DNA of 64,000 nt. Source: Cyanophora paradoxa CCMP329 (Eukaryota > Plantae > Glaucophyta). The translations under genes were made by a program, and so were the position numbers. The stretch covers positions 620,001 through 684,000 of the forward strand of contig QPMI01000039.1 in assembly GCA_004431415.1 (NCBI GenBank), read 5' to 3'. Under the pieces are notes generated by a model. That model did not search any database. It saw only the letters and a list, made by a program, of their open reading frames with translations, and had not been told where the DNA came from. Shown one piece after another: positions 1 to 64,000 of this stretch. Within the stretch, counting starts at the first letter, position 1. Every line of letters begins with the position of its first letter.

Positions 1-354
1 GCGGCATCTTCGTGAATGAGAACGGGCGGGGCACGGTCGAGGGCAACGACGTCTACGGCAACGCGCTGGCGGGCATCGAGATCCGGGAGGGCTCGGACCC
101 CGTCTTCAAGGGCAACCGGTGCGCCCTGGAGCTCCTCTGTGCCTAGTCCCTCCACATCTCCTCCGCCCCTGACACCCGCCCCCCGCAGGGTGCACGACCA
201 GAAGTACGGGATCTGCGTGCGAGACGGCGGCAAGGGCACCATTTCTGGGAACACGCTCGAGCGCATCTCGGACCCGTCCTACGCGCCCTGCAGCGGCGTG
301 AAGGTCCTCGACGGCTGCACCCCGGCCGTGCAGGGGAACACGTTCCGCCAGTAG
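1..354 (+). CDS. 3' end of beta-helix repeat gene A, copy 1 (N-terminal module lies outside the window)
   Basis: Reads GIFVNENGRGTVEGNDVYGNALAGIEIREGSDPVFKGNR, then GT-AG intron 119-188, then VHDQKYGICVRDGGKGTISGNTLER...QGNTFRQ* (stop 352-354). The last exon matches the last exon of copy 3 (24017-24181). Confidence 0.9.
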
Positions 355-863
355 CGCTTGAATTGTGTTTGTCCTAGCTATGGTTGAATTGTGTGAAGTC
401 CTCCGGGCGCCGGCTCGAATCCAGGCAAGGCCGACTCGGAGAGAGCGAGCCCGATGCCAATCGCTATGGCGCGGATCGCGAACGACGTCGACGGCCGCGG
501 TCATGGCCGACGGCTGGAGAGGAGCACGCTGCAATACGCGGAATCGGCGGGGCCGCGAACTCCAAGCCGCCAGCGCACCCGGCCGATGAGAAGAGTCGCC
601 CGCGCCTCGACCTCGGAGCCCGGAGCCCCGCGGCGAGAGAGGACCGCAGATTCGGTCATATTTCCTATTTGCTAGTTTGTCAAGCGAGAGGCAGCGGTGG
701 CGTACGCGTGGTCGCCTGGCCGCGCCGCGGCCGGCGGGAGTGGCCGGCCATGGGCGGCCCTGGTCGCCTAGATCAGCCTAATTATAAGCCATCAGACGCC
801 GTTGCGGCAGCGCGCCTTGGCGCTGACGGTTCTGAACGCTGACAAGCATGGGCCAAGGTCGCG

Positions 864-1220
864 TCAGTCTGCGGTGGCGGCGGCACACACTTGGCCAAGT
901 CCACGACCGTCGTGGGCATCGGCTCCCGCGGCCAGCTTGAGCTGGGCGACACATTCGATGGTGCCTATGCGCCGCCTGCCGGCGCCTGGCCCCTCCGCCC
1001 CGCGCGCCGCCCCGCGCGCGCCTTGGCCCCCAGCATGACAACCGGGGACAGTACTAGTCTGCTGCGGTGCTGGCGGCGGCATGCACCTGGCAAAGTCCAC
1101 GACCATCGTGGGCATCGGCTCCCGCGGGCAGCTCGAGCTGGGCGACGCATCCGATGGTGCAATGCGCCGCCCCGCGCGCCGCCCCGCGCGCGTCTTGCAT
1201 TGGCCCCCGTGCCGCTAACA
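864..1220 (+). repeat. Imperfect ~185-bp tandem duplication upstream of gene B copy 1
   Basis: The motif AGTCTGC..GGTG..GGCGGCGGCA..CAC.TGG..AAGTCCACGACC.TCGTGGGCATCGGCTCCCGCGG occurs at ~866 and ~1055. Unit 2 has a partial second copy (13690-13810); unit 3 has a single copy. Confidence 0.7.
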
Positions 1221-4200
1221 TGGAGCGCGCGCCCTCTGCCTCAGTGTCGCCGAGCGACCACGAGGCGCGGAAAGAGAGCGCGCGGGGAGAGAAAGCCCCC
1301 GACGGCCCGGCCGCGAGCAAGTACAAGAGCCTCAGAAGGCGGCCCTCCTCGTGCGCTGCCCCGCAGTGCTCCGGCCCGCGCCGCCCGCGCCGCGCCGCGC
1401 CGCGCCGCGGCGGCCGACGGGCGCCCCGCGCCCCGCAGCATCGCGTTCCTCAAAGCCGAGCTCGGGAACATCAAGACGCTGCAGGGCGAGATCCGCCGCG
1501 TCATCGACGACCTGAGCCACGGTGCCTCGAGCTCGCGCGCGCGGGCGCGCGGGGCGTCGCAGCTAAAGCGACGCCGGGGTGGGGCGGGCAGACGCGGAGG
1601 GGGAGCGGGGCCTGGCGCTGGAGGTGGCGCAGGACGGCGTCCACGCCACCGCCGCCGTGGCGCAGGACGGCGTCCACGCCACCGCCGCCGTGGCGCAGGA
1701 CGGCGTCCACGCCACCGCCACCCTCCTGGGCGGACGGCCGGCGACGCGATGCGCGCCCTGCACGCGATCTGGAGGGGCGGGCGCAAGGTCCCCGCCCGCC
1801 CCCCTCGCCCCTCCCCCGCGCCCCCCGCGATGCGAGGCGCAGCGGGTCTTCGACCTGCTGGGCGGGGACGGCATGCTGTCTCTCTTTCAGATGGCCCGCG
1901 AGGCCTCCCGCGTGCGTCCGGCGGCGCTCGAACCCGCAGGGGGCCGCTTTCTTTCTCTCTGTCCTTAAGAGGCCGCCCGCAGGTGGAGGTGATGGAGAAG
2001 GCGTACAACCTCATCGCCTGCCTGGCCCAGGCGCTTGCTCTCCTCCCCTTGCTACTCCGCCGCCGCCCCCCTCTCACAGCTTCCCGCCGCAGTGGCCGGC
2101 GCTGCGGGAGGCGTTCGCGGCGGGGAACTACCACGCGATGGCCCTCGCAGACCTGCGCAACCCCATGCGCCAGAACAAATACGCGCGCCCCGTACCCCTC
2201 CCGCCCCGCCCCCTTCCCCTGGGCGCCCGCCTGACGCGCCCGGCCCGCAGCGCCGCTCCCCCGCCCGCGTTCTCATGGGCCTCGCCCAGCACGGTCCGCT
2301 TCGCGTACCCCCCTCCGACCCCGCGTACCCCCTTCGATCCCTCCCCCACCGCAGCGCCCATCCACGCGCGGCTCGCCGACGATCGCGCCCTCTCCGCCGC
2401 CGTCTCCCTCTCCATGTACCCCCCTCCCCCCCCTCCCCGCCCCTCTGCTCTCCCTGATCCTTCCTCCCCCCAAGGCACCCCGAGCAGGACCTGGTGGGGT
2501 ACGGCCTCCGCGCGATGATCGGCTTCATGCAGGGGACGCGTGCGCCGCTTGCTTCCCCCCCCTCCCACCCACCCCCTCGTACCCCCCTGACCCCGCCTCC
2601 GGCAGCGTCGTTCCGGCAGAAGCTGGCGTGCGACATGGCGCACGTCGCCCGCCTCGCCGCCTCCCGCGACCGCGCCGAGGCCCCCCTCGTCGCCCCGGGT
2701 ACCCGAGCCCCTCGGCCAGGGCCGGCCGGCCTCCTCCGGCGGGAGCTGACGCCGGGCCGGCGGGCAGCGCTGCGGTGCGTGCGGCTGGCGGCGATGGACA
2801 CGGGCGAGGTGGTGTCGCGCGACTGGATCGACCTCCAGAAGGAGCAGGAGGCAGCGATCCCGGGCCTCAAGGTGCGCGGCGGCGGGGGCTCTGGCCGCGC
2901 GGGGGCGGCGCGGTTCGGGGCGCCCGGCGCTCCGGATGCGCGGCGGGGCGCCTGATCCGATTCGATTCGATCTCATCTGATCCGATCTGAGCTCACCTGA
3001 TCCGCAGGAGCTGGGCCTCGCGGAGCAGTCCCTCCGCAAGGAGCTCGCGGCCCTCAACGGTGCGGTACCCCCCCAGGGGGGGGGAGGGCGGCTCTGAAGG
3101 GTCCCTCGCTCTCCCCCGCACGCAGGCGAGCGGGCGGTGGCGCGACTCTTCTCCGACAGCGACCGCATCTACTCCATGATCCAGGCGAGCGATAGAGCCA
3201 GCGGGCGACCGTTCCTCCGCCCCGTTCTCCCGCCCCCTCACGCCTGCGCCTCAGATCGTGGCGGGGGTGGGCCCCGCGTGGGCCGACGAGGGCGACGAGG
3301 CCCTCGCCTCCGGCGGCCGCTGGGCCCCCGTGCGCCCCCCGCCCCGCGCGAGATCGAATCCGACTGCTCGGGCGGCCGCTCACGCGCGGGGCGGGCGCAG
3401 AGCGCCGACGCGACGTACGTCCTCGCGACCGTCACCGCCCTCGGCGCGCCCCGCCCGCCCCTCCTCCCCCTCCCAGGCCCCCCGCCCTCTTCTGAGAGCG
3501 CCCCGCCCCGCCCGCCCGCCCCGCCGGCCCCGCAGACGCCGGCCTGAAGCTGCTGCTCCGGAACACCACCGCCTGCTCCATGGTCCAGGTGCCCCGGGCG
3601 GCCACACAGGCTCTCTTCCTCGGGCCCGCCCGCCTCACGCCCCGCCCCAGGCCGCGTGCGCCTCGGAGCTCGAGCCGCTGCGGGAGCGCTGCATCGCGGC
3701 GACGCGCTGCATCGAGCGCGGCGTGGCCGCCGCCTTCGCCGACCCCGACGCCTCTGCCGACGCCTCCGCCACTGAGGTGGCCCCGCCCCGCCCGATGGAT
3801 GCCACCGCCCCACGCTCCGCGCCTCACGCGCCGGCGCCGCCTCAGGTGAAGCCGATCGAGCCGGGGGCCCCCGAGAACATCCGCAGCGTCGACAGCGACG
3901 AGCTCGAGGCGCGCCCTTCAGAGTCTCCTCTGTCTTTGTCTCTCGCGGCGTCTTACGCTCTGATCTTCTTTGCAGGCGCGGCGCGCGGCGTCGATGCGGC
4001 GGCGCTCGATGACGGGCGCCAGCGGGCGGCGCGGGAGCCTCACCGGCGCCGGCGGGAGCGCCGGCCCCGGGCCGAGCGCCATACCCCCCTGGGTCGCGGG
4101 CCCCGGCGCCGGCCTCAGCAGCGTCGACTCGAAGGACTCGCTCGCCACCGTCACGTCGGCGCACGTGCGTACCCCCCTCCCCGCCCCCGCCCGGGGCCGC

Positions 4201-6916
4201 GCTGACGCGCCCGCTCAGTCCGTGGCGACGGTGGGGCAGCTGAGCCGCCGCGGGAGCGGGACCGTCAGCCACGTGCGCCCGTCCCGCCCCTTGGACTCTT
4301 TCTCGCCTTATCCGATCGGGGCGCAGGTCTGGGCAGACGCGCTGCGGCACGCCCACGAGGGCGAGCGCGACTCGCCCGCCTCGGAGCGCTCCGCTGGGGC
4401 TGCCACGAGCCACCGCCGCCTCTCGCTCGCGGCGGCGGCACCGCAGCACCGCTCCTCCGCCCGCTTCGCCGCCGCTTCCCACGGGGAGGGCCCCGACGAC
4501 GAGGCGGCGGGGGGCGCGCGGCTCGCGCGCTCCCTCAGCGTCCGGCGGGACTCGGCGCGCGAGGGCCCTGCGCACTCCCCGCAGCGCCGGCCCTCCCTCG
4601 CCCCCGCCGACCCCGCCGCCCTCCCGCCGCGTGGGGCGAGCAGGGCGCGCCCCCCGTCGCCTGGGGCGCACCCGCCCCCGGCCCCGCCCTCGCCTCGGTG
4701 AGAGCGGTACCCCTCCGACGGCCGAGCGAGGCTGAGGCGCCTGTATCCCCGCAGAACTGGGGCCGCCGCCCTAGCGCCGACATGGCGCACGGCAGCCTTA
4801 CCGCCGCCGACTTCCACGTGCATTCTCCTGTACCCCCCGCCCCGCCCGCAGTCTATTTATAGCGCGCGGCAGGCGGCGCAGGCGGCGGCGATCGCGGCGA
4901 CGATGGCGGCCCTGGGCCTACCCCCCGGCGCCCCCCCCCCCTCCTGTCCCTCCCCGTACCCCTCCCCGTACCCTCCCCGTCCCCGGCGCCCCTCTTTCCG
5001 TCCCCGGCGCGCCCCTCCCCCTCCCCGGAGCCCTCCTACCAGCCCCCGTTTCCCCTCAGCATCCCCCTCCCGTACCCCCGTCCGCCTTCTCCCCCCACGC
5101 CGCCGTCTTCGACGCTGCAGCACAGGTACCCCCGCGCCCACTCTCCGATGCTGGGGCAGCCGCTGATCCGCCCGTACCCCCCAGGGACGGGTACACCAGC
5201 ACCGGCACTCGCTGCCGGACCCGTCCCTGCCGGCGCCGGCGGAGGACGCGCCCCAGGACCCCCAGGCCTTCGCCGCCCCTACCCCCGCGCCGGGCCGCGG
5301 GCTGCCCCCCGCCGACTTCTTCCAGCCCGGGACCACATCCTCCGTGCGCGTACCCCCCTCGGCCCCGGCGCCGGCCTCACCGCCCCCCTTCGCCGGTGCA
5401 GAAGCGGGTGCGGAAGCCGAGCCTGTCGGAGGACGGGAGCCCTGCGACGGCGTCGGCGGCGGCGGCGGCGCTGGCGGCGGTGGGGCACCCGCACCCCGTG
5501 CCCCGCATCCACACCCCGGGCTTCCGCTCGGGCTCCATCAGCATCCGCCCCCCGGTGCCCTGCTGTGCTGCTCGCGATGCCCGCCGGGGCGCCGGCGTCT
5601 GATTCGCCGCAGGAGGACCGCCGGGCGAGCAGCTCGTCGCAGGGGAGCGCGGGGGCGGAGGAGGAGGAGCAGAGGGGGCAGCGCGGAGGGGCCAAGGAGG
5701 CCGCCTCGCCCCCGCTGCACACGGCGCCGGCGCCGGCGCCGCCCGGGGCCGTGCCGTCGTCGTCGACGCTGTCGCCGCCAGCCTCGGGCTTCCCCACCGG
5801 CGCCGGCCTCTCGCAGCGCTCCGAGGGCGACACGTCGCGCCCCGCCACCGTGCGCCCCGAAGCCTCGAGGGCCGCTCGGGCGAGGACCTGAGGCGCCGCA
5901 GGGCCGGAGGCCGAGCATAAGCGCCGCGGGCAACGAGCAGCCGTCCTCCCGTCCCCCGAACGTGCGCGGCCTCGCACATGTACCCCCGCCCCGCCCCGAG
6001 CAGCGCCTGAGGCCGCCTTTGCGGGCCGCGCAGAGCCGGCGGCCGAGCGTGAGCGTCGCCGAGCCCGCCAAGGAGGAGCCGGTGAGCATCCTGAAGACAT
6101 CCAAGGTACTGTACCCCGGGGGCTGGGCTTCGGCACGGTACCCCCCTGACGCCCGGGGGTAGAGCTTCAAGGCGAAGTCGTTCCGGTCGCGCTCCGTCTC
6201 CATCGACCCCGCCGCCCTCCCCGTGCGCCCCGTACCCCCCTCGCTCCCCCCCCCCCTGTTTTCGAGCCCGCCCCGCGCAGAAGCTGGACGACGACGCGGC
6301 GGCGGCGGCGGGGGGCCCCGAGACGGGCCGCCTCAGCTCGCGCCGGGCCAGCATGCCGGCGGCCGGCGGGGCCGCGGACGGCGCGGGGGTACGGCCGCCG
6401 CGGCCAGCAGCCTCTGGATCCGGCGGGGAAGGAGCCCGAGCCCGCGCCGGTGCGCCCCGCGCCCCCGCCCCCCGTACCCCCCGCCGGGCCTGAGGTTGGA
6501 TCCGCAGGAGGCGGCGCCGGAGGGCCCGGACCCGGCGGTCTTCGCGGCGAGCCTCTCGCAGCGGCTGCGGGCGGCGGCGGGGGCGGCGGGGCGCTGGCCG
6601 AGGCGGGCGGGCGGCGGGCGGCCCCGGGGCGCTGCCGCTGCTCGCCCGCGTCGACGCCCACGCCGACGCCCGCGCCGCCGCCATGCAGCCGCCGCCGCCG
6701 CCGCCCCAGGCCGCCTCGTCCCTAGGCCTGCTCCCCTCCTCCCGCCGTCAGTCCTTCTCCCTCCCGCCCCCCCTGCCCATGATGTACCCCCTCCCGACCG
6801 CCGCGCCCATGGCGGTGCCGTACCCCGCGGCGCTCGCGGCGGGCTTCGTGCCGCCCCTGCCCCCGATGCCGCCGCCCCCCCAATTCCTCCCGCACGCGTA
6901 CGCCCCTCACGCGTAG
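1220..6916 (+). CDS. Gene B copy 1: helical (ARM-like) protein with long Ser/Arg/Pro-rich tail; internally rearranged, possibly a pseudogene
   Basis: Multi-exon paralog of 13988-19973 (MERAPSASVSPSDH..., IAFLKAELGNIKTLQGEIRRVIDDLSH, VEVMEKAYNLIACLAQ, ...QFLPHAYAPHA*). Carries a 33-bp triplication, an apparent frameshift near 1730 and a 256-bp two-exon deletion. Confidence 0.65.
1624..1720 (+). repeat. 33-bp coding tandem repeat x3 (VAQDGVHATAA)
   Basis: GTGGCGCAGGACGGCGTCCACGCCACCGCCGCC starts at 1624, 1657 and 1690; only a single VAQDGVH is present in copy 2. Confidence 0.9.
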
Positions 6917-8679
6917 TTGGCCATACAAGCGCTTGGCCGTGAGCAGCATGCTGAGTTTCCCTCTTTTCGAATCACTTTCTTTTCTCTACTAAAGTTATCC
7001 ATAGTAGTCATATTTTACACGCCGTGGCGCTATGAATTAGTGTACGTACTTAGCTTCGACGTTAACAAGTAATGCGTAATGTATGCAATAAAGTAACAGC
7101 TCTAGATCTAGATCTGGATTTCAATTTGAACAGACGACCACGGGCGGCTTGAAAGAACTGCATGCGCATGTGGATCAAATTACTCGAGAGAGAGACGAGA
7201 GAGACGAGAGAGACGCAAGATCGAGAGACGCTGCCGCGCGCCGCCGGGGCCCGGCCCCGAAGAACTCCGGGGCCCGGCTTGAACCCGGGGCCCCATCTCC
7301 GGGCGCCGGGGTCGGCGCAAGATCGAGAGGCGCCCGCGCGCGCCGCCGGCGCCCCAGGCGCCGGCCGCGGGCGCGGCCCCCGCGCGCCTGCCGCGAGCCG
7401 ACGCGGCCGGCGCCCCCTTAGGTCCCGCCCATCGAGTCGAGCTCGAGACCGGCCGGCCGCAGCCGCGCCCGCCCGTTCCGCAGCGCCCCCGCCCCGCCCC
7501 GCCCCCTCCTCTGAGGAGAGGATGAGCCCGGGGCCGGACCCGGCCGAGGGCGCGGAGGAGGAGGGGGCGGGGGCGCGCGGGCGCCGGCGCGGCCCCCGCG
7601 CTCCCCTCCGCCGGCCGGGGCGGTCCTGGGGCGGGCCTTCGGGGCAGAGGATCCGGAGGACGGAGTGGCGGGGGCCTGGCTCCACTGAATCGGCGCCGCC
7701 AGAGCGCGAGGGCGCGCGGCGGAGGCGCCGGCGCCGCGGAGGTCTCCGGGCCGTCCTGCCGCCCCGCGGGGAGGCCTAGGGGCGACCGCTGTTCTCCGCG
7801 CACGCGGCGCCGGCACCGATCGGCTTCACCTGCCGCCACGTCGCGACGGAACGCAGCGACGGCGCAACGACCCGTGCGCCTGCGCTGGAGGCGGCGGCCG
7901 GGGCCGAGACCCGAGGGCGGGGGCGAAGCCGGAATGGCGGAAGGGGGGGGGCTGGAAGGGCCGCCGCCCGCCGCCTGCGCCGCCGCCTGCGCCGCCCGCT
8001 CCGCTGAAGGCGGGCCCGGGGCGCGGGGTACGGGAGGGCGCACGCGCTCGGCCGGACCGCCGGGCCGGGCTCGGCCCCGCGCACCTGCGCCGCAGCGCCC
8101 CGAAGCGCGCGAGCGGGTGCGGTCCGACGCGGGACCGCGCATTGCCGCCGGCACGCCGATTCGGTGCGGGGCCCTCGGCAGCCGGCCGCGGCAGCTGAAG
8201 GCAACGCGGGCCTCTTCTCCCGGCTGGCGGGAGTGAGTCTGGCTGGCCATGGCCGGCCGCTGCAGCTGAGAGTGAGCCGCTGCGAGTCTGGCTGGCCGGC
8301 CGCGGCAGCTGAGAGTGCGCCGCCGGCTCTCGGACGCACCGATCGACCTCCAACTATGGAAGCTCGTCCTGGCGGCGAGCGCGCGGGGCCTGGAACGCGG
8401 CGGCGAGCGCGCGGGGCCTGCGCAGGGGCCGCAAAAGCCGCTTCGTCGCCCTCGGCTCCGGCCCGCGGCCGCGCGGCCATGGCCACCCTAGGCCCGGCCT
8501 GTGCGGCGGCGGTGGGTTGACAGCTCCGAAACGCGGCTAAACGTTGGCAGCTCCTCGAGCTGCCGCAGCGCGCCCGGCGGCCCGCGAACACTGCGCGGAG
8601 AAGGCCACTGCGCGGATCGGGCTGGGCTCGGCCTTCTGGGGGAGAGGCTGCGGCTACTGCGAGAATTGAAATCAACGCC

Positions 8680-8785
8680 GCAGCGCTGCGCGAGGCCTCC
8701 GATCCAGCCTCCAGCGGGCCGGCCCTCGGCTTGGACTCTGGCCACTTGGAGGCTTGAAGTCGCAGGGGGTAGAGGGCGGTTGCGG
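8680..8785 (+). repeat. Dispersed ~100-bp repeat (also at ~21055-21120 on + and ~31815-31902 on -)
   Basis: The motif CGCTGCGCGAGGCCT.CAGCGG...GCCCTCG.CTT.GA.TC....CTT.GAGGCTTG is present in all three places; the third copy is inverted and outside the duplication. Confidence 0.6.
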
Positions 8786-9167
8786 ATTGATCGCAACTGC
8801 CACGGCTCCCTGGGCCCTTCCACGCGGCGGAGGCGCGTGCGGCGGGTCATTCGAGCGCGGGTGCATCCGTACCGGTGCGCACAGCCGAGCGAATCACCAA
8901 GGCCGAAGTTTCATTAGCGTATTCATGTTTCGTGTTCTCTTTCCGGCAGAACGAACGAGCTTGGCTCTCCTCTAAGCGGCTGGCCGTCTTTGGCAGGCCG
9001 GGGCCGCCACGACCGAGATCCGGTCATCGGCCACCCCGCACACGCCTAGCTTCTTCTTGTGAAGGTGCAAGCGTCCCGTAAATTCGTCTAATTAGCGACT
9101 GCAGCTGACGCGTATGGGTTAGCTTGGCTTCCGATAGCCGGCGGCGGCGCCCTTGCAATCAAGCTCA

Positions 9168-12100
9168 ATGGACTTCCTCGGGACGCTGCAGGGCATCATC
9201 GACGTGCGCCCGCAGCTGCGCCGCTGATCATGATCATGATCACATGTACAGGCACTGATCAGATCCCCGTGCGCGGCGCCGCGGCCGGCAGGTTGCGCTG
9301 CGGATCAAGGAGCAGGCGGACGCCGCGAAGGCGAACCGCGCGAAGTGCTCCCGCCTCGCCCGCCGCGTGGCCGACCTCGCCCCGGCCCTGAAGCGTGCGC
9401 GCGCCGCGCGCCGCTGCCGCGGCCGTCTGGTCGACTTGGCTGACGCGCGCGCGCAGAGGTGAAGGCGCGGGGGGCGCCGAAGGCGGGGACGCGGGAGGCG
9501 GAGGCGGCGGAGGGGGCGGCGGGGAGCCTGCTGCAGGCGGCGCGGGAGGCGGAGGCGCTGGTGGCGAAGTTCGGCGGGCGCGGCTTCATGATGCGCTTCA
9601 TCAAGGCGGGGGACGACGCCGCGGCCTTCGAGGAGGCCCACTTCGCCATCGACCGCGCCTGCGCGACCCTCACCGCCTGCACCCTCGTCAAGGCCCGCAC
9701 CACCGCCGCCCGCTCCCTTCCTTAAGCTCCCTTGACGTGGCGGACGGGCCGGGCAGGTGGAGGCGGCGGCGGCGACGGCGGCGGAGCGGGCGGAGGACGA
9801 GCGGGAGGACCGGCGCGCCATGCAGAAGCTCCTCGCCGACTTCCAGGCCTCCTTCGGCGACTTCCGGTGCCCGGCCCCGCCTCCCCTGCCGCCCCGCCCC
9901 GCCGCGCCCCGCCCGAGCGGCGTCCCGGGCCGGGGGCGCAGGGAGGAGTACCGGCAGGACCAGCAGGAGCTGGTGGACGCGCTGCGCGGGCTGCGGCTGC
10001 AGGGGCAGACGACGGGCGACGGCGAGCTCCGGGGCCGCCTCGGCGCCATCGAGGGCCTCCTCCGCCAGCTCGCCGGTCCCGCCCGCGCCTTCTTCACGCT
10101 CCAAAGCCTTACGGCCTCGCAATCTGACGACCCCGCAGAGGGCCGCCCAGCGTCCGCGCCGCCGGCGCCGCCGCAGCGGCCCGTGCGCGTCTCGGGGGCG
10201 GTCGGGCCGAGCCTCATCCGCGACAGCGAGCTTCAGGCCCGCCCGGCGCCCCGGCGCCCCGGCGCGCCCACAAAGGCGGCGGCGGCGCCTCCTGACAGCC
10301 CGGCGCGCAGGTGCGGTGGAAGGAGCGGCCGCTGGGAGAGGGCGCCATGGGCCGCGTCTTCCGCGGCGACTGGCTCGGCCTTCCCGTCGCCGTCAAGAAG
10401 GCCCGCCCCGCCCCGCCGCATCGAGACGGGCGGCGCGCCGAGCGGGGCGGGGGCGGGGGCGTAGGTCACGGTGGGGATGAGCGAGGCGGCGCGGCGCGAG
10501 GTGGACCGCGAGTGCGCCGTGCACGCCGCCCTCCGCCACCCCAACATACTCCAGGCCCGCCCCCGCCCGCCCCCTCCCGCCCTCGTCCGCCGCGATTAGA
10601 TGCCGGCGCGGCGGCAGTTCTACGGGGCGTGCGTGCGGACGAGCGAGGAGGAGGAGGACAGCGTGCTGATCGTGACGGAGCTCGCCGAGGGGGGCACCCT
10701 CGCCGACCACGTCCGCTCGCCGGCCTTCCGGCGGCTGCCGCCGGCCGAGCGGGCGGCCCTCCTGCTCCCCGTCGCCCGCGCCCTCCAGTACATGGCCTCC
10801 CGCGCCAACCCCATCGCCCACGGTCCGCGCCGCCCGACCCCACGCGCGATGCGCTGCGGCCGAGCCTCGGGGGGGCGGCGGGGGCGCAGGGGACCTGAAG
10901 CCGGCGAACGTGCTGATGGTGGGGGCGGCCCCGAAGCTCGCCGACTTCGGCCTCTCGCGCCTGCGGGTGGAGACGCTGCGCTCCCGCACCTCCGTCGGGG
11001 GCACCCCCAACTACGGCCCCCCCGTGCGCCCCGCGGCACTCGCCTGCACCGCCCCGCCGCTCCGAGCACGGGCGCCCACGCCGGGCCGCGCAGGAGCTCT
11101 GGTCGCCGGGCTTCTTCCCGAGCGAGGCGGCCGACGTCTTTGCCTTCGGCTACCTCCTCTGGGTCCGCCCCGCCCCGGCCCGCCGCCGCCGGCTTCTCAG
11201 CTCCAGGCGGGGCGACAGGAGGCGCTGAGCGGGGAGGAGCCGTGGGCGGGCCTCCTCCCGCAGCAGGTCCTCAAGCTCGTCTGCCAGGAGCGCCGGCGGC
11301 CGGCCGTGGACGCTTCGTGGCCGCCCCCGCTGCGCGCCCTGCTCGCCGCCTGCTGGGAGGAGGATCCGGCCCGCCGCCCGCCGTTCGCCCGCGTCGTGCA
11401 GGCGCGTGGGAGGCGATCGCCGCCACTTGCAAGCCGCCGCAAGGGGGCGATGCATATGCGGGACTGATGCTGGGCGACAACGCTGCGCGCAGCTGCTGGC
11501 GGCAGCGACGGAGGAGCCGGCGCCGCGCCCGAGCCCCGCGGCCTCAAGCCCCCTTCCTGTGTGCCTTTGCCCCTTTGCTTGGCTCAGCAATCCCGCCCTG
11601 AGGCCCCGCAGGAGCTGAGCGTGCGGCCGGGGGAGAGCGTCGCGGCCGCCGTGGCGCGGGCCGCCCCGGGGCAGACCGTCCGCATCCAGCCCGGCCGGCG
11701 CGCCCCGTCCCCGGCCCCGAGCCGCGCCTCGGGCCGACCCGGCCCCGCAGGTACGAGGAGCAGCTGGTGCTGGACAAGGCGGTGCACGTCGTCGGGCCGC
11801 GGGAGGCCGTCCTCAAGTGGGACCAGGGCCCTGCCACAGTGCACTGCAAGGGCCCCGCGGCGCCGAGCGTCAAGGGCATCACGATCCGCAACACTGCGCC
11901 AAAGAAGTCTGCGGTGTGGATCACGGACGGGAGCCGGGCGGTCGTGGAGGGCTGCGACGTGTCCAGCGCGGGCCTCAACGGCATCGATGTCAAAGACGAG
12001 GGGACGGCCCCGACGCTGCGCGGTGGGCGCCCCGCCCCCGCCCCCTGCCCTCCGTTTGACCGATTCCGTGCTGCGCAGGGAACGCGGTGCACGACTGCGG

Positions 12101-13290
12101 CGGGGGGGGCATCGTCTTCCACACGTCGGCGAAGGGCGTCGCGGAGGGCAACGACGTCTACGGCAACGCGCTCTCGGGCATCGTGATCGAGACCGGCGCG
12201 GACCCCGTCGTGCGGGGCAACAAGGTCCACGACGGCAAGGAGGCCGGCATCCTCGTGTTCGAGAACGGGCGGGGCACGGTCGAGGGCAACGACGTCTACG
12301 GCAACGCGAAGTCGGGCATCCAGATCTCGATCGGCGCTGACCCCGTCGTGCGGGGCAACACGGTCCACGACGGCAAGGAGGGCGGCATCTTTGTGTACGA
12401 GAACGGGCGGGGCACGGTCGAGGGCAACGACGTCTACGGCAACGTGAGCACGGGCATCGCAATCAAGACCGGAGCGGACCCCGTCGTGCGGGGCAACAAG
12501 GTCCACGACGGCAAGGAGGCCGGCATCCTCGTGTTCGAGAACGGGCGGGGCACGGTCGAGGGCAACGACGTCTACGGCAACGCGAACTTGGGCATCGTGA
12601 TCCAGACCGGCGCTGACCCCGTCGTGCGGGGCAACAAGGTCCACGACGGCAAGGCGGGCGGCATCCTCGTGAATGAGAACGGGCGGGGCACAGTTGAGGG
12701 CAACGACGTCTACGGCAACGTGCAGCCCGGCATCGGGATCTCGACCGGCGCTGACCCCGTCGTGAAGGGCAACAAGGTCCACGACGGCAAGCAGGGCGGC
12801 ATCTTCGTGTGTGAGAACGGGCGGGGCACGGTCGAGGGCAACGACGTCTACGGCAACGCGTTCTCGGGCATCGAGATCAAGACCGGCGCGGACCCCGTCG
12901 TGCGGGGCAACAAGGTCCGCGACGGCAAGCTGGAAGGCATCTTTGTGTACGAGAACGGGCGGGGCACCGTCGAGGGCAACGACGTCTACGGCAATGCGCT
13001 GGCGGGCATCCAGATCAAGACCGGCGCGGACCCCGTCGTCAAGGGCAACCGGTGCGCCCTGGAGCTCCTCTGTGCCTAGTCCCTCCACATCTCCTCGGCC
13101 CCTGACACCCGCCCCCCGCAGGGTCCATGACCAGAAGTTGGGGATCGTCGTGCGAGACAGCGGCAAGGGGACCATCTCTGGGAACACGCTCGAGCGCATC
13201 TCGGACCCCGAGTTCGCAGTGAAGTGCAGCGGCGTCTGGGTACAGAGCGGCTGCACCCCGGTCGTGCAGGGGAACACTTTCCGCCAGTAG
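9168..13290 (+). CDS. Gene A copy 2: MLKL-like four-helix bundle + brace/coiled coil + TKL-type protein kinase + FBXO11-type right-handed beta-helix (~17 exons)
   Basis: Spliced N-terminus MDFLGTLQGIIDVALRIKEQADAAKANRAKCSRLARRVADLAPALKQV...AAREAEALVAKFGGRGFMMRFIKAGDDAAAFEEAHFAI. Kinase motifs LGEGAMGRVF, VAVKK, HPNILQFYG, HGDLKPANVL, DFG, GTPNYGPPE, DVFAFG, CWEEDPARRP. Then ELSVRPGESVAAAVARAAPGQTVRIQPGRYEEQLVLDK and ~7 46-aa repeats. Confidence 0.88.
12147..13050 (+). repeat. 138-bp (46-aa) intron-free coding repeat array, ~6.5 units
   Basis: Unit GNDVYGN-xxx-GIxIxxGADPVV(R/K)GN(K/T)VHDGK-xx-GIxVxENGRGTVE; scaffold DNA is nearly invariant between units. Confidence 0.95.
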
Positions 13291-13987
13291 CGCTAGCGCT
13301 CAAGTTTTGTACGCGAATTGATGAAGTCCTCCGGCCGCCGGCTCGAATCCAGGCAAGGCTGACTCGGAGAGAGCGAGCCCGATGCCAATCGCTATGGCGC
13401 GGATTGCGATCGACGTCGACGGCCGCGGACATGGCCGACGGATGGAGAGGAGCAAACTGCAATACGCGGAATCGGCGGGGCCGCGAACTCCAAGCCGCCA
13501 GCGCACCCGGCCGATGAGAAGAGTCGCCCGCGCCTCGACCTCCGAGCCCGGAGCCCCGCGGCAAGAGAGGACCGCAGCTTCGGTCATATTTACTATATAT
13601 TTGCTAGTTTGTCAAGCGAGAGGCACCGGTGGCGTACGCGTGGTCGCCTGGCCGCGCCGCGGCCGGTGGGAGTGGCCGGCCATGTGCTGGCGAGCTCCCG
13701 CGGGCAGTTTGAGCTCGGCGACGCATCCGATGGTGCCTATGCGCCACCCGGCCACTCCGCCCCGCGCGCCGCCCCGCGCGCGCCTTGGCCCCCAGCATGA
13801 CAAGATGGGCCGGGGTCAGTACTAGTCTGCTGCGGTGCTGGCGGCGGCATGCACCTGGCAAAGTCCACGATCATCGTGGGCATCGGCTCCCGCGGGCAGC
13901 TCGAGCTGGGCGACGCATCCGATGGTGCAATGTGCCGCCCCGCGCGCCGCCCCGCGCGCGCCTTGCATTGGCCCCTGTGCCGCTAAC

Positions 13988-16900
13988 ATGGCGCGCGCGC
14001 CCTCTGCCTCAGTGTCGCCGAGCGACCACGATGCGCGGAAAGAGAGCGCGCGGGGAGAGAAAGCCCCCGACGGCCCCGCCGCGAGCAAGTACAAGAGCCT
14101 CAGGAGGCGGCCCTCCTCGTGCGCTGCCCCGTAGTGCCCCGCCCCGCCCCCCCCCGCGCCGCGCCGCGCCGCGGCGGCCGACAAGCGCCCCGCGCCCCGC
14201 AGCATTGCGTTCCTGAAGGCTGAGCTCGGAAACATCAAGACGCTGCAGGGCGAGATCCGCCGCGTCATCGACGACCTGAGCCACGGTGCCTCGAGCTCGC
14301 GCGCGCGGGCGCGCGGGGCGTCGCAGCTAAAGCGACGCCGGGGTGGGGCGGGCAGACGCGGAGGGGGAGCGGGGCCTGGCGCTGGAGGTGGCGCAGGACG
14401 GCGTGCACGACATCGTCGCCGAGTCCCTCCTCACCCTCCGCGCCTCCGTGCGCCCCGCGCGCGTGCACTAAGCTGAGCGTGCTCGCCCCGCGCTGATCGG
14501 GGGCGGGGCAGGTGGACGCGCGCACGGCCGGCGACGCGTTTCGCGCCCTGCACATGATATGGAAGGGCGGGCGCAAGGTCCGGGCCCCGCCCTCCCCCCC
14601 CTCCCCCGCGCCCCCCGCGATGCGAGGCGTACCCCCCAGGGCGGGGCGGGTGCGATGTTCGAGAGGAACGAGGGGCTGCTGCCCTACGCGCGGGCCTCCC
14701 TCAAGGCCCCCTACGCCGGCCAGGTACCCCCCGCCCCCCCTCCCCCCCCGCGCCCCGCGATCGACCGCCTCCCCAGTACGCGCTGGCGCTGTTGGCGGAC
14801 GCGGCGACCTCCACCGCCCCAGGCGCGCCCCATCCCAACTGATTTGATCTCATCCGATCTGATCCAACCTCTCCGCGCAGTGGCGCAGCGGGTCTTCGAC
14901 CTGCTGGGCGGGGACGGCATGCTCGCCCTCTTCCAGATGGCCCGCGAGGCCTCCCGCGTGCGTCCGGCGGCGCTCGAACCCGCAGGGGGCCGCTTTCTTT
15001 CTCTCTGTCCTTAAGAGGCCGCCCGCAGGTGGAGGTGATGGAGAAGGCGTACAACCTCATCGCCTGCCTGGCCCAGGCGCTTGCTCTCCTCCCCTTGCTA
15101 CTCCGCCGCCGCCCCCCTCTCACAGCTTCCCGCCGCAGTGGCCGGCGCTGCGGGAGGCGTTCGCGGCGGGGGGCTACCACGCGATGGCCCTCGCCGACCT
15201 GCGCAACCCCATGCGCCAGAACAAATACGCGCGCCCCGTACCCCTCCCGCCCCGCCCCCTTCCCCGGGGCGCCCGCCTGACGCGCCCTGGCCCGCAGCGC
15301 CGCTCCCCCGCCCGCGTCCTCATGGGCCTCGCCCAGCACGGTCCGCTTCGCGTACCCCCCTCCGACCCCGCGTACCCCCTCCGATCCCCCCCCCCACCGC
15401 AGCGCCCATCCACGCGCGGCTCGCCGACGATCGCGCCCTCTCCGCCGCCGTCTCCCTCTCCATGTACCCCCCTCCCGCCCCGCCCCGCCCCTTCGCACCC
15501 CCCTGATCCTCCTCCCTCCCTCCCCCCCAAGGCACCCCGAGCAGGACCTGGTGGGGTACGGCCTCCGCGCGATGATCGGCTTCATGCAGGGGACGCGTGC
15601 GCCGCCTTCCCCCCCCTCCCACCCACCCCTCGTACCCCCTGACCCCCGCCCCCCTCCCCCCCGCAGCGTCGTTCCGGCAGAAGCTGGCGTGCGACATGGC
15701 GCACGTCGCCCGCCTCGCCGCCTCCCGCGACCGCGCCGAGGCCCACCTCGTCGCCCCGGGTACCCGAACCCCTTGGCCGGGGCCGGCCCGCCTCCTCCAG
15801 CGAGAGCTGACGCGGCATCGGCCCGCAGCGCTGCGGTGCGTGCGGCTGGCGGCGATGGACACGGGCGAGGTGGTGTCGCGCGACTGGATCGACCTCCAGA
15901 AGGAGCAGGAGGCAGCGATCCCGGGCCTCAAGGTGCGCGGCGGCGGGGGCTCTGGCCGCGCGGGGGCGGCGCGGTTCGGGGCGCCCGGCGCTCCGGATGC
16001 GCGGCGGGGCGCCTGATCCGATTCGATTCGATCTCATCTGATCCGATCTGAGCTCACCTGATCCGGTGCGCAGGAGCTGGGCCTCGCGGAGCAGTCCCTC
16101 CGCAAGGAGCTCGCGGCCCTCAACGGTGCGGTACCCCCCCAGGGGGGGGGGGAGGGCGGCTCTGAAGGGTCCCTCGCTCTCCCCCGCACGCAGGCGAGCG
16201 GGCGGTGGCGCGACTCTTCTCCGACAGCGACCGCATCTACTCCATGATCCAGGCGAGCGAGCAGGCGACCGTTCCTCCGCCCCGTTCTCCCGCCCCCTCA
16301 CGCCTGCGCCGCAGATCGTGGTGGGGGTGGGCCCCGCGTGGGCCGACGAGGGGGACGAGGCCCTCGCCTCGGGCGGCCGCTGGGCCCCCGTGCGCCCGCC
16401 CCGCCGCCCCGCCCCGCGCGGGATCGAATCCGACTGCTCGGGCGGCCGCTGACGCGCGGGGCGGGCGCAGGCCGCCGACGCGACGTACCTCCTCGCGACC
16501 GTCACCGCCCTCGGCGCGCCCCGCCCGCCCTCCCCCCCTCCCAGGCCCCCGCCCTCTCCTGAGAGCGCCCCGCCCGCCCCCCGCCCCGCCGGCCCCGCAG
16601 ACGCCGGCCTGAAGCTGCTGCTCCGGAACACCACCGCCTGCTCCATGGTCCAGGTGCCTTTTCGAAGGGGCGGGCGGCTCGCCCCGCGCCCACCTCACGC
16701 CCCGCCACAGGCGGCGTGCGCCTCGGAGCTGGAGCCGCTGCGGGAGCGCTGCATCGCGGCGACGCGCTGCATCGAGCGCGGCGTGGCCGCCGCCTTCGCC
16801 GACCCCGACCCCTCCGCCGACGCCTCCGCCACCGAGGTGGCCCCGCCCCGCCCGCTGCCTTCGCCCCGCGTTCCGCGCCTCACGCGCGGGCGGCGCCGCC

Positions 16901-19900
16901 TCAGGTGAAGCCGATCGAGGCGGGGGCCCCCGAGAACATCCGCAGCGTCGACAGCGACGAGCTCGAGGCGCGCCCTTCAGAGTCTCCTCTGTCTTTGTCT
17001 CTCGCGGCGTCTTACGCTCTGATCTTCTTTGCAGGCGCGGCGCGCGGCGTCGATGCGGCGGCGCTCGATGACGGGCGCCAGCGGGCGGCGCGGGAGCCTC
17101 ACCGGCGCCGGCGGGAGCGCCGGCCCCGGGCCGAGCGCCATACCCCCCTGGGTCGCGGGCCCCGGCGCCGGCCTCAGCAGCGTCGACTCGAAGGACTCGC
17201 TCGCCACCGTCACGTCGGCGCACGTGCGTACCCCCCTCCCCGCCCCCGCCCGGGGCCGCGCTGACGCGCCCGCTCAGTCCGTGGCGACGGTGGGGCAGCT
17301 GAGCCGCCGCGGGAGCGGGACCGTCAGCCACGTGCGCCCGTCCCGCCCCTTGGACTCTTTCTCGCCTTATCCGATCGGGGCGCAGGTCTGGGCAGACGCG
17401 CTGCGGCACGCCCACGAGGGCGAGCGCGACTCGCCCGCCTCGGAGCGCTCCGCCGGGGCTGCGCATGCCACGAGCCACCGCCGCCTCTCGCTCGCCGCGG
17501 CGGCCCCCCAGCACCGCTCCTCGGCCCGCTTCGCCGCCGCCGCGCCCCACGGGGATGTCCCGGACGAGGAGGCGGCGGGGGGCGCGCGGCTCGCCCGCTC
17601 CCTCAGCGTCCGGCGGGACTCGGCGCGAGAGGGCCCCGCGCACTCCCCGCAGCGCCGCCCCTCCCTCGCCCCCGCCGACCCCGCCGCCCTTCCCGCCGCG
17701 TGGGGCGAGCAGGGCGCGCCCCCCGTCGCCTGGAGCGCCCCCGCCCCCGGCCCCGCCCTCGCCTCGGTGAGAGCGGTACACCCCCCCGCGGCCGGGCGGG
17801 GCTGAGGCGCCTGTACCCCCGCAGAACTGGGGCCGCCGCCCCAGCGCCGACATGGCGCACGGCAGCCTTACCGCCGCCGACTTCCACGTGCATTCCCCTG
17901 TACCCCCCGCCCCGCCCGCAGTCTATTTATAGCTCGCGGCAGGCGGCGCAGGCGGCGGCGATCGCGGCGACGATGGCGGCCCTGGGCCTACCCCCTGGTG
18001 CCCCCCTCCCCCTCCTGGCCCTCCCCGTACCCCTCCCCGTCACCGGCGCCCCTCTTTCCGTCCCCGGCGCGCCCCTCCCCCTCCCCGGGGCCCCCCTACC
18101 AGCTCCCGTGTCCCCTCAGCATCCCCCTCCCGTACCCCCGTCCGCCTTCTCCCCCCACGCCGCCGTCTTCGACGCGGGAGCACAGGTACCCCCGCGCCCA
18201 CTCTTTGATGCTGGGGCAACCGCTGATCCGCCAGTACCCCCCAGGGACGGGTACACCAGCACCGCCACTCGCTGCCGGACCCGTCCATACCGGCGCCGGC
18301 GGAGGACGCGCCCCAGGACCCCCAGGCCTTCGCCGCCCCTACCCCCGCGCCGGGCCGCGGGCTGCCCCCCGCCGACTTCTTCCAGCCCGGGACCACCTCC
18401 TCCGTGCGCGTGCCCCCCTCGGCCCCGGCGCCGGCCTCACGGCCGCCCTGCGGCGGCGCAGAAGCGGGTGCGGAAGGCGAGCCTGTCGGAGGACGGGAGC
18501 CCTGCTACGGCGTCGGCGGCGGCGGCGGCGCTGGCGGCGATGGGGCACCCGCACCCCGTGCCCCGCATCCACACCCCGGGCTTCCGCTCGGGCTCGATCA
18601 GCATCCACCCGCCGGTGCTTTGCCTTGCCTTGCCTTGCTGCTCGCGATGCCCGCCGGGGCGCCGGCGTCTGATTCGCCGCAGGAGGACCGCCGGGCGAGC
18701 AGCTCGTCGCAGGGGAGCGCGGGGGCGGAGGAGGAGGAGCAGAGGGGGCAGCGCGGAGGGGCTAAGGAGGCCGCCTCGCCCCCGCTGCACACGGCGCCGG
18801 CGCCGGCGCCGCCCGGGGCCGTGCCGTCGTCGTCGACGCTGTCGCCGCCAGCCTCGGGCTTCCCCACCGGCGCCGGCCTCTCGCAGCGCTCCGAGGGCGA
18901 CACGTCGCGCCCCGCCACCGTGCGCCCCGAAGCCTCGAGGGCCGCTCGGGCGAGGACCTGAGGCGCCGCAGGGCCGGAGGCCGAGCATAAGCGCCGCGGG
19001 CAACGAGCAGCCGTCCTCCCGTCCCCCGACCGTGCGCGCCTTCGCACCTGTGCCCGCGCCCCGCCCCGAGCAGCGCCTGAGGCCGCCTTTGCGGGCCCCG
19101 CAGAGCCGGCGGCCGAGCGTGAGCGTCGCCGAGCCCGCCAAGGAGGAGCCTGTGAGCATCCTGAAGACGTCCAAGGTACTGTACCCCCGCTGAGCTTCGG
19201 CACGGTACCCCCCTGACGCCCGGGGGTAGAGCTTCAAGGCGAAGTCGTTCCGCTCGCGCTCCGTCTCTATCGACCCCGCCGCCCTCCCCGTGCGCCCCGT
19301 ACCCCCCTCGCTCCCCCCCCCTCGTATTTAGAGCCCGGCCCGTCCAGAAGCTGGACGACGACGCGGCGGCGGCGGCGGCGGGCCCCGAGACGGGCCGCCT
19401 CAGCTCGCGCCGGGCCAGCGTGCCGGCGGCCGGCGGGGCCGCGGACGGCGCGGGGGTACGGCCGCCGCGGCCAGCAGCCTCTGGATCCGGCGGGAAAGGA
19501 CCCCGAGCCCGCGCCGGTGCGCCCCGCACCCCCGCCCCCTGTACCCCCTACCGGGCCTGAGGTTCGATCCGCAGGAGGCGGCGCCGGAGGGCCCGGACCC
19601 GGCGGTCTTCGCGGCGAGCCTCTCGCAGCGGCTGCGGGCGGCGGCGGGGGGCGGCGGGGCGCTGGCGGAGGCGGGCGGGGCGGCGGGGCCCCGGGGCCCT
19701 CCCGCTGCTCGCCCGCGTCGCCGCCCACGCCGACGCCCGCGCCGCCGCCATGCCGCCGCCGCCGCCCCCGCCCCAGGCCGCCCCCCCCTGCTCCCTCCTC
19801 CCGCCGCCAGTCCTTCTCCCTCCCGCCCCCCTGCCCATCGTGTACCCCTCCCGACCGCCGCGCCCGTGGCGGTGCCGTACCCCGCGGCGCTCGCGGCGGG

Positions 19901-19973
19901 CTTCGTGCCGCCCCTGCCCCCGATGCCGCCGCCCCCCCAATTCCTCCCGCACGCGTACGCCCCTCACGCGTAG
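13988..19973 (+). CDS. Gene B copy 2: alpha-helical (ARM/HEAT-like) N-terminal region plus long disordered C-terminal tail, function unknown
   Basis: Exons splice in frame: ...HDAEGERGLALEVAQDGVHDIVAESLLTLRAS|VDARTAGDAFRALHMIWKGGRK|GGAGAMFERNEGLLPYARASLKAPYAGQ|YALALLADAATSTAP..RVFDLLGGDGMLALFQMAREASR|VEVMEKAYNLIACLAQ|WPALREAFAAGGYH...DLVGYGLRAMIGF. The ARM assignment is by pattern only. A few frame slips occur in G/C runs near the 3' end. Confidence 0.7.
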
Positions 19974-21672
19974 ACGGCCACACAAGCGCTTGGCCGTGAG
20001 CAGCATGCGGAGCTCTCTCTCTTATTACATTACTTTCTCTCATCTACTCCTCTACTAAAGTTAGCCATAGTAGTCATGTTTTACACGCCGTGGCGCTATG
20101 AATTAGTATACGTACTTAGCTTCGACGTTAACAAGTAATGCGTATACGTAATGTATGCATGCGCAATTTTAACAGTTACAGCTTTAGATCTGGATTACTT
20201 TCAACAGGGCTACCTGTTTTGCGACTTCATTCGACGGGGTCTGGTGAGGGCGGGCGCCGGGCGGGAGGGCGGGCGCCGGGCCCCGGGCCCCTCTCCGGGC
20301 TCCGGGCTCGGCGCTCGTGCGCCGCCGGCGCCCCGGGCGCCTATCATAGTGCGACGACGGGTTACGCAGGCGGCCCCTGGCCGAGGGCGGGGAACCTGGC
20401 CGAGGTCGGGGGCAGGACCTGGCCGAGGGCGGGGGAGGAGGAGGGGCGGGGGGGCGCCGGCGCCGGCGCGGCCCGCGCGCTCCCCTCCGCCGGCCCGCGC
20501 CGGTCCCGGGGCGGGCCTCCGGGGCAGAGGATGACGGGGAGGCGGGGGCCGGCGCCGGCGAGCGCGGCGCCGGCTCCACTGAAGCGGCGCCGCGCATGCG
20601 CAAGGTCGGCGGAGGCGCCGGCGCCGCTGAGGCCTCCGGGCTGTCCTGCCGCCGCGCCGGGAGGCCTGGGGACAGCGGCTGTTCTCCGCGCACGCGGCGC
20701 CGGCACCGATCGACTTCACCTGCCGCCCCGTCGCGACGGAACGCAGCGGCGGCGCAACGGCGCGCGGCGGCGAGGGCGCGGCGGCACGCGGCGGGACTCG
20801 GGCGAGCGGCAGCGGATGGCGCGGGGCCTGCGCGGAGCCGGAGACCGCGTCGTCGCCCGCGGTTAGCGCGGCGGCGCTGCGCGGTGGAGGACCCTCCGGA
20901 AAGAATCAAACGGACGCACCGATCGTCCTCCATGCCAGCTCCCGCCTCGCGCCCGGCAGCAGCGCGGCGAGCGCCGGTCCCTCTCATGAGAGGAGTCGCT
21001 GGAGTGTGCGGGGGACGAGCACTCTGCGCATACAGCGGGGAAGTTTCAACGCCGCGGCGCTGCGCGAGGCCTACAGCGGGGCTTGCCCTCGCCTTGGATT
21101 CTAACCTTAGAGGCTTGGACAGCCTAGGACGTCGACTATTACATCTCTTAGCTTGTATAGAGCCGCAAGCGGCGGCGGCGGCAGGGGCCAGGGCCAGGCT
21201 AATGGCAGGCTTGGAAGGGGGGGTAGAGGGCGGTTGGGTCGCGACTGCGTCAGCACATCGAGAGGCACACGCGGCGGAGGCGCGCTCGGCGGATCATTAG
21301 AGCACGGGCGGAACCGTACTGGTGCGCGCAGCGCGAATCACCGGGGCCGAAGTTTCATTAGCCTTTTCATGTTTCGTGTTGCTCTTTCCGGCTGAGCGAA
21401 CGAGCTTGGCTCTCCTCTAAGCGGGTAGTTTCCTTTGGCAGGCCGGGGCCGCCACGACCGAGGTCCGGTCATCGGCCGCCCGGCACGCGCGCGCCTATAG
21501 CTAGCTATCCCAATTTGCAACCGTTTAGCTGCTAGCGCTTAGGCCGACAGCTGCAGCTGCTCATGATCATAGACTCTCTTCGGAAGTTCCCCTTCAAGGC
21601 TTCGCCTAGCGCCGTTACCCATGCGCGGCGCGGGTGTGTGCGCAGCGCTGGCGGCGGCCCGCGGCCGGGGCG

Positions 21673-24181
21673 ATGGCGGCGGAGAGCTATGACCTCTTCC
21701 TCTCCCACAAGCAGAGCACGGGCGGCGACCTCGCCGGCCGCATCAAATCCGAGGTCCGCCCCCGTCGCCCGCCCGGCCCGCCCGCCCGGCCGGTTCGAGC
21801 TCCGCGGGCGCAGCTGGAGGTGCTGCGGCCGGGGATCCGCGTCTTCATCGACGTGGACGCTCTGGGCGACATCCACGACCTCGCGGCCGTCATCCGCAGC
21901 ACCCGCTGCTTCGTCCTCATCATCACGCCCGGTGCGCCGCGCGCGCCCGCACCAAAGAGAGCTCGATTCATGATCATCGCCCGCCGCTGCTTATATAATT
22001 ACGCGCGCTCGCTCGCGCCGCAGAGTGGCTGGAGAGCCTGTTCGTCCTGCGGGAGCTTGCCACCGCCGTCCGCGCGCAGCGCCGCATCCTCATCGTCTGG
22101 GACCGCGACCGGCTCCCCAACTTCCCCCAGAGTGCCCCCGCCCCCCAGCCGCTCTCCCGGCGGCCGCCGGGCTGTTAACGTTAAGGCGGCTGCAGTCGAC
22201 TCGCGGACGGTGCTGCCACGCATCGACGAGATGGGCGACGCCGAGCTGCGGGGGACCCTGCAGCGCGTCCTCATGATCAAGGCCCGCCTCGCTCGCCCCG
22301 CCGGCCCCGCTGCGCCCGGCGCGAGGGGCGGCGCAGGCGATTCCGTACATCCGGGAGAAGGCTTTCCGGGAGACGGCGCTGCGGGAGATCCTCCAGCGCT
22401 TCGACGCCGCCCAGCCCTTCCGCATGGACGCCGCCCCGGCCCCCGCCCCGGCCCCCGCCCCCATCAACCACGGCGCTGCGGCTGTGGTGCGCCGCGCGCG
22501 CCGCCGCTCAGCGGCTGCGGCTGCGCGGCGAAGTGACGCGGGGCGGCAGGCGGCGGACATGGCGCGCCTCTCCGTCTCCGTCCGCCCCCCCACCCCCCGC
22601 CCGCCCCGCCCTGCCGGCCCTGAGGCCCCGTAGGAGCTGAGCGTGCGGTCGGGGGAGAGCGTCGCGGCCGCCGTGGCGCGGGCCGCCCCAGGGCAGACAA
22701 TCCGCGTTCAGCCCGGCCGGTGCACATGCGTCCCTTCCCCGGCCCAGAGCGGCCCCTCGGACCGACCCGGCGCCGCAGGTACAAGGAGCAGCTGGTGCTG
22801 GACAAGGCGGTGCACGTCGTCGGGCCGCGGGAGGCCGTCCTCGAGTGGGACCAGAGCCCCACGCTGCACTGCAAAGGGCCTGTGGCGCCGAGCGTCAAGG
22901 GCATCACGATCCGGAACACGGGGCCGAAGAATGGGACACTGTGGATCACGGGCGGGAGCCAGGCGGTCGTGGAGGGCTGCGATGTGTCCAGCGCCGGCAT
23001 GAACGGCATCGAAGTCAAAGACGACGGGACGGCCCCGACGCTGCGCGGTGGGCGCCCCGGCCCACCCCCGCCCCCTGCCCTCCGTTTGACCGATTCCGCG
23101 ATGCGCAGGGAACGCGGTGCACGACTGCGGCGGGGCGGGCATCTTCTTCTACACGTCGGCAAAGGGCGTCGCGGAGGGCAACGACGTCTACGGCAACGCG
23201 AACTCGGGCATCCAGATCAGTGAGGGCGCGGACCCCGTCGTGAAGGGCAACAAGGTCCACGACGGCAAGGCGGCCGGCATGTACGTGCTGGAGAACGGGC
23301 GGGGCACGGTCGAGGGCAACGACGTCTACGGCAACGCGAACTCGGGCATCGCAATCAAGACCGGCGCGGACCCCGTCGTGCGGGGCAACAAGGTCCACGA
23401 CGGCAAGCAGGGCGGCATCCTCGTGTACGAGAACGGGCGGGGCACGGTCGAGGGCAACGACGTCTACGGCAACGCGAAGTCGGGCATCCAGATCTCGATC
23501 GGCGCTGACCCCGTCGTGCGGGGCAACACGGTCCACGACGGCAAGGCGGGCGGCATCCTCGTGAATGAGAACGGGCGGGGCACAGTTGAGGGCAACGACG
23601 TCTACGGCAACGTGCAGCCCGGCATCGGGATCTCGACCGGCGCTGACCCCGTCGTGAAGGGCAACAAGGTCCACGACGGCAAGCAGGGCGGCATCTTCGT
23701 GTGTGAGAACGGGCGGGGCACGGTCGAGGGCAACGACGTCTACGGCAACGCGTTCTCGGGCATCGAGATCAAGACCGGCGCGGACCCCGTCGTGCGGGGC
23801 AACAAGGTCCGCGACGGCAAGCTGGAAGGCATCTTTGTGTACGAGAACGGGCGGGGCACCGTCGAGGGCAACGACGTCTACGGCAATGCGCTGGCGGGCA
23901 TCCAGATCAGGGAGGGCGCGGACCCCGTCGTGCGGGGCAACCGGTGCGCCCGCGAGCTCCTCTGTGCCTATAATCCCCCCGCATCTCCTCCGCCCCTGAC
24001 ACCCGCCCCCCGCAGGGTGCACGACCAGAAGTACGGGATCTGCGTGCGAGACGGCGGCAAGGGCACCATTTCTGGGAACACGCTCGAGCGCATCTCGGAC
24101 CCGTCCTACGCGCCCTGCAGCGGCGTGAAGGTCCTCGACGGCTGCACCCCGGCCGTGCAGGGGAACACGTTCCGCCAGTAG
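21673..24181 (+). CDS. Gene A copy 3: SARM1-like TIR domain + FBXO11-type right-handed beta-helix
   Basis: Spliced MAAESYDLFLSHKQSTGGDLAGRIKSE|LEVLRPGIRVFIDVDALGDIHDLAAVIRSTRCFVLIITP|EWLESLFVLRELATAVRAQRRILIVWD...KAIPYIREKAFRETALREILQRF. A Pro/Ala linker follows, then ELSVRSGESVAAAVARAAPGQTIRVQPGRYKEQLVLDK and ~6 repeats. Confidence 0.9.
23177..23942 (+). repeat. 138-bp (46-aa) intron-free coding repeat array, ~5.5 units
   Basis: Same scaffold as 12147-13050; several units are identical to units of that array. Confidence 0.95.
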
Positions 24182-24857
24182 CGCTTGAATTGTGTTTGTC
24201 CTAGCTATGGTTGAATTGTGTGAAGTCCTCCGGGCGCTGGCTCGAATCCAGACAAGGCCGACTCGGAGAGAGCGAGCCCGAGGCCAATCGCTATGGCGCG
24301 GATTGCGATCGACGTCGACGGCCGCGGACATGGCCGACGGATGGAGAGGAGCAAACTGCAATACGCGGAATCGGCGGGGCCGCGAACTCCAAGCCGCCAG
24401 CGCACCCGGCCGATGAGAAGAGTCGCCCGCGCCTCGACCTCCGAGCCCGGAGCGCCGGGGCGAGTCGAGAGGACTAGAGATTCGGTCAAATTTCCTATTT
24501 GCTAGTTTGTCAAGCGAGAGGCACCGGTGGCGTACGCGTGGTCGCCAGACGCTCCACTGGGCCATCGATGATCAGTCGCGGCCCTGGTCGCCTAGATCAG
24601 CCTAATTATAAGCCATCAGACGCCGTTGCGGCAGCGCGCCTTGACGCTGACGGATCTGAACGCTTACCAGTATGGATCATGGATCAGTACTAGTCTGCTG
24701 CGGTGCCGGCGGCAGCACGCACCTGGCGAAGTCCACGGCCATCGTGGGCATCGGCTCCCGCGGCCAGCTCGAGCTCGGCGACGCATCCGATGGTGCCTAT
24801 GCGCCGCCTGGCCCCTCCGCCCTGCGCGCCGCCTCGCGCGCGCCCCGTGCCGCTCAC

Positions 24858-27800
24858 ATGGCGCGCGCGCCCTCTGCCTCAGTGTCGCCGAGCGACCACG
24901 AGTCGCGGAAAGAGAGCGCGCGGGGAGAGAAAGCGCCCGACGGCCCCGCCGCGAGCAAGTACAAGAGCCTCAGGAGGCGGCCCTCCTCGTGCGCTGCCCC
25001 GCAGTGCCCCGGCCCGCGCCGCGCCGCGCCGCGGCGACCGACGAGCGCCCCGCGCCCCGCAGCATCGCGTTCCTCAGGGCGGAGCTCGGGAACATCAAGA
25101 CGCTGCAGGGCGAGATCCGCCGCGTCATCGACGACCTCAGCCACGGTGCCTCGAGCTCGCGCGAGGCGTCGCAGCTAAGGCGGCGGCGGGGCGGGGCGGG
25201 CAGACGGCGGGGCGGGCAGACGCTCGCGAACTTCTCGGCGCCTGGCCTCCTCGGCGAGCACCTCCCGCCCGGCATCGTTCCGCTCTCGACGGCGCCCCCG
25301 GGGCCCCGTGTACTCCGCGGGCACGTGCGTGGCCGCGGCCGGGAAACCGCTCCTGAGGCCGGAACGTCTTCTTAAGGCGCCGCAGCTGGCAGTCTCGCTT
25401 TCGGGCCTCGACGCGTACGTGGACCGCGTCCGCATCTCCAAGAGCGGTGCGTCCGGGCAGCCGGCGATCGCGAGCAGATCGATTCTCCACCGCGATCTCG
25501 ATCGACGCGGCCGCAGGGTTCGTAGTGGTGGTCGCCAGGGACGGCACCGGGAAGCCCGCGCCATCGCCTACCGCGTGCGCCGCTCGATCTGTTCTCAGCT
25601 GAAGCTGAGCTAGCGCTCATGATCACGCTTCGCGCCCGGGGCGGCAGCGGCCGGAGGTAGTGGTGCGGCGGACGGCGCCCGGGGCAGAGAACCGCACGGG
25701 GACGACCATCGAGTTCGTGCCCACGGAAGAACTCTCGGACCCAGCCCTCAAGGCCCGCCCGCCCGCCCCGCTCGGCCCTTCTGCGCTCGCTCGCTCGCCT
25801 CGTGACCAGCTTCGCCCTTCCCCGCGCAGGCGTTCATGGAGGCGCTGCCGAAGGACATCTCCTCCCTGCCCCTCTCCGAGTCGAGCTCGGCAGCGGGCCT
25901 CCGGGCACGCGCCGCCTCGCTGCTGCCGCGCACCACGGTCCCCGGCGCGCGCGTCGAGCGGAGCGGGGAGGAGGCGGGGCGAGGCGCCCCCCTCATGAAC
26001 CGTGCGCCGCCTCGGGCTTCCCCTCGCGCTCCGATTCGGCGTCGACTCGGATCGCAGGGCTTGACTTCGAGGCGGAGGGGCGGGACTACGCCGGCCGCTG
26101 GCGCAAGCTCATCGGGGCGCCGGGGGCCCCTCCCAACGAGACCCTCCACCTCCTCATCGGCGTCGCCACGCCGAAGGACGGCGCGCGCGCGCTTCCCTCT
26201 CGAGCCGCGCCGCGGTCGGCGTCGCGCTCTTCCAACGCCGCGCAGAGCTGAACGCGGGGCTGAACGAGCTGACGGTCGCGATCATCATTGTCTCGGCCGT
26301 CTGCGGCTCGGCCGCCCTCGTCCTCGGCCTCCTCCTCATCGTCGAGGCGCGCCTGCGCGCCCCGCTCTCCCTCGAAGGATCTAGCTGAAGCTCACTCGGT
26401 CCGGGCGCAGGTGCGGCGCGTGATGCGGCGCTTTGAGCAGGAGATTGCCCTCGTCTCGTTCTTCTCGCTGGACCCCGCCGCCACGGGCCCCGCGCCCCCG
26501 TCCCGCCGCCCCTCCGCACGCTCTTCCCGCTCCGGCTCCGATTCGAGCGGCGCCCCGGCGCCGGCCGCCCCTCCCGGCGGCCGTCACTTTCGCGCCGGCG
26601 CGGCGGGGCTTGTGGGCCTCGGCGCCGTCCTGGCGCCCGCCCCGGCGCCCGCCGAGCCGCCGGACGCTGAGGCGGCGGGCCCTCCGGAGGACCACGGCTC
26701 GCACGCGGTGCACAGCCCCATCTCGGAGCTCGACCGCGTAGGGGCCGCCCTCGCCAAGATGCGGTCCGCTGTTCTCTTCCAGCTTGAGAGCAGCTTGTCC
26801 TAGGCCTGCGGCATCGGATCTAACGCTCGGGTCGGGCCGGGTCGGTTCGGGTCGGCAGGCAAGCGGTCCTCGTCTCCTCGTCCGTCTCCGACGCGCTGCT
26901 GGTCGTGGGGGCCGGCGCCGGCGCCGGCGCCGGGCCGCCGGGCCGCTCGGCGGCGCCCCTCGTGCACATGAACGCGGCGGCGCGGCGGATGTTCTACCCC
27001 CCCTGGGCGCCCCCCGGGGAGGTGGGGGGGGAGCTGGCGCGGCGCCCGCCCGTCCTGCAGTACTTCGCGCCGCGCGACTGGCCCGCCCTCGCCGCCTTCC
27101 TCGCCGACCCCCGCGCCGAGGGGGACACCCTCGAGCTCGACGCCGTCGCCCGCCCCGCCCCGCTCCCCCACGACCCGACCGCCTTTTCTCCGCCCTTCGG
27201 CCCGGGCGCAGCCGCCGCGCCGCGCCCGAGCCCCTTCGAGATCGACATCTCCGTCGGCCGCGCCGGCCACGCCTTCGTCGCCGCAGGGGCCGTTCCTAGG
27301 CCCCCGGATCCGACCCCCTTCGCGTTCGGCCCCGCCGCGGACGCGGCCGCGGCCGCCGTCGGGCGGGTCTTCCCTGTGGAGATCTCGGTCGGGCGCATGG
27401 CCTTCGAGCACCAGGACCTCCAGGTCCGCCCCGGGCCCGCTCCGATCGAGCTGCGCGCCCCGATGCCGAGTGGCAGGTGCTGGTGGGAGCTGCGCGCCCG
27501 ATGCCGAGCGGCAGGTGCTGGTGGTGCGGGACGCGACGCAGCGCAAGGCGATGGAGCGCTCCGTCCTCCAGAGCGAGCTCCGCGCCCGCGTCCGCGGCGC
27601 CGAGCTCCACGTGCCCCGCCCTCCCCGCTCCTCTCCTCCTCCGCTCCTTCTCTACATCTTCCGCAGCGTGTGCTGGACAGCGCGGCGTGCCCCTTCATCG
27701 GCGTCGACCGCGCCCTCCTCATCACCTCCTGGCGCGCCTGATTTGGGCTCTACGCGACCCCGTCTCACGCTCTTCTTCCCCGCAGGAACGCGGCGTGCGC

Positions 27801-30800
27801 GCGCCTGACGGGCGTGCCCCCCGCGGCGGCCGTCGGGCGGCCCTTCCTCGCCCTCGTGGAGGCCGCGGAGCGCGGGGCGGCCGAGGCGCTCCTCGCGCGG
27901 GTGCTCGCGGCGGGGCCCCCGGCGGCCGCGACGACCGCGGGGCCCGGCCGAACCGGTCGAGGTCACTCTGAAGGCGCACCCGCCCTCCCCTCCGCCTCTC
28001 CTTCTCCTTCTTATCGGGCGGGCGGGGCGGGCGGGGGGGGCCCGCGGGTGCTGCGGCTGCTGCTGGGGGCGACGGCGCGGCACGACGCCGAGGGCCGCGT
28101 CGTCGGCGCCATCGTCGTCGGCCAGGCCCGCGCCGCATGCTCGCCCATGCCAAAGCCGGCTCCAGAGCTCTAGATCTGGCGCCCCCGCCCGCGCCGGCGC
28201 CGGCGCCGGCGCCAGATCTAGAGCTTCGCTTAGCGCTTAGCTTCGCTTCGGCGCGCCCCATGCTCGCCCACGCTGGAGCCAGAGCTCTGCTGAGCGCTCG
28301 CTCGCGTTCACGCGCCGCAGGACATCACGGAGAAGCGGCGCCCGATCGAGGCCGAGGCCGTCAACGAGGCGCGCGCGCCCCTGCGTTCCGCCCGCTCCGC
28401 CCGCTCGACGCCCGCGGGACGCGCAGACGAAGAACAAGTTCCTCGCCTACGCCGTCCACGAGCTCCGCACGCGCGCCCGCAGCCCGCCGCCCCCGCCCAG
28501 CCCCCGCCCCGCCCCGAGCCGCCGGGGCATGGCAGGCCGCTGGACGGGATGTTCGGGATGGCGGAGGCCGCTGATGGCAGGCCGCTGATGTTCGAACATC
28601 ATTAGTCGAGGCGGAGGGGAGAGCGCGCTGGACGCCGAGCAGCGCGACCTCCTCGCCAACCTCCGCCTCGGCCCGCCCCTGTCCTGCCCCGGGCCGCCGT
28701 CTCGGCTTGACTTGCGCCGGGCGCGCGCGCAGCGTGCGAGCAGATGCTGCTGACCGTGAACGACCTCCTCGACGCGCGCCCGCCCCGCGCCCGCCCCGGC
28801 CCCGCCCCGCCGGAGCCCCGCTCGCCTGACGCCCGCCGCAGCTGCAGAAGATCGACGCGCGCCGCCCGCCCCGCCCCTCCCCTCTCGCCCCGGCTAGATT
28901 CTTTGACGTACCCCCCTTCATTCGCAGGCCGGGAAGATGGCGCTTGAGAGCATCGAGTTCGACCTGCGCGCCGCCGTCGAGGAGGTCGTCGAGGCGCGCC
29001 CGAGGCGAGCGGGCGCCCTCCGGAGCCGCTTACGCCCCCGCAGGTGGTGGCGCCGACGGCGTTCGGGAAGGGGGTCGAGGTGGCGAGCCACGTGCCCCCG
29101 GAGGCCCCCGCCCGCCTCCTCGGCGACCCCCACCGCCTCAAGCAGGCCCGCCCCCGCCCCCGGCCCCCGGCCCCCCGCCTCGAGGCCCTCACGCCGCCTC
29201 GCGCGCGCCGCCTCAGATCCTCGCAAACTTCGCATCGAACGGCGTCAAGGCGCCCTCCTCCCGCCCCGCGCCCCCCGCGCCCCCCGCGCCGCCGACTCCG
29301 CAGCGCGCCGCAGTTCACGCAGCGCGGCCACGTCGTCGTCTCCGTGCGGCTCCTGCAGCCGCCGGGCCCGGCCCCGGCCCCGGCCCCGGCCCCGGCGCCC
29401 GCGCCACGCTCCGCTTCGAGACCCGCGACACCGGCGTCGGCATCCCCAGGCGCGCCGCCCCGCCCGTGCCGGGCCGGGGCGGGGCGCCGGCCCTAGAAAC
29501 GCGCGCGGGGGGCAGGGAGGGCCTGGAGCGCATTTTCAAGGATTACGCGCAGGCCGACCAGAGCATCACGCGGCGCGCCCCGTCCCGCCCCGGTCCCGCC
29601 CCTGCCCCGAGCGAGCGCGGGGCGGGGCGGGGCGGGCAGGATGTTCGGGGGCACGGGGATGGGCCTGGCGATCGCGAAGCGGCTGGCGGAGCTGATGGGC
29701 GGCGCCGTCGGCGTCGCCTCCGTCCCCAGCCGCGGCAGCGTCTTCCACCTCGAGCTGACCCTGCCCGTCGCCCCCGGCCCGACCCCGCCCGCGCTCCCGG
29801 CCCTGGGCGTGGAGACGGAGGCGGAGGCGGGGCGGCCGGCGGTGCTGGTGCTGCACCGCGACGCGGCGGTGGCTGAGATCCTCTGCGACTACGCCGCCGC
29901 CCTCGGCTGGCGGCCCCTCCCCGGCGGCGGCGCCGGCCCCGCCGGCGACGACGAAGGGCCCCGCGTTGTCCTCGTCGACGACGGGTACGACGAGGGCGGC
30001 GAGGGCGAGGCCGGGGGCGAGGGCGGCGGGCCGCCGGCGCTGCCGGCCGGGGCGGCCGTCGTGCGTCTGGTGGACCCTGTGCCCCACGCCCGCCGGCGCG
30101 CCGCGCGGAGGGCTAGCGCCGGCGCCGGCGCCGGCGGCGGGCTGGAGCTGCGGAAGCCGGTGCGGCTGCACCGCCTCGCGGCGGCCCTCGCGCGCACCCG
30201 CGAGGCCCTCGCGGGTTCCGCGCGGGCGTCGCCCTCCGGACCGGCCGCCGCGGGCCCGGAGCCTGCGGCGGAGGAGGAACGCGAGCCGCCGCTCGCGGGC
30301 GCCGCGGCGGCTGGCGCGGCGGAGGGCGCGGCCGCGGGCGGGAGTCCCCAGCGTCGCCTGGGGCCGAGCCGGCGCCGGCGCCGGCGGCGGGGGCGAGCAG
30401 CCGGCCGCCAGCCCAGGGCCAGCAGCCGCCGCAAGGCAGGGACCGCTGGAGGACGGCCTGGGGCGGGCGGCGGCCCCCGCCGGCCTCGCCGTCCTCGTCG
30501 TCGACGACGTCGACATGAAGCGCGTACCCCGCGCCCCGCCCGCCCCGCTCCGCCGAGCTGACCCGCCCGCCCCGCGCAGCCGCAAGGTCCTCCTCCGGGC
30601 CCGAGCGGTGTTCCCCCGTCAGGTGTGCGCGGCGCTGCTGCGGCGGGCGGGGCTGGGCCCGGGCCTCGAGGTGGAGACGGCGGTGCACGGCGCGGAGGCG
30701 GTGGCGGCCGTGCGGCGGCGGCGGCCGCGGGGCGCGCCCCCTTCGACGTGATCTTCATGGACATCGAGGCGCCCCGCCCTCCGCCCCGGCCTCTCCCCGC

Positions 30801-31299
30801 CCCGGCCCCGCCGAGCGGCGGGGCCCCGGCCCGCAGATGCCGGTGAAGGACGGGCGGCAGGCGAGCCGCGAGATACGCGCCCTGGTGCCCCCGCCCCGCC
30901 CCAGTCCCTGCACCCGCCTCCGCGTGCGGCGCCGAGCGGGCGCGCGGGCCGCAGGAGGCGGCGGGGGAGACGCGGGGCCCGCCCTCCGCCATCGTCGCCC
31001 TCGTGCGCCGCGCCCGCCCCGCCGGCCCCGCGCCCCGCCGGTGCCGAGGGCGGGCCGGCTCGGGCCGGGGCCGGCTCGGGGCCGGCGGGCGGCAGACGGC
31101 GAACGCGCTCGGGGAGAACGAGGAGAACGGGCTTGACATGGACGACTGCCTCGTCAAGCCCGCCCCGCGCCCCGCCCCGCTCCAGCCGGCCCGGCCCGAC
31201 GCGCCCCGCAGGCCGCTGCGGAAGGAGCAGCTCACGCGCGTCGTCGAGCGCTTCCGCGCGGGGCGGGCGGCGGGGGCGGCGACGGCCCGGGAGCCCTGA
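24858..31299 (+). CDS. Hybrid sensor histidine kinase (partial Cache - TM - HAMP-like - PAS - PAS - HisKA - HATPase - pseudo-REC - REC), 5'-truncated and joined to the first two exons of gene B; possible pseudogene
   Basis: Cache-like LAVSLSGLDAYVDRVRISKSGFVVVVARDG; TM VAIIIVSAVCGSAALVLGLLLIV; PAS/PAC FPVEISVG..VLVVRDATQRK and IGVDRALLITSWNAACARLTG..GQDITEK. H-box KNKFLAYAVHELRT; NDLLDLQKIDAGKM; GDPHRLKQILANFASNGVKFT; DTGVGI; GGTGMGLAIAKRL. Receiver VLVVDD..DVIFMDIEMPVKDG..ALTAN..LVKP. Apparent frame slips at ~30340 and ~30712. Confidence 0.85.
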
Positions 31300-32201
31300 T
31301 CATGAGGGGAAGCCGCCGGGCCCTCGCTGACTGCCCCGCCATCCTTCCGCTAAGCTCCTCGAATATAACAGACCGTGCCCGCTGCCTCGAGCCGCTAGAT
31401 TCGACAGAGCTCTGCCTTCCTGGCGGGCGTGACGGGAGCTGTGCTAGGCCCAGGGCGGGTTCTCGAGGAGGAAAGCGCGGAGCCGGTCCAGGGCGCGGCG
31501 CGGGCGGCGGTGCGAGATCCTGTTCTTCTCCGCCCGCTCCATCTCCGCGAGCCTGGCGCCCCGTTGACGTCGACTTCGGAAGGAGCACGTGCACGCCGTG
31601 ACGGGGGCGGGGTAGCTACGAAGTATAGCGCACGTTTGGCTGGAGCCGTTGGGCTGGAACGGCCACGTCCACTCGGAGTCTCAGGGCCGATTTCATCGCA
31701 CCGGCAGTGCCACGGTGCGCCCTGGTTGAATGATCCGTCGATCGCGCCTGCGCCGCGCAGGAGGGCCGGCGCCGCACGCAGTCGACGTTGCGACCCGATC
31801 AAGCCCAGCCAAGTGCAACCTCTACCCCGTAGCGGCTCCAAGCCTCGAAGGTTCGAGTCTAAGCCGAGGGCAGGTGCCGCTGGAGGCCTCGCGCAGCGCT
31901 GTTCGCCGCGCGCAAGCGCTCGTCCGCCGTGCGCTTCAGCGACGCCTCTGTCAGGTCGTCGCACAGGTCAGGGCCGGTGGTCAGGCGGCCCTCTAGATCT
32001 GTCAGGTCGTCAGCCTCTGTCAGGCGGCGGTCAGGCATGTCACGAGGCGACAGAACCCACCACGCTAAACCATTGCACAGGCGCGTCAGGTGTGTCGCTT
32101 CTGGAGCTCAGGCACCGCGCGCAGTTCGTCGCAGTTCTGTAGGCACAACGGCAACACACTTCGACATAAATCCGCTTGAGCTCTCCCGCGGCCGTCTGGT
32201 C

Positions 32202-32657
32202 ATGGATCCCGCGGCCGTCTGGGCGGCATGGTGGTTCCATCATAATGAGCAGGCTGAAGCTCGCCGGCGGAGGCGTCTGGAAAAAGCAGCGGCCGAAGCT
32301 CGAGCTCGGGAGGAGGCGGCGCTGCAGCGTGCCTCGTTCGAGCGTGCCGCGTTCGAGCGTCAGCAGCAGCGAGCGCAGAAAGAGCAAGAGCGAGAGCGGG
32401 CACGTAGAAAGGAGCGGCAGGAGTGGCTTGCCGATCAATTGCAGCAGCAGCGCCTTTTCACTTTCGCGCTCCTCGCTGGCCTTCTCCTCCTGGCGGCCTA
32501 CATTCTCTTCTACATGCCGGCCGCGTCAGCCCCGCCGCCCGCAACCGCGCAGATGGCGATGGCGCATGCTCCGCAGAGGCAGCTCCCCGGCGGCACGCGT
32601 AAGCAGCAGCTGCCCGGGCGCGTGCCGGCAGGCGCCGGCGGCCACCGCCTCCCGTAG
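32202..32657 (+). CDS. Intronless small coiled-coil protein with one transmembrane helix
   Basis: MDPAAVWAAWWFHHNEQAEARRRRRLEK... with an E/R/Q-rich helix, then LFTFALLAGLLLLAAYILFYM; 151 aa. Confidence 0.6.
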   Translation: MDPAAVWAAWWFHHNEQAEARRRRRLEKAAAEARAREEAALQRASFERAAFERQQQRAQKEQERERARRKERQEWLADQLQQQRLFTFALLAGLLLLAAYILFYMPAASAPPPATAQMAMAHAPQRQLPGGTRKQQLPGRVPAGAGGHRLP

Positions 32658-32837
32658 CGATGTTCGTCGTTCGCGGATCATGCTTTTGTTATCGAATCCG
32701 AGATTTGATCCGAGGACCGGGGAGAACGGCGGGAGGGGCGGGCCGGGGTCCAGGCGGGCAGGGCCTTGGGGGGGTTCGGGGGACTGAGGACTGCTATCGG
32801 ACTCCGAGACTCGGGATTGCCATCGGTCTGCAGACGG

Positions 32838-35800
32838 TCACTCGGCGGCCGGGGCGGCCTCGCCTCCGCCGTCGCCGAGCAGCGCCGCAGCCGCCGCGTC
32901 CTCCTCGTCCGCCCCCTCCAGCGCCTTCGCCGCCTGCGCACCCGGGTTAGAGGGGGGGGGGGGGGGAGATAAGGGGTACGCGGGCGGACCTTCTTGGCGA
33001 AGAGGCAGCGCGGGAACTCGCGCTTGACGTAATCGTTCCACTTCGGCGCGAACTGCGCAGGGAGCCGCGCCGGTCAGGGGTACGTATCTTCCAAGTCGAG
33101 GTGGGGGTACGGGGCGGGCGCACGTTGGAGTACTCGAGGCGGCAGGCCTCGTGCGCCTCGGCGCTCTTCTCAACCCAGCCGCGCGTCACCGCGTTAAACT
33201 GCTCGTCGCTTCGCTCCACCATGTTCGCCCGCAGGCACTGCCCGGCATCGAATTAGGCCGTCGACTAGGAAGCGCGAGAGGGTCTGCGAAGCGCACCCGC
33301 TCGGGGCTGACGCCGTCGCTGCGGCCGCCGTTGGGGTGCACGCAGAGGGACGCCAGCAGCGTGCTCTTGCTCCCCTTGCACTGCGCGCCCGCCGGGCCCC
33401 GCCGTCAGACGACAACCGCGCCCCGCCCCCCGGCCCCTGCCGCCTACCTTGGCCTCGAAGGCCTCCAACGCGGCGCGCTTCTGGCGCAGGTCGGCCTCCA
33501 TGCGGCTCATGAACTCGCTCTCCACGAACCGCGTCGGCTCGAACTGCGGCCCCCGGACCCCCGGCCCGCCTCGCACCGGAGCGTGGAGCGGGGGCGGCGA
33601 GGGCGGACGACCGCTCACCTTGGCCTCGGCGGCGTCCGCCTCCTTCTTCTTGCGCTCCTTGGCCGCCAGCTCGCGCTCCTTGGCGGGGTCCATCGGCACC
33701 GTCCTCGGCCGCACGTCGCCCCCGCCCGGCCGCGTGTGGTTCTGCACCCGACACGATCTCAGCGGCGCAGCCGGCGCGCCGAAAGGCAAGGCCGGCTCGC
33801 TCGCCTTCTGGCACTTGGTCTCCTGCTCGCGCCGGAACTTGATGTCGTTCAGCATCCGCTCGTAGAAGGCCCCCGCGTCCGCCGGCTCTGAGGGACGAGA
33901 GATGGTGTGAGGAAAGCAAGGAGAGGAAAGGGGAAGGAAAGGGGAGGGCCGCACGGGAGAGGGCGGCGCGCTTCTGGAACTCGAGCGTGCGGCTCTCCGT
34001 CAGCTTGTCCCGCTCCTTGCTCTGGAAAAGAAAGAAAGGTTAGCCGCAGAACGAGAACGAGGAGGAGGGCGCCGCGCGCCTTGTGCTCGGCCTCCTTGTA
34101 GAGCCGCATGGTGAGCTCCTCGACGTTCCCCGGCTGCTGCTCGCCGCGGTAGGGCCGGCTCTGCCTCCTCCCACCGCTGCATCTCCAGCCTCCTCTGCTC
34201 CTCGCTCTTCCGCTTCGCCTCCTCGCTCAGCCGCTTCGCCGTCTCCAGCACCTGCCAGGGCTGACCCGAAGCAGCGCGAAAGGGAAGCTTAGGCGGACCT
34301 CGCTGAGGGGCCGGATGAGGCGCCCTATCTTGACGGGCGTCGGCGAGCCGGCCCCGCTCAGGCCCGCCGCCGAGTGCGTGTGCGAGGGGCTCCCCGACAT
34401 GCGCCGCGACGGCGTGCCCGACGCCGCCCCCGGCCCCGCCTCGGCCGACTCGTCCGGCGACTGCGAGCGCGTGTGCGGCGGCTGCGGGCTTGGCGACGAC
34501 CGCGCGCTCCCCGCCGAGGAGCCCGCCCGCAGAAGCAAAGGGCCCGTGCCGCTCAGCCCGAGGGACGAGGCGCTGGCGGCGCCCGCGGAGCCGGCGCGCA
34601 GGCCGGCGCGGCTCCTGCTCCCGCTCGCCCGCGAGAGGGGCCGGCTCGACGACGCCGACGTGGAGGGGCGCGCCCGCTCGCTCGCCGCCATCTGCCTCGC
34701 GCCCGCCCGCCCCCGTCAGCTCAGCGGCGCTCGCTCGCCTTCCTTTTGCGCGGCGCGCGCCTTTCGGGCGAGGGCGAGGATGGCGGCGCGGGCGGAGAGG
34801 GCGCGCTCCGTGGCGGGCCCCGGCGCCCACTTGCCCCGCGCCGCCTCCGCCAGCGCCGTCGCCAGCCGCGCCTGCGCCCGCCCGCCCGCCCGCTCGTCAG
34901 CGACTCGCGATCGGGGACTCAGTGCCAGAGGCGCAGCAGCGCGCACGAGGGCGGCGGTGCACTCGTCGTTGGCGGTGCGCGCGGCGGAGACGAACGCGTC
35001 GACGCCGGCGCCCGCAGCGCGTCCATCCACGCCATGAACTGCGCGCGCGGGATCAAATCAGCCCAGCGCCGAGCGCGCGCGCGCCTGCGGCCGGCCCGCC
35101 GGCCGGCTCGCCTGGGCCCCGTCCTCGTGGCCCATGCCCTCCGCGACGCCCGCCAGCGCCAGCGCGATCTCCCGCCCCGCCGCCTCCTGCCCCTCCGGCG
35201 TCGCCTGCCCCCGCGCCCCCCGGGGCCCCCCTCAGCTCGCTCGAGGCCTGAAGCCGAGGCAACGGCGGGACCCGGCCGCCGCACCCGCGCGCCGCTCGCG
35301 ATCTGGTCCACCGCCCGCTGCACGAGCCGCCGCACGCGCTGCACCCCCTTCTCGAACGCCCTCCCGAGCTCCGCCAGATCCTCCCCGGGCCCTGCGCGCC
35401 TCTCAGAGCGGGCGAGGCGGGCCGGCGGCGGCGGGGCCTTCGGCGTCGTACCCTGCAGGCGCTCAAACAGGGTACGGTAGAGCGCCGCGAAGGCCGCGCC
35501 ATAGTCCCCGGGGAGGATGTCCGCGCTCAGCTCCTGCGGCAGCAGTTCGGAAGGGGGCTACAGCGGACCAGGGAGAGGGGTACGGGCGCACGTCGCGGGC
35601 TGAGAAGTCGAGGAAGGCGGCCGCCTCGCAGGAGCGGAGGGCGTGCAGCAGGCGGGGGTACTCCACCAGCAGCGCCGAGCGCACCAGGTCCTGCGCCCCC
35701 GCCCCCGCCGCCCTGAGCCAGAGCCCACCCGGGGAAGGAGAAGGCGGGGGCGGCACCTCGGGGTCGTAGTAGACGACCACGAGGCTGGCGCTGCCGGCCG

Positions 35801-36280
35801 CCGCCCGCTGGAGGGCAGCCTCCAGCTGCCCGATGCACTTCGCGTTCCCGCAGTACGCCGTCGAGACTGCCGCGCCGCGCACGCGCCCCGTGAGGCCGGG
35901 CCGCCGCGCGGCGGCGAGCGGCGAGCGGCGCGGCCCACCGCAGCAGAGGACGACGCTGCAGACCTGCAGCCCGTCCCTGCGCGTGCCGCGGCGCGTGGGC
36001 GACGAGGGCGCGCTGCCGGTCGGCGGGGCGCAGGCGCACCTGTACTTCGAGTTGCCGGTGCCCTTGGCCTGCGACTGGCGCCAGAGGAGGTGCGGGTTCG
36101 CCGCATCGAGGTCCGCAGCCAGGTACCGCACGAAGTCCTCGTCCCTCGAGCAGAAGCTGAAGAAGACGCTGCGGCGCCAAGCGTCTCAGCGCGCGTGGAC
36201 GCCCAAGGCGCGAAGGAGCGCCGACGCTCCGGGATGCGACGGGGGCAACATAGCGTGGCGGACCGGGGAATCGGCCTCAT
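32838..36280 (-). CDS. N-terminal TIR-like domain protein with Ser-rich linker and coiled-coil C-terminus
   Basis: Spliced MRPIPR|VFFSFCSRDEDFVRYLAADL...DGLQVCSVVLC|AVSTAYCGNAKCIGQLEAALQR..LVVVYYDPE|..YPRLLHALRSCEAAAFLDFS. Later exons VLETAKRLSEEAKRK, FYERMLNDIKFRREQE and EFMSRMEADLRQKRAALE. Internal exon joins are only partly resolved. Confidence 0.65.
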
Positions 36281-36551
36281 CGCTGTGGCAACGCCTAGAG
36301 CTGCCACGAGGAGATGTAGAATGCCTTGATAGACGTAGATCTGCTGCTGCCAGGCGCGGTGGCGCCTCTGACCGCGAGACGGCTACAAGCCGTGTGCTTA
36401 TCTTGGTAACTTCGGTCGGGGGTTGTGTGACAGCTCTTGCGCTCGTTCTATGGTCCTATATACTCTGCCGTGTGCAAGCCTGCTCAAAGGACCGTCAGCG
36501 CTGAGCTAGGCTGAGAAGTTGGGGTATGGCAGTTTCTTTTTTTGCCGCGAC

Positions 36552-37410
36552 ATGTCCCTGCAAGCGCAGCTCGCCCGCCTCAGGTGCTACGGCGCGCATG
36601 TCGCCGAAGCGTAGCTAACGTGGTTGTAGCGCCAAGGACGCCAGCGACGCGGACAAACTGCGCTCCCTCTTCGAGACCCTGCGCATTCTACGAGCATACC
36701 GAGCCTTTACGTAAGCTTCTCAGCATCGATTGATTCTCAAATGCAACTGAGTGTGCCCTAGGGAGCTCGAGGACGCGGTCCGTGCTCACGTCTCTCCACA
36801 GGCCGCGAGCGCACTCGTGGGGTGCATCGACGCAGGAGGAACAGCGTGCCTGCTCGTACTGCAACTGCTAGCGCTGATCTGCACAACCGCCGACGGCGCC
36901 AAGAGCTGCGGTCCGCCCCTCGCCTGCCGAGCGCGCCGCGCGCTGGCGCCTCACCCTGCGCTAGGCACTGAGGAGACGTTCGCGGCGATCACTGGCGTGC
37001 TGCACCTGCGGAAGCCCGAATTCGAGCGCTGGGCGCTAGAGACCCTGATCGCTTTCGAGGAGGACAGGCAAGCTCTGAGGCTGATGCGCCGCCTGGGCAT
37101 CGCGCGACTGGTGTCGAAACCGCTCGAAGAATCTCCGGTGACAGACCAGACCCCCGAAGCTGGCACGGGACCCGCCTGCGCACCACCGCAGTTCAACCCC
37201 CGCATCGCGTACGTAAAAACCCCTGCTCGTCCTGCTGGCTTGCGCCGCTCTAAATCGGCACCTGCAGAGAGCTTCGACGTCGCCTGGCACGGGCGCTTGC
37301 CCCCGAAAAGATTGTTCGACAGGATCACTAGCTTAAAGCTAGTAGCTTGCTGTCATCGTTGCTTGGTAACATTCAACGCCCTTGCATCTAGATCACTTCG
37401 CTCAAATTAA
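36552..37410 (+). CDS. Small alpha-helical (ARM-like) hypothetical protein
   Basis: MSLQAQLARLS|AKDASDADKLRSLFETLRILRAYRAFT|ELEDAVRAHV...CLLVLQLLALIC..|GTEETFAAITGVLHLRKPEFERWALETLIAF with consistent GT-AG introns; head-to-head with the TIR-like gene. Confidence 0.55.
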
Positions 37411-37655
37411 CCCCCTTCGCGGCCGTGAAAAATAGTTCATGGAGCACCCCCAGTGGGTGACTGCGAGCATTGTAACTAAATCTTCAATTAAACAACACCC
37501 AGCAAGCTTCCGAGCCAGGAGCACAGCACACACTGCAACGAGGAGCTTTTATTTTGCCACGTGCAATGAGTGAAATGCAACCGAGACCGTACACTAAACT
37601 CGGCGTCTGCATAGGGCGACTCGTGCGCCGCCCATCGCATCCAGCATCCTCACGC

Positions 37656-39369
37656 TTACTTGTTCTCAAGCACACCCTGTTATGGAGAGATCAGACAAGC
37701 CAAACGAGCGTTCAGTCGCAGACGAGCGGACCTGGTAGATGGTGCCAGAGGTGTAGTTGGTCGGGAAGCTGGAGGTGCGGGGGTTCTTGAAGCTGGCCTC
37801 CTCAATAGCGGAGGTCGAGAAGAGGAGCACGAAAGCGAAGATCGCTGAGGGCGGGCGTCAAAACGATCAGAGAGACAGGGGCTGGACTAAAGCTCACCCT
37901 TCGAGAAGATGTCGGCGATGGTGTGGATGATGATGTCGGCATCGACGGAGATGACGTGGACGGCCTCACCAATGACCCAGATAACGGGGTACACGAGCCA
38001 GGTGATGAAGGAGATCGCCATCAAGACGTTGTAGGTCTGCGTCTCACATAAACAACCGAAAAGGTAAAAAGGAAAGAATCTTGCTGACCTTCTCGGCCTC
38101 GGGGCTCTTTTCGCGGGCAGACTTGCGGAGGATGGTCACGAAGGCAACCTCGATCGGGACGAAGCAGAACATCGCGAAGGTGAAGTAGCCCCACTTGGTG
38201 CCGGTGGACGACAGGAGGCCGAGGAGGCCAGAGACGACCATGATCATCGAAGCGAAAGCCAGAGCCAGGAAAGTGGCGAAGGTGGTGCCGGCGAGGAGGC
38301 AGAGGTTGAGGATGATGAGCGGGACAGTCATGAACCACTCAACGTAGCGCGCGTAGTAGAACACGCGGTACGGGCTGTTGTTCGACGCCTGTGGCCAAGT
38401 CAGCTAGGGGAGCGGCGCGTCGCGCGCCGGAAGAAAGCTAGGCGTGCGCACGGTGGCATCATCCCAAATGGCGACCGAGCCCTGCTGGCGGGCCATGCAG
38501 TAGTAGGCTGCGCACGGTCGTGAGTCTTCCGCTGGGAGATCGCCACATACGCGACTAGCGCACCGAGCATGGAGATAGTGAGGTAGACAATGGTGATGTA
38601 GTGGAAGATGCGCTTGGCCGGGTCACGGCGGAGGGTGAGGATGAGGGCAATCAGGGCGACGACCGCCATCACGCCAGCGCCAATCCAGAAGAAGACAGTG
38701 CCGATGGTGGTCTGGTCATCCGGAGTGTAGATGGGGGCAGAGCCGGGGGCGAGCGGAAGACCGGTCTTAGAGTCATAGCCGCGGCGGGAGACAGCGCGGA
38801 GGATCGACCAGTAGTCCTTCACGTACGAGCCGCCGAACAGGTCCATCGGCGTGAGGCCGCGAGCCACACCGTCCTTGTCGTAGACCGACAGATCCTGGGG
38901 GACCTCGCCGGACATAACGGGGAAGCGGGGGTCGCCAGCCGGGCCCGAGAAGGGCCGGATGTCGGCAGAGTACAGCTGGACCGGGCGCTTAACGGGCTGG
39001 TAGCCGCGGGCGTTGATCTCCTGGCCATTGGCGAAGTACTCCGGCTTACGGGCCGACTGGGAGTCGAGGTCGTACTGGCTAATGGTCGACGGCCAGCTCT
39101 GGCCGATCTGGGTCACCGGCTGGCAAATGCCCTCCGACACCTCGTAGGCGGGGCCCTTGTAGCCATTCGGGAAGTTGCGCAGGAACTGCGGGTGCGGCCA
39201 CGTGCACTCCACGGAGTACCGCGGGAACGCAGGGGCGACCTGGAACCCTGCCGACGAAACGGTCAGCAACGGTCTCGCGCCGGCGCGTTCCCCGCCCGCT
39301 CTGCAGCATCCCGATAGCGATACGAGGGCGCGGCGCACCGGTCTGGGTTGTCGGCAGCACGGCCGTCAT
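37656..39369 (-). CDS. Microbial (type 1) rhodopsin with ~190-aa N-terminal extension
   Basis: Seven TM segments across exons: FFWIGAGVMAVVALIAL; FHYITIVYLTISML|AYYCMA; YYARYVEWFMTVPLIILNL; FASMIMVVSGLLGLL; KWGYFTFAMFCF; TWLVYPVIWVIGE; IHTIADIFSK|AIFAF (retinal-binding Lys in DxxxK). Confidence 0.95.
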
Positions 39370-39650
39370 CGTTGTTTATTCTATGAGGTCTCCTCTCTGG
39401 GGACCAACACTTTGCTGCCGTACCCAACCACGACTTCCGCCACGTACCCCGTCTTCCACCCCTCCCCCACCAACCCACCTCGGTTCCTGGCGGGTCACTT
39501 TTTCTCAAGGCAACCAACTTCTCCGAGAGTCGGCCTCGCCGCTCGCCCAGAGGCCCGGCCGCACCAAGGCTTCGAAGCCACCTTCAGCAAAGCTCGAGCA
39601 AACGTCGTTTTGGCCTTCGCCCCGGGATCGGCGATCGCGTTGGCCTTCCC

Positions 39651-41241
39651 ATGGCGGACGGCGATGGCGCGGTCTGCCTCGTCAGCAGCTGCAAGTCCTC
39701 CAACGGACCTTCGCTGCAGGAGTCATTTATGCGATTCAAGAAGGACCGCGAGAAGTTCCTGTCGGACGAGTGCGTCCCCGCCAGTTTTTCAAAGATCGTG
39801 GCCAGGCTGGGCCTAGCACGGGCCTCGGGACTCCCCGCAAGCATTCTAAATCTTCTGATCTTCCACCTCACAGACGCTTTCACGCCGATGTCCCCCGTAC
39901 GCCGGAGCAGAAAGAGCGCATCCGCCAGAAGTTCCTCGAGCGTGCAATGTCGTACCAAGGTGCCCCTAGGCTCCCTTCTCCAAAGCAACCGGTATGTGAG
40001 CTTATTCGCTCACACAGGAGTACCGTACGCCAAGCGCTACCACGAGCCCGGGACGCAGGTCTGCTTTCGAACTTGCATGCCCTCGCTCTCCGCCCCTGAG
40101 CGAACGCCGCAGCACTATGACGCGCCCCTTTTTCTGGACTGGTGCGCGAGTCCTTCGTGGGGCGATCGCTTCTCGATGCTCAACGGAGCGGAAGCTGCGC
40201 GCTGGTCCGCAAGGCCGTGAACGACCTCAAGCACGACTTTGGCTTCACTCTTGGGCGGTGGAATCAAGCGTACCAGGTGATGCTTGTGTGCCCAAGAGAT
40301 TACTTGCTGCATCCTGACCCGCGACCAGGCTGACACGCTCCCTGGTCCGACCAGCGCGATCAATTCTGCTCGCTCCCGCCCGCTGACGGGCGGCGGGCAG
40401 ACACGGGCATGAAGTCTCACGAGGAGCTACGCCCTGGAGATTTGATTTTCTACTCGGGCACGTATTTCAACGAGAAGAGCCGGCGCCAGAAGCACGACAT
40501 GGTCCGCGCCGCCCTCCCCGCGTCCGCTGCGCACCCTCCGACTGCGGCGGGCCCACCGGCAGGTGCACGTGGAGATCTACGTCGGGCCTGGAGAGCGGAG
40601 CCTCGGGGCGCGCTGGCAGAAGGGCGTGGTGACCGTCTTTGATTCGTTCAAGTTCGAGAGCAAGGCGTACCACAGCGTGCAGCACCACTTCCGCTCCATA
40701 GACCGCTGGCTGTCCGGCGAGTGTTCCAGGTGCGACAGGCGCGCTAGGCGGGCAGGCGGGGCGGGGTCTCTTTCTAGCGCGCGCTGTTCCCAAATTCGAA
40801 TTCTCCGCTCTCTGGGCCGAACCGCCTTCGGGCGGTGGAAGCTCGCCATGGGAGTCGGAATCAGACAGTTTGGGAGATCGCCCTGCGCGGCGGGTGCGGG
40901 TGCCGTGCGCGTGCGCGCGCACCGGCGTGCGGCGGGGCCTCCGCATGGGGGCCCCGTCCGCCTCGCCGCGCGACATTCCTTTCGAAGCTTCCACCGCCCC
41001 CGCTGTCCCCCGGCCCCCCTCCTCTGCCTCTGAGCCCCCTGCGCACCCCTGCAGCATCTGCGGGGAGCACCCGTGGCGCCGCAAGGTCTTCGACGTGAGC
41101 AAGAAGTCCATCTTTTACGCGGGGATCGCCGCCGCGGACGGCGCCGGGGCCGCCCCGGCCGCGGCCGACCAGGGGTACAGCGACGAGGAGGGCGAGGACG
41201 AGGCGGCGAGCGACGGCGAGGCCCCAGACGGCAGCGCGTGA
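39651..41241 (+). CDS. NlpC/P60 (papain-like) domain protein
   Basis: FLERAMSYQG|VPY..LFLDC|CALVRK (catalytic Cys), ELRPGDLIFY, KHDM|VHVEIYVG (catalytic His), and an acidic tail. Confidence 0.8.
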
Positions 41242-43604
41242 GCCGAACCCGGAGTGGGCCCGCCTCCGCTCGCCTCCAGCTTTCGCTTTCCCTCTCCATG
41301 TAGTTGTACCATAGCAGGCGCCGCGACGCCTGCGGTTTCTTTCGTTGTTGCTTACTTTGTATAGATTCGATGTCCGCTTTCAAATTTTCAGCAGCCGCCA
41401 TATGCAGCATCCCGATATCGATGCGAGGGTGCGGGGCATCGGTCTGGGTTGTCAGCACAGCCATCATGAGCCTCGGAGGTTCAAAGGGCTCAAATGGCGA
41501 AATGCTATGATACCACTAGGCTATGATAACATCGTCAATCAGCAAATGATAACAATGGCTGCCGTCGCGATCGGGCCTCATGATCAGCCTGGCGCGCGCC
41601 GGCACGAGTCAAATGGCCATGGCGAGAGTCCGACGGATAACGTTAACCTGATCAATGATGGCTGCTAGCCTACTAGGATCCGGAGCCTGCAGCTGGGGAG
41701 CAGGCCCTGAGGCTGGGGAGCAGTCTGCCGCAGTGCCTTCCCATCGGTTCAAATTCCTTGAACTTCGGTCCTCGCCACCGGATCATGATCAATCCTCACT
41801 CAATGATCATGATCATGATCACTGAGTGAGAAGCTTGAATTCCGGGCCTCGGAGTTCGAAGCCTGAACTTCGGAAGGGCTCCGGAAGGCCTAGGGACCGT
41901 GGCACCTCAGGGCCTTCAGCATCGATATCACTGCAGCTGCAGCTGTGAGTCTAGATCTGCCACATGTACATGTACAGCCGCTGAGCTGCATGCGCAGTGG
42001 GGGCCTGGGCTCAGCGCCCCGGGCCCAGTGCCTGGTAAGCCGCTTATCAAAAAATCATTGAATCATTGAATCCCGGTCAAGTTCCAAAGATTCCATGATG
42101 ATTAATCACTGACTCAGCAAGACATGTTCATGATCATGATAGAGAGTGCTACGAGGGCTAGGGGCTTGCCTCTTTGATAAGAGGGGAGGGCCCGGCCCGG
42201 GGGGACCAGGAGGGGCGGAAATCTAGATCTAGAGCTCGCAATTGACTCGGTGAGCCCTCGGAGGCTAGATCTAGATCTAGATCCAAGTAGGGCCATAGAG
42301 GGGCCCCTTAAGCGCAGATGAAGCAGGCCCAAGGGGCGGACCCTATTGCGCCCGGCGGCCGGCCCAGCGCTAGCCGGGCCTGGCACGGGGTGCGCGCGGG
42401 GCCTGCGAGCCGAATTCAGGGGGGCTGGCGGGCCGCATGCGCATCGAGCTTCACGCAGGTCCCGCTCCGAGGCTCGAAGCCTTGAAGCTTGAGGCTCAGC
42501 GAGCTCGTGGATGAACGTGGACGTGGGCCTACCGCGGGCGGCCTCCGAGGCCCGGGATCGAGGGGGAGGAAGGCCCGGAGGCCAGGGATCCGGAGCTCGA
42601 GGTGGTCCCTGGGCCCCGGGTCGCTTCATCATGGCATGATCATGATCAGGCTTTCCGATCCGGTCCGCAAGGCCCCGAGGGCTCAATGGTAAGGCATACG
42701 GTTCGGGAGACCGGGGTTCGGCGGGTCCCGCGCTGGCGAGGTCGGGCGGCGGCACCTTTTATTTGCATCGGCGAGCCTCGGAGGCTAAGGATCCGAAGGC
42801 GCGCGGCCTTGGGGGAGAACTGCACCCTGGGAGGGCGGGACGAGGTGGGGAAGTGGGGAGGGATGGACGAGCAGGCCTAGGAAGCGCTATTGTGCGCCGC
42901 GGCGGACAGCCCCGTCAGCCGCCGCCGCGCCTCCGACCCGCCAGCCGGCCGCGGCAGCTGCAGGCCATCCAGCAGCAGCGCTAGCGCTAACAGGCCTCCG
43001 TCATCCGCGCGTGCCCCCCTCACATGTAAAGCCGCTGGAAAGTCCTCGCTGCAGCTGGCCTGAGGTAGCGTGAGCAAGCGCGGCACGCCACGCGAAGGTC
43101 TAGGGCGCGAAGGTATGCGCGCAGAGGCGGCACGGACCTGGAGGTGAACACCGAGAGATCTAGAGATCGGAACGGAGGAAGGAGATGCATTCAAGATCAA
43201 AAGGCGGCGCGCGCCCGCGGCCGGCTCCGCGTCCGTCCTGCCACGCGCGCGCGCTCTGTGCATCGAACCGTATGCAGTGAGAGCTCGAGGCGAGCCCGCG
43301 GCTGAGTGGTGCTGGAAAGCAAAGCCCGCAGCATGCACGTGCGCGGGCGGCCGTAGCAAACAGCCAGCTCGAGCTGCTCTGCTGAGCTACCTGTGCTGGA
43401 AGGCGGACTCCGGGAAGAGCGCCTGCGTGCACCTGCGCTCTCCTGCGAGCCGAGCCAGCCGGGCGCTGCTGAGCTGAAGCAGGCCAGACTTTGAGAACTC
43501 TGAGTTCAACTCTCGCGCCGCCGGGTACACGCACATGAGCTAGCGCGGCCGATCACACACAGCTAGCAGCCTGGGGACCCTGCCGAAGTGCGCAGTTGCC
43601 GCGC

Positions 43605-46600
43605 ATGGTGCGGCGGAGGCCGCGGTGGGCGTGGTGGTGCTGCGGCCTCGTCCTCCTCGTCGGCCTCGCGGCGCACCTTGGCTCGGGCCTCTTCGTCAAC
43701 AGCCCAGCGCGGCGGGCTAGCGGAGACGATGCGGTCCGCTCCGAGAGCCCGGCCGCGGGCGCACAGCAGCGCGGGGCCGCAAGCGGCCCGCTCGCGGTCC
43801 GGCCTGCGGCGCGGGCGCGCGGCCAGGCGTTCCATGTGACGCGCGCCGAGGCATACTCGCACGCGGCCTTTTCGGCGCGGCGGGAGGGCGGCGGCGGCGA
43901 CGCGCATCGGCACACGTCGGCCCTCGCGCTCGACGGCGCGGGGCCGGCCCCGCGCCCCTCGCTCAGCTTCTCCTACTGGGGCGCGCGCACCCGTTTCTGC
44001 TTCGAGGCGCGCACGCCGATTCCCGCGGCCGCCCCGCCCGCCCAGCGCCTATCTTCAGCTGACGCGCCGGCCCCGCCCGCCCGCAGAACCTGACCGACAC
44101 GCCCCTAGAGCCGCGCCGGCGTTTCGACCTCTTCGGCGTGCTCGACGGCGCTGCTTTCGGCTCCCAATGCGCCTTCGCGAACGACTTCGAGCTCCAGTGG
44201 GGCGACGCCGCCTGCGGGGCGCGCGACGACGTCCTCGCCCACTTCGTGTACCCCGTCGACGGATTCCCCCGCCTCACCCTCTCCGGCTCCCTCGTACCCC
44301 GCCCCTCTCCCTCCTCGGGCGACTCGGGCGAGGTCTCCCTGGTGCGCCCGGCCCCCTTGGAGCGAAACCTCCCCGCTCGGATTCAATCCCGCGCGCCGCA
44401 GGTCGTGTGGCACCTGGTGCAGGCGGAGGACGAGAGCCTCGCGGGGGCTCGAACCCTCGACTCCGGCGCCTTCTCCGTCCGCGGGGGGTCCCTCCTCCAC
44501 GGCCGCGCCTCCCTCCCCCCCGCGGGGGTACGCGTCGAGAATTTCGCGGGACGTTCGGTCGTGGGCCTCATCGTGCGGCACGCGGCGCGGGCGCCGGCGG
44601 CGCCGGGCGCGGCCTCCGCCGCCGGCGGCCGCCTCCGCCTCGCCGACGCGATCGAGCTCCGGTTCGCCTCCGCCGCCTCCGAAGCCGAGGAGGACCCGGC
44701 GGGGCGCGAGGCGGCGGCGTCGGGCTCGAGGAGTTCCGATCCGGCGGCGCCCGAGGCCCCGCCCTGGGCCCCGCCCGCCCCCGTCGGGCCCGGCATGGCG
44801 CCGGGGTACTTCGACCCGAAGCGCCCCAGCCTCGTCCGCGCCTGCGACGCCGCCCGCTACAAGTCCAGGGGGGTTACCCGCGACTCCTTCGCGAAGCTGT
44901 TCGAGGGGTACACCGTCTGGAGCATGGACCTCCGTGCGCTGCGCCCCTGGCCCGCGCCCCCTTGCTCTGCTCGCCGCCTGAAGGCGTACCCCCCGGACAG
45001 ACGCGGCGCCGATCATGTGCAGCGCGGAGGTCTATGAGCACATGGGCATGCGCGTCGACGTGCGCCGCGTGCCCCCGTGACCTCACCTCCTGAGAGCGCA
45101 TTTCCAAACCGATGCGATCTGATCCGAGCCGGACAGGCCCAGATCGACTCGGTGACGTGCCGCCACTACAGGGGCCGGCGCGTCTGCGGCGAGGACCTCA
45201 AGGTGCCGTACCCCCCGCTTCGATTGATGTACCCCCCTGAAGTATCCCTACCCCTCAGGTCTTCTCGATGAACGACGGGGCGGGCGTCGGCATCGACGTC
45301 TGCCCCCACCGCCTCCGCAGGCGCGCCTTCGCCCCCTCCCCTCCCGTCTCCCTTCTTCTCGTACCCCTCACACGCGGTTCGTTTTCGACGCAGGGAGTTC
45401 TTCGACGCGTACAAGGAGGACCCCCGCATGCAGCGGGCGCGCCCGTACCCCCCGCGCTTCCCCCCCTCGAACACCCTAACGCTCTACCCCCAGGCGGACG
45501 TCTTCGTGTGCTCGCACCCGGCGGCCAACTGCGAGCTCTTCCTCCCCTTCAACCGGTCCGCTACCCCCGCCTCCCCCCCCCCCTTCACCGTCTCACCTGA
45601 GGGCCCCGGGGCAGGTCGATGGTTGTGTACGCAACGACGCGGCTGGAGTTCGGGCGGCACGACGACAACATTGACTGGCGCTGGCGCTACGAGGCGGACG
45701 AGGAGACCGCCGACGAGCGCTGGCGCCACTGGGTCGCCTCTCTCCGCCGCGTCCGCCCCGCCCCGCCCCGCCCCGTCCCGCCCCGCCGCCCCTGTGCCCC
45801 GCGCGCTTCGTCTCGTGCGAAACGCTCGCCTCTGCTCTCGCCCTCAGATCGCGGCGGACCCGCGGAACACTGTGGCCGCCAACAGGTCCGCGCGCCCCCC
45901 TTCGCCTTCTCATCCTCCTCCTCTCCTCAAGGAAGCCTCGCAGCCTGTTCGACGCGCTGTACATAAGGCACCACACGGGCATCCCCGCCACCTACATCCC
46001 CTCCTGGTTCGAGGCTCCGCTCCAGGCCGGGCGGGCCGGACCGGCGGCCCGTTAACGTAACGTCGCCGCGTACCCCCGGCAGGTGCGGGTACACGGCGCG
46101 GGAGGCGGCGGAGCGGCCGCGGGCGCCCCGCGCCGAGATCGTCGTCGTCCCCAACCGCATCAACACCCTCGTCCGCGCCCCGCCGCCCCGCCCCGCCCCT
46201 GTTCGATCGGGCTGGATCCCAGCGCTCTGACGCCGCTGCGTGCGCAGGGCCACGTGCCGGGGGAGCGCTGGCGGCACCCCCTCTTCTCCTCCCTGGACCG
46301 ATGGTACCTCCAGTCTCGCCCGGCCCTTCTCTCTCTCCGCGGCCCCCGCCTCAGCCTCGGCGGCGCCGCGCAGGATGCGGCGGCACCAGTCCCGCACGGG
46401 GCGCCTCCACGACATCCGCTTCCTCAACGAGCTGTACCCCCGCGGCTACGAGTTCGCCGTGCGCCGTACCCCCGCCTGCCAGGATCCCTACCCCTCCCCT
46501 CCGAGCCGCCCGTACCCCCGCAGGACCTCGCCTCCCACCCGGCCATGGTCGCCATCCCCTACCAGGCGAGCCGTACCCCCCGTTCACTCCTTCCCCCTCG

Positions 46601-47570
46601 CCCCTCTTTCGCGTCTGATACACTCCGAAGCTCTCCCTCATGTCCTTTTTTGAATACTACCGCGTCGGTGCGGCCCCGTACCCCCCTAAGCCGTACCCAA
46701 ACTGAGCGCGCGTACCCCCTCCAGGCGTGCCGATGTTCTTCCCCTCCATCGCCCTCCTCACCCAGTGGGAGACCGACTACGGCCTGCGCGTACCCTGTAC
46801 CCCCCCCCATTCCCCTACCCCCCTCCCGCTCATTCCCCCCCCTGCAGGACGTGGGAGCGGGTGTACGGGCACCCGGAGCCGCAGGCGGCGCCCTTCACGC
46901 CCTACGACCCCAACGCCGCCTCCTGCGAGGGTTAGTGGCTATGTAGCCGCTCCCGCCTCTTTTCTCGTCTCGCCGACGGGCTTTCCCCGCCTCCTCGCAG
47001 ACTTCGTCTACTGGCTCCAGTACGCGGACTTCTACAGGTACCGCCCCTCATCGCCCCTTAGGGCCTGGAGCGGCCCGCCCCGCGGCCCGCTGAACAGCCG
47101 GGCCGGACGACTACAGGTGGCCCCACCTCACCTACTTCGACTCCTGGGAGCACCTCTTGCACCTCCTGGACACCGCAGACCTTCCCGGTACCCCCCGGCT
47201 CTCACCCCTCCGCTTCCCTTCCTGATTCGACCCAGCGATCTCGGCGGCAATGCGTGCCGAGAACGAGTGCGTCGAGCTGCAGATCCTCGAGTCCTGGCGC
47301 GACGGTACCCCCCTCTCTTCCCCCCCCACTTTCCCCGCCTTCGCCTCACGCCCGGCCCAGTAATGTCCCGCGCATTCGGGAAGGACCCCCCCGGCTCCCG
47401 GCAGGTGCCCTCCTCCAACTTTTGCCTGCGGCTGCCGGTGCCTCCTTCCCCCCGCCCGACGCGCGCCGGGTACACGCCAGATCCCGCGCGAGTTCTACCA
47501 GGCCCTGCGCGAGCAGGGGTACGAGCGCCCGCCCATCGACTCGAACCCCGACTGCTGGCCCGACTCCTGA
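43605..47570 (+). CDS. Type II membrane protein, probable glycosyltransferase-like enzyme (>15 exons)
   Basis: N-terminal basic stretch plus hydrophobic anchor (MVRRRPRWAWWCCGLVLLVGLAAHLG). Globular exons ADVFVCSHPAANCELFLPFNR, DLASHPAMVAIPYQ, SLMSFFEYYR, PMFFPSIALLTQW, WLQYADFY, WPHLTYFDSWEHL. The GT call is by resemblance only. Confidence 0.6.
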
Positions 47571-47827
47571 GGGGGGTACCGGTGCCGCCAGCTCGCCCCT
47601 CCGCTTCCCACCCCCTCTCCGCCTCCCCGGCGCTGCGCCGAGCCCACCGCCGCACCCCTCCCGACCATTTCCCCCTCCCCCGCTCTCAGTTTCGCTTTAG
47701 TTTGCCAATACTTTGCACTGCTCAAGTCCGCTACGCTGCGATTCGACGGGTTGGTTGCACGCACTAACATGAACGCTTCGTTCGCTCCCCTCCTCTCCGC
47801 CGGGGCGCCAGAAGCCCGCGCCGGGCC

Positions 47828-49590
47828 TCAGCGCTTCTTGAGGGCGAGGACGGACCCGACGACGGCGGCGGCCGCCAGGGCGCTCGCCAGGTTCACCTGA
47901 GCCGGAGACGGGGCGTGAGGCCTGGGAAGGCCCCGGGCCCCCGGGCGAGGTCGCGCCGCCCCACCTGAACGTTGACGAAGGGGATCGTGAAGAGCGGCGT
48001 CTCGAAGAAGGCTGCTGGGAGGGGAGGGGGCGGCGATGTCAGGCGAGGGCGAGGGAGAGGGGAGAGGGGCGCGGGGCGCGGGGGGCGCACTGGAGGAGCG
48101 CTTGAGGAGGAGGCCCTTCTCGGCGGCCCGCTTGTGCATCCGCCTGCGCGCGCGCGGGGGGGGCCGGCCCGTCGGCCCTCGTCCGGGGGAAGGCGGCGAG
48201 GGCGAGGCGAGGCCCACTCACCGGATGAGCTCGGAGGTCGACACGTAGCCGATCTTGTACCCGGGCTGTCGCGGGAAGGAGGTCGGGAGCGGCTCGATGC
48301 TGAGCGCGCGGGCGCGCAGGCGGGGGAGCGGTGGGTGCGCGCCCGGCGCGCACCTCGTCCTTGACGGAGGCCGGGCACTTCTCGGCGAGGCCCCACACGC
48401 TGCACCCGCACGCGATCTCCTGCACCTTTGAGCGGGGAGCGTCGTTGGATTTGATCCCGACGAGCCACAGCAAAGACGGGCGGAGGTCCCCTGCACCTTC
48501 GAGGAGGAGGACGACGCGCAGCCGCACACGCCGCCGGCCTTGCCCGCACAGTTGCACGACGGACCACACTTGCACGACGGGCCGCACTGGCAGCCCTTCG
48601 CCTCGGCGCCGGCCTTGGGCGGGCAGGCGCACACGCCGCCAGACTTGCCCGCACAGCTGCGCGCTTTCCGTCAACGAAGGCTGCCCGCCTGCCCGCTCGG
48701 CCACACGCACTTGCACGACGGGCCGCACTGGCAGCCCTTCGCCTCGGCGCCGGCCTTGGGCGGGCAGGCGCACACGCCGCCAGACTTGCCCGCACAGCTG
48801 CGCGCTTTCCGTCAACGAAGGCTGCCCGCCTGCCCGCTCGGCCACACGCACTTGCACGACGGGCCGCACTGGCAGCCCTTCGCCTCGGCGCCGGCCTTGG
48901 GCGGGCAGGCGCACACGCCGCCAGACTTGCCCGCACAGCTGCGCGCTTTCCGTCAACGAAGGCTGCCCGCCTGCCCGCTCGGCCACACGCACTTGCACGA
49001 CGGGCCGCACTGGCAGCCCTTCGCCTCGGCGCCGGCCTTGGGCGGGCAGGCGCACACGCCACCAGACTTGCCCGCACAGCTGCGCGCTTTCCGTCAGCAA
49101 CTGCCGCCTGCTCGCGCGCTCGCTCGGCCACACGCACTTGCACGATGGGCCGCACTGGCAGCCCTTCGCCTCGGCGCCGGCCTTGGGCGGGCAGGCGCAC
49201 ACGCCGCCAGACTTGCCCGCACAGCTGCGCGCTTTCCGTCAGCGACGGCCGTCTGCCCGCCCGCTCGGCCACACGCACTTGCACGACGGGCCGCACTGGC
49301 AGCCCTTCGCCTCGGCGCCGGCCTTGGGAGGGCAGGCGCACACGCCGCCAGACTTGCCCGCGCAGCTGCGCGCTTTCCGTCAGCGAAGGCTGCACGCTCG
49401 CGCGCTTGCTCGCAACACGCACTTGCACGACGGGCCGCACTGGCATGCCTTGGACCCCAGCAGGCCGGCCTGGACGAAGTTCAGCTTTGCGCGCCGGCTA
49501 GCCGCCTCTTCGGGTCGTCGAAAACCGGGCGACGGGGGCCGATCGCACCTGCTTTGCCTTCTCATGAACGTGAGCTACGACGGCGTCCAT
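47828..49590 (-). CDS. Metallothionein-like Cys-rich repeat protein with C-terminal membrane anchor
   Basis: MDAVVAHVHEKAKQ|LNFVQAGLLGSKACQCGPSCN| followed by 6x CAGKSGGVCACPPKAGAEAKGCQCGPSC(N/K), then ...FFETPLFTIPFVNVQ|VNLASALAAAAVVGSVLALKKR*. Confidence 0.75.
48565..49445 (-). repeat. 141-bp exon+intron tandem repeat x6
   Basis: GCACTTGCACGA recurs at 48707, 48848, 48989, 49135, 49276 and 49419. Each unit is an 87-nt exon plus a ~54-nt GT-AG intron with an in-frame TGA. Confidence 0.92.
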
Positions 49591-49912
49591 CGCATTCTTT
49601 CCGCCAGCGAACGGATCTAAGATGTCGTCGCCGTACGCGTCAGATTGGCCGCGAGACGTGAGTCGCGTACGGGACCGGACGACCCGCGAAAGCGCTGCTC
49701 ACCCGATCCGAGCTGCGATACGGCCGGGCATTTCTTCGCCGCCTCGCTCCAGAGGCCGCAGCCTGCAGGACCGCGTCAGCGACGTCCGCGGCGCCGCTGC
49801 GGTTGCATCGGTACCGCGGCATGCAATCGAGCGTGCTTACCGCACGGGATCTCTTGGACCTTGCCCGACATTCTAGTTCTCGCTGAAGTTCGCTCGCGAC
49901 GGGTACACTGCG

Positions 49913-52181
49913 ATGGCGGCCAGCTTCGCGACGTGCTTCGCGGCCTGCACGCCTCCGTGCCGCTCCGGTAGCTTGGCGGCATCTGCCTGGCTACCTCCGC
50001 GCGCGGAGCTCGCCGTCCAGCCGGCGCGACGGATTCTAGGCGCTCGGTCAGTGTGGGCTGGCTCGCCGGTGACCGCTCGGGCCTTCGTCGGCAGGAGACG
50101 CGTCTGTCGCTTGCGCTGGCAACAAGCCGGAGCGGCGCCCCCGCCGCCCGCACTCGCACCCGTCCGAGCCGCTAGAACCGACGGCGATGAGACGAGCGCC
50201 GACGGAGAGGCGGGGCACCTTAAGACGCAGCAGCCGCGTGCGGAGCCCGCAGACGTTCCGGAGGACATGGAGTACGATCCGGCGTCGGTCGCGGCCGCCC
50301 AGAAGCTCGCGTCGACGTACTCGGTGCGCTTCGCCCGCGTGCCTGCCGCCACGCCCCCGGCGTCGAGCGCGGCCGCAGGTGTATCCGAAGCTCTCCGAAG
50401 AAGTCGCGAGCATGCTGAAGACCGGCCTGGGATTCTCGGACGAGGACTGCGAGACGGTGGTGCAGCTGTGCCCTCGCCTCGCGTGGGTGCCCCCCTGGCG
50501 GGTGCGCGGCGGCCCTGCGCATGCAGCCCCGCGCGAGCACGCCCGAGCAGCGCTCGCAGGTGGCAGAGGTGCTGGACCTGCTCTCCGTCGCCGGCTTCTC
50601 GAGCCGGCGCTCGCTGAAGCACACCGTGCTGCGCGGGCCCGAGGTCCTCGCCCGCAGCCTCGACGAGCTCCACTTCATCTGCGCCCTCGTCCAGGCCAGC
50701 CGCCCCCGCGCGCCGCCCGCAGCGAAGCGATCCTCGCCTGATTCGATCCGGCGCAGGGCCTCGGGGCGCGCACCGAGGCCGAGTTCCACCGCATATGGCG
50801 CACCAACCCGGGCCTCCTCACCCTCAACTACGAGGTAGCCCCCTCCTATCGATATCCCCGCGCTCCCGCCCGCCCGGCCGCCGCCTCCGCCGCTGCCGCC
50901 GCCGCCGACGCGCGCCGCCGCAGTCGCAGGTGCGACCCGTCCTCGAGATCCTGCTCACGCTCGGCGTCGACCTCAAGCACATGCTCGGTACCCCCCTGTC
51001 GCCCGTCCTCCTCTTTGTATCGCCGTACCCCCCCGAGCCGCCCCGCAGGCTCGGCGCGGGTGCTGAACCACGGCCTCGATTTCCTCCAGTGGAAGATCGA
51101 GCACCTGCGGGACCTCGGGATCGACGGCCTCCTCCTGACCCGAACCCTCAACCGCTGCCCCCAGGCCGTCGAGTACTGGTCCGCCCCGTATCCCCCGCCT
51201 CCTTCTCCCCCCTTCAGAAAAAGACGAGCGAAAAAAAGGTACACGGCGGGCCCGATGGTCGCGTACCTCCGCGAGCTCGGCTGTGTCGAGGAGGACGTCA
51301 TCCAGATCGTTTACAAGGTGCCCCAGTACCCCCATCCCTCCCCGCGCGAGCCAGGTACCCCCGCTCAGCAACCCCCCCCCCCCTCCCGCGCAGTACCCCC
51401 GGATCGTGATGCTGAGCACGCGGAGCGTGACGCCCAAGGTGGCGTTCCTGCAGGGGCTGGGCCTCCGCGGGGACGCCCTGGTCCGGACCCTCCGCCGCTG
51501 GCCCCAGATCCTCTCGTGCAGCCTGGAGGGCAAGATCGTGCCGGCGCTGCGGGCGCTCCAGGCGGCGGGGCTGGCCCGCGCCGACCTGCTCGCGGTCATC
51601 CGCCAGAAGCCGGCGCTGCTGGGGCTCTCGGTCGAGCGCCGCCTCGCGCCCCGCATCGAGGCCCTCAGGCGCGCCGGGTTCGAGGGCCCCCTCCTCACCC
51701 GCGTCCTCAAGAGCGCCCCCGGCATCCTCGAGCGGCGCCTCGAGGAGACGCTGCCCGCCAAGCTCGCGTTCCTCCTCGAGCGGGGGTACACCCTCTCCGA
51801 CGTCGCGGCGATGCCGGTCGCCCTGACGACGAGCCTCGAGCGCCGCGTCCGGCCCCGCCTCCTCTTCCTCGAGGCCCGCGGCATCCGCCGCGGACTCTCC
51901 CAGGCCCGCACTCTCCCGCGTACCCCCTCCCCGCTCCCCGTTCCCCCGGAGCGAACGTACCCTCGCAGGTGGTGCCCCCCACGGACGCCGGGTTCGCGGA
52001 GCGCGTGGCCCGCGTACCTCTCCACGAGTATGCCGCCTTCGTGCAGGGCCTTCCCCCCCTCCAACCGCCGGCCCCCCGGGCCCGCATGCGCAGAGGCTCG
52101 GCGGCCAGCAATGATGTAGACCCGGACGCTCCCCTGCTGCACGCCCGGGGCCCCGACCCCCTCCCCCTTGAGCTCCACTGA
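49913..52181 (+). CDS. mTERF family protein with organellar (plastid-like) transit peptide
   Basis: Repeated PxVAFLxxLGL..D.L...L.R.PQIL..SLE..I.P units and C-terminal SLERRVRPRLLFL...TDAGFAERVA; Ser/Ala/Arg-rich leader MAASFATCF. Confidence 0.9.
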
Positions 52182-52732
52182 AGCTTCAAAGAAAAGATCA
52201 AATTCGAAACTCCAATCTCACCACAACAGGACTCGCGCATAGCTACAGACTGCTCGCGCATATACATTTACTGCAAGCGATATACCAAATAACATGAAAT
52301 TCTGGACTATTAAAAGGACGGCTCTATAAGTCGGTACAAGCAGCGGACTTGGCCCGACGACAACATAAACGAAGAGATGTACTCCAGAGGCCTAGCGATC
52401 CATAGAAAAAGAGGACACGAACTAATAGACATCAAGAGGCGACACATAGAGAACATCTCAGAGGAATCTCACCAAAGCAGCTATGGTTTGCTGCCACTGT
52501 ATGTACACTGCGGGTGTTGAAAGAGACCCACGAAAATAGATGAAACAGACGCAGGCTAAACGCCTATCTGTGTACGTAGTACGTAGTACGTAGATGCACG
52601 CAACAGGAAATCGGGGCGGCCGCCGCCCCGATCGGAGCTTCCAGGCGCCGGGAAGAGGGTACAACAGTGCCGGCGCCTGAGCCCCGGGGGGCCGCGGCGG
52701 TGCCGCCCGCTGCAACGGGCTAAAGAAAAGGC

Positions 52733-54070
52733 TCATACGGGGCCGAAGGGGGAGGGGCGGCGGCCGGGGCCGCCGACGCCGTCGAAGCGGCCCTCGGAGC
52801 TGGTGCGCTGGAGCTCGAAGTGGCCGAGGCCGAACTTGCCGCCGCGGGAGAGGGCCGAGCACGGGCTCGAGAGGGCCGAGGTCAGGCCCCGCGTGCACGC
52901 CGACGAGGCCCCGCTCGAGCCCAGCTGCCCCAGATCGCCCGACGAGCCGAACTGCGCCGCCCCAAAGCGCCCCTGGCCGTTCTCGCTGAGCCGCCGGCGC
53001 AGGACCGTGATCACGTCTGCGGGCGGGCGGGCTCAGCGCGCGCGCGCGCGCGCGCGCCGGGCGGGCGGGAGGGCGCAGCGCAGCGGACCGTCGCGCTCGG
53101 CAAGCTGGTCGGCAAGGCTCTTGTTCTCGGCCTCGAGGCGCTTAAGCTGCGCGCGCCGGGCGTCGGATGCGGGCGCAGGCGGCGCGGTCGCTATCAAACT
53201 AAAAGAACGCATGCGGCAAGGCGCCGGTTCTATCGGAAGCGGCGGGGCGGGGGCGGGCGGACCTTGTCGGAGCGGGAGCTGCGGGTGCGCATGCTCTCGA
53301 GGCGCTCGAGGGCGCCGAAGAGCTCCTGCTTCACCTTGCAGATCACCTGGGTGAAGCGGCCGCTGCCGCCCTCCTCGTTCACGCTTGTGACCGAGCGGAC
53401 CGAGCCGTCGCACACGGGCTCGCCATCGAAGCCGCTCGCGCCCGGCCCGCGCTCCGACTCGTTCTCCGCCGGCTGGTGCTCCTCATTGCGGTCGAACCGG
53501 TCGAGGAAGTTGTAGATCTCGTACTCGGCCGACTTCGGCGTCGGCAGATCGAGGGCAGAGAGCCGCTGCGCGGCGCGCGGGATAAGTCGGCGCGCCTTCG
53601 CTGAGCAGGGGCGAGCTGTTAGAAGATTAGGTGAACGGACCTTCTTTGAGGTCTGCCCGCAGTTCCCGAGGCACCGCGAAGCCGACGAAACGCGCGAGAG
53701 ACGGGCGGGCGAGAAGTCGGAGGTCAGCGGGACATTGCGGTCGCTGGAGCTGTTCGATGGAGACGGGTTGATCGCAGCTCTCTCGAGTTCAGCAACGCGA
53801 GCTCTCAAGTCCTGGTTCTCCCGCTCCATGATGGAGAGCCGGCGCCGGTGGTCCTCCTCGGCCGACTGGGCCTGGAACTCCAGCGTTCTAATCTCCGCGT
53901 CTTTCGCGACAATTTTGTTTTCGGCTTCCTCCAGCGCCGCCTGCAGCTGCGCAACGGACTCCTTCTTCCGTTCGAGGTCTGCGGCACGCATGGGTGGTAA
54001 GTTCGCCATCGAGTGCATCGTGGGCTCGGCGACCAGCGCACCATCCGAAAGAGACTTGACATGCTCCCTG
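52733..54070 (-). CDS. Coiled-coil hypothetical protein (5' end unresolved)
   Basis: DLERKKESVAQLQAALEEAENKIVAKDAEIRTLEFQ..., VKQELFGALERLE, LKRLEAENKSLADQLAERD|DVITVLRRRL, with spliceable introns. Confidence 0.65.
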
Positions 54071-55420
54071 CAAGATCGAACAAAGTTAGTGAATCAAGGG
54101 ACTGCGGGGCGGGTGCTGGTTGGGTTTGTCACCAGACGGAGGATGGGGTCGAGCCGGCGACTAGCAGCCCACCAGCAGACGACGACGCCGATGACGAAGC
54201 ACTATCGGGGGCACGATCCTCCTCCTTGGGAGCGGACTGGGGGGGAAGGACCAACCCAACCATCTGCAAGCGCGGAAGGACAGGTCAGGGCCACAGAAAA
54301 AGTCGAAGGAGCAGGAGACAGGCGTTGAAAGGGTCGCTTTGAAGAGCGAGGGGGGAAGCAACGAAGGCCCTTATGGCGCAATTTGAGGGAGGGCGTCACG
54401 GACCGCGAGGCTGAGGGCCGACATCTTCCTCGGTGCCTCGGGCGAGAGCTTCGGCGATGGACGAGCAACGCCATCCGCTGCAACGAGAACGATGCGCGGG
54501 CTGTTGCGGCCGGAATGAGCCCCGCTGCTGTCAATTCCCTTGTGCGCTGGACGCGCTGGACTGACAGCCCTGGGCGCTTCTACTGCCCCAGCGGCTTGCA
54601 TTGACTCGGCGAGATGGGGCGCCAGGTTGTCGCTGGAGGCACCGGTGGCGGTGCTGGGGGCGGGCCCGAATTGATACCCAACAAGATCGGGCTCCGCGGC
54701 CCCTCTGAAGAGTAACAGGCGATTTGCTGGCGCTACTCCCGCGTTCGGGCGGTGGTGCGCGCAGCCGGCAGAGAGTGCGCAAGCTCTCTTTTTTTGTTCT
54801 GATTGTACCCGGCGGGGTGGTCAGTACCCCCTAGCCCCGCGCGCCGCGCTAGCGCTGGCGTTACGGGGCAGCTGCTCTGAGGTCGAAGGAGTTGGGCCGA
54901 TGATTTCGATGAATCGTGACCCGCGCTGTGCGAGTCGCAGCGAACCGATCGAATGTGAGCGCCCCGTCAAGTGGCGCTCCAGCTTCTCGGCGTCAATCTA
55001 TACCGCTCCAATGACCTGCGATACTGATGCCTCTGCCCGCAGGCTACCGGAACGTCGCGCACAGCGAACCACCGACCAGATCAGCATTCGGCGCGGACGC
55101 GGATGGCGAAGCAGCTTCGATCAGTAGCAGCTGCAGGCAATCATGCCTTTTCCTCCCCGACTGGTTGCCCACTGCCCCTCCTCTTGATGTACGCGTGCGA
55201 TGCCGCGTAGACCATGCGCCAGGTCCCAAGAACTGAGCCTAGTAAGCAGAGCTCGACCGCACATATCGCCGGCGCGCGGAAGGCTTGGCTTCGGCGGCAG
55301 CTTCGTGCGAGCCGGGCACTTTTCCGGCGCACGCGTCGATGCCCACTGTCTTGCGCACGTAAGCTGCTCGGGTTCTTTTTCATCCTCCACGCGCGCGCTC
55401 ACGCGCCGGCATTTTGAGCG

Positions 55421-58400
55421 TTGACGGCGGAACGCACAGGCCCGCGTAGAAGCGCCGCGCCGAGGCCGGAGGCCGCCGCTAGCGCGGGCTCGCCGGCCCC
55501 GGCCAGCTGCAGCGGAGCGGGCGGCGGAGCCCTGTCGAGCGGCGGCGGCGGCGGTGGGCGCTGGCCGGGAGAGGGGGCCAACGGACAGAGAGGCTGCAGC
55601 GGGGGCGGTGCGGGAGCTCCCGACGGCTCTGGCGCTCCCGTCGGGGGCGGAGGGGGCGGCAGCGGTGTCGGCGGGGGCGGGGGCAGGGGCGGGGGCGGCG
55701 GAGGGGGCGGCGGCGGAGGCGCGGGCGGAGGGGACGGAGGCGAGCAGGAGGACGACGTCGACGAGGACGAGGACGAGAGCGGGGAGGACGAGGAGGAGGA
55801 GGGTGGGGAGGGGGGCGGGGCGGGGCGGGCCCCGTGGCCGGATTCGGACAACCGGCTCTGCGGCGGGAGGCTGTTCCAGGGCGTGACGAAGCTGGCCGGC
55901 CGGCGGCAGTCGGAGAGGTGCCTCTACCGGGTACGCGCGCTGAGCCCCGCTGCGCCGCGGCGGGCGTCCGCGCGCCCTCTAACCGCCGGCGAGCGCCGCG
56001 CGCAGGTCGCCTGCAAGTTCGTTCGTTCGCGTACCCGTCCAAGCTCGACCTCGAGCTCAAGTCCGCTGCTGAGCGGGCGCGCGCCCCCGGCAGGTACGGC
56101 CAGGCGGCGGTGCAGACCTCGCGGGAGCCCGCCTTCGCCTTCGCGTCGAAGCGCGCCGCCGCCCGCTTCCACGACCGCGCCCTCCTCGTCCTCCGAGGCC
56201 CCGCCTGGGCGGCCCAGCCGCCCGTGCGGAAGGGCATCGCGCCGCGCATCAACTTCCAGGCGGAGATCGAGGGGTACATGCGGGAGCCGCTGCTCCAGCG
56301 GGAGGCGCTGATGGCCTCCGGGGTACCGTGCTTCCTGAACGGCCTAAACGGCGCCGGCGAGCGCGACACGGCGGCCCTCAATGCCGCCATCAAGGTGGGT
56401 ACATGTCGCCCCGCCCGCCTGCTTCCCTTCATTGCTTCCCTTCGCCTGACAGGGGCACAGGCGGCGATGCAGTACGTGTACGAGCGGACGCGGGGCGAGG
56501 GTGGCGTACCCCCGCCCTTCCCCACGGAAGAGGAGGTCAAGGCGGCGAGGGCCGCGGCGGCGGGGGCGGGGGCTGAGGGGGGGCACGGGGCGGTGGAGGA
56601 GGCGGCCGGCAGCAGCAGCAGCAGCGGAGAGGAGGAGGAGGAGGAGGGGGAGGGGGGCGAGGAGGGGGGGGAGGAGGAGGTGCCCCCGCCGTGCTCGCGG
56701 CTCACCCTTCAGCGCGCCGGCGTCGGCCAGGGGAGCGGGCGGTACCACGCCCTGGTGCGCCCCCCTCGCACGGCGCCAGGGCCCACGGGCGCGCGCTGCT
56801 CTCCGACGGAGCGCGGCCGGCGCGCAGTTCTACGTAGGGGCCCTCAACCTCTCCACGAGCCTCTCGCGGGCCTGCGGCTTCGCGACGAAGACGCGCGCGG
56901 CCGACTTCCGCGGGCGCGTCCTCCTCGTGCTTCTCGGGCAGGTCGGCGCGCTCCTCGCCGGCGTACCCCCGCACTTCGTCACCGCCTACGTCAATGAGGA
57001 CCGCCCCTTCCGCTTCTGGGCGGGGCTCCCCGAGGCCGCCGCGGGGCCGCCGCCGCTGCGCTGCCACCTGAACTTCGACTTCGCGGCGCTCGCGGCGCGG
57101 GCCGGGGACCCCGGGGCCAAGGCGGAGGCCAGGGGCGCCCTCGAGGTCCGCCCTCGAGCTCCCGTTCGTTTTGCGGCGGTCGCCGAGGCGCCCCGCGCAG
57201 GACGCGGCCCGCTACGTCGTCAGGAAGAGCGGCGGTCGGTTCCGGTACCCCTTCGAGCGCGCGGACGCGGCGCCGGTGAGCGCGGCACGCACGCGCCGGC
57301 AGCGGCGCGGCCCGGCGCGGCGCGGCGCTCGCCTCGCCTCGCCAGCGATCGGAGCCGCGCACGCAGGGCGGGAACGTCTACTCGTTCGAAAGCGGCTCCG
57401 GGAGCCGATGGACCTTCGAGCTCATGCGCATCCGTCCGCCCCACCACGCTGGCGGGGACTGGTCCTCCCGCGAGGCTGCCCAGCGCGCCAGGGACCGCCT
57501 CGCGTGCGCCCCGCCCCGCCCCGCCCCGCCCGCCCCCCTCTCCTCAATCCCCCCTCCCTAGCCTGGCGCTGTACGGGGAGACCAACGGCCGGCGCTTCAT
57601 GAGGCACCCGGCCTCGGACTACACCGGCGAGGCCTGGTACGAGGAGCTCACGGGCCTGCCTGAGGAGCAGGCGGTCGGGTTCCGCCACAGCGCCTTGGCC
57701 GGCCTCGCCCCGACCAGCAAGCTGCGCGGCAACCCCGACACGGTCCGTCCGCGCGGGGCCGGGCGGGGGCGGGCCAGTAGCCAGCCAGCCGAATCTGATC
57801 CGAGGCCCGGCAGCTGCTGGCGCTGCTCTTCGTGACGTACGCGAAGCTGCTGGTGAGGCACAACGAGCCGGCGGGCGGGGGCGAGCCGCTCTTCTGGCCC
57901 CGCGGTGCGAGGGCGGCCGAGGTGATATGCGACATGGAGACGTATGTGGGGGGGTACCTCGAGCCGTCCGCCCCGCGCGAGCAGACGCGCGCCCTCGCCG
58001 CGGTCATCCGCGAGGCCACGGAAAGGGCGGAGGCCGCCGCCGCGACTGCGCCGGGCACGCCCGGCCCGTCCACGACCAGCCGCGCCGACACCCCGGGCGC
58101 CGCTGCCGCCGGCCCTCCTGCGGGGCCAAGCGGGCGGGGCGTCTCCCTCCCCGTCGGTGCGCGGGCCCGCGCTCGCACGCGCGGGCGCGAGCGCCGGCGC
58201 CGATCACGAGGGCGGCGGGGCGCCTGGGGGCGCAGGGAGCGGGAGCGACGGGGCCCGCAAGCGCCGCCGGATCGACCTGGACGAAGAGGAGCCGCCCGAG
58301 CTGGCGGCCGCGGCGAGGGCGCCGCCGCCGCCGCCGCCGCAGAGGGCGCCCCGGCTCCCCGCGAAGGCGGCCCGCAGCTGCGGCGTCCTTCTCGGCCTCT

Positions 58401-59407
58401 TCCTCGAACCCTCAGGCGCGTCTCTGCTGCGAGAGGCCGCGGCCGCCCCTCTGACCGCGGCGCGCTCGTGTCGCAGGGCCCCGTGGCCTCGCTCCGCCCA
58501 CGCCGGCCGCCCCGAGCGCGATGGCTCCGGGACGCCGTTGGGCTCCTCGGCCGCGCCTCCGCCCGGCAGCTCCGCGGCGGCCGGCGCAGCGCCGTCGCCG
58601 TCGCCGTCGCCGGCGCTCCGGGGCCGCCGGCGCGTCCGCGTGCGGCGGGCGCCGTGGGTCGGGGGCGCGCAGGAGGCCGGGGCCGGGCCGGCTGCGGGCT
58701 CTCCGTGCCGGGAGCCTTCCGGAGCTGCAGGCCGAGGCCGCCCGCGCCCTGGGCCTCGCCTGCGACCCGCCGAAGTCGAGGTCTGGTCCGCGGTCCGTGC
58801 CCGCCCGTCCCCGTGGCGAGCGGCTGCGGGCGCCACCGACCGGGCGGGCGGGGCTGGCTGCCCGGCCGGCGGCGCGCAGCGGACGCTGGACGGGGTGAGC
58901 GACGTGGCGGAGGTCGAGCAGGGGGCGACCTACTACGTCCTCGCGGAGGAGGACCGCCTCGCCGCCCCCGCCGCCTGCCCCGACGTCCCCGAGGCCAGCC
59001 GCCGCGTCCAGGAGAGCCCCCGCCCCCGCTCTGCCGCCGCCCGCCCGGCCCGGCGGCCTCTCACTGGGCGGGGCGGCGTGGGCGCGCAGCTCAGGAGGAG
59101 GCCGCAGGCCCCAGAGTTCCGGGGGGTGGACGGGGAAGGGGCGTCGCTGCGATCGAGGAGGGGGTTCGACCTCAGCGGAGGCCCCGACGCCGTCCTCGCG
59201 CGCGCCTCCGAGCACTTCGGCTGCGAAATCGTCGCCCTGTGGACCGTGCGCGCGCGCCCCCTAGCCCTGGCCCCCTCGCCCGGCTGATCAGGGTCGACGT
59301 CCCCGCGGCATGCGCAGATTGAGCTCGACTCGGTGGGTCCAGGAGGACTGGCGCACGGCGGCGCGTACTACGCCGTGACCCAGCAGGAGCTGCTGGGAGT
59401 TGTGTGA
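55421..59407 (+). CDS. Putative AP2-like DNA-binding protein with two C-terminal KHA/ubiquitin-like domains (start unresolved)
   Basis: Gly/acidic leader; FQGVTK..YRV..FASKRAAARFHDRALLVLRG..INF; a second, degenerate GVG..GRYHALF..GFATKTRAADFRGRVLLVL..HLNF. C-terminal GSLPELQAEAARALGL..DGVSDVAEVEQGATYYV and DAVLARASEHFG..IELDSV..HGGAYYAV. Confidence 0.55.
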
Positions 59408-59976
59408 CCGCGCCGCGAGCGACGTCGACGCCGCCGCAGCGCCGGCGCCGGCGCCGGCGCCGCGGCTGCATCATCGAGCATCCTACATACGCGCACATGC
59501 ACATGGCGAGTCATTTGGCGAACATCATGCATCGATTATGATCATGAGGAGCGGCCTGGCTGCGGCCACCGCCCGCCAGGCTCTCATGATCAGCTGCAGG
59601 CTGCATGCGCAGCCTCGGAGCGCTGTCGAAGCTCATATGATCATGAGCAACTCCGATCGCCGAGCGCGTCGTACCCTCCGACGTGAACTCTGCAAGACTA
59701 CTAGTAGTCACTGAGTACCGGCGCGGTGTTACCGGTCCGTTAAAATAAGGTTTATACGGTGTACGTGGGGCCTGATCATGATCATGAAAAGCTCCGGCGC
59801 CGGCCCATCACTGGGCTGTCCAATCAGTGATAAATGCCGTGGCCGGTGCACCGTGCACCTACGCAAGTGATTCAGAAAATTACGTCACAACCGTCGCAAA
59901 CGCAATTGAAAAAGCCATGGAAAGCACAAAATCACACTTGATAATGACTCACTGATCAGTGAATTCGAACTAGAGT

Positions 59977-62900
59977 ACTCACAGCTCGCGAAAAAAAGTC
60001 GGTCCCCACAACTCGGTTTGTATGACAGGGGGGAGGGGCAAGTCGACTTGGAAAATCCCTACGCCAGTCAATTAAACCTTTTCATATATATGGCATATAT
60101 ATGCATTCGTATAGAGCTTATTTCTTTCTATCAGTAGTTTTAACGAGATCGAGGAGAAATGCCGGTCGCTGGCAGAGAGGAGAAGTTCAACACACAGCAG
60201 GATGCGTCCGGGCGTACTGTTCTGCCGCAGAGCGGTCCCGGATAACGCCCTGCGCCCGGGCCCGTTGCGCGCCTGTCGCTGACAAACACGCAGGCTGACA
60301 CTCCCGTAGTAGCCACTGCATGCACCTGTAGTAGCCACCATGCGGCTCTAGATCTGCGGTCCGCGCGTCCGAGCCGGGGCCGACGCGTGGCGGCGTGTCT
60401 CGGTGCTCGAGCAGGGCGCGACGGACACGGGCAACGCCGGGGCGCTGCGGACGACTGTGCGCAGGCCTGCGGCTTCGGGCGCGACGGGACGAGCCCTGGC
60501 GGGCGGCGTAGGCCGGGCCGACGCGCGGCGGCGGGTCTCGGTGCACGTGCGCGAGCAGGGGCCGCGGGCGACGCCGGGGCGCAGCTGACGCCGGGGCACA
60601 GGCCTGCGGCTTCGGGAGCGGCGGGGCGGGCCACAGCGGGCGGCGGAGGCCAGGCCGACGCGCGGCGGCGGGTCTCGGTGCGCGAGCAGGGGCCGCGGGC
60701 GACGCCGGGGCGCAGCTGACGACGGGGCGCAGGCCTGCGGCTTCGGGGGCGGCGGGCGGGCCCCGGCGGGCGGCGGAGGCCAGGCCGACGCGCGGCGGCG
60801 GGTCTCGGTGCGCGAGCAGGGGCCGCGGGCGACGCCGGGGCGCTGCGGACGACGGGGCGCAGGCCTGTGGCTTCGGGGGCGGCGGGGCGGGCCCGGCGGG
60901 CGGCGGAGGCCAGGCCGACGCGCGGCGGCGGGTCTCGGGGCGCGAGCAGGGGCCGCGGGCGGCGCCGGGGCGCTGCGGACGACGGGGCGCAGGCCTGCGG
61001 CTTCGGGGCGGCGGGGCGGGCCCTGGCGGGCGGCGGAGGCCAGGCCGACGCGCGGCGGCGGGTCTCGGTGCGCGAGCAGGGGCCGCGGGCGACGCCGGGG
61101 CGCTGCGGACGACGGGGCGCAGGCCTGCGGCTTCGGGGGCGGCGGGGCGGGCCCCGGCGGGCGGCGGAGGCCAGGCCGACGCGCGGCGGCGGTCTCGGGG
61201 CGCGAGCAGGGGCCGCGGGCGACGCCGGGGCGCTGCGGACGACAGGGCGCAGGCCTGCGGCTTCGGGGCGGCGGGGCGGGCTCCGGCGGGCGGCGGAGGC
61301 CAGGCCGACGCGCGGCGGCGGGTCTCGGGGCGCGAGCAGGGGCCGCGGCGGCGCCGGGGCGCTGCGGACGACGGGGCGCAGGCCTGCGGCTTCGGGGCGG
61401 CGGGGCGGGCCCTGGCGGGCGGCAGAGGCCAGGCCGATGCGCGGCGGCGGGTCTCGGTGCGCGAGCAGGGGCCGCGGGCGGCGCCGGGGCGCCTTCTTCT
61501 CAGGGCCTCTCCGTCCCGCCTGCTCTCTCTGTTCAACGCTCCGACGGTAGAGCGCCAGTAGCTCGCCAGCGTTCTGAGATCTTGATAGTGAGTTCGTAAT
61601 TCTCGAGAAACCCGCCGGCGCCCCGCCTGCGCCGTCTGGGCCGGCGAGCGCTTTGTTAAGCATGTATGAAGCTGTTAATGCATCTAAATGATGTATATCT
61701 CGCGTCCCAGGCGCTAGATGCGACCGGGCGGGCGAGAATCGTCCTGGGGCCAGGTGGGGCCGCAGATTGCAGCGGATCTTGAATGCCGGTCCAGGCTTTA
61801 ATCGGCGGCCTTCGGTACCACCACCACCGTCTTCAGCACCCTCGAAAACCCCCGGGGGCGTGAAATCGCCACTACTGAGTGAGTCGATGCTTCAATAAGG
61901 CATCATGAGCAGGTCGGGGTGGCATCTTGAAACTTAAAAACTGAAAAGTTCCAGAGAGGGTCCTACGAGTAAAGCTCGAAACACCGGTGAGGCCCAAAAA
62001 CACTTCGGATCACCCTGTATCTTGGAGCAGTGATATAACTACATGTGATAATGATTGTGGCTCAAAGAGCGGGCCGCTGGGGCCAGCCCGTCGCCCAGAA
62101 ACTCACTAGCTCTCACTAGCTCACTGACTGTGATCAAGCGATCTCCGCTAAGGATGCACCCCTCCGGGCCGCGATGCATACGCACATGCTCTATCAAGGT
62201 GTGCATCGATCTGCGCTAGCGGCGATCCAGCGAACCCTTGCCGTGTGGAGCGAAATCAAATCGCGCAGGTGCACCCACCCCAAGCCTTCTGGAGAAGCAG
62301 GCGATCTCCGCTGCGGAAGCAGGCGAAGCAGGCGGGGCCGCGCTCCAGCTGCGCATGCTCTTTTAAATTGTGCATCGATCTGCGTTAGCGTCGGCCCGGC
62401 AGCCCTCGCAGTAAGCAGCGAAATCGAATCTGCCAGGTGCCACCCCCCCACTGGAGCAGGTGCCGCTGGCGGCGGGGGTGCGTGCCGCCGCCCGCACGAA
62501 TGCTCTGCGCGTGCTCTAGATGTCCCTCATGGCCCTAGACATCTCAGCCCGCACCGCCCCGCCGTCGCAGCCATGCCATCTGGAACCGCATGACATGCTT
62601 GATTGCACACGAGCGCGCATCTGCCTGAGGCGCGGCAGGACACGAAGCCGAGCCAGAGCGGAGCCCACGGCATTCGAGCGAGCGGTGCGCGACCTTGGAG
62701 GCGGCGAAAGATGTCTCCACGCCTCGGGGCCTGCGAGAGGCGGATCCGGATCCGATTAGGGCGGAGCTCGCGGGCGCGGCGGCGTGATGCTTCGCCACGC
62801 ACCTATTCGTGATGTATAGCTTAGCTATGAGCGATCCGGCGCCATCTTGGCGAACCGGCTCTTGAGCTCGTCCGGCCGCGGGCTGCGGTCAATAGTCAGC

Positions 62901-63430
62901 GCGCGCGGTTGGGGGGCTAGCCCAGATGCGAGAACGATCACACCTAGCGCATTAGAAGCTTGTTCTGAGACGAATTGGAGCTTCTAGAGGTCGCCCGCGC
63001 TCGGTCCCGGACACCTTCTCCGATGGGGGGCCCTGCACGAACTTGTCAGTCTTTCAGCGACGCTGCCAGATTTCGGGCTGCCATCAAGCACAGAGATAGC
63101 TCGCTTGAATGTCTAAACTTTGGCGGAAGCGCTTTGGAAATCGTCGGGCTCGTTTTCGCGCACGCTTTCCTTGAAGGCGATCGTAGGGCTACTTTTCGTC
63201 GCGGCAGTGCCCGAAAGCACCCGTTCCTGCTCCATATGCGACCAGGAGGCTAGCTGCGGCGCTCTCTGCTGCGCGCGGGAGCTGCCGCGCGTGCTGGTCG
63301 CGCGCTTCGCCGAGTCGAGTACGTCTACCCCGGGTGTTTAAACTTTTGTAGGCCAGAATTATTCGAGTCCCAAGTCGAGTCCCAGCCAAGTCGAATTGCG
63401 GGGACCGACTTTTTTTCGCGAGCAGTGAGT
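59977..63430. mobile_element. Non-autonomous terminal-inverted-repeat DNA transposon, ~3.45 kb (CAC(A/T)G near the termini, CMC/CACTA-like)
   Basis: Left end ACTCACAGCTCGCGAAAAAAAGTCGGTCCCCACAACTCG; reverse complement of right end ACTCACTGCTCGCGAAAAAAAGTCGGTCCCCGCAATTCG (3 mismatches in 39). Subterminal TCGACTTGG at both ends. No transposase seen and TSD not resolved. Confidence 0.75.
60375..61492 (+). repeat. ~130-bp GC-rich tandem repeat, ~8.5 copies, inside the transposon
   Basis: CAGGCCTG(C/T)GGCTTCGGG recurs near 60462, 60599, 60730, 60860, 60990, 61120, 61250 and 61379. Confidence 0.92.
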
Positions 63431-64000
63431 GATTGTGTGAGTCGACGTCCGACGGTCCAGAATCTCCAGATCTAGATCAATAATTTAATATAATATGATA
63501 CAAATCCATGCACACTTCACCTTGGATTTCAAGTTTAGAAGTCAACAAATGGGTACAGTATACATTCACGTACGTCGGGCTTGCGTACGTACACTCGAGC
63601 TCTGGGGTTCCGATTCCGAAGTTCGTGACTATATATACGGTACATACGGTTATAACGTTTCACGCTAACTTGTATAGCGTTCAACGGTTAATTCGACTCG
63701 GCGATATTCCGACTCGGCGACTCGGCGACCCGCGGCCGGCCCCGACGTCGATCGACCGTCGGACCCTCGATCGCGAGCTCGATCGATCCCGGGGACCCGG
63801 ACTCGGAGTCCAATTTAAGTACTACGTATCCGCGTACGGTACTACGGTACTACTAGCTATAGGCTAGCTATAGTCGACGTCGGTCCGGCGCGTTGAATTT
63901 TAAAATAAAACTAATCAGGCGAAGCCTCTTTCTCAAACCCAAAAACCGCCGATATAAATTCCTTTTTTAACCTTTTTTTCCACTCGAGATCCCCCCTGAT

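Follow-up and report, generated by a model that had tools for sequence, protein, structure and literature searches.

FBXO11 is a modular animal protein in which a beta-helix of CASH/PbH1 repeats, its presumed recognition module, accompanies an F-box and a UBR zinc finger; this helix recognises degradation substrates. SARM1 and C. elegans TIR-1 are NADases with the domain order ARM-SAM-TIR. NLR/STAND receptors of plants, animals, fungi and bacteria combine a central NACHT/NB-ARC NTPase with LRR, WD40, TPR or ANK repeats, and bacterial DSR2 and DSR1 combine a SIR2 domain with a C-terminal sensor. The HeLo, MLKL and RPW8 domains have been treated as one membrane-targeting four-helix-bundle superfamily (PMC9815663). 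Here we describe a young tandem array in Cyanophora paradoxa whose genes, on balance, appear to encode a family of cytosolic single-chain proteins joining a recognition module to an output module.

The window, 64,000 nucleotides of C. paradoxa CCMP329 (contig QPMI01000039.1, positions 620,001 to 684,000), contains a tandem segmental duplication with a unit of 11-13 kb that carries three beta-helix paralogues. Self-BLASTN of the window shows that 3-1022, 12936-13691 and 23828-24844 match one another at ~90%, 1836-7078 matches 14882-20144 at 94% and 11592-12911 matches 22614-23941 at 88%; this BLASTN identity among the copies (88-94% of nucleotides) indicates that they are very recent. Copy 0 reaches the window only with its tail, the last 93 residues of P0138, a protein of 573 aa with TIR_2, WW and Beta_helix domains (Pfam). 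Gene X, with many short predicted exons, is part of the duplication unit and is not demonstrably a member of the helix system. The remaining genes of the window encode an mTERF, a rhodopsin and a histidine kinase, which have no immune character.

3-118 and 189-354 (stop 352-354), + strand: last two coding exons of copy 0, 100% identical to P0138 residues 481-573 (TBLASTN)
1439-7080, + strand: gene X copy 1, between the helix paralogues, predicted by gene finder alone, within the 94% match of 1836-7078 to 14882-20144
~14203-19193: gene X copy 2, a gene-finder prediction

The model of gene 2 (21673-24181) agrees with P0151 (EukProt Cyanophora paradoxa tig00000157_g9717.t1) at 642/642 residues, and the precomputed domains of P0151 are TIR_2 and Beta_helix.

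21268-21490, + strand: 5' flank common to gene 1 (BLASTN, alignment)
21673-22579, + strand: SARM1-like TIR and linker, exons 21673-21753, 21814-21931, 22024-22131, 22196-22281, 22337-22486 and 22550-22579 (a 30-nt micro-exon)
22634-24181, + strand: beta-helix, exons 22634-22719, 22779-23047, 23109-23943 and 24016-24181 (stop)

The TIR domain is predicted to be of the SARM1 type with a conserved catalytic glutamate. The best PDB match of the family TIR profile is the human SARM1 TIR (E 3e-19, whole domain covered), the invariant Glu77 of the family aligns with the SARM1 catalytic E642, and the TIR part of the AF2 model compares with the SARM1 TIR at a TM of 0.75-0.79. In the same model a beta-helix extends over residues 192-627, with pLDDT mostly >95, and a disordered linker separates it from the TIR. 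The repeat exon contains 5.6 copies of a 46-aa unit (Tandem Repeats Finder), five of them complete and the sixth cut by the last intron, and ORF 23117-24181 matches Pfam PF13229 Beta_helix at E 3.7e-93.

Gene 1 (9168-13290; 16 coding exons, 996 aa) has a different head, with an MLKL_N-like region, a TKL-type kinase and the helix in that order; it had no matching protein in the database searched.

8821-9045, + strand: 5' flank and start of the 5'UTR, common to gene 2 at 21268-21490 with 86.7% identity (BLASTN)
9168-10075, + strand: MLKL_N-like region, predicted four-helix bundle and brace-like part, exons 9168-9203, 9292-9394, 9457-9692, 9757-9866 and 9942-10075
10139-10236, + strand: Pro/Ala-rich linker exon ending in a GC donor, RNA joints 10075/10139 and 10236/10311
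10311-11395, + strand: protein kinase domain, TKL-like, exons 10311-10400, 10465-10554, 10618-10822, 10890-11023, 11094-11162 and 11219-11395
11596-11611, + strand: 3' breakpoint of the cassette swap, where similarity to gene 2 resumes ~15 nt upstream of the first helix exon's acceptor; gene 2 equivalent 22618-22633 (alignment, BLASTN)
11612-13290, + strand: beta-helix, cap exons 11612-11706 and 11751-12022, repeat exon 12079-13051, last exon 13122-13290 (stop)

Gene 1 is expressed: two studies contain its correctly spliced transcript, and their spliced RNA contigs confirm 13 introns, while a DNA run had none of these joints. RNA contigs back every intron of the MLKL_N-like region, further joints lie in the kinase region, joints 12022/12079 and 13051/13122 lie in the helix, and joint 9062/9121 places the transcript start upstream of 9062. 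The joint between the kinase and the first helix exon, 11395/11612, is absent from the RNA joints listed; we infer it because the reading frame continues across it and because, in both studies, the contigs depart from the genome at 11397 and run 116 nt further, the 95 + 21 nt expected of the next two exons. The MLKL_N assignment consists of two sub-threshold, colinear Pfam matches, to exon 2 (E 0.0028, profile 9-39) and exon 3 (E 0.007, profile 54-105); the language-model neighbours of exon 3 (Atlas) are MLKL_N/MCAfunc/DUF7792/RPW8 clusters at a score of 0.85. Pfam kinase matches on four exons are likewise colinear (profile 4-34, 67-121, 123-166 and 200-253), and the best PDB sequence matches are CERK1, ZAK/MLT, CTR1 and Roco4. 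The motifs GEGAMGRV, VAVKK, HGDLKPAN and DFG are kept; hence the kinase is probably active and not an MLKL-type pseudokinase. The repeat exon holds 6.5 copies of the 46-aa unit (138-bp period; Tandem Repeats Finder), the helix has seven unit-start motifs, with the last intron cutting the seventh unit, and ORF 12087-13079 matches PF13229 at E 1.7e-66.

In the alignment, the 5' similarity of genes 1 and 2 stops at ~9045/21490. The head cassette is exchanged between the common 5' flank and the intron preceding the first helix exon, and the heads were probably swapped by recombination within this intron, downstream of a common promoter and 5'UTR. Domain annotation found no NTPase (NACHT/NB-ARC) in copy 0 or in the proteins of genes 1 and 2, and the AF2 model of gene 2 contains none. 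These results bear out much of the initial annotation, which had proposed three tandem paralogues with a common beta-helix C-terminus, exchanged and unrelated N-termini (a TIR in gene 2), and no NTPase switch. The partner of the copy upstream of the window is now identified as a TIR with a WW domain, and the spliced models stand at 13 introns, joint 11395/11612 being the inferred one. The proposed MLKL-like head of gene 1 is upheld as to the colinear MLKL_N and kinase matches but not as to the kinase motifs, which are intact, unlike those of MLKL.

The constant part of these proteins is a C-terminal right-handed beta-helix of the FBXO11/CASH type, built from 46-residue double-coil repeats. The relation to FBXO11 is, as first suggested, one of true sequence homology: with the helix region of paralogue P0021 as query, which is 65-70% identical to the helices of the window, coral FBXO11 is found at E ~1e-101 and 34-35% identity. 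The repeat scaffold is nearly invariant, and variation falls at ~9-11 of the 46 positions. These positions coincide across the 11 units of the window and with the 'x' positions in a consensus drawn from 42 TIR-helix proteins, most of them bacterial, and the alternating strand pattern suggests that they face outward. Units have been shuffled or deleted between copies. Between genes 1 and 2, dN/dS is 0.46-0.56 overall and 1.59 at the variable codons, sites that were picked after looking at the data. The view of the helix as a 'diversifying' sensor is thus supported by the positional pattern of a few variable sites but not by the overall dN/dS.

The partners of this helix form a mixed set. Among 138 representative N-termini, kinases are commonest (38), followed by TIR (20), caspase (14), F-box (5), CHAT (3) and trypsin (2); SIR2, Hsp70, lipase, SINA/TRAF-like RING and unrecognised domains also occur, as does a U-box in Polarella. 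The paralogues of Cyanophora carry TIR (six), SINA/TRAF-like RING (four), a class-3 lipase or the MLKL_N-like region with kinase, and P0014 combines SAM, TIR and ARM. Full-length TIR-beta-helix proteins occur widely in bacteria and metagenomes, and many metagenomic homologues have been named automatically as 'F-box protein 11'. Hence the partners are not cell-death domains alone, as the initial annotation had expected, and the architecture is not special to this genome. The impression in that annotation that the architecture lacked a description agrees with our full-text literature search, which found none published for a beta-helix with swapped heads. The effector parts match PADLOC models (CBASS SAVED-TIR, ThsA/Dsr SIR2, SAVED-CHAT and PD-T4-6 kinase), the SIR2-helix member P0045 matching the ThsA, Dsr2 and Dsr1 SIR2 models, and the beta-helix proteins fall under none of the PADLOC 2.0 models. 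Around the two bacterial TIR-helix genes inspected, the neighbours were housekeeping genes or transposases, with no obvious defence island. In several bacterial kinase-helix proteins a membrane span separates kinase from helix, and these are therefore ordinary receptor kinases; some members from bacteria are secreted or carry the helix outside the cytoplasm. A hydrophobic-segment scan of the fetched proteins, gene 2's included and gene 1's left out, flagged none among the TIR-helix proteins. The N-termini of genes 1 and 2 are unlike a signal peptide, and both proteins look cytosolic.

We lean towards the view that the helix family consists of receptors with an immune or cell-death role, in which the helix serves as sensor. 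TIR or MLKL-like plus kinase heads on one helix tail, a build common in bacteria, look like an undescribed type of immune sensor, and TIR, caspase, CHAT, trypsin and SIR2 partners are typical of conflict systems; it is these domain associations that suggest immunity or allorecognition. The helix would bind a non-self or damage-associated ligand, possibly polymeric, and binding would relieve autoinhibition or cluster the receptors. The exchangeable head is a SARM1-type TIR in copy 0 and gene 2, with the catalytic glutamate present, an MLKL_N-like helical domain with a TKL-type kinase predicted to be catalytically competent in gene 1 or, elsewhere in the genome, a SINA/TRAF-like RING, class-3 lipase or SAM-TIR-ARM module. 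Activation may then lead to NAD+ cleavage by the TIR or to kinase-driven release of a membrane-active four-helix bundle, with no STAND NTPase involved, much as in SARM1 or bacterial DSR2. Several results count against an immune role: kinases are the commonest partner, dN/dS is below 1 overall, the neighbours in the window are non-immune and the bacterial TIR-helix genes lie outside obvious defence islands.

F-box, RING, U-box and Hsp70 partners speak for general substrate recognition over cell death. It is possible, though unlikely, that the helix serves regulation and proteostasis by recognising endogenous proteins, the heads giving different post-translational or metabolic outputs. The closeness of FBXO11, the F-box partners (5 of 138), the Polarella U-box, the RING of four Cyanophora paralogues, the frequency of kinases and an overall dN/dS below 1 would all fit this explanation. 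However, housekeeping regulation rarely employs destructive effectors such as TIR with an intact NADase glutamate, caspase, CHAT, SIR2 and trypsin, and the family has undergone lineage-specific expansion, with genes duplicated in tandem and heads swapped.

Rather improbable is a role as glycan or cell-wall sensors or enzymes. The CASH-type helix would then bind or alter a polysaccharide, such as an exopolysaccharide or the peptidoglycan in the wall of the Cyanophora plastid, and the heads would report the state of the envelope. In both structure and sequence the helix is matched best by alginate C5-epimerases, alginate lyases and phage tailspikes, and secreted or extracytoplasmic bacterial members would be in keeping with such a role. 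Against it, genes 1 and 2 look cytosolic, no hydrophobic segment was flagged in the gene 2 protein, and the repeats are unusually regular and, judging from the secondary structure of the model, appear to be without the irregular loops from which the enzymes build their catalytic grooves.

It is very improbable that gene 1 is a young chimera of no particular function that arose neutrally when segments were duplicated and exons shuffled in a region rich in repeats and prone to recombination. The recency of the copies, the want of a database match and the shuffled or deleted repeat units are what such an origin would leave, but the 996-codon frame is intact over 15 coding-region introns, the transcript is correctly spliced in two studies, the catalytic motifs are intact and dN/dS is <1. 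Finally, the gap at 11395/11612 in the listed RNA joints could mean that gene 1 is two separate transcripts, one with the exons of the four-helix bundle and kinase and the other with those of the helix, but this is scarcely credible, as joint 11162/11219, necessarily in the same contig, is likewise absent from the list, the contig ends have exactly the expected length, no stop codon precedes the donor at 11395 and the frame is preserved, and in the independently annotated P0151 and P0138 the homologous exon is where head and helix meet.

An immune or cell-death receptor family of this kind would share features with each of the systems introduced above. As in FBXO11, the helix, a true sequence relative, presumably provides recognition within a modular protein, but genes 1 and 2 lack the F-box and UBR zinc finger, carry TIR or MLKL_N-like plus kinase heads instead and have repeats of a very regular 46-residue unit. 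The gene 2 TIR is closest to human SARM1 among solved structures, both systems lack an NTPase and have a same-chain repeat domain as likely regulator, and P0014 even joins SAM, TIR and ARM; the differences are the reversed order, with the TIR N-terminal in the gene 2 family, a beta-helix rather than ARM as regulator and no SAM octamerisation domain in genes 1 and 2. Gene 1 has the order of MLKL (MLKL_N-like N-terminus, helical connector, TKL-group kinase fold), but its MLKL_N match is sub-threshold with the four-helix fold predicted from sequence, its kinase retains VAVKK, HGD and DFG and is probably active, and a 500-residue beta-helix follows. DSR2 and DSR1 likewise place an N-terminal NAD-degrading effector and a C-terminal repeat sensor on one chain without an NTPase; their sensor fold differs, and the beta-helix proteins lie outside the PADLOC 2.0 models. 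With NLR/STAND receptors the family shares TIR or four-helix-bundle heads that interchange on a repeat-type C-terminus, lineage-specific expansion and tandem arrays. As genes 1 and 2 have no central NACHT/NB-ARC NTPase and use a beta-helix, not LRR, WD40, TPR or ANK repeats, they are analogues of the NLRs rather than members.

The three tandem paralogues of this glaucophyte array share a C-terminal helix, the Pfam Beta_helix region (PF13229), and differ in the exchangeable N-terminal module, or head, that precedes it. Self-BLASTN of the window places them in a segmental duplication whose units, of 11-13 kb each, stand in tandem; G+C in the window is ~72%, and introns are short. In this self-comparison, segments 3-1022, 12936-13691 and 23828-24844 have a mutual identity of ~90%, while 1836-7078 matches 14882-20144 at 94% and 11592-12911 matches 22614-23941 at 88% identity. 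The last exon block of each unit consists of 138-bp (46-residue) tandem repeats; the nearest proteins in the databases are EP00741 models of EukProt, in the series tig00000157_g... Gene models were made with a GT/GC-AG exon-chaining script and kept only if confirmed by RNA (gene 1) or identical to an annotated protein, P0151 (gene 2).

Helix genes of the array
3-118 and 189-354: tail of copy 0, the upstream paralogue P0138; last 93 residues, 100% identical to the P0138 C-terminus
9168-13290, + strand: gene 1; 16 coding exons, 996 codons
21673-24181, + strand: gene 2; 10 exons including a 30-nt micro-exon; TIR_2 and Beta_helix
22550-22579, + strand: gene 2 micro-exon; 30 nt, in frame, AADMARLSVS, between the TIR and helix parts

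The initial annotation assigned a TIR head to gene 2, and several lines of evidence agree. The model translation equals P0151 (tig00000157_g9717.t1), an independent annotation, at 642 of 642 residues, an exact match for which the micro-exon is required. TIR_2 is assigned to P0151 in a precomputed list, and Pfam finds TIR_2 (28.6 bits against a cutoff of 28), WW and Beta_helix in P0138. An AlphaFold2 model of P0151 from a 42-sequence alignment (pLDDT 89.8) shows an alpha/beta domain (6-155) connected through a disordered linker (159-190) to a regular beta-helix (192-627). Foldseek aligns the first domain of this model, over ~160 columns, with crystal structures of the human SARM1 TIR (TM 0.75-0.79, rmsd 2.2-3.0). 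Among solved structures, the SARM1 TIR is also the closest to a profile built from 20 TIRs of the family (E 3e-19, whole domain covered). Glu77 of P0151, the sole invariant column among these 20 TIRs, falls on the glutamate in the HKEIV stretch of SARM1, residue 642 in full-length chain numbering. The gene 2 TIR is SARM1-like and predicted to be of the NADase type, with the position of the catalytic glutamate kept.

The head of gene 1, whose domains were searched exon by exon and not as a joined protein, had been described as an MLKL-like four-helix bundle plus kinase, a description that holds in part. MLKL_N (PF22215) is the top Pfam match of both exon 2 (profile 9-39; 17.6 bits, E 0.0028) and exon 3 (profile 54-105; 16.3 bits, E 0.007). 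Colinear with each other, these matches total 33.9 bits against the cutoff of 27, though each alone is sub-threshold; the candidate domain is spread over five exons. Language-model neighbours of exon 3 in the Atlas, which serve as a lead only, are MLKL_N, MCAfunc, DUF7792 and RPW8 clusters (score 0.85), and PDB sequence searches with single exons of this region gave no meaningful matches. A kinase-fold domain follows directly C-terminal to the MLKL_N-like region, with both parts in the same RNA contig: Pfam protein kinase profiles match four later exons in order, and the best solved relatives of these exons in a PDB sequence search are of the TKL type (CERK1, ZAK, CTR1 and Roco4). An MLKL-type pseudokinase is ruled out by retention of all the catalytic motifs (GEGAMGRV, VAVKK, HGDLKPAN and DFG); with these present, the gene 1 kinase is probably active, unlike the MLKL pseudokinase.

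Different heads occur beyond the array too, with 18 members of the helix family counted in Cyanophora.

Heads of the helix family in Cyanophora
TIR: 6 members, including P0014 (SAM-TIR-ARM-helix)
SINA/TRAF-like RING, zinc finger and coiled coil: 4 members (P0180, P0187, P0191, P0206)
65-residue domain without Pfam match: 3 members (P0021, P0190, P0199)
No head: 2 members (P0009, P0169)
Lipase_3 / alpha-beta hydrolase: 1 member (P0001)
MLKL_N-like plus kinase: 1 member (gene 1)
Coiled coil only: 1 member (P0164)

The four SINA/TRAF-like paralogues lie on other contigs, and their Pfam matches to this class are sub-threshold yet consistent in all four; in TRAF and SINA proteins, a substrate-binding domain occupies the place held here by the helix. 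The conserved ~65-residue domain stands N-terminal to the helix (P0021:77-140, P0190:1-65 and P0199:1-65), carries the motif LYFYW...IDDGFFY.ARRGG.WP in the three paralogues and has no match in Pfam.

With the helix as query, an exhaustive HMMER run returned 10,920 cluster representatives at E < 1e-3 and 807 at < 1e-30, and in most family members the helix is C-terminal. Partners were counted by Pfam on 138 N-terminal parts from the best 150 members.

Heads among the 138 N-terminal parts
Protein kinase: 38
TIR: 20
Caspase: 14
F-box: 5
Hsp70: 4
CHAT: 3
Trypsin: 2

Further partners are SIR2, U-box and AAA ATPase. TIR-helix proteins of full length (470-690 residues) occur commonly in bacterial genomes and in metagenomes; examples come from a contig of a Rhodothermaceae MAG and from a bacterial contig of 1.9 Mb. 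Around two bacterial TIR-helix genes, neither an operon partner nor a clear defence island was seen. Effector parts match PADLOC-DB 2.0 defence models (SAVED-TIR, PDC-S66, ThsA, PD-T4-6 and SAVED-CHAT), and no model in that database matches the helix. A scan for hydrophobic segments flagged none in the TIR-helix proteins. Some bacterial kinase-helix proteins, by contrast, are spanned by a membrane segment between kinase and helix. In seven kinase-helix proteins, drawn from JGI, Logan and further metagenome or database sources (P0032, P0061, P0088, P0101, P0121, P0127 and P0170), one hydrophobic span lies at this place, and the helix is probably the extracytoplasmic sensor of a receptor kinase in these seven. 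Many of the family's outputs are destructive effectors of conflict systems. General substrate recognition, as by FBXO11, is an unlikely alternative but one to be taken seriously, given F-box and U-box partners on the one side and these destructive effectors on the other.

Beta_helix matches the gene 1 and gene 2 helices at 223 and 310 bits (E 1.7e-66 and 3.7e-93) against a cutoff of 25.9, and residues 192-627 of the P0151 model form regular three-strand coils with pLDDT above 95. Orthology to FBXO11 can be rejected: Pfam finds neither the F-box nor the UBR-type zinc finger in P0138, P0151 or the gene 1 exons, whereas coral FBXO11 has both. Foldseek matches of the P0151 helix, at probability 1.0, are AlgE4, AlgG and phage tailspikes; alginate epimerases and alginate lyases are among the matches. 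Glycan sensing, to be weighed with these alginate enzymes on one hand and the hydrophobic-segment scan, which flagged nothing in the gene 2 protein, on the other, seems to us improbable.

The initial annotation also proposed that the helix is the diversifying part. Genes 1 and 2 have 11 complete repeat units between them, in which 33 of the 46 positions do not vary, positions 27 and 29 are changed in only a few units, and the remaining variation is clustered at 9-11, 14, 16, 17, 24, 33, 34, 37 and 39. At these same positions, a consensus drawn from 42 TIR-helix proteins, most of them bacterial, reads 'x'. Because the strand pattern alternates, we infer that the most variable positions would be outward-facing residues on two strands per double coil. 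The ratio pN/pS is 1.59 at variable codons against 0.17 in the scaffold, a descriptive and circular contrast as the sites were picked after seeing the data. Whole repeat units have been deleted or recombined between copies. The overall picture is mixed: variation at fixed repeat positions speaks for the proposal, but dN/dS between genes 1 and 2 is below 1 (cap, 0.46; C-terminal part, 0.56), with no overall non-synonymous excess found.

The heads of genes 1 and 2 are exchanged between two boundaries. The 5' flank and the beginning of the 5'UTR are common to both genes (8821-9045 matches 21268-21490), and similarity resumes at 11596/22618, ~15 nt ahead of the acceptor site at which helix-coding sequence is first spliced in. 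The interval between is 2.55 kb in gene 1 (MLKL_N-like and kinase) and 1.12 kb in gene 2 (TIR), with no similarity at all. Judged from this alignment, the head change is a cassette exchange via recombination in an intron, and both heads are probably under the same promoter. The TIR form is likely to be ancestral at this array because both copy 0 and gene 2 have a TIR; these TIRs are 79% identical. That gene 1 is a neutral young chimera appears quite improbable; its 996-codon frame is intact, and its exons are spliced in RNA from two studies.

Spliced joints of gene 1 are present in Logan contigs of the RNA runs X1 and X3, and none is present in the DNA run X16. These contigs confirm 13 introns, one in the 5'UTR (9062/9121) and twelve in the coding region. 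Four of the 15 coding-region introns have GC donors (GCCCGC...), all confirmed by RNA (9692/9757, 10236/10311, 10400/10465 and 10554/10618); such donors would break gene 1 in predictors limited to GT-AG and may explain the missing database protein. No database protein for gene 1 was returned by a search with the helix of P0021 (367-1167 aa) or with the exon part of ORF 10600-11598, and an alignment that mixed gene 1 exons with the kinase P0087 retrieved P0087 alone. In each study, a single RNA contig spans the N-terminal exons and all kinase exons to 11397, which places the helical head and the kinase on one transcript. The kinase-to-helix joint (11395/11612) is not among the joints shown; nor is 11162/11219, which necessarily lies within the same contig, so that this non-display is no evidence of absence. 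Both contigs continue for 116 bases past 11397, an exact match to the 95 + 21 bases predicted from the next two exons, and on these grounds the joint is inferred with high confidence. A gene-model artefact is highly improbable.

Between the helix genes lies a duplicated gene, gene X, and further features occupy the rest of the window.

Other features of the window
1439-7080 and 14203-19193, + strand: gene X, two copies; many predicted exons of 14-50 codons each
38089-38388, - strand: microbial-type rhodopsin gene; one exon, Pfam Bac_rhodopsin E 3e-16
51394-51903, + strand: mTERF-family gene; Pfam E 1.4e-25
48567-49471 and 60373-61492: further tandem arrays; periods ~141 bp and ~130 bp, units 92-94% identical

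The gene X copies are 94% identical and the flanking helix genes less so (88-91%); the predicted exons of gene X lack the length that a Pfam match requires. The first exons of gene X, which form its start and carry the motif IAFL[KR]AELGNIKTLQGEIRRVIDDLSH, are present three times (1046-1539 = 13813-14303 = 24681-25163); the third occurrence is at the array's right-hand end, where ab initio chaining would join it to a predicted hybrid histidine kinase (HATPase_c 29641-30159). The two further tandem arrays have no convincing coding frame and are unrelated to the helix repeats.

The architecture, the head swap and the spectrum of partners fit a recognition module coupled to alternative outputs. 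The most likely working, in our view, would be that a ligand at the helix unlocks or clusters the effector without an NTPase. We tentatively suggest that beta-helix-effector fusions may be an unrecognised class of NTPase-independent pattern-recognition or abortive-infection receptors, present in bacteria (TIR, SIR2, caspase, CHAT and trypsin) and some eukaryotes, in which a ligand on the hypervariable stripe would cluster or unlock the effector; Cyanophora would add MLKL-like, TRAF/SINA-like RING and lipase heads, and animal FBXO11 would be a domesticated relative. The initial annotation knew of no description of this architecture, and a full-text literature search that covered few subscription journals likewise found none in which a beta-helix carries a TIR, MLKL or caspase head; in public databases, the fusion proteins stand under automatic names only. 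The modular sensor-effector build of this putative receptor is of a known kind; what is new is its scaffold, together with the lack of a switch domain.

If the helix is a sensor, it would be a new receptor scaffold of innate immunity beside LRR, WD40, TPR and ANK. A SARM1-type TIR, an MLKL-type bundle and a TRAF/SINA-type RING would then be tied to one recognition module in a glaucophyte, and the kind of surface with which FBXO11 recognises would be hinted at. To our knowledge, immunity is almost undescribed in glaucophytes, which are early-branching Archaeplastida. The head swap at one intron is a clean natural case of exon shuffling yielding new receptor-effector combinations, and the bacterial full-length homologues open the idea to phage assays.

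The proposed absence of a NACHT/NB-ARC switch is confirmed for all three proteins: Pfam finds no NACHT, NB-ARC or other NTPase in P0138, P0151 or the gene 1 exons, and the P0151 model consists solely of TIR, a 30-residue disordered linker and helix. Membership of the NLR/STAND class, for which the central NTPase is defining, is therefore rejected, and the three helix proteins are an analogue of NLRs rather than members. The likeness to NLR/STAND receptors lies in an N-terminal effector, a C-terminal repeat sensor and expanded, tandem families; if the helix is the sensor, these proteins would dispense with the STAND NTPase, the defining feature of NLRs. SARM1 and bacterial DSR2 likewise work free of such an NTPase and provide a model for the proposed activation of the effector through the helix.

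Follow-up and report, generated by a model that had tools for sequence, protein, structure and literature searches.

A Cyanophora paradoxa gene predicted to join an MLKL_N-like head, a complete kinase and a candidate beta-helix sensor, and its tandem paralogue with a TIR domain in place of head and kinase

A Cyanophora paradoxa gene on the forward strand (9168-13289 of the 64-kb window, the whole stretch of DNA analysed) comprises 17 exons, which are spliced into an unbroken frame encoding a protein of ~1017 aa (RNA contigs, X1-X3). Along this single chain an MLKL_N-like helical head is followed by an acidic connector, a kinase whose catalytic motifs are all intact, and a long beta-helix of the type found in FBXO11. 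Judged from their sequences, this gene and its tandem paralogue have the same putative promoter/5'UTR block and beta-helix, the predicted effector being swapped as a block. We propose that the combination of MLKL_N-like head, connector, kinase and beta-helix would constitute a sensor-and-effector receptor with an exchangeable effector, in which the kinase would either free the head or signal death; we assign this reading a probability of roughly 0.5. The features on which it draws are:

8765-9045, + strand: upstream block common to both tandem genes, probably promoter and non-coding first exon
9168-9692, + strand: exons 1-3 (9168-9203, 9292-9394, 9457-9692), aa 1-125, MLKL_N-like helical head; joints 9203>9292, 9394>9457 and 9692>9757 in RNA contigs
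9757-10236, + strand: exons 4-6 (9757-9866, 9942-10075, 10139-10236), aa 126-239, acidic 'brace' region and Pro/Ala-rich linker; joints 9866>9942, 10075>10139 and 10236>10311 in RNA contigs
10311-11401, + strand: exons 7-12, aa 240-496, TKL-like kinase (domain about 236-496), non-RD; five internal joints, all in RNA contigs
11493-11558, + strand: exon 13, aa 497-518, Pro/Ala/Ser linker joining kinase to beta-helix; joint 11401>11493 in RNA contigs
11612-13289, + strand: exons 14-17 (11612-11697, 11751-12022, 12079-13051, 13122-13289), aa 519-1017, FBXO11/CASH-type right-handed parallel beta-helix
21219-24399, + strand: gene 2, the tandem paralogue, with upstream block, TIR domain in place of head and kinase, beta-helix and 3' end

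The exchange between the two genes is delimited by two stretches of high similarity: 82% identity between 8765-9045 and 21219-21490, and 88-92% between 11592-13500 and 22614-24399 (blastn). On the left, the similarity breaks off ~120 nt short of the ATG. Upstream of joint 9203>9292 the RNA piece extends for only 83 nt, so that the 5'UTR is itself spliced at ~9121, with a putative position for the UTR exon that precedes it. Both cassette breakpoints lie outside coding exons, the right one within an intron and the left one shortly before the first coding exon, probably where the 5'UTR exon meets its intron. Searched singly, the TIR exons of gene 2 have no match in Pfam; the domain is confirmed only through a full-length database model, EukProt tig00000157_g9717.t1 (P0121; TIR_2 E = 4.5e-6, Beta_helix 5e-102), to which these exons are 97-100% identical and the first beta-helix exon of gene 2 is 100% identical. 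At its C-terminus P0121 agrees with the copy lying at the window's left edge rather than with gene 2. The two tandem genes offer a natural experiment, with a common putative promoter and sensor, a different effector, and an exchanged block bounded by a 5'UTR-region border and an intron, and they suggest how exon shuffling can rebuild immune receptors that have no NLR scaffold. The logic resembles that of the NLR/STAND receptors of fungi and plants, in which a variable repeat sensor is combined with alternative N-terminal death effectors (HeLo, CC/RPW8 or TIR heads). However, the algal protein lacks their NB-ARC/NACHT NTPase, has a kinase in its place and bears a beta-helix instead of LRR, WD40 or TPR repeats; no exon matches NB-ARC/NACHT or another P-loop NTPase family in Pfam, and no leftover stretch is long enough to hold one.

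The beta-helix consists of six whole 46-aa double coils, the repeat motif starting seven times. Pfam recovers Beta_helix (1.7e-66) and NosD (5.7e-37) over this region; an AF2 model of exon 16 is all-beta with three strands per 23-aa coil (pLDDT 95.6); Foldseek matches alginate epimerases and tailspikes; and FBXO11 proteins are among the relatives, all of which identifies the domain as a right-handed three-stranded coil of the PbH1 type. It is related both to the substrate-binding domain of FBXO11 and to paralogues in the same genome, in one of which (P0119) the kinase C-lobe passes directly into the beta-helix. Within the 46-aa unit, positions 8-10, 13, 15, 32-33, 36 and 38 vary from repeat to repeat; in the model they map to the opening strand of every coil and to the turn preceding it, and so line a single face of the sheet. 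As the C-terminal repeats of the MLKL-like gene and the TIR gene are identical at the protein level, any 'diversified sensor' would be limited to the first repeats. The first-pass annotation, made from the bare sequence, had proposed a sensor appended to the kinase in the same chain. A candidate for it is indeed present, but it lies entirely beyond 11560, where that annotation ended the gene. We observe, too, that among solved beta-helices the closest are tailspikes and enzymes acting on sugars, which counts against the proposed receptor to the extent that the domain might bind a glycan or serve some other role.

The kinase exons match Pfam PK_Tyr_Ser-Thr/Pkinase in collinear order, and the spliced mRNA encodes GEGAMG at 248, VAVK at 265-268, HGDLKPAN at 367 and DFG at 386, with PPE instead of APE at residue 411. 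The glycine codon of the His-Gly-Asp loop, which makes this a non-RD kinase, is split across joint 10822>10890, and this joint is present in the RNA contigs of all three runs. The intact glycine-rich, VAVK, HGDLKPAN and DFG motifs reported earlier can accordingly all be read in an RNA-supported mRNA, and the enzyme is, by its sequence, catalytically complete and apparently working; it does not share the pseudokinase character of MLKL sensu stricto. In the exon-wise search of solved structures, the best relatives of the C-lobe exon are ZAK/MLT, Roco4, CTR1, MLK4, TNNI3K and ILK, while CERK1 and CTR1 are among the nearest chains for the other kinase exons. These closest relatives assign the domain to the TKL group, as far as an exon-wise search can do so. 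The same comparison revealed no special affinity of the kinase exons to MLKL or RIPK, and for this reason common descent of the whole protein with animal MLKL is not established. The architecture predicted in the first pass therefore stands in its layout, with MLKL_N-like head, acidic connector, kinase with all motifs and an HGD loop, and a further domain, the beta-helix, in one chain; what does not stand is a particular likeness of the kinase to MLKL.

MLKL-type executioners are found in animals and seed plants, and in fungi as HeLo/HELL domains. The glaucophyte gene bears on the origin of the coupling between this head and a kinase fold, and it takes the architecture into the lineage of Archaeplastida that branched off first. 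Animal MLKL shares with the algal protein the order of an N-terminal MLKL_N-type head, a connector, which in the alga is predicted to be helical, and a TKL-type kinase fold, and its catalytic loop likewise has a glycine after the histidine (HGK). However, animal MLKL lacks kinase activity of its own, being a pseudokinase that RIPK3, a separate kinase, switches, whereas the algal kinase retains HGD, DFG and VAVK, and the algal protein has an additional beta-helix of 500 aa. The Arabidopsis proteins AtMLKL1-3, which have a role in immunity (bioRxiv 10.1101/681015), also resemble it in having a HeLo/4HB-like head, a brace (putative in the alga), a kinase-like domain and an extra C-terminal region, but they are described as pseudokinases, and the region that extends them at the C-terminus is no beta-helix. 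The earlier premise that all MLKLs of animals and plants are pseudokinases is, however, outdated: in wheat Pm13/MLKL-K, an MLKL_NTD and a brace precede a kinase that retains every key residue (PMC10951266). The pairing of an MLKL head with an intact kinase hence has a precedent, and what is new here is the beta-helix together with the effector swap.

The head, the complete kinase and the candidate sensor together furnish a model, open to experiment, in which a single chain would form a death switch gated by phosphorylation. The beta-helix would be the ligand-binding sensor of a small receptor family devoid of an NTPase, and the N-terminal module its exchangeable effector. Binding of a ligand to the beta-helix would gather several chains or release an intramolecular lock; the active kinase might then phosphorylate its own or a neighbouring chain, as RIPK3 does with MLKL in animals; and the head and connector, once freed, would oligomerise and act on the membrane. 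Alternatively, the output could come from the connector-kinase unit, which would signal cell death as that of wheat Pm13 does. The location of the head at the very N-terminus and its basic character count for such a one-chain switch, as does the precedent of Pm13, an MLKL_NTD-brace-kinase protein that causes kinase-dependent death (PMC11297308).

This same precedent also feeds the best-surviving alternative, in which the kinase and helical connector would be the part that signals death or defence, the head would be autoinhibitory or a decoy, and the beta-helix would still sense. In Pm13/MLKL-K, cell death is triggered only by the brace-kinase fragment and depends on the kinase, while neither 4HB nor 4HB plus brace kills (PMC11297308), which counts against the algal head as executioner and would allow it a regulatory role. 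The wheat/Aegilops protein, a kinase fusion resistance protein with a demonstrated immune role, also shares with the algal one an MLKL_NTD head, a multi-helix brace (predicted in the alga), a complete kinase and the lack of a signal peptide (PMC10951266, PMC11297308); the joint presence of such a head and of all catalytic residues in the algal protein emerges from exon-wise profiles and from motifs set against the published description. The algal connector, with its sequence pattern of about three helical stretches, is likewise reminiscent of Pm13. Nevertheless, Pm13 has 476 aa with nothing C-terminal of the kinase, and its death signal comes from the brace-kinase rather than the head (PMC10951266, PMC11297308). 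Against this alternative, the algal head is basic and at a free N-terminus, like membrane-acting MLKL, HeLo and CC domains. Moreover, MLKL_NTD-kinase fusions have at least three separate origins within grasses (PMC11297308), and those of the Pm13 type are recent, within Poaceae (PMC10951266, PMC11297308). Being grass-specific, they would carry nothing over to the alga; given this dating, common descent is unlikely, and the algal gene would be an assembly independent of the grass fusions. Weighing these points, we consider a Pm13-like division of labor unlikely, though deserving of attention.

A second alternative dispenses with cell death altogether: the protein would be a substrate-directed signalling kinase, whose beta-helix recruits a protein or glycan partner and whose head targets or oligomerises the kinase. 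FBXO11 has a beta-helix of the same repeat family (CASH/PbH1), and in FBXO11 this is the substrate-recognition part. Through the algal paralogue P0002, the two beta-helices can be compared at 33-37% identity. Further, bacterial kinase-beta-helix proteins without a helical head exist (P0135, P0139). However, the algal protein has neither F-box nor UBR zinc finger (no Pfam match in any exon), and its beta-helix is tied to modules of the death or immune type rather than to a ubiquitin ligase. The same beta-helix is joined to a TIR domain in the sister gene, and its bacterial relatives carry TIR_2 in many cases, Pkinase (P0135, P0139) or a caspase (P0166). This is the company typical of immune and suicide effectors in conflict systems, which counts in favor of the immune reading and makes the purely signalling role quite improbable. 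The uncharacterised bacterial TIR-, kinase- and caspase-beta-helix proteins (P0011, P0177, P0135, P0139, P0166) parallel the algal gene in having the beta-helix C-terminal to an exchangeable effector, with up to about 50% identity, but unlike it they show no MLKL_N head. In these proteins PADLOC recognises the effector domains alone, not the beta-helix, and assigns no named defence system; the conflict-systems paper of Kaur et al. 2020 makes no mention of a beta-helix or FBXO11. The link to these many bacterial proteins hints at a class of conflict-system sensors that has yet to be described. Returning to the receptor reading, its most far-reaching form is possible but doubtful: Cyanophora would have an NTPase-free immune-receptor family in which one variable-face beta-helix is recombined, via a cassette of all effector-coding exons, with either a TIR domain or an MLKL head with its own active kinase, the latter uniting the functions of RIPK3 and MLKL in one self-activating chain, under a scheme shared with the bacterial TIR-, caspase- and kinase-beta-helix proteins.

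The MLKL-like character of the head comes from a profile search of residues 1-125, which had been suggested as the check on the first-pass identification of an MLKL N-terminal bundle and was run exon by exon against the 24,736 families of Pfam. MLKL_N (PF22215) is the best family for both exon 2 (17.6 bits, E = 0.0028, profile positions 9-39) and exon 3 (16.3 bits, E = 0.007, profile positions 54-105), and the two matches are collinear with nearly equal spacing in protein and profile. Each score alone falls below the Pfam cut-off of 27 bits, while their sum of 33.9 bits exceeds it, so that, at the level of exon-wise, summed sequence profiles, the head belongs to MLKL_N, its four-helix-bundle fold being putative. 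The likeness to the MLKL N-terminus noted in the first pass is borne out by this. As for the acidic, brace-like helix proposed behind it, residues 126-206 have a pI of 4.7, against 9.4 for residues 1-125, and helix-like sequence patterns with about three helical stretches. Exons 4-6 have no Pfam match, and the connector they encode is predicted to be helical from its sequence.

Might the resemblance have arisen by chance, from a helical stretch rich in Ala and Arg, so that the protein would combine a TKL kinase and a beta-helix with a coiled N-terminus unrelated to MLKL? The subthreshold single scores would fit this, as would the search with exon 3, which found no homologues with phmmer among 1.84 billion representatives and none in a word-indexed search of a 5.8-billion set, blanks that the short query and length limits make weak; against solved structures phmmer returned one chance-level match and no MLKL. 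Language-model look-alikes of the exons 1-3 head include MLKL_N clusters, yet only at a score of 0.85 and at ranks 14 and 18 (Atlas), which makes them a lead only. In structural terms, an AF2 model of exon 3 alone is weak (pLDDT 66, two helices), and exons 2 and 3 modelled as two chains for packing score 0.15 against a mark of 0.34, which speaks neither for nor against a common bundle. On the other side, two separate pieces both select MLKL_N as best among all families, in the right order and spacing with a sum above the cut-off, whereas 10 ORFs of equal composition, read in a wrong frame or from the opposite strand, give no match to it. We thus regard coincidence as very improbable.

The gene model is based on RNA contigs from three runs (X1-X3) of two studies, with the DNA run X16 as unspliced comparison. 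All joints up to exon 13 are found in the RNA contigs of X1-X3 and missing from X16, and the beta-helix joints 12022>12079 and 13051>13122 are also seen in RNA contigs. The two joints flanking exon 14 (11558>11612 and 11697>11751) we infer from the frame and from a donor position conserved in gene 2; an X2 RNA contig over 11668-11696 matches the kinase contig in depth. The start at 9168 given in the first pass proves correct; the end at 11560 is wrong, being two bases beyond exon 13, and the gene continues to a TAG at about 13287-13289. The end of exon 13 is placed at 11558, before a GT donor, because the RNA piece downstream of joint 11401>11493 is 70 nt long in three of three RNA runs; an alternative end at 11540, before a GC donor, does not fit this length. 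Both peptides quoted for the MLKL-like bundle occur only in the spliced reading, the first spanning the joint of exons 1 and 2 (9203>9292) and the second within exon 3 (9457-9692). The predicted protein contains no signal peptide-like or membrane-spanning stretch, and by this token is predicted to be soluble. The 64-kb window contains no second copy of the head or the kinase. That the gene is an expressed recombination product of recent date, heading to decay without a selected function, is suggested by its place in a tandem cluster where cassettes have evidently been exchanged and genes converted, and by a second DNA version departing from 11668 onward, but this is extremely unlikely given 17 joined exons with 0 stops and 0 frameshifts, GT/GC-AG ends on 16 of 16 introns, 13 read-displayed joints spliced in RNA, retention of all kinase motifs and an RNA contig depth alike across three runs.

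Our literature search found no paper describing this architecture and none connecting Cyanophora with MLKL. Many introns of the beta-helix gene family are of the GC-AG type and its published models are fragmentary, which may be the reason why this search found no description of the architecture.

The main gene (window 9168-13289, + strand, 17 exons) lies in DNA of high G+C content (58-79% per 2-kb bin of the window, and above 68% in most bins), and its region can be interpreted solely as a spliced eukaryotic gene. Contigs of the three runs X1-X3, which come from two studies and behave as RNA, omit at least 13 stretches of 9168-13122 that are bounded by GT-AG or GC-AG; several of these are retained unspliced in the DNA run X16, in which none of those joints is present. 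The exons, together with the tandem paralogue (gene 2), are as follows.

Exons of the main gene and position of its paralogue
9168-9203, 9292-9394, 9457-9692, 9757-9866, 9942-10075, 10139-10236; + strand; exons 1-6, RNA contigs
10311-10400, 10465-10554, 10618-10822, 10890-11023, 11094-11162, 11219-11401; + strand; exons 7-12, RNA contigs
11493-11558, 11612-11697, 11751-12022, 12079-13051, 13122-13289; + strand; exons 13-17, RNA contigs, joints 11558>11612 and 11697>11751 inferred
21219-24399; + strand; gene 2, sharing the upstream block and beta-helix, with TIR_2 replacing head and kinase

Joined, the 17 exons form a single open frame of about 1017 aa, with an MLKL_N-like head, an acidic connector, a TKL-like kinase and a beta-helix, an architecture that we regard as solid. 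GC-AG borders occur in six of the 16 introns (window 9693-11750), and in four of these six the donor is GCCCGC; RNA contigs back five of the six, the other (11698-11750) being inferred. Such donors are readily overlooked by gene predictors. Exon 13 is placed to end at 11558 because the RNA piece past the joint 11401>11493 measures 70 nt in all three runs. Joints 11558>11612 and 11697>11751 both keep the frame, the donor of 11697>11751 matches in position a GT donor of gene 2, and 11668-11696 is covered by an X2 contig at depth 33.2, equal to that of the kinase contig. Further, the database model P0119 (tig00000227_g19834.t1), built independently, represents a paralogue with 44% identity to residues 377-710, and its kinase C-lobe continues directly into the beta-helix. 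P0119 itself begins mid-kinase, and published models of this beta-helix gene family are fragmentary. The 5'UTR is spliced too, and its upstream non-coding exon is probably located in the block 8765-9045 shared with gene 2. Ahead of exon 2 the RNA contigs have a piece of 83 nt (window 9121-9203), whose start near 9121 follows a TAG acceptor.

The kinase exons match PK_Tyr_Ser-Thr/Pkinase in sequential order when run against Pfam one by one. The first-pass annotation had proposed an intact non-RD kinase, and this holds in the spliced mRNA, where GEGAMG (248), VAVK with Lys268, HGDLKPAN (367) and DFG (386) all stand; the kinase is non-RD and, with these catalytic motifs in the mRNA, looks active. 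The codon for the Gly of HGD is divided across an RNA-supported joint, a Glu is located 9 residues ahead of an HPN motif, and PPE replaces APE at 411 with the usual C-lobe motifs kept. The nearest solved chains are the TKL kinases ZAK/MLT, Roco4, CTR1 and MLK4, along with CERK1; neither MLKL nor RIPK belongs to this nearest set, and the comparison found no tie of descent to the MLKL pseudokinase.

The same annotation had likened the head to MLKL. When exons 2 and 3 were run separately against Pfam, MLKL_N was the top family for both (exon 2, 34 aa: E = 0.0028, profile positions 9-39; exon 3, 78 aa: E = 0.007, positions 54-105) and the matches were collinear, separated by 19 residues in the protein vs 15 in the profile. 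Each alone fell below the 27-bit cut-off, but the two sum to 33.9 bits, and MLKL_N was absent from the Pfam results of 10 control ORFs of the same composition (wrong-frame or antisense). The head opens at Met1 with a sequence pattern of an amphipathic helix, and is basic (pI 9.4), the next stretch being acidic (pI 4.7). As a lead only, a language-model search with exon 3 reached plant and oomycete MLKL_N clusters at 0.85. In single-sequence searches, exon 3 had no match among 1.84 billion representatives, a library from which the head is thus seemingly absent, nor in a 5.8-billion set, and no MLKL turned up among solved structures; an AF2 model of this exon on its own was weak. We consider a true MLKL_N/HeLo identity of the head quite likely.

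The product of exons 14-17 is a right-handed parallel beta-helix (Pfam Beta_helix, 1.7e-66; AF2 pLDDT 95.6 for exon 16) with 3 strands per 23-aa coil, and Foldseek with this model recovered alginate epimerases and tailspikes. Its relatives are paralogues within the same genome, animal FBXO11, whose beta-helix domain is the substrate-binding part, and numerous bacterial proteins (500-950 aa) with a TIR, protein kinase or caspase domain ahead of the beta-helix (including P0011, P0177, P0135, P0139 and P0166, with TIR_2, Pkinase or caspase). Bacterial and algal beta-helices share up to about 50% identity in this set, P0001, labelled as a Rhodobacter MAG, has 56% identity to exon 16 over 93%, and PADLOC recognised the effector halves alone of the bacterial proteins. 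The scaffold of the 46-aa units (window 12147-13050 and 23180-23940) is invariant, with variation at positions 8-10, 13, 15, 32-33, 36 and 38, which in the model map to strand 1 of every coil together with the turn ahead of it, making up one helix face. The main gene and gene 2 have identical protein in the last 2-3 units, but differing or rearranged units at the start.

Gene 2 has 82% identity to the main gene across 8765-9045 and 88-92% throughout 11592-13500, and its exons between these blocks are unrelated to those of the main gene. In the full-length model P0121 (EukProt tig00000157_g9717.t1), to which the gene 2 TIR exons and first beta-helix exon are 97-100% identical, the exons of this interval give TIR_2 (E = 4.5e-6). 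The left breakpoint (main gene/gene 2, 9045/21490) adjoins the likely 5'UTR donor and the right one (11592/22614) is intronic, 20 nt upstream of the exon 14 acceptor; the entire effector-coding module has thus been swapped as one cassette.

The product is most likely a putative one-chain receptor, in which the beta-helix would act as sensor, the predicted active kinase as built-in switch, and the head with its connector as output. No membrane-spanning stretch was found in the protein. Wheat Pm13 joins an MLKL head to a working kinase and has an immune function (PMC10951266, PMC11297308). However, the killing part of Pm13 is its brace-kinase (PMC10951266, PMC11297308), and the main rival to our assignment of output to the head and connector is that the corresponding brace-kinase part might do the killing here as well.

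A third beta-helix gene crosses the left edge of the window; its 3' end lies at 1-572 and has 87.5% identity to 12936-13500. The P0121 C-terminus matches this copy (window 187-351, 100%) instead of gene 2, and thus the older assembly or the P0121 model may be a chimera of different copies. A stretch immediately 5' of the shared block, 8681-8852, weakly matches 31728-31901 on the minus strand (68%), where the upstream element may be present once more. Finally, the DNA contig X16-9 matches window 11330-11667 exactly and thereafter differs by 13 letters (window 11668-11775), with insertions of GT after 11697 and ACAT after 11699; it is a second allele or recombinant copy, and is expressed, its first five differences being carried also by an X2 RNA contig.

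What the first reader, a model, noticed from the sequence alone, without database searches (positions are those of the whole stretch)
12147..13050. Repeat units with an invariant scaffold and fixed hypervariable codons (a possible recognition code)
Seen: variation is almost confined to two windows per unit. After GN: ALS-V-ET, AKS-Q-SI, VST-A-KT, ANL-V-QT, VQP-G-ST, AFS-E-KT, ALA-Q-KT. After GK: EA-L-F, EG-F-Y, EA-L-F, AG-L-N, QG-F-C, LE-F-Y. Scaffold DNA such as GAGAACGGGCGGGGCACGGTCGAGGGCAACGACGTCTACGGCAACG is almost invariant even at synonymous sites. Variable residues alternate with conserved I/V, so they should face outward. Established: fungal NLR WD40 repeats and LRR/VLR receptors show this same signature. 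Inference: concerted evolution plus diversifying selection on one binding face.
Basis: partly seen in the sequence, partly recalled or inferred. Interest (0 to 1): 0.87.

Follow-up and report, generated by a model that had tools for sequence, protein, structure and literature searches.

The report
Variable beta-helix sensor in an alga
In the alga Cyanophora paradoxa, a repeat-built beta-helix keeps its frame fixed while about four residues per turn on its binding groove change fast, and it is fused to cell-death or immune-type enzymes, so it looks like an undescribed, shuffling immune sensor whose ligand is unknown.

Summary
Observation confirmed. The 138-bp units (12144-13039) encode paired 23-aa coils of an FBXO11-type right-handed beta-helix. 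It ends a spliced, transcribed, intact 1017-aa gene (MLKL-like head, kinase, beta-helix). A neighbouring copy carries a TIR head and shares an identical 380-bp tract, showing gene conversion and unit shuffling. 86% of amino-acid changes fall on 10 of 46 codons: positions 10, 11, 14, 16 and 17 of each coil. These form the usual binding groove: position 14 aligns with AlgG D317, and in FBXO11 orthologues they are the most conserved positions. Positive selection is supported moderately: M8 omega 2.5-6, M8 vs M8a p 0.005 or lower, relaxed-constraint simulation p about 0.05 or lower. With GC3 at 0.96 and recombination, local hypermutation is not excluded. The same pattern occurs in prokaryotic TIR-beta-helix proteins. 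It works like fungal WD40 NLR sensors but has no NOD domain. No ligand, one-unit-one-target code or killing is shown. I found no paper describing it. The scan noted this family earlier on other DNA of this genome.

The parts
12144..13039 (+). Array of 6.5 x 138-bp units = 13 coils (7 a-type, 6 b-type) of a right-handed parallel beta-helix; variable codons 10, 11, 14, 16, (17) of each 23-aa coil
9168..13290 (+). Gene A: 17 exons, 1017 aa, one stop; MLKL-like head, kinase, linker, beta-helix
   Evidence: model; RNA contig offsets fit at 9 checked points and both RNA contigs end at 11657 as the model predicts
9168..10075 (+). MLKL-like N-terminal helical head and brace-like coiled region (exons 1-5)
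   Evidence: Pfam MLKL_N on single exons, E 0.003 and 0.007, below the curated cut-off
10311..11401 (+). Protein kinase domain with VAVK lysine, HGDLK (non-RD) catalytic loop and DFG retained
11559..11611 (+). Phase-0 intron separating the exchangeable head from the shared beta-helix exons
   Evidence: RNA contig length arithmetic
11612..12143 (+). Non-repetitive N-terminal cap and first coils of the beta-helix (exons 14, 15 and start of 16)
12638..13017 (+). 380-bp tract identical to 23530-23909 of gene B (gene conversion or recent exchange)
   Evidence: short-read contigs starting at 12638 have about 1.7 times the depth of single-copy contigs, suggestive only
13122..13290 (+). Last exon: C-terminal cap of the beta-helix
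   Evidence: exact DNA contigs
8765..9045 (+). Upstream block shared with gene B (21219-21490, 82%)
21673..24181 (+). Gene B: 10 exons, 642 aa, one stop; TIR head (catalytic-position Glu kept) and the same beta-helix; splice model inferred from sequence only
23174..23941 (+). Gene B array, 5.6 units; unit 3 joins A2 (a-coil) to A4 (b-coil); units 4-5 identical to A5-A6
1..354 (+). 3' end of a third copy (gene C): last intron 98.6% like A, last exon 100% like B

Best explanation
The array is the variable ligand-binding domain of a one-piece intracellular non-self receptor. SHOWN: each 23-aa coil has a fixed core and presents positions 10, 11, 14, 16 and 17; units are homogenised and reshuffled by gene conversion and unequal exchange within and between tandem paralogues; the same domain is joined to unrelated signalling or killing heads (MLKL-like plus kinase, TIR, SAM-TIR-ARM, lipase, RING). 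STRONGLY INFERRED: the variable positions stack into the loop-strand-loop groove that beta-helices use for binding, and selection favours new residues there. INFERRED ONLY: the ligand is foreign or altered-self, most likely an extended protein segment as for FBXO11, possibly a glycan; binding releases or clusters the head, so that the kinase activates the MLKL-like bundle (gene A) or the TIR domain cleaves NAD+ (gene B). Specificity would be combinatorial across stacked coils, not a one-unit-one-target cipher.
For: Fold: Pfam Beta_helix E 5e-76; model pLDDT 84.5 with three strands per coil, the long strand covering positions 11-17; best structural matches are beta-helical tailspikes and glycan enzymes, Z 29-34. 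Face: position b14 aligns with the residue mutated in AlgG D317A; in four FBXO11 orthologues these positions are 82-92% identical between species against 59-77% for the rest. Selection: M8 omega 2.5-6.3, M8 vs M8a p = 0.005, 0.0005 and 1e-8 under three frequency models, with a10, a11, a14, a16, b10, b16 at posterior 0.95 or more in all three. Conversion simulations: a relaxed face gives the observed count in 6 of 132 (GC3-biased) and 0 of 82 (unbiased) runs, while omega 3-5 reproduces both the non-synonymous and the synonymous counts. Shuffling. Family: Cyanophora copies form one clade (support 98-99) with diverse heads; across paralogues the same positions hold the highest entropy, 2-3.3 bits in both coil types except b17. 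Independent replicate: 16 of 61 metagenomic genes have homogenised arrays varying at the same positions, pN at the face above pS at the face in 12 of 16 (p=0.005); 41 of 47 carry a TIR domain.
Against: No ligand, no functional test and no strain-to-strain data. A model with a free rate for the face codons fits better than omega>1 at equal parameter number (lnL -489.4 vs -492.4), and a 3-fold hypermutable neutral face also fits the counts under GC3 bias. M2a vs M1a is borderline (2dL 5.9, 2 df). Recombination and multi-base codon changes inflate site tests. Pooled prokaryotic omega at the face is only 1.3-1.7, or about 1 (0.6-1.2) with a free rate. Prokaryotic homologues mostly sit among housekeeping genes; only about 6-7 of 99 neighbours hit defence models. 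The TIR share among them is inflated because the search seeds were mostly TIR proteins. MLKL_N hits are below the Pfam cut-off.
Confidence: 0.6

Rival explanations
1. Neutral or mutational origin: a recently expanded array whose core is under purifying selection and conversion, while the exposed groove codons are unconstrained and mutate faster or escape homogenisation. No selection for new specificities.
For: Apparent dS at face codons is 3-4 times the scaffold's; the free-rate model with omega 0.7-1 fits best; the hypermutable simulation fits under GC3 bias; prokaryotic pooled omega near 1 with free rate.
Against: Pure relaxation is disfavoured. Raised apparent dS is also produced by positive selection in the simulations. 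Codons 12, 13 and 15, which lie between the variable codons, show no synonymous change in 25 coils, so a hot spot would have to be codon-specific. The same positions are the conserved functional surface in FBXO11.
Confidence: 0.17
2. Fixed-specificity adaptor: the coils diverged quickly after duplication to fit an endogenous partner and are then conserved, as in FBXO11 and as described generally for young protein repeats (PMC5120217). The protein would be a signalling kinase with a docking domain, not a non-self sensor.
For: The closest characterised relative, FBXO11, uses its CASH domains for substrate recognition (PMC8825234) and has a fixed pattern; fast horizontal then slow vertical evolution is common (PMC5120217).
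Against: Ongoing exchange between genes with unrelated heads would scramble a fixed code; the heads are recurrently immune or death-type; unit number differs widely among paralogues.
Confidence: 0.13
3. Carbohydrate-binding or carbohydrate-active module, for example for cytosolic glucans or plastid-wall peptidoglycan, with variation tuning sugar preference.
For: All close solved structures are glycan-binding or glycan-processing beta-helices; aromatic residues are common at b14 and b16.
Against: The catalytic D-P-H-D motif of AlgG is absent and those positions vary from coil to coil; a shared fold shows no function; the sequence family is that of FBXO11 and TIR fusions. A foreign glycan ligand would still fall under the best explanation.
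Confidence: 0.07
4. Directed mutagenesis by a diversity-generating retroelement, or an assembly artefact that mixed paralogues.
For: Fixed variable codons in a constant frame recall DGR targets; identical tracts can arise from consensus errors.
Against: Variable columns include C/G, C/T and G/T changes and many adenines, including all Asn-ladder AAC first and second positions, are invariant; no non-coding template copy in the window. Short-read contigs match the shared tract exactly and begin at its boundary.
Confidence: 0.03

Closest known systems
Fungal NLRs with high internal repeat conservation (Podospora HET-D/HET-E WD40; ANK and TPR types; PMC1805685, PMC4986451)
   Same: Near-identical repeats exchanged within and between paralogues; about four positions per repeat under positive selection on the interaction surface; different N-terminal effectors on one sensor type
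   Different: Scaffold is a right-handed beta-helix, a repeat type not reported in those papers; no NACHT/NB-ARC switch, the effector is fused directly; glaucophyte alga; function untested
FBXO11 (F-box, three CASH domains, UBR box; PMC8825234)
   Same: Same 23+23-aa double coil and the same groove positions; CASH domains serve substrate recognition
   Different: No F-box or UBR box; FBXO11 coils are only 44-49% alike and each is conserved across species, whereas here coils are about 82% alike and the groove is the variable part
Prokaryotic TIR-, caspase-, kinase- and Hsp70-beta-helix proteins (often labelled 'F-box protein 11' in IMG)
   Same: Effector plus the same beta-helix; homogenised arrays with the same variable positions in about a quarter of sampled genes
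   Different: No description found in the literature searched; separate branch from the Cyanophora clade, relation unresolved; weaker selection signal
MLKL / RIPK3-MLKL necroptosis and plant or fungal MLKL-like proteins (own knowledge)
   Same: Helical-bundle head, brace-like region, kinase-fold domain
   Different: Kinase keeps its catalytic motifs; a variable sensor is appended; head match is weak
Lamprey VLR and plant LRR receptors (own knowledge)
   Same: Solenoid with a variable beta-sheet face on a constant frame
   Different: Different fold; no cassette-based somatic assembly shown; intracellular
AlgG/AlgE epimerases and phage tailspikes
   Same: Fold, and the groove position of the variable residues
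   Different: No catalytic motif; highly regular coils

Membership tests
Fungal-type NLR with highly conserved repeats | Central NACHT or NB-ARC nucleotide-binding domain | tested here: not met
   The full models of genes A and B have no room or motif for one: head, (kinase), short linker, beta-helix
Fungal-type NLR with highly conserved repeats | N-terminal effector domain | tested here: met
   Kinase and weak MLKL_N hits in A; TIR in B, exon by exon
Fungal-type NLR with highly conserved repeats | Internal repeat identity of at least 85% over at least 100 aa (PMC4986451) | tested here: met
   Just met: best 100-aa windows 86 and 85 at shifts of two and three units; mean 81-83%
Fungal-type NLR with highly conserved repeats | Concerted evolution within and between loci | tested here: met
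Fungal-type NLR with highly conserved repeats | Positive selection at a few positions per repeat | tested here: inconclusive
   M8 vs M8a significant in three models, relaxed null disfavoured, but the free-rate model fits with omega near 1
Fungal-type NLR with highly conserved repeats | Variable positions cluster on the interaction surface | tested here: met
   Indirect; coordinates not inspected
Fungal-type NLR with highly conserved repeats | Repeat-number polymorphism among strains and non-self recognition activity | not testable with these tools
   Only fragmented short-read contigs were available
FBXO11 | CASH/PbH1 double-coil beta-helix | tested here: met
FBXO11 | F-box and UBR box | tested here: not met
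   Absent from the models of genes A and B; not every exon was scanned with Pfam
FBXO11 | Each coil distinct and conserved across species | tested here: not met
   Coils are homogenised and shuffled between paralogues
MLKL | N-terminal four-helix bundle | tested here: inconclusive
   MLKL_N E 0.003 and 0.007 on two colinear exons, below cut-off; not folded
MLKL | Catalytically dead pseudokinase | tested here: not met
   Lys of VAVK, Asp of HGDLK and DFG are present
MLKL | Membrane permeabilisation on activation | not testable with these tools
   needs an experiment
Diversity-generating retroelement target | Variation restricted to template adenines | tested here: not met
Diversity-generating retroelement target | Non-coding template repeat nearby | tested here: not met
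   Self-comparison of the window finds only coding copies
Diversity-generating retroelement target | Reverse transcriptase gene | not tested
   The window and genome were not scanned for one
AlgG/AlgE-type beta-helix enzymes | Catalytic D-P-H-D motif | tested here: not met
   The aligned positions are hydrophobic or variable
TALE-like cipher | One repeat specifies one ligand element | not testable with these tools
   No ligand known

The most novel reading that the evidence does not exclude
A previously undescribed class of NOD-less innate immune receptors, shared in design by bacteria and a glaucophyte alga, in which an FBXO11-type beta-helix is a rapidly reshuffled, hypervariable sensor wired directly to interchangeable TIR, caspase, lipase or MLKL-kinase effectors, with specificity set modularly by stacked coils.
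Probability: 0.35. Interest if true: 0.85.

Novelty: new variant of a known kind. Interest (0 to 1): 0.68.

Why it matters
Hypervariable, concertedly evolving sensors are documented for WD40, ANK, TPR and LRR repeats, mostly behind a NOD switch. A beta-helix doing the same job without a NOD would add a new receptor scaffold. It would give an early-branching relative of plants a variable immune repertoire, and explain a large unannotated set of prokaryotic TIR-beta-helix proteins. It also suggests that FBXO11's substrate surface is a frozen form of the same groove. The regular 23-aa coil with four or five free positions makes ligand and specificity directly testable, and is of interest as a natural binder scaffold.

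Tried and rejected
DGR-type mutagenesis: rejected on base spectrum and lack of a template. Codon bias as the sole cause of synonymous invariance: rejected using prokaryotic genes with lower GC3, but kept as a contributor. Assembly artefact for the shared tract: not supported. Enzyme like AlgG: motif absent. Origin from FBXO11 or by transfer from bacteria: the cap-region tree (162 columns) does not resolve it. Defence-island context for prokaryotic homologues: weak. Scans with a broad alignment failed for lack of a conserved stretch; the genome scan with the exon gave only three distant loci. Within-culture or between-strain variation: could not be read from contigs, where other letters come from paralogues. 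Literature: no paper links Cyanophora with TIR/NLR immunity or MLKL, or this beta-helix with TIR/caspase sensing. Kaur et al. 2020 (PMC7159879) does not mention beta-helices. The 'Beta-Helix sensor' of Menshen (PMC12065111) is a sheet followed by a helix, not this fold. No held paper gave AlgG residue roles, so the catalytic role of D317 rests on the PDB entry title and my own knowledge.

Full report
What is there. The stretch is a perfect-register tandem array of 138-bp units, 6.5 copies at 88% identity with no indels. Each unit encodes 46 residues made of two 23-residue coils, here called a and b. Pfam gives Beta_helix at E 5e-76. A single-sequence AlphaFold model has pLDDT 84.5 and three strands per coil. 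Structural searches return only right-handed beta-helices, Z up to 34 over all 323 residues. In both coil types the variable codons are 10, 11, 14 and 16, plus 17 in a-coils. In gene A these 10 of 46 codon columns hold 27.5 of 32 minimum non-synonymous changes.

Organism and gene. The closest proteins are EukProt entries of Cyanophora paradoxa; these are paralogues, and the scan's notes name the same species. The array lies in exon 16 of a 17-exon gene (9168-13290) that gives 1017 residues with one stop. Two probable RNA runs hold contigs that match five exons exactly and skip the introns. Nine checked offsets fit the model, and both contigs end at 11657, inside the first beta-helix exon, exactly where the DNA contig ends because gene B shares that sequence. 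The kinase-to-beta-helix splice is thus supported by length arithmetic, not by a single read through the array. The head has weak MLKL_N matches and the kinase keeps its catalytic motifs with a non-RD loop. A second gene 11 kb downstream (21673-24181, 642 residues, model from sequence only) has the same upstream block and beta-helix but a TIR head. The 3' end of a third copy is at 1-354.

Concerted evolution and shuffling are shown. Genes A and B are 82-89% alike in the cap exon, introns and last exon yet share 380 identical bases inside the array. Unit 3 of B joins the a-coil of A2 to the b-coil of A4, and A1 and A3 have identical b-coils. Gene C has A's last intron and B's last exon. Short-read contigs that start at the boundary of the shared tract have about 1.7 times single-copy depth, which is suggestive support that the tract is real.

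The variable positions are the binding face: three indirect lines. First, the model's long strand covers positions 11-17 with the alternating I/V pointing inward, and positions 10-11 lie in the loop before it; by established beta-helix anatomy this strand and its two flanking loops form the ligand groove (own knowledge). Second, position b14 aligns with the residue changed in the AlgG D317A structure, and b16 with the histidine two residues on. Third, FBXO11 has the same double coil, and between four animal orthologues positions 10, 11, 14, 16 and 17 are 82-92% identical against 59-77% for the rest, while coils within one protein are only 44-49% alike. FBXO11's CASH domains serve substrate recognition (PMC8825234). 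So the surface that is frozen in FBXO11 is the one that varies here. I could not read the model's coordinates.

Selection: supported, with limits. Counting gives dN/dS 1.7-2.8 at the face and 0.2-0.3 elsewhere, but apparent dS is also higher at face codons and GC3 is 0.96. My own implementation of codon site models on 11 distinct a-coils and 8 distinct b-coils gives face omega 2.0 against 1 (2dL 5.0-5.6), M2a against M1a 2dL 5.9, and M8 omega 2.5-6.3 with M8 against M8a p = 0.005 to 1e-8 (branch lengths scaled, not re-fitted). A model in which face codons simply evolve about three times faster with omega 1 fits better than the fixed omega>1 model. Forward simulations with gene conversion show that a merely relaxed face reaches the observed count in 6 of 132 runs (GC3-biased) or 0 of 82 (unbiased); that omega 3-5 reproduces both counts, including the raised apparent dS; and that a threefold hypermutable face also fits under GC3 bias. 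Codons 12, 13 and 15, between the variable ones, show no synonymous change, which argues against a regional hot spot. The face positions were first read from these same sequences; the prokaryotic genes, the other paralogues and FBXO11 single out the same positions independently. I put diversifying selection at roughly two to one over a mutational cause.

The family. At least 18 Cyanophora beta-helix proteins form one clade on the cap region (support 98-99). Their heads include TIR, SAM-TIR-ARM, class-3 lipase, RING/Sina zinc fingers and kinase. Outside this alga, the 56 top representatives examined include 12 with a kinase, 10 TIR, 9 caspase, 2 CHAT and 5 true FBXO11. Among metagenomic loci, 41 of 47 have a TIR domain, a share inflated by my seeds. 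Sixteen of 61 distinct genes have DNA-homogenised arrays, with non-synonymous differences peaking at positions 9-11, 14, 16 and 17 of both coils while synonymous differences are nearly flat. Their pooled omega is 1.3-1.7, or about 1 with a free rate; the face's non-synonymous rate exceeds the scaffold's synonymous rate by 1.1-1.8 fold. Their neighbours are mostly housekeeping genes; one lies beside a double-GTPase and a CHAT gene. The tree does not say whether the algal family came from FBXO11 or from bacteria.

How it most likely works. A cytosolic one-piece receptor: the groove binds a foreign or altered-self molecule, most likely an extended protein segment, and this releases or clusters the head (kinase and MLKL-like bundle in A, TIR in B). 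New specificities arise by point change at four or five codons per coil, spread and recombined by conversion and unequal exchange, while heads are exchanged at a phase-0 intron. Repeat turnover and head exchange are shown in the sequence; groove location and selection are well inferred; ligand, activation and killing are conjecture. No evidence supports a one-unit-one-target code.

Comparison with what is known. It works like the WD40, ANK and TPR sensors of fungal NLRs (PMC1805685, PMC4986451) but is not an NLR, since the NOD domain is missing. It is not FBXO11, not a DGR target and not an AlgG-type enzyme. I found no paper on beta-helix sensors of this kind or on such receptors in Cyanophora, within a library that lacks most subscription journals. 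Verdict: new variant of a known kind, interest 0.68. The scan had noted the family on other pieces of this genome and on this stretch; those notes were leads only.

Method notes. All database and family searches used single exons by reference; the joined models were not sent to any search tool, so no full-length search or fold of gene A or B was made. Joined models were built inside scripts to check reading frames and codon usage. One script ran a local comparison of the joined cap region with proteins already fetched, whose output was not used, and the tree used joined cap regions of A and B.

Noticed in passing
window 48567-49445, minus strand: 141-bp tandem repeat, 6.2 copies at 94%, in which each unit appears to be one short exon for a cysteine-rich metallothionein-like peptide plus one intron; variation is mostly in the intron part.
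   Followed up: partly
window 60378-61492: 130-bp tandem repeat, 8.5 copies at 92%, period not a multiple of three; no coding sense evident.
   Followed up: no
window 882-7133 and 13694-20207, partial third copy 24685-25216: A duplicated multi-kilobase block (94% over 5.4 kb) lies between the beta-helix genes; it seems to hold an intron-rich gene, but ten mechanical ORFs gave no Pfam match.
   Followed up: partly
window 9168-13290: Six of 16 introns in gene A and one of nine in gene B have GC donors; all are 53-92 bases long.
   Followed up: yes
window 12144-13039: Five of the seven synonymous scaffold variants end in A or T in a gene with GC3 0.96, as expected of young mutations not yet removed by GC-biased conversion or selection.
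   Followed up: no
L007 406-12643: A TPR plus beta-helix protein with 16 coils sits directly after a DO-GTPase2 gene and near a CHAT gene, the setting of double-GTPase conflict systems.
   Followed up: no
proteins P0121, P0127, P0114/P0115 (Cyanophora) and P0136 (bacterial): Other heads on the same beta-helix: two class-3 lipase domains flanking the array, SAM-TIR-ARM, RING-Sina zinc fingers, and an Hsp70 domain.
   Followed up: partly
L001 6001-7641: Rhodobacter protein with a caspase-like N-terminus by motif and a DNA-homogenised array varying at the same positions; it may be secreted, with an OmpA-domain gene nearby.
   Followed up: partly
metagenomic proteins P0013, P0124, P0133, P0138, P0158: Labelled 'F-box protein 11' by their source; P0013 has a TIR domain and no F-box, so the label may hide this family in annotations.
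   Followed up: partly

Follow-up and report, generated by a model that had tools for sequence, protein, structure and literature searches.

A Cyanophora paradoxa nuclear gene joins a SARM1-like TIR domain to a right-handed beta-helix

We asked what is encoded by a locus of the glaucophyte Cyanophora paradoxa at which a TIR domain appeared to be joined to a beta-helix, and whether that TIR domain is likely to cleave NAD+. The locus lies in a window of 64,000 nucleotides, which is the whole stretch of DNA that was analysed. It holds a nuclear gene of this organism that is both intact and transcribed, spanning 21673-24181 on the + strand, with a frame that is open through all ten coding exons. 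The 642-aa product is the EukProt protein tig00000157_g9717.t1 (P0121), on which 10 of 10 exon translations were placed at the expected offset. In RNA-derived contigs from runs X1 and X3 (two studies) every intron of the gene was removed, while an independent DNA run of 2012 (X15) contained the same stretch unspliced. The introns flanking exon 2, of 60 nt (exon 1/2) and 92 nt (exon 2/3), were exactly skipped in the X1 and X3 contigs and the exon that bears the glutamate is therefore in frame, a matter that the sequence-only reading of this DNA had left to cDNA. The features of the locus are as follows.

21321..21644, + strand, GT-AG intron of the 5'UTR (joint 21320->21645 in RNA contigs from X1 and X3)
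21491..22613, + strand, TIR "cassette", which, unlike the rest of the locus, matched none of the neighbouring beta-helix genes in the window at the DNA level (blastn query 21300-24700)
21673..21753, + strand, coding exon 1, Met1-Glu27, with TIR box 1 (YDLFLSH) and the start of helix alphaA (RNA contigs, P0121)
21814..21931, + strand, coding exon 2, residues 28-67 with the last codon split, carrying strand betaB (VFIDVD), the short BB loop and strand betaC (RNA contigs, P0121)
about 22024..22131, + strand, coding exon 3, residues 67-103, carrying helix alphaC, in which lie Phe73 and Glu77 (putatively catalytic; codon 22053-22055), and strand betaD (RNA contigs, P0121, SARM1 alignment)
22196..22281, + strand, coding exon 4, residues 103-131, alphaD region (RNA contigs, P0121)
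22282-22336, + strand, GC-AG intron 3' of exon 4 (RNA joint 22279->22335, with 4 ambiguous letters, compatible with GC..AG)
22337..22486, + strand, coding exon 5, residues 132-181, TIR betaE and alphaE followed by the Pro/Ala-rich linker (RNA contigs, P0121)
22550..22579, + strand, 30-nt micro-exon, residues 182-191, inside the linker (X3 record 15, P0121)
22634..22719, + strand, coding exon 7, residues 192-220, N-terminal beta-helix cap (RNA contigs, P0121)
22779..23047, + strand, coding exon 8, first coils of the beta-helix (RNA contigs, P0121)
23109..23943, + strand, coding exon 9, beta-helix repeats (repeat analysis)
24016..24181, + strand, coding exon 10, C-terminal coils and cap (RNA contigs, P0121)

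The second transcript exon starts at 21645, 28 nt 5' of the ATG, and the stop codon TAG lies at 24179-24181. The micro-exon was placed from 29 letters of X3 record 15 that are flanked by the sides of joint 22487->22634 and match 22550-22579. Long open reading frames on the opposite strand (e.g. 23015-24565, 516 aa) were dismissed as a by-product of the 70-79% G+C content. Exons 1, 2 and 3 translate to the three motifs that the sequence-only reading had quoted, and the TIR exons fall within 21673-22430, where it had put the domain. Its proposal that a TIR domain and a right-handed beta-helix share one transcript agrees with the RNA contigs, P0121 and Pfam; the description "fused directly" was borne out in that no domain intervenes, and a Pro/Ala-rich linker of ~35 residues alone joins the two.

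The TIR domain was assigned to residues 1-160, with the Pfam match starting at residue 6 (6-155 of 642). Pfam TIR_2 (PF13676, STIR clan), whose gathering cut-off is 28 bits, matched residues 1-200 with 30.6 bits (E 5e-7) and the whole 642-aa protein with 27.6 bits, slightly below that cut-off; the PADLOC profile SAVED_TIR gave 28.5 bits. Single exons searched with Pfam gave no TIR match, the pieces being too short, and a DUF6112 match on an in-frame read-through of exons 1-2 was set aside as spurious. In a profile search of the PDB, the best 19 sequence matches were all SARM1/TIR-1 (top E 4e-9). The AF2 model of the domain (pLDDT 94.1, pTM 0.90) placed strands at residues 6-11, 37-39, 57-64, 87-93 and 133-135 with helices between them, a flavodoxin-like beta-alpha fold, and the top 34 Foldseek matches to this model were again all SARM1/TIR-1. 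VIA-align superimposed residues 5-154 of the model on residues 561-700 of human SARM1 with Z 17.7 (rmsd 1.9 Å over 128 residues, 27% identity), followed by the SPARTA TIR (Z 15.2) and RUN1 (Z 15.1). Relatives numbered 1237 at E <= 1e-3 among 1.84 billion representatives, which, with the Pfam and PDB E values above, puts the match well outside what chance would give. Overall, residues 1-160 are a TIR domain whose subfamily is widespread in microbial eukaryotes; among solved structures the NAD+ hydrolase domain of SARM1/TIR-1 comes closest to it, in sequence as well as in predicted fold.

The glutamate of the (W/F)VxxE(I/L)xxA helix is the NADase catalytic residue in SARM1 and in plant and bacterial TIRs. 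The sequence-only reading had taken this residue to be retained, and in the profile alignment Glu77 does fall on the glutamate of SARM1 VHKE(642)I and TIR-1 VHKEL, the alphaC position that RUN1 Glu100 also occupies. Glu77 is at least 90% conserved among 54 relatives and invariant in four Cyanophora paralogues, and in the betaB motif FIDVD the Asp is also kept. At the pocket, SARM1 Trp638, Asp594, Glu596 and Lys597 correspond to Phe73, Asp40, Asp42 and Ala43, respectively, and SARM1 Tyr568-Arg569-Arg570 is His-Lys-Gln in the Cyanophora TIR. The BB loop is 3 residues shorter than that of SARM1, with Gly45 present. Three BB-loop residues of SARM1 were reported to be important for catalysis (PMC7075850), and two of the three are altered in the Cyanophora TIR. 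A homodimer prediction using two copies of residues 1-165 scored 0.02, a value that counts neither for nor against self-association. By analogy with SARM1, we infer that the Cyanophora TIR would have NADase activity.

Toll-like receptor adaptors signal by TIR-TIR recruitment, and an alternative is that the domain is a non-enzymatic assembly or adaptor module that recruits other Cyanophora TIR proteins, the conserved glutamate having a structural or binding role. The partial retention of the SARM1 BB-loop residues is consistent with this, as is the existence of further Cyanophora proteins in which the same TIR type stands alone (P0122) or with other partners (P0160, 1069 aa), and the animal scaffold TIRs MyD88, IL-18R-beta and TLR15 fit the model at Z 14-14.5. 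However, the conservation of a glutamate at the catalytic position across the subfamily argues against an adaptor, as do the best sequence and fold matches, which are all NAD+ hydrolases (SARM1 and TIR-1, then SPARTA and plant TIR NADases), and the scaffold adaptor TIRAP reached only E 0.12 in the PDB profile search. We consider this explanation unlikely.

Some plant TIRs have 2',3'-cNMP synthetase/nuclease activity, and the Cyanophora TIR might likewise be an enzyme whose substrate or product is something other than NAD+ depletion, either supplying a downstream effector with cyclic ADPR isomers or acting on nucleic acids as a 2',3'-cNMP synthetase/nuclease. Plant TIRs, including the DNA-bound TIR of flax L7, were among the Foldseek structural matches, and phylogenetic similarity of TIRs does not predict their product (PMC13142454); SARM1, the closest relative, nevertheless mainly hydrolyses NAD+, and we regard this second alternative as distinctly unlikely.

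The domains that Pfam found in the protein were TIR_2, Beta_helix (PF13229, 338.6 bits) and NosD, with nothing beyond TIR and beta-helix. AF2 predicted a right-handed parallel beta-helix of regular three-strand coils (pLDDT 93.2), with strands over residues 192-641. Exon 9 contains 5.6 copies of a 138-nt (46-aa) unit at 23174-23941, which are 87% alike and have zero indels. Each 46-residue repeat is a double coil with an almost invariant scaffold, and at least three different residues were seen at 7 of the 46 positions (10, 14, 17, 33, 34, 37 and 39), so that the variation falls on the same three or four positions per 23-residue coil. Codon differences between the units were 89 nonsynonymous versus 20 synonymous, counted over five units, which are insufficient for a formal selection test; gene conversion that homogenises the scaffold while neutral differences persist could also produce this pattern. 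The nearest solved beta-helices were alginate epimerases, PL6 lyases, glucanases and phage tailspikes.

Given these matches, the beta-helix might be an enzyme or glycan binder instead of a receptor. Together with the NosD hit they bear on a further alternative, in which it is a carbohydrate-active or glycan-binding (CASH-type) module that works on an endogenous polymer in a housekeeping, cell-wall or NAD-metabolic role outside immunity. We find this alternative improbable. The TM-scores to those solved structures were low (0.2-0.6) at 10-17% identity, and no signal peptide or membrane segment was seen when the protein sequence was read by eye, which makes a location at the cell wall unlikely. 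Moreover, the family has duplicated recently, exchanged domains and varied at specific positions, as conflict genes typically do and housekeeping enzymes do not.

The surroundings of the gene contain its close relatives. In blastn comparisons within the window, 22614-24546 was 88-91% identical in DNA to 11592-13648, 23828-24675 was 92% identical to 3-851, and an upstream block at 21300-21490 was 87% identical to 8853-9045. The DNA block common to the paralogues begins at 22614, 20 nt upstream of exon 7, and the 55 residues of exon 10 are identical to the last exon of a paralogue at the left edge of the window (187-351). The neighbouring gene carries the same beta-helix and upstream blocks with a different N-terminal module. 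At least five Cyanophora proteins join the SARM1-like TIR type with the beta-helix; the sister proteins bear EP00741_Cyanophora_paradoxa accessions, the TIR_2 scores of the paralogues are 24.7-28.6 bits, and two paralogues have a WW domain between TIR and beta-helix. The gene probably originated by exon shuffling inside this young local family. A young, shuffling family, together with some RNA contigs that stop or diverge within introns (loose ends at 21952 and 22507), might suggest a pseudogene or an artefact of assembly or annotation, but this is exceedingly improbable given the open frame over ten exons, the splicing of all introns in two studies, the independent DNA run and a product identical to the public gene model.

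Overall, the explanation that we favour as a whole, to which we give about an even chance, is by analogy with known TIR systems a one-piece TIR NADase with a beta-helix sensor, acting in defence or regulated cell death. The beta-helix would serve for binding, perhaps of a ligand that is polymeric or repeated (a glycan or a pathogen protein, for instance), and ligand binding would draw the TIR domains together. The clustered TIRs would then form composite active sites of the sort that SARM1, plant TIR receptors and bacterial TIR effectors form, and these sites would cleave NAD+, resulting in its depletion or in the production of an ADPR-type signal, so that the protein would be sensor and effector in one. 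The sequence-only reading had proposed such a chain, from ligand-induced clustering through the beta-helix to NAD+ depletion or a cyclic-ADPR-type signal. A broader version, possible but doubtful, is that of an NLR-independent modular receptor repertoire. In it, exon shuffling at a phase-0 intron and a common 5' block would have combined one young beta-helix sensor, which evolves in concert and bears a variable stripe, with different effectors of death or alarm; TIRs clustered by ligand would cleave NAD+, and eukaryotes would have arrived independently at the TIR-beta-helix design of bacteria. The effector modules in such a repertoire would comprise the SARM1-type TIR NADase, the different N-terminal module of the neighbouring gene and, in other copies, TIR plus WW.

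To our knowledge, no studied eukaryotic immune receptor uses a beta-helix as its sensor. The gene provides a test case in a glaucophyte, an expressed and structurally confident fusion of a SARM1-like, putatively catalytic TIR with a beta-helix, with no NB-ARC switch between them. Because neighbouring genes have this sensor attached to other modules, the cluster could reveal how the shuffling of effectors and sensors yields new receptors. Should the TIR prove active, SARM1-type NAD+ cleavage would extend to Archaeplastida outside land plants, with the bacterial TIR-beta-helix proteins as a natural counterpart for studying convergent design. An atlas of eukaryotic TIRs from 2026 described several wholly eukaryotic clades as uncharacterised and found SARM1-like sequences in few protist groups only (PMC13142454). 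We searched the literature for TIR combined with beta-helix, and for TIR in Cyanophora or glaucophytes, and found no description of this architecture.

Among known systems, the TIR of SARM1/TIR-1 (NAD+ hydrolase; PDB 6o0u, 9mw2 and 8p2m) is the best match in sequence and fold; it and the Cyanophora TIR have box 1, the FIDV(D/E) strand and, within the xVxxE(I/L)xxA helix, the catalytic glutamate in common. The term "SARM1-like" in the sequence-only reading thus holds for the TIR domain and does not extend to the whole protein. SARM1 has ARM and tandem SAM domains, both of which Pfam did not find in the Cyanophora protein, and its TIR is C-terminal, whereas that of the Cyanophora protein is N-terminal. 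The 8-residue insert before Trp638 in SARM1/TIR-1 faces a gap in the Cyanophora TIR, box 1 has SH instead of SY, and the BB loop, E(R/K)LEAG in the SARM1 group, is the shorter D-A-L-G. Without ARM/SAM, the insert and the group's BB loop, and with an N-terminal TIR, the protein was rejected as a SARM1 orthologue (ARM-SAM-SAM-TIR; group 24 of PMC7075850); more than 150 cluster representatives are nearer to its TIR than SARM1. The TIR's own family is an uncharacterised microbial-eukaryote subfamily with the consensus YDxFxSH...IFLDVDDL..IH...FVxxEL, comprising 114 representatives at E <= 1e-10 (e.g. Phalansterium solitarium EP01116_P005825 and haptophyte clusters), in which Phe9, Ser11, His12, Phe38, Asp40, Glu77 and Ala81 hardly vary; in the ESM Atlas, eukaryotic TIR_2 clusters are the nearest. 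The partner domains of other members are Sel1, WD40, kinase, UBA, ZZ or TRP-like, some members having none at all, and among the matches listed the beta-helix partner occurs in Cyanophora members only.

Bacterial and archaeal TIR_2-Beta_helix proteins (500-620 aa; e.g. P0002, P0005, P0031 and, from Streptomyces, A0A7M3NKZ6, which the supplement of PMC13142454 lists) have the same order, an N-terminal TIR, a linker and a PF13229 beta-helix with cap, a combination that is common in bacteria. The Cyanophora beta-helix is homologous to theirs (E 1e-123, 44% identity), and PF13676 was present in a large share of its best 120 matches. In contrast, their TIR is of a different subtype, with flax L6/L7 and bacterial TIRs and not SARM1 as its best solved relatives; the Cyanophora TIR profile scored at most 13.5 bits on it, and in a tree a branch with 98% support separated the Cyanophora TIRs from the prokaryotic ones. 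Because the TIR subtypes differ, either the architecture was assembled twice or the TIR was replaced, and acquisition of the whole architecture from bacteria in one piece was rejected as the simplest reading; the beta-helix alone may have been transferred from bacteria. Plant TIR-NLRs (RUN1, RPP1 and Roq1) and bacterial TIR effectors (SPARTA TIR-APAZ and TIR-SAVED) are fold matches at Z 14-15, and the logic common to them, a sensor with a TIR NADase activated by oligomerisation, would apply to the Cyanophora protein by analogy. Unlike them, it has no NB-ARC/STAND, Argonaute or SAVED module, and its repeat sensor is a beta-helix on a linker alone.

The window is rich in G+C (58-79%) and its genes bear introns. 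The peptide stretches quoted by the sequence-only reading proved to be real, as the motifs come from translation of 21673-21753, 21814-21930 and 22026-22133, three exons parted by introns of 60 nt and 92 nt, both GT-AG. Splicing was evaluated using RNA-derived contigs from two runs of two studies (X1 and X3), and the features of the gene were as follows.

Spliced features of the TIR-beta-helix gene
21321-21644, + strand, 5'UTR intron, skipped in spliced contigs of X1/X3
21754-21813, + strand, intron, skipped in spliced contigs of X1/X3
21932-22023, + strand, intron, skipped in spliced contigs of X1/X3
22132-22195, + strand, intron, skipped in spliced contigs of X1/X3
22282-22336, + strand, 55-nt GC-AG intron within the TIR coding region, spliced in X1/X3; GC..AG fits the joint, which has 4 ambiguous letters
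22550-22579, + strand, in-frame 30-nt micro-exon in the linker, carried by X3 record 15 and included in the public gene model
22720-22778, + strand, intron, skipped in spliced contigs of X1/X3
23048-23108, + strand, intron, skipped in spliced contigs of X1/X3
23944-24015, + strand, intron, skipped in spliced contigs of X1/X3

X3 record 15 carries 29 extra letters between 22487 and 22634 that match the micro-exon, which lies between a 63-nt and a 54-nt intron, both GT-AG. Since genomic 21441-22287 is present unspliced in the 2012 DNA run X15, the genomic sequence is confirmed. The spliced RNA contigs also rule out an out-of-frame position in the cDNA for the exon carrying the putative catalytic glutamate. 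When whole codons were compared one by one, all 10 exons lay at the exact expected offsets in P0121, the 642-aa EukProt protein of this gene (tig00000157_g9717.t1), and the gene product is an intact, expressed protein; a pseudogene or artefact is thereby essentially excluded. Sister proteins named in the same way have EP00741_Cyanophora_paradoxa accessions, which assigns P0121 to the glaucophyte Cyanophora paradoxa. Single-letter variants were found on separate RNA or DNA contigs at 22649 (T>C in X1, X3 and X15), 23412, 23427 and 23446, and in one contig the exon at 22634 was joined to a different upstream sequence; these contigs are probably transcripts of a paralogue or allele almost identical to this gene. 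In one contig of a further run, X9, 23929 and 24015 are joined across 13 other letters, with 4 mismatches; its most likely source is the last repeat of a paralogue, and an alternative isoform of this gene is the less likely reading. All six frames contain very long ORFs, such as one of 516 aa antisense to the beta-helix (23015-24565, - strand); we rejected these as genes and attribute them to the G+C content of 70-79%.

The DNA similarity of the gene to the rest of the 64-kb window was examined by blastn. The beta-helix exons with their introns and 3' flank (22614-24546) match 11592-13648 in the neighbouring gene at 88-91% identity, 23828-24675 matches 3-851 in the left-edge TIR-WW-beta-helix gene (P0028) at 92%, and the 5'UTR exon with the start of its intron (21300-21490) matches 8853-9045 at 87%. 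The 1.1-kb TIR cassette (21491-22613) has no blastn counterpart within the window, and homology with the neighbour restarts 20 nt upstream of the phase-0 acceptor at 22634. Such a pattern is what recent duplication leaves behind when the N-terminal module is exchanged by exon shuffling; the 87-92% blocks, shared with two other beta-helix genes of the window across introns and flanks, point to recent duplication, gene conversion and N-terminal exon shuffling, and the beta-helix genes form a young, shuffling family.

By the generic Pfam model the TIR is divergent (TIR_2, 30.6 bits for residues 1-200 and 27.6 bits for the whole protein; cut-off 28). In a search of all PDB sequences, the 19 best matches were all to SARM1 or to TIR-1, its orthologue in nematodes, and a profile of four Cyanophora paralogues matched TIR-1 over positions 4-142 at E 4e-9, the next family being TIRAP at E 0.12. 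In the profile alignment, Glu77 (codon 22053-22055) falls on Glu642 of the SARM1 VHKEI motif and on the Glu of VHKEL in TIR-1, and Phe73, Asp40 and Asp42 pair with Trp638, Asp594 and Glu596 of SARM1. The AlphaFold model of the domain, built with a 54-sequence alignment as input (pLDDT 94.1, pTM 0.90), returned SARM1/TIR-1 in all of the top 34 Foldseek matches against the PDB; VIA-align superposed model residues 5-154 on SARM1 561-700 (Z 17.7, 1.9 Å, 128 residues, 27% identity), ahead of SPARTA TIR-APAZ (Z 15.2) and plant RUN1 (Z 15.1). The PDB matches, the predicted fold and the alignment of Glu77 thus support well the earlier description of a SARM1-like TIR with a retained catalytic glutamate, as far as the domain is concerned. 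Phe9, Ser11, His12, Phe38, Leu39, Asp40, Leu50, Glu77 and Ala81 are nearly invariant in the 54 sequences, which makes a glutamate at the catalytic position a family hallmark.

A profile search run exhaustively on 1.84 billion representatives yielded 1237 relatives at E <= 1e-3 (114 at E <= 1e-10), the closest being Cyanophora paralogues, followed by proteins of other microbial eukaryotes (e.g. Phalansterium) and metagenomes, among which the partners of the TIR are Sel1, WD40, kinase, UBA, ZZ or TRP-like domains. In the ESM Atlas the nearest clusters are those of eukaryotes, and among the PADLOC models the TIR of TIR-SAVED effectors fits best. Further proteins have this TIR type internally: P0160 (Cyanophora, 1069 aa), with no other Pfam match, and P0163 (1535 aa), with a large WD40 array.

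The TIR ends near residue 155 and is followed by a Pro/Ala-rich linker containing the micro-exon, with the beta-helix cap starting at residue 192. As had been proposed, the fusion is direct, in that no other domain lies between TIR and beta-helix; in the paralogues P0028 and P0018 a WW domain occupies this place. The beta-helix scores 338.6 bits with Pfam Beta_helix, and the AlphaFold model of 185-642 (pLDDT 93.2) has regular three-strand coils throughout. Exon 9 consists of 5.6 tandem 138-nt units, 87% alike and free of indels, with codons mostly identical across the five complete units. The codon differences between these units are 89 nonsynonymous versus 20 synonymous, and positions 10, 14, 17, 33, 34, 37 and 39 of 46 carry three or four residues each. 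Since the variable positions mostly recur with the 23-residue coil (10/33, 14/37, 16/39), they should align along one face, and the variation is compatible with a variable binding stripe, five units being too few for a formal test.

Among the 120 best beta-helix matches (proteins of 500-620 aa from bacteria, archaea and metagenomes), a large share have PF13676 and/or PF01582 N-terminal to PF13229. TIR-beta-helix is a common prokaryotic architecture, and a Streptomyces example is in the supplement of PMC13142454. The prokaryotic TIR, however, is of another subtype: the Cyanophora TIR profile scores at most 13.5 bits on these proteins, the TIR of the example P0002 has its best matches in flax L6/L7 and in TIRs of bacteria, not in SARM1, and in the tree a branch with 98% SH-aLRT support parts the Cyanophora from the prokaryotic beta-helix-linked TIRs, the former grouping together (87%). 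The design therefore either was put together independently or had its TIR replaced. In some of these uncharacterised prokaryotic proteins (P0002-P0120) a caspase (PF00656) or CHAT (PF12770) domain replaces the TIR on the same helix, some TIR_2/TIR plus Beta_helix members are named 'F-box protein 11' by JGI, and PADLOC's candidate system PDC-S66 gives a weak match to the TIR of this large family.

By analogy with SARM1, plant TIR-NLR resistosomes and bacterial TIR effectors, self-association of the TIR would be needed to form the active site, and the beta-helix would provide it through ligand binding. On this analogy the TIR is somewhat more probably than not competent as an NADase; ligand-induced clustering as the trigger is a tentative proposal. 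Of the competing explanations, one holds that the TIR, for all its conserved Glu77, is a scaffold only. A second holds that the beta-helix is carbohydrate-active or housekeeping: the nearest solved beta-helices act on polysaccharides (alginate epimerases, PL6 lyases and phage tailspikes, at low TM-scores and 10-17% identity), and such relatives settle the modelled fold, not function. A third assigns the TIR other chemistry.

The gene model is already public in EukProt with precomputed Pfam domains, and a 2026 preprint presents a eukaryote-wide TIR atlas made from EukProt (PMC13142454), so the sequence itself is not new. Our literature search found no description of a TIR-beta-helix receptor or of Cyanophora TIRs. 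Set against known sensor-TIR NADases, the putative design differs in its unusual sensor and its lack of a STAND switch, and it comes from a lineage in which no such protein has been studied. Compared with SARM1, the Cyanophora TIR has an 8-residue gap opposite the insert before Trp638, and its BB loop is shorter by three residues; Glu596 is conservatively kept there (Asp42), Lys597 is lost (Ala43 in its place) and a Gly is present. Because Pfam finds no ARM or SAM domain and the TIR is N-terminal, this is no orthologue of SARM1; in SARM1, ARM and SAM domains are present and the TIR is not N-terminal.
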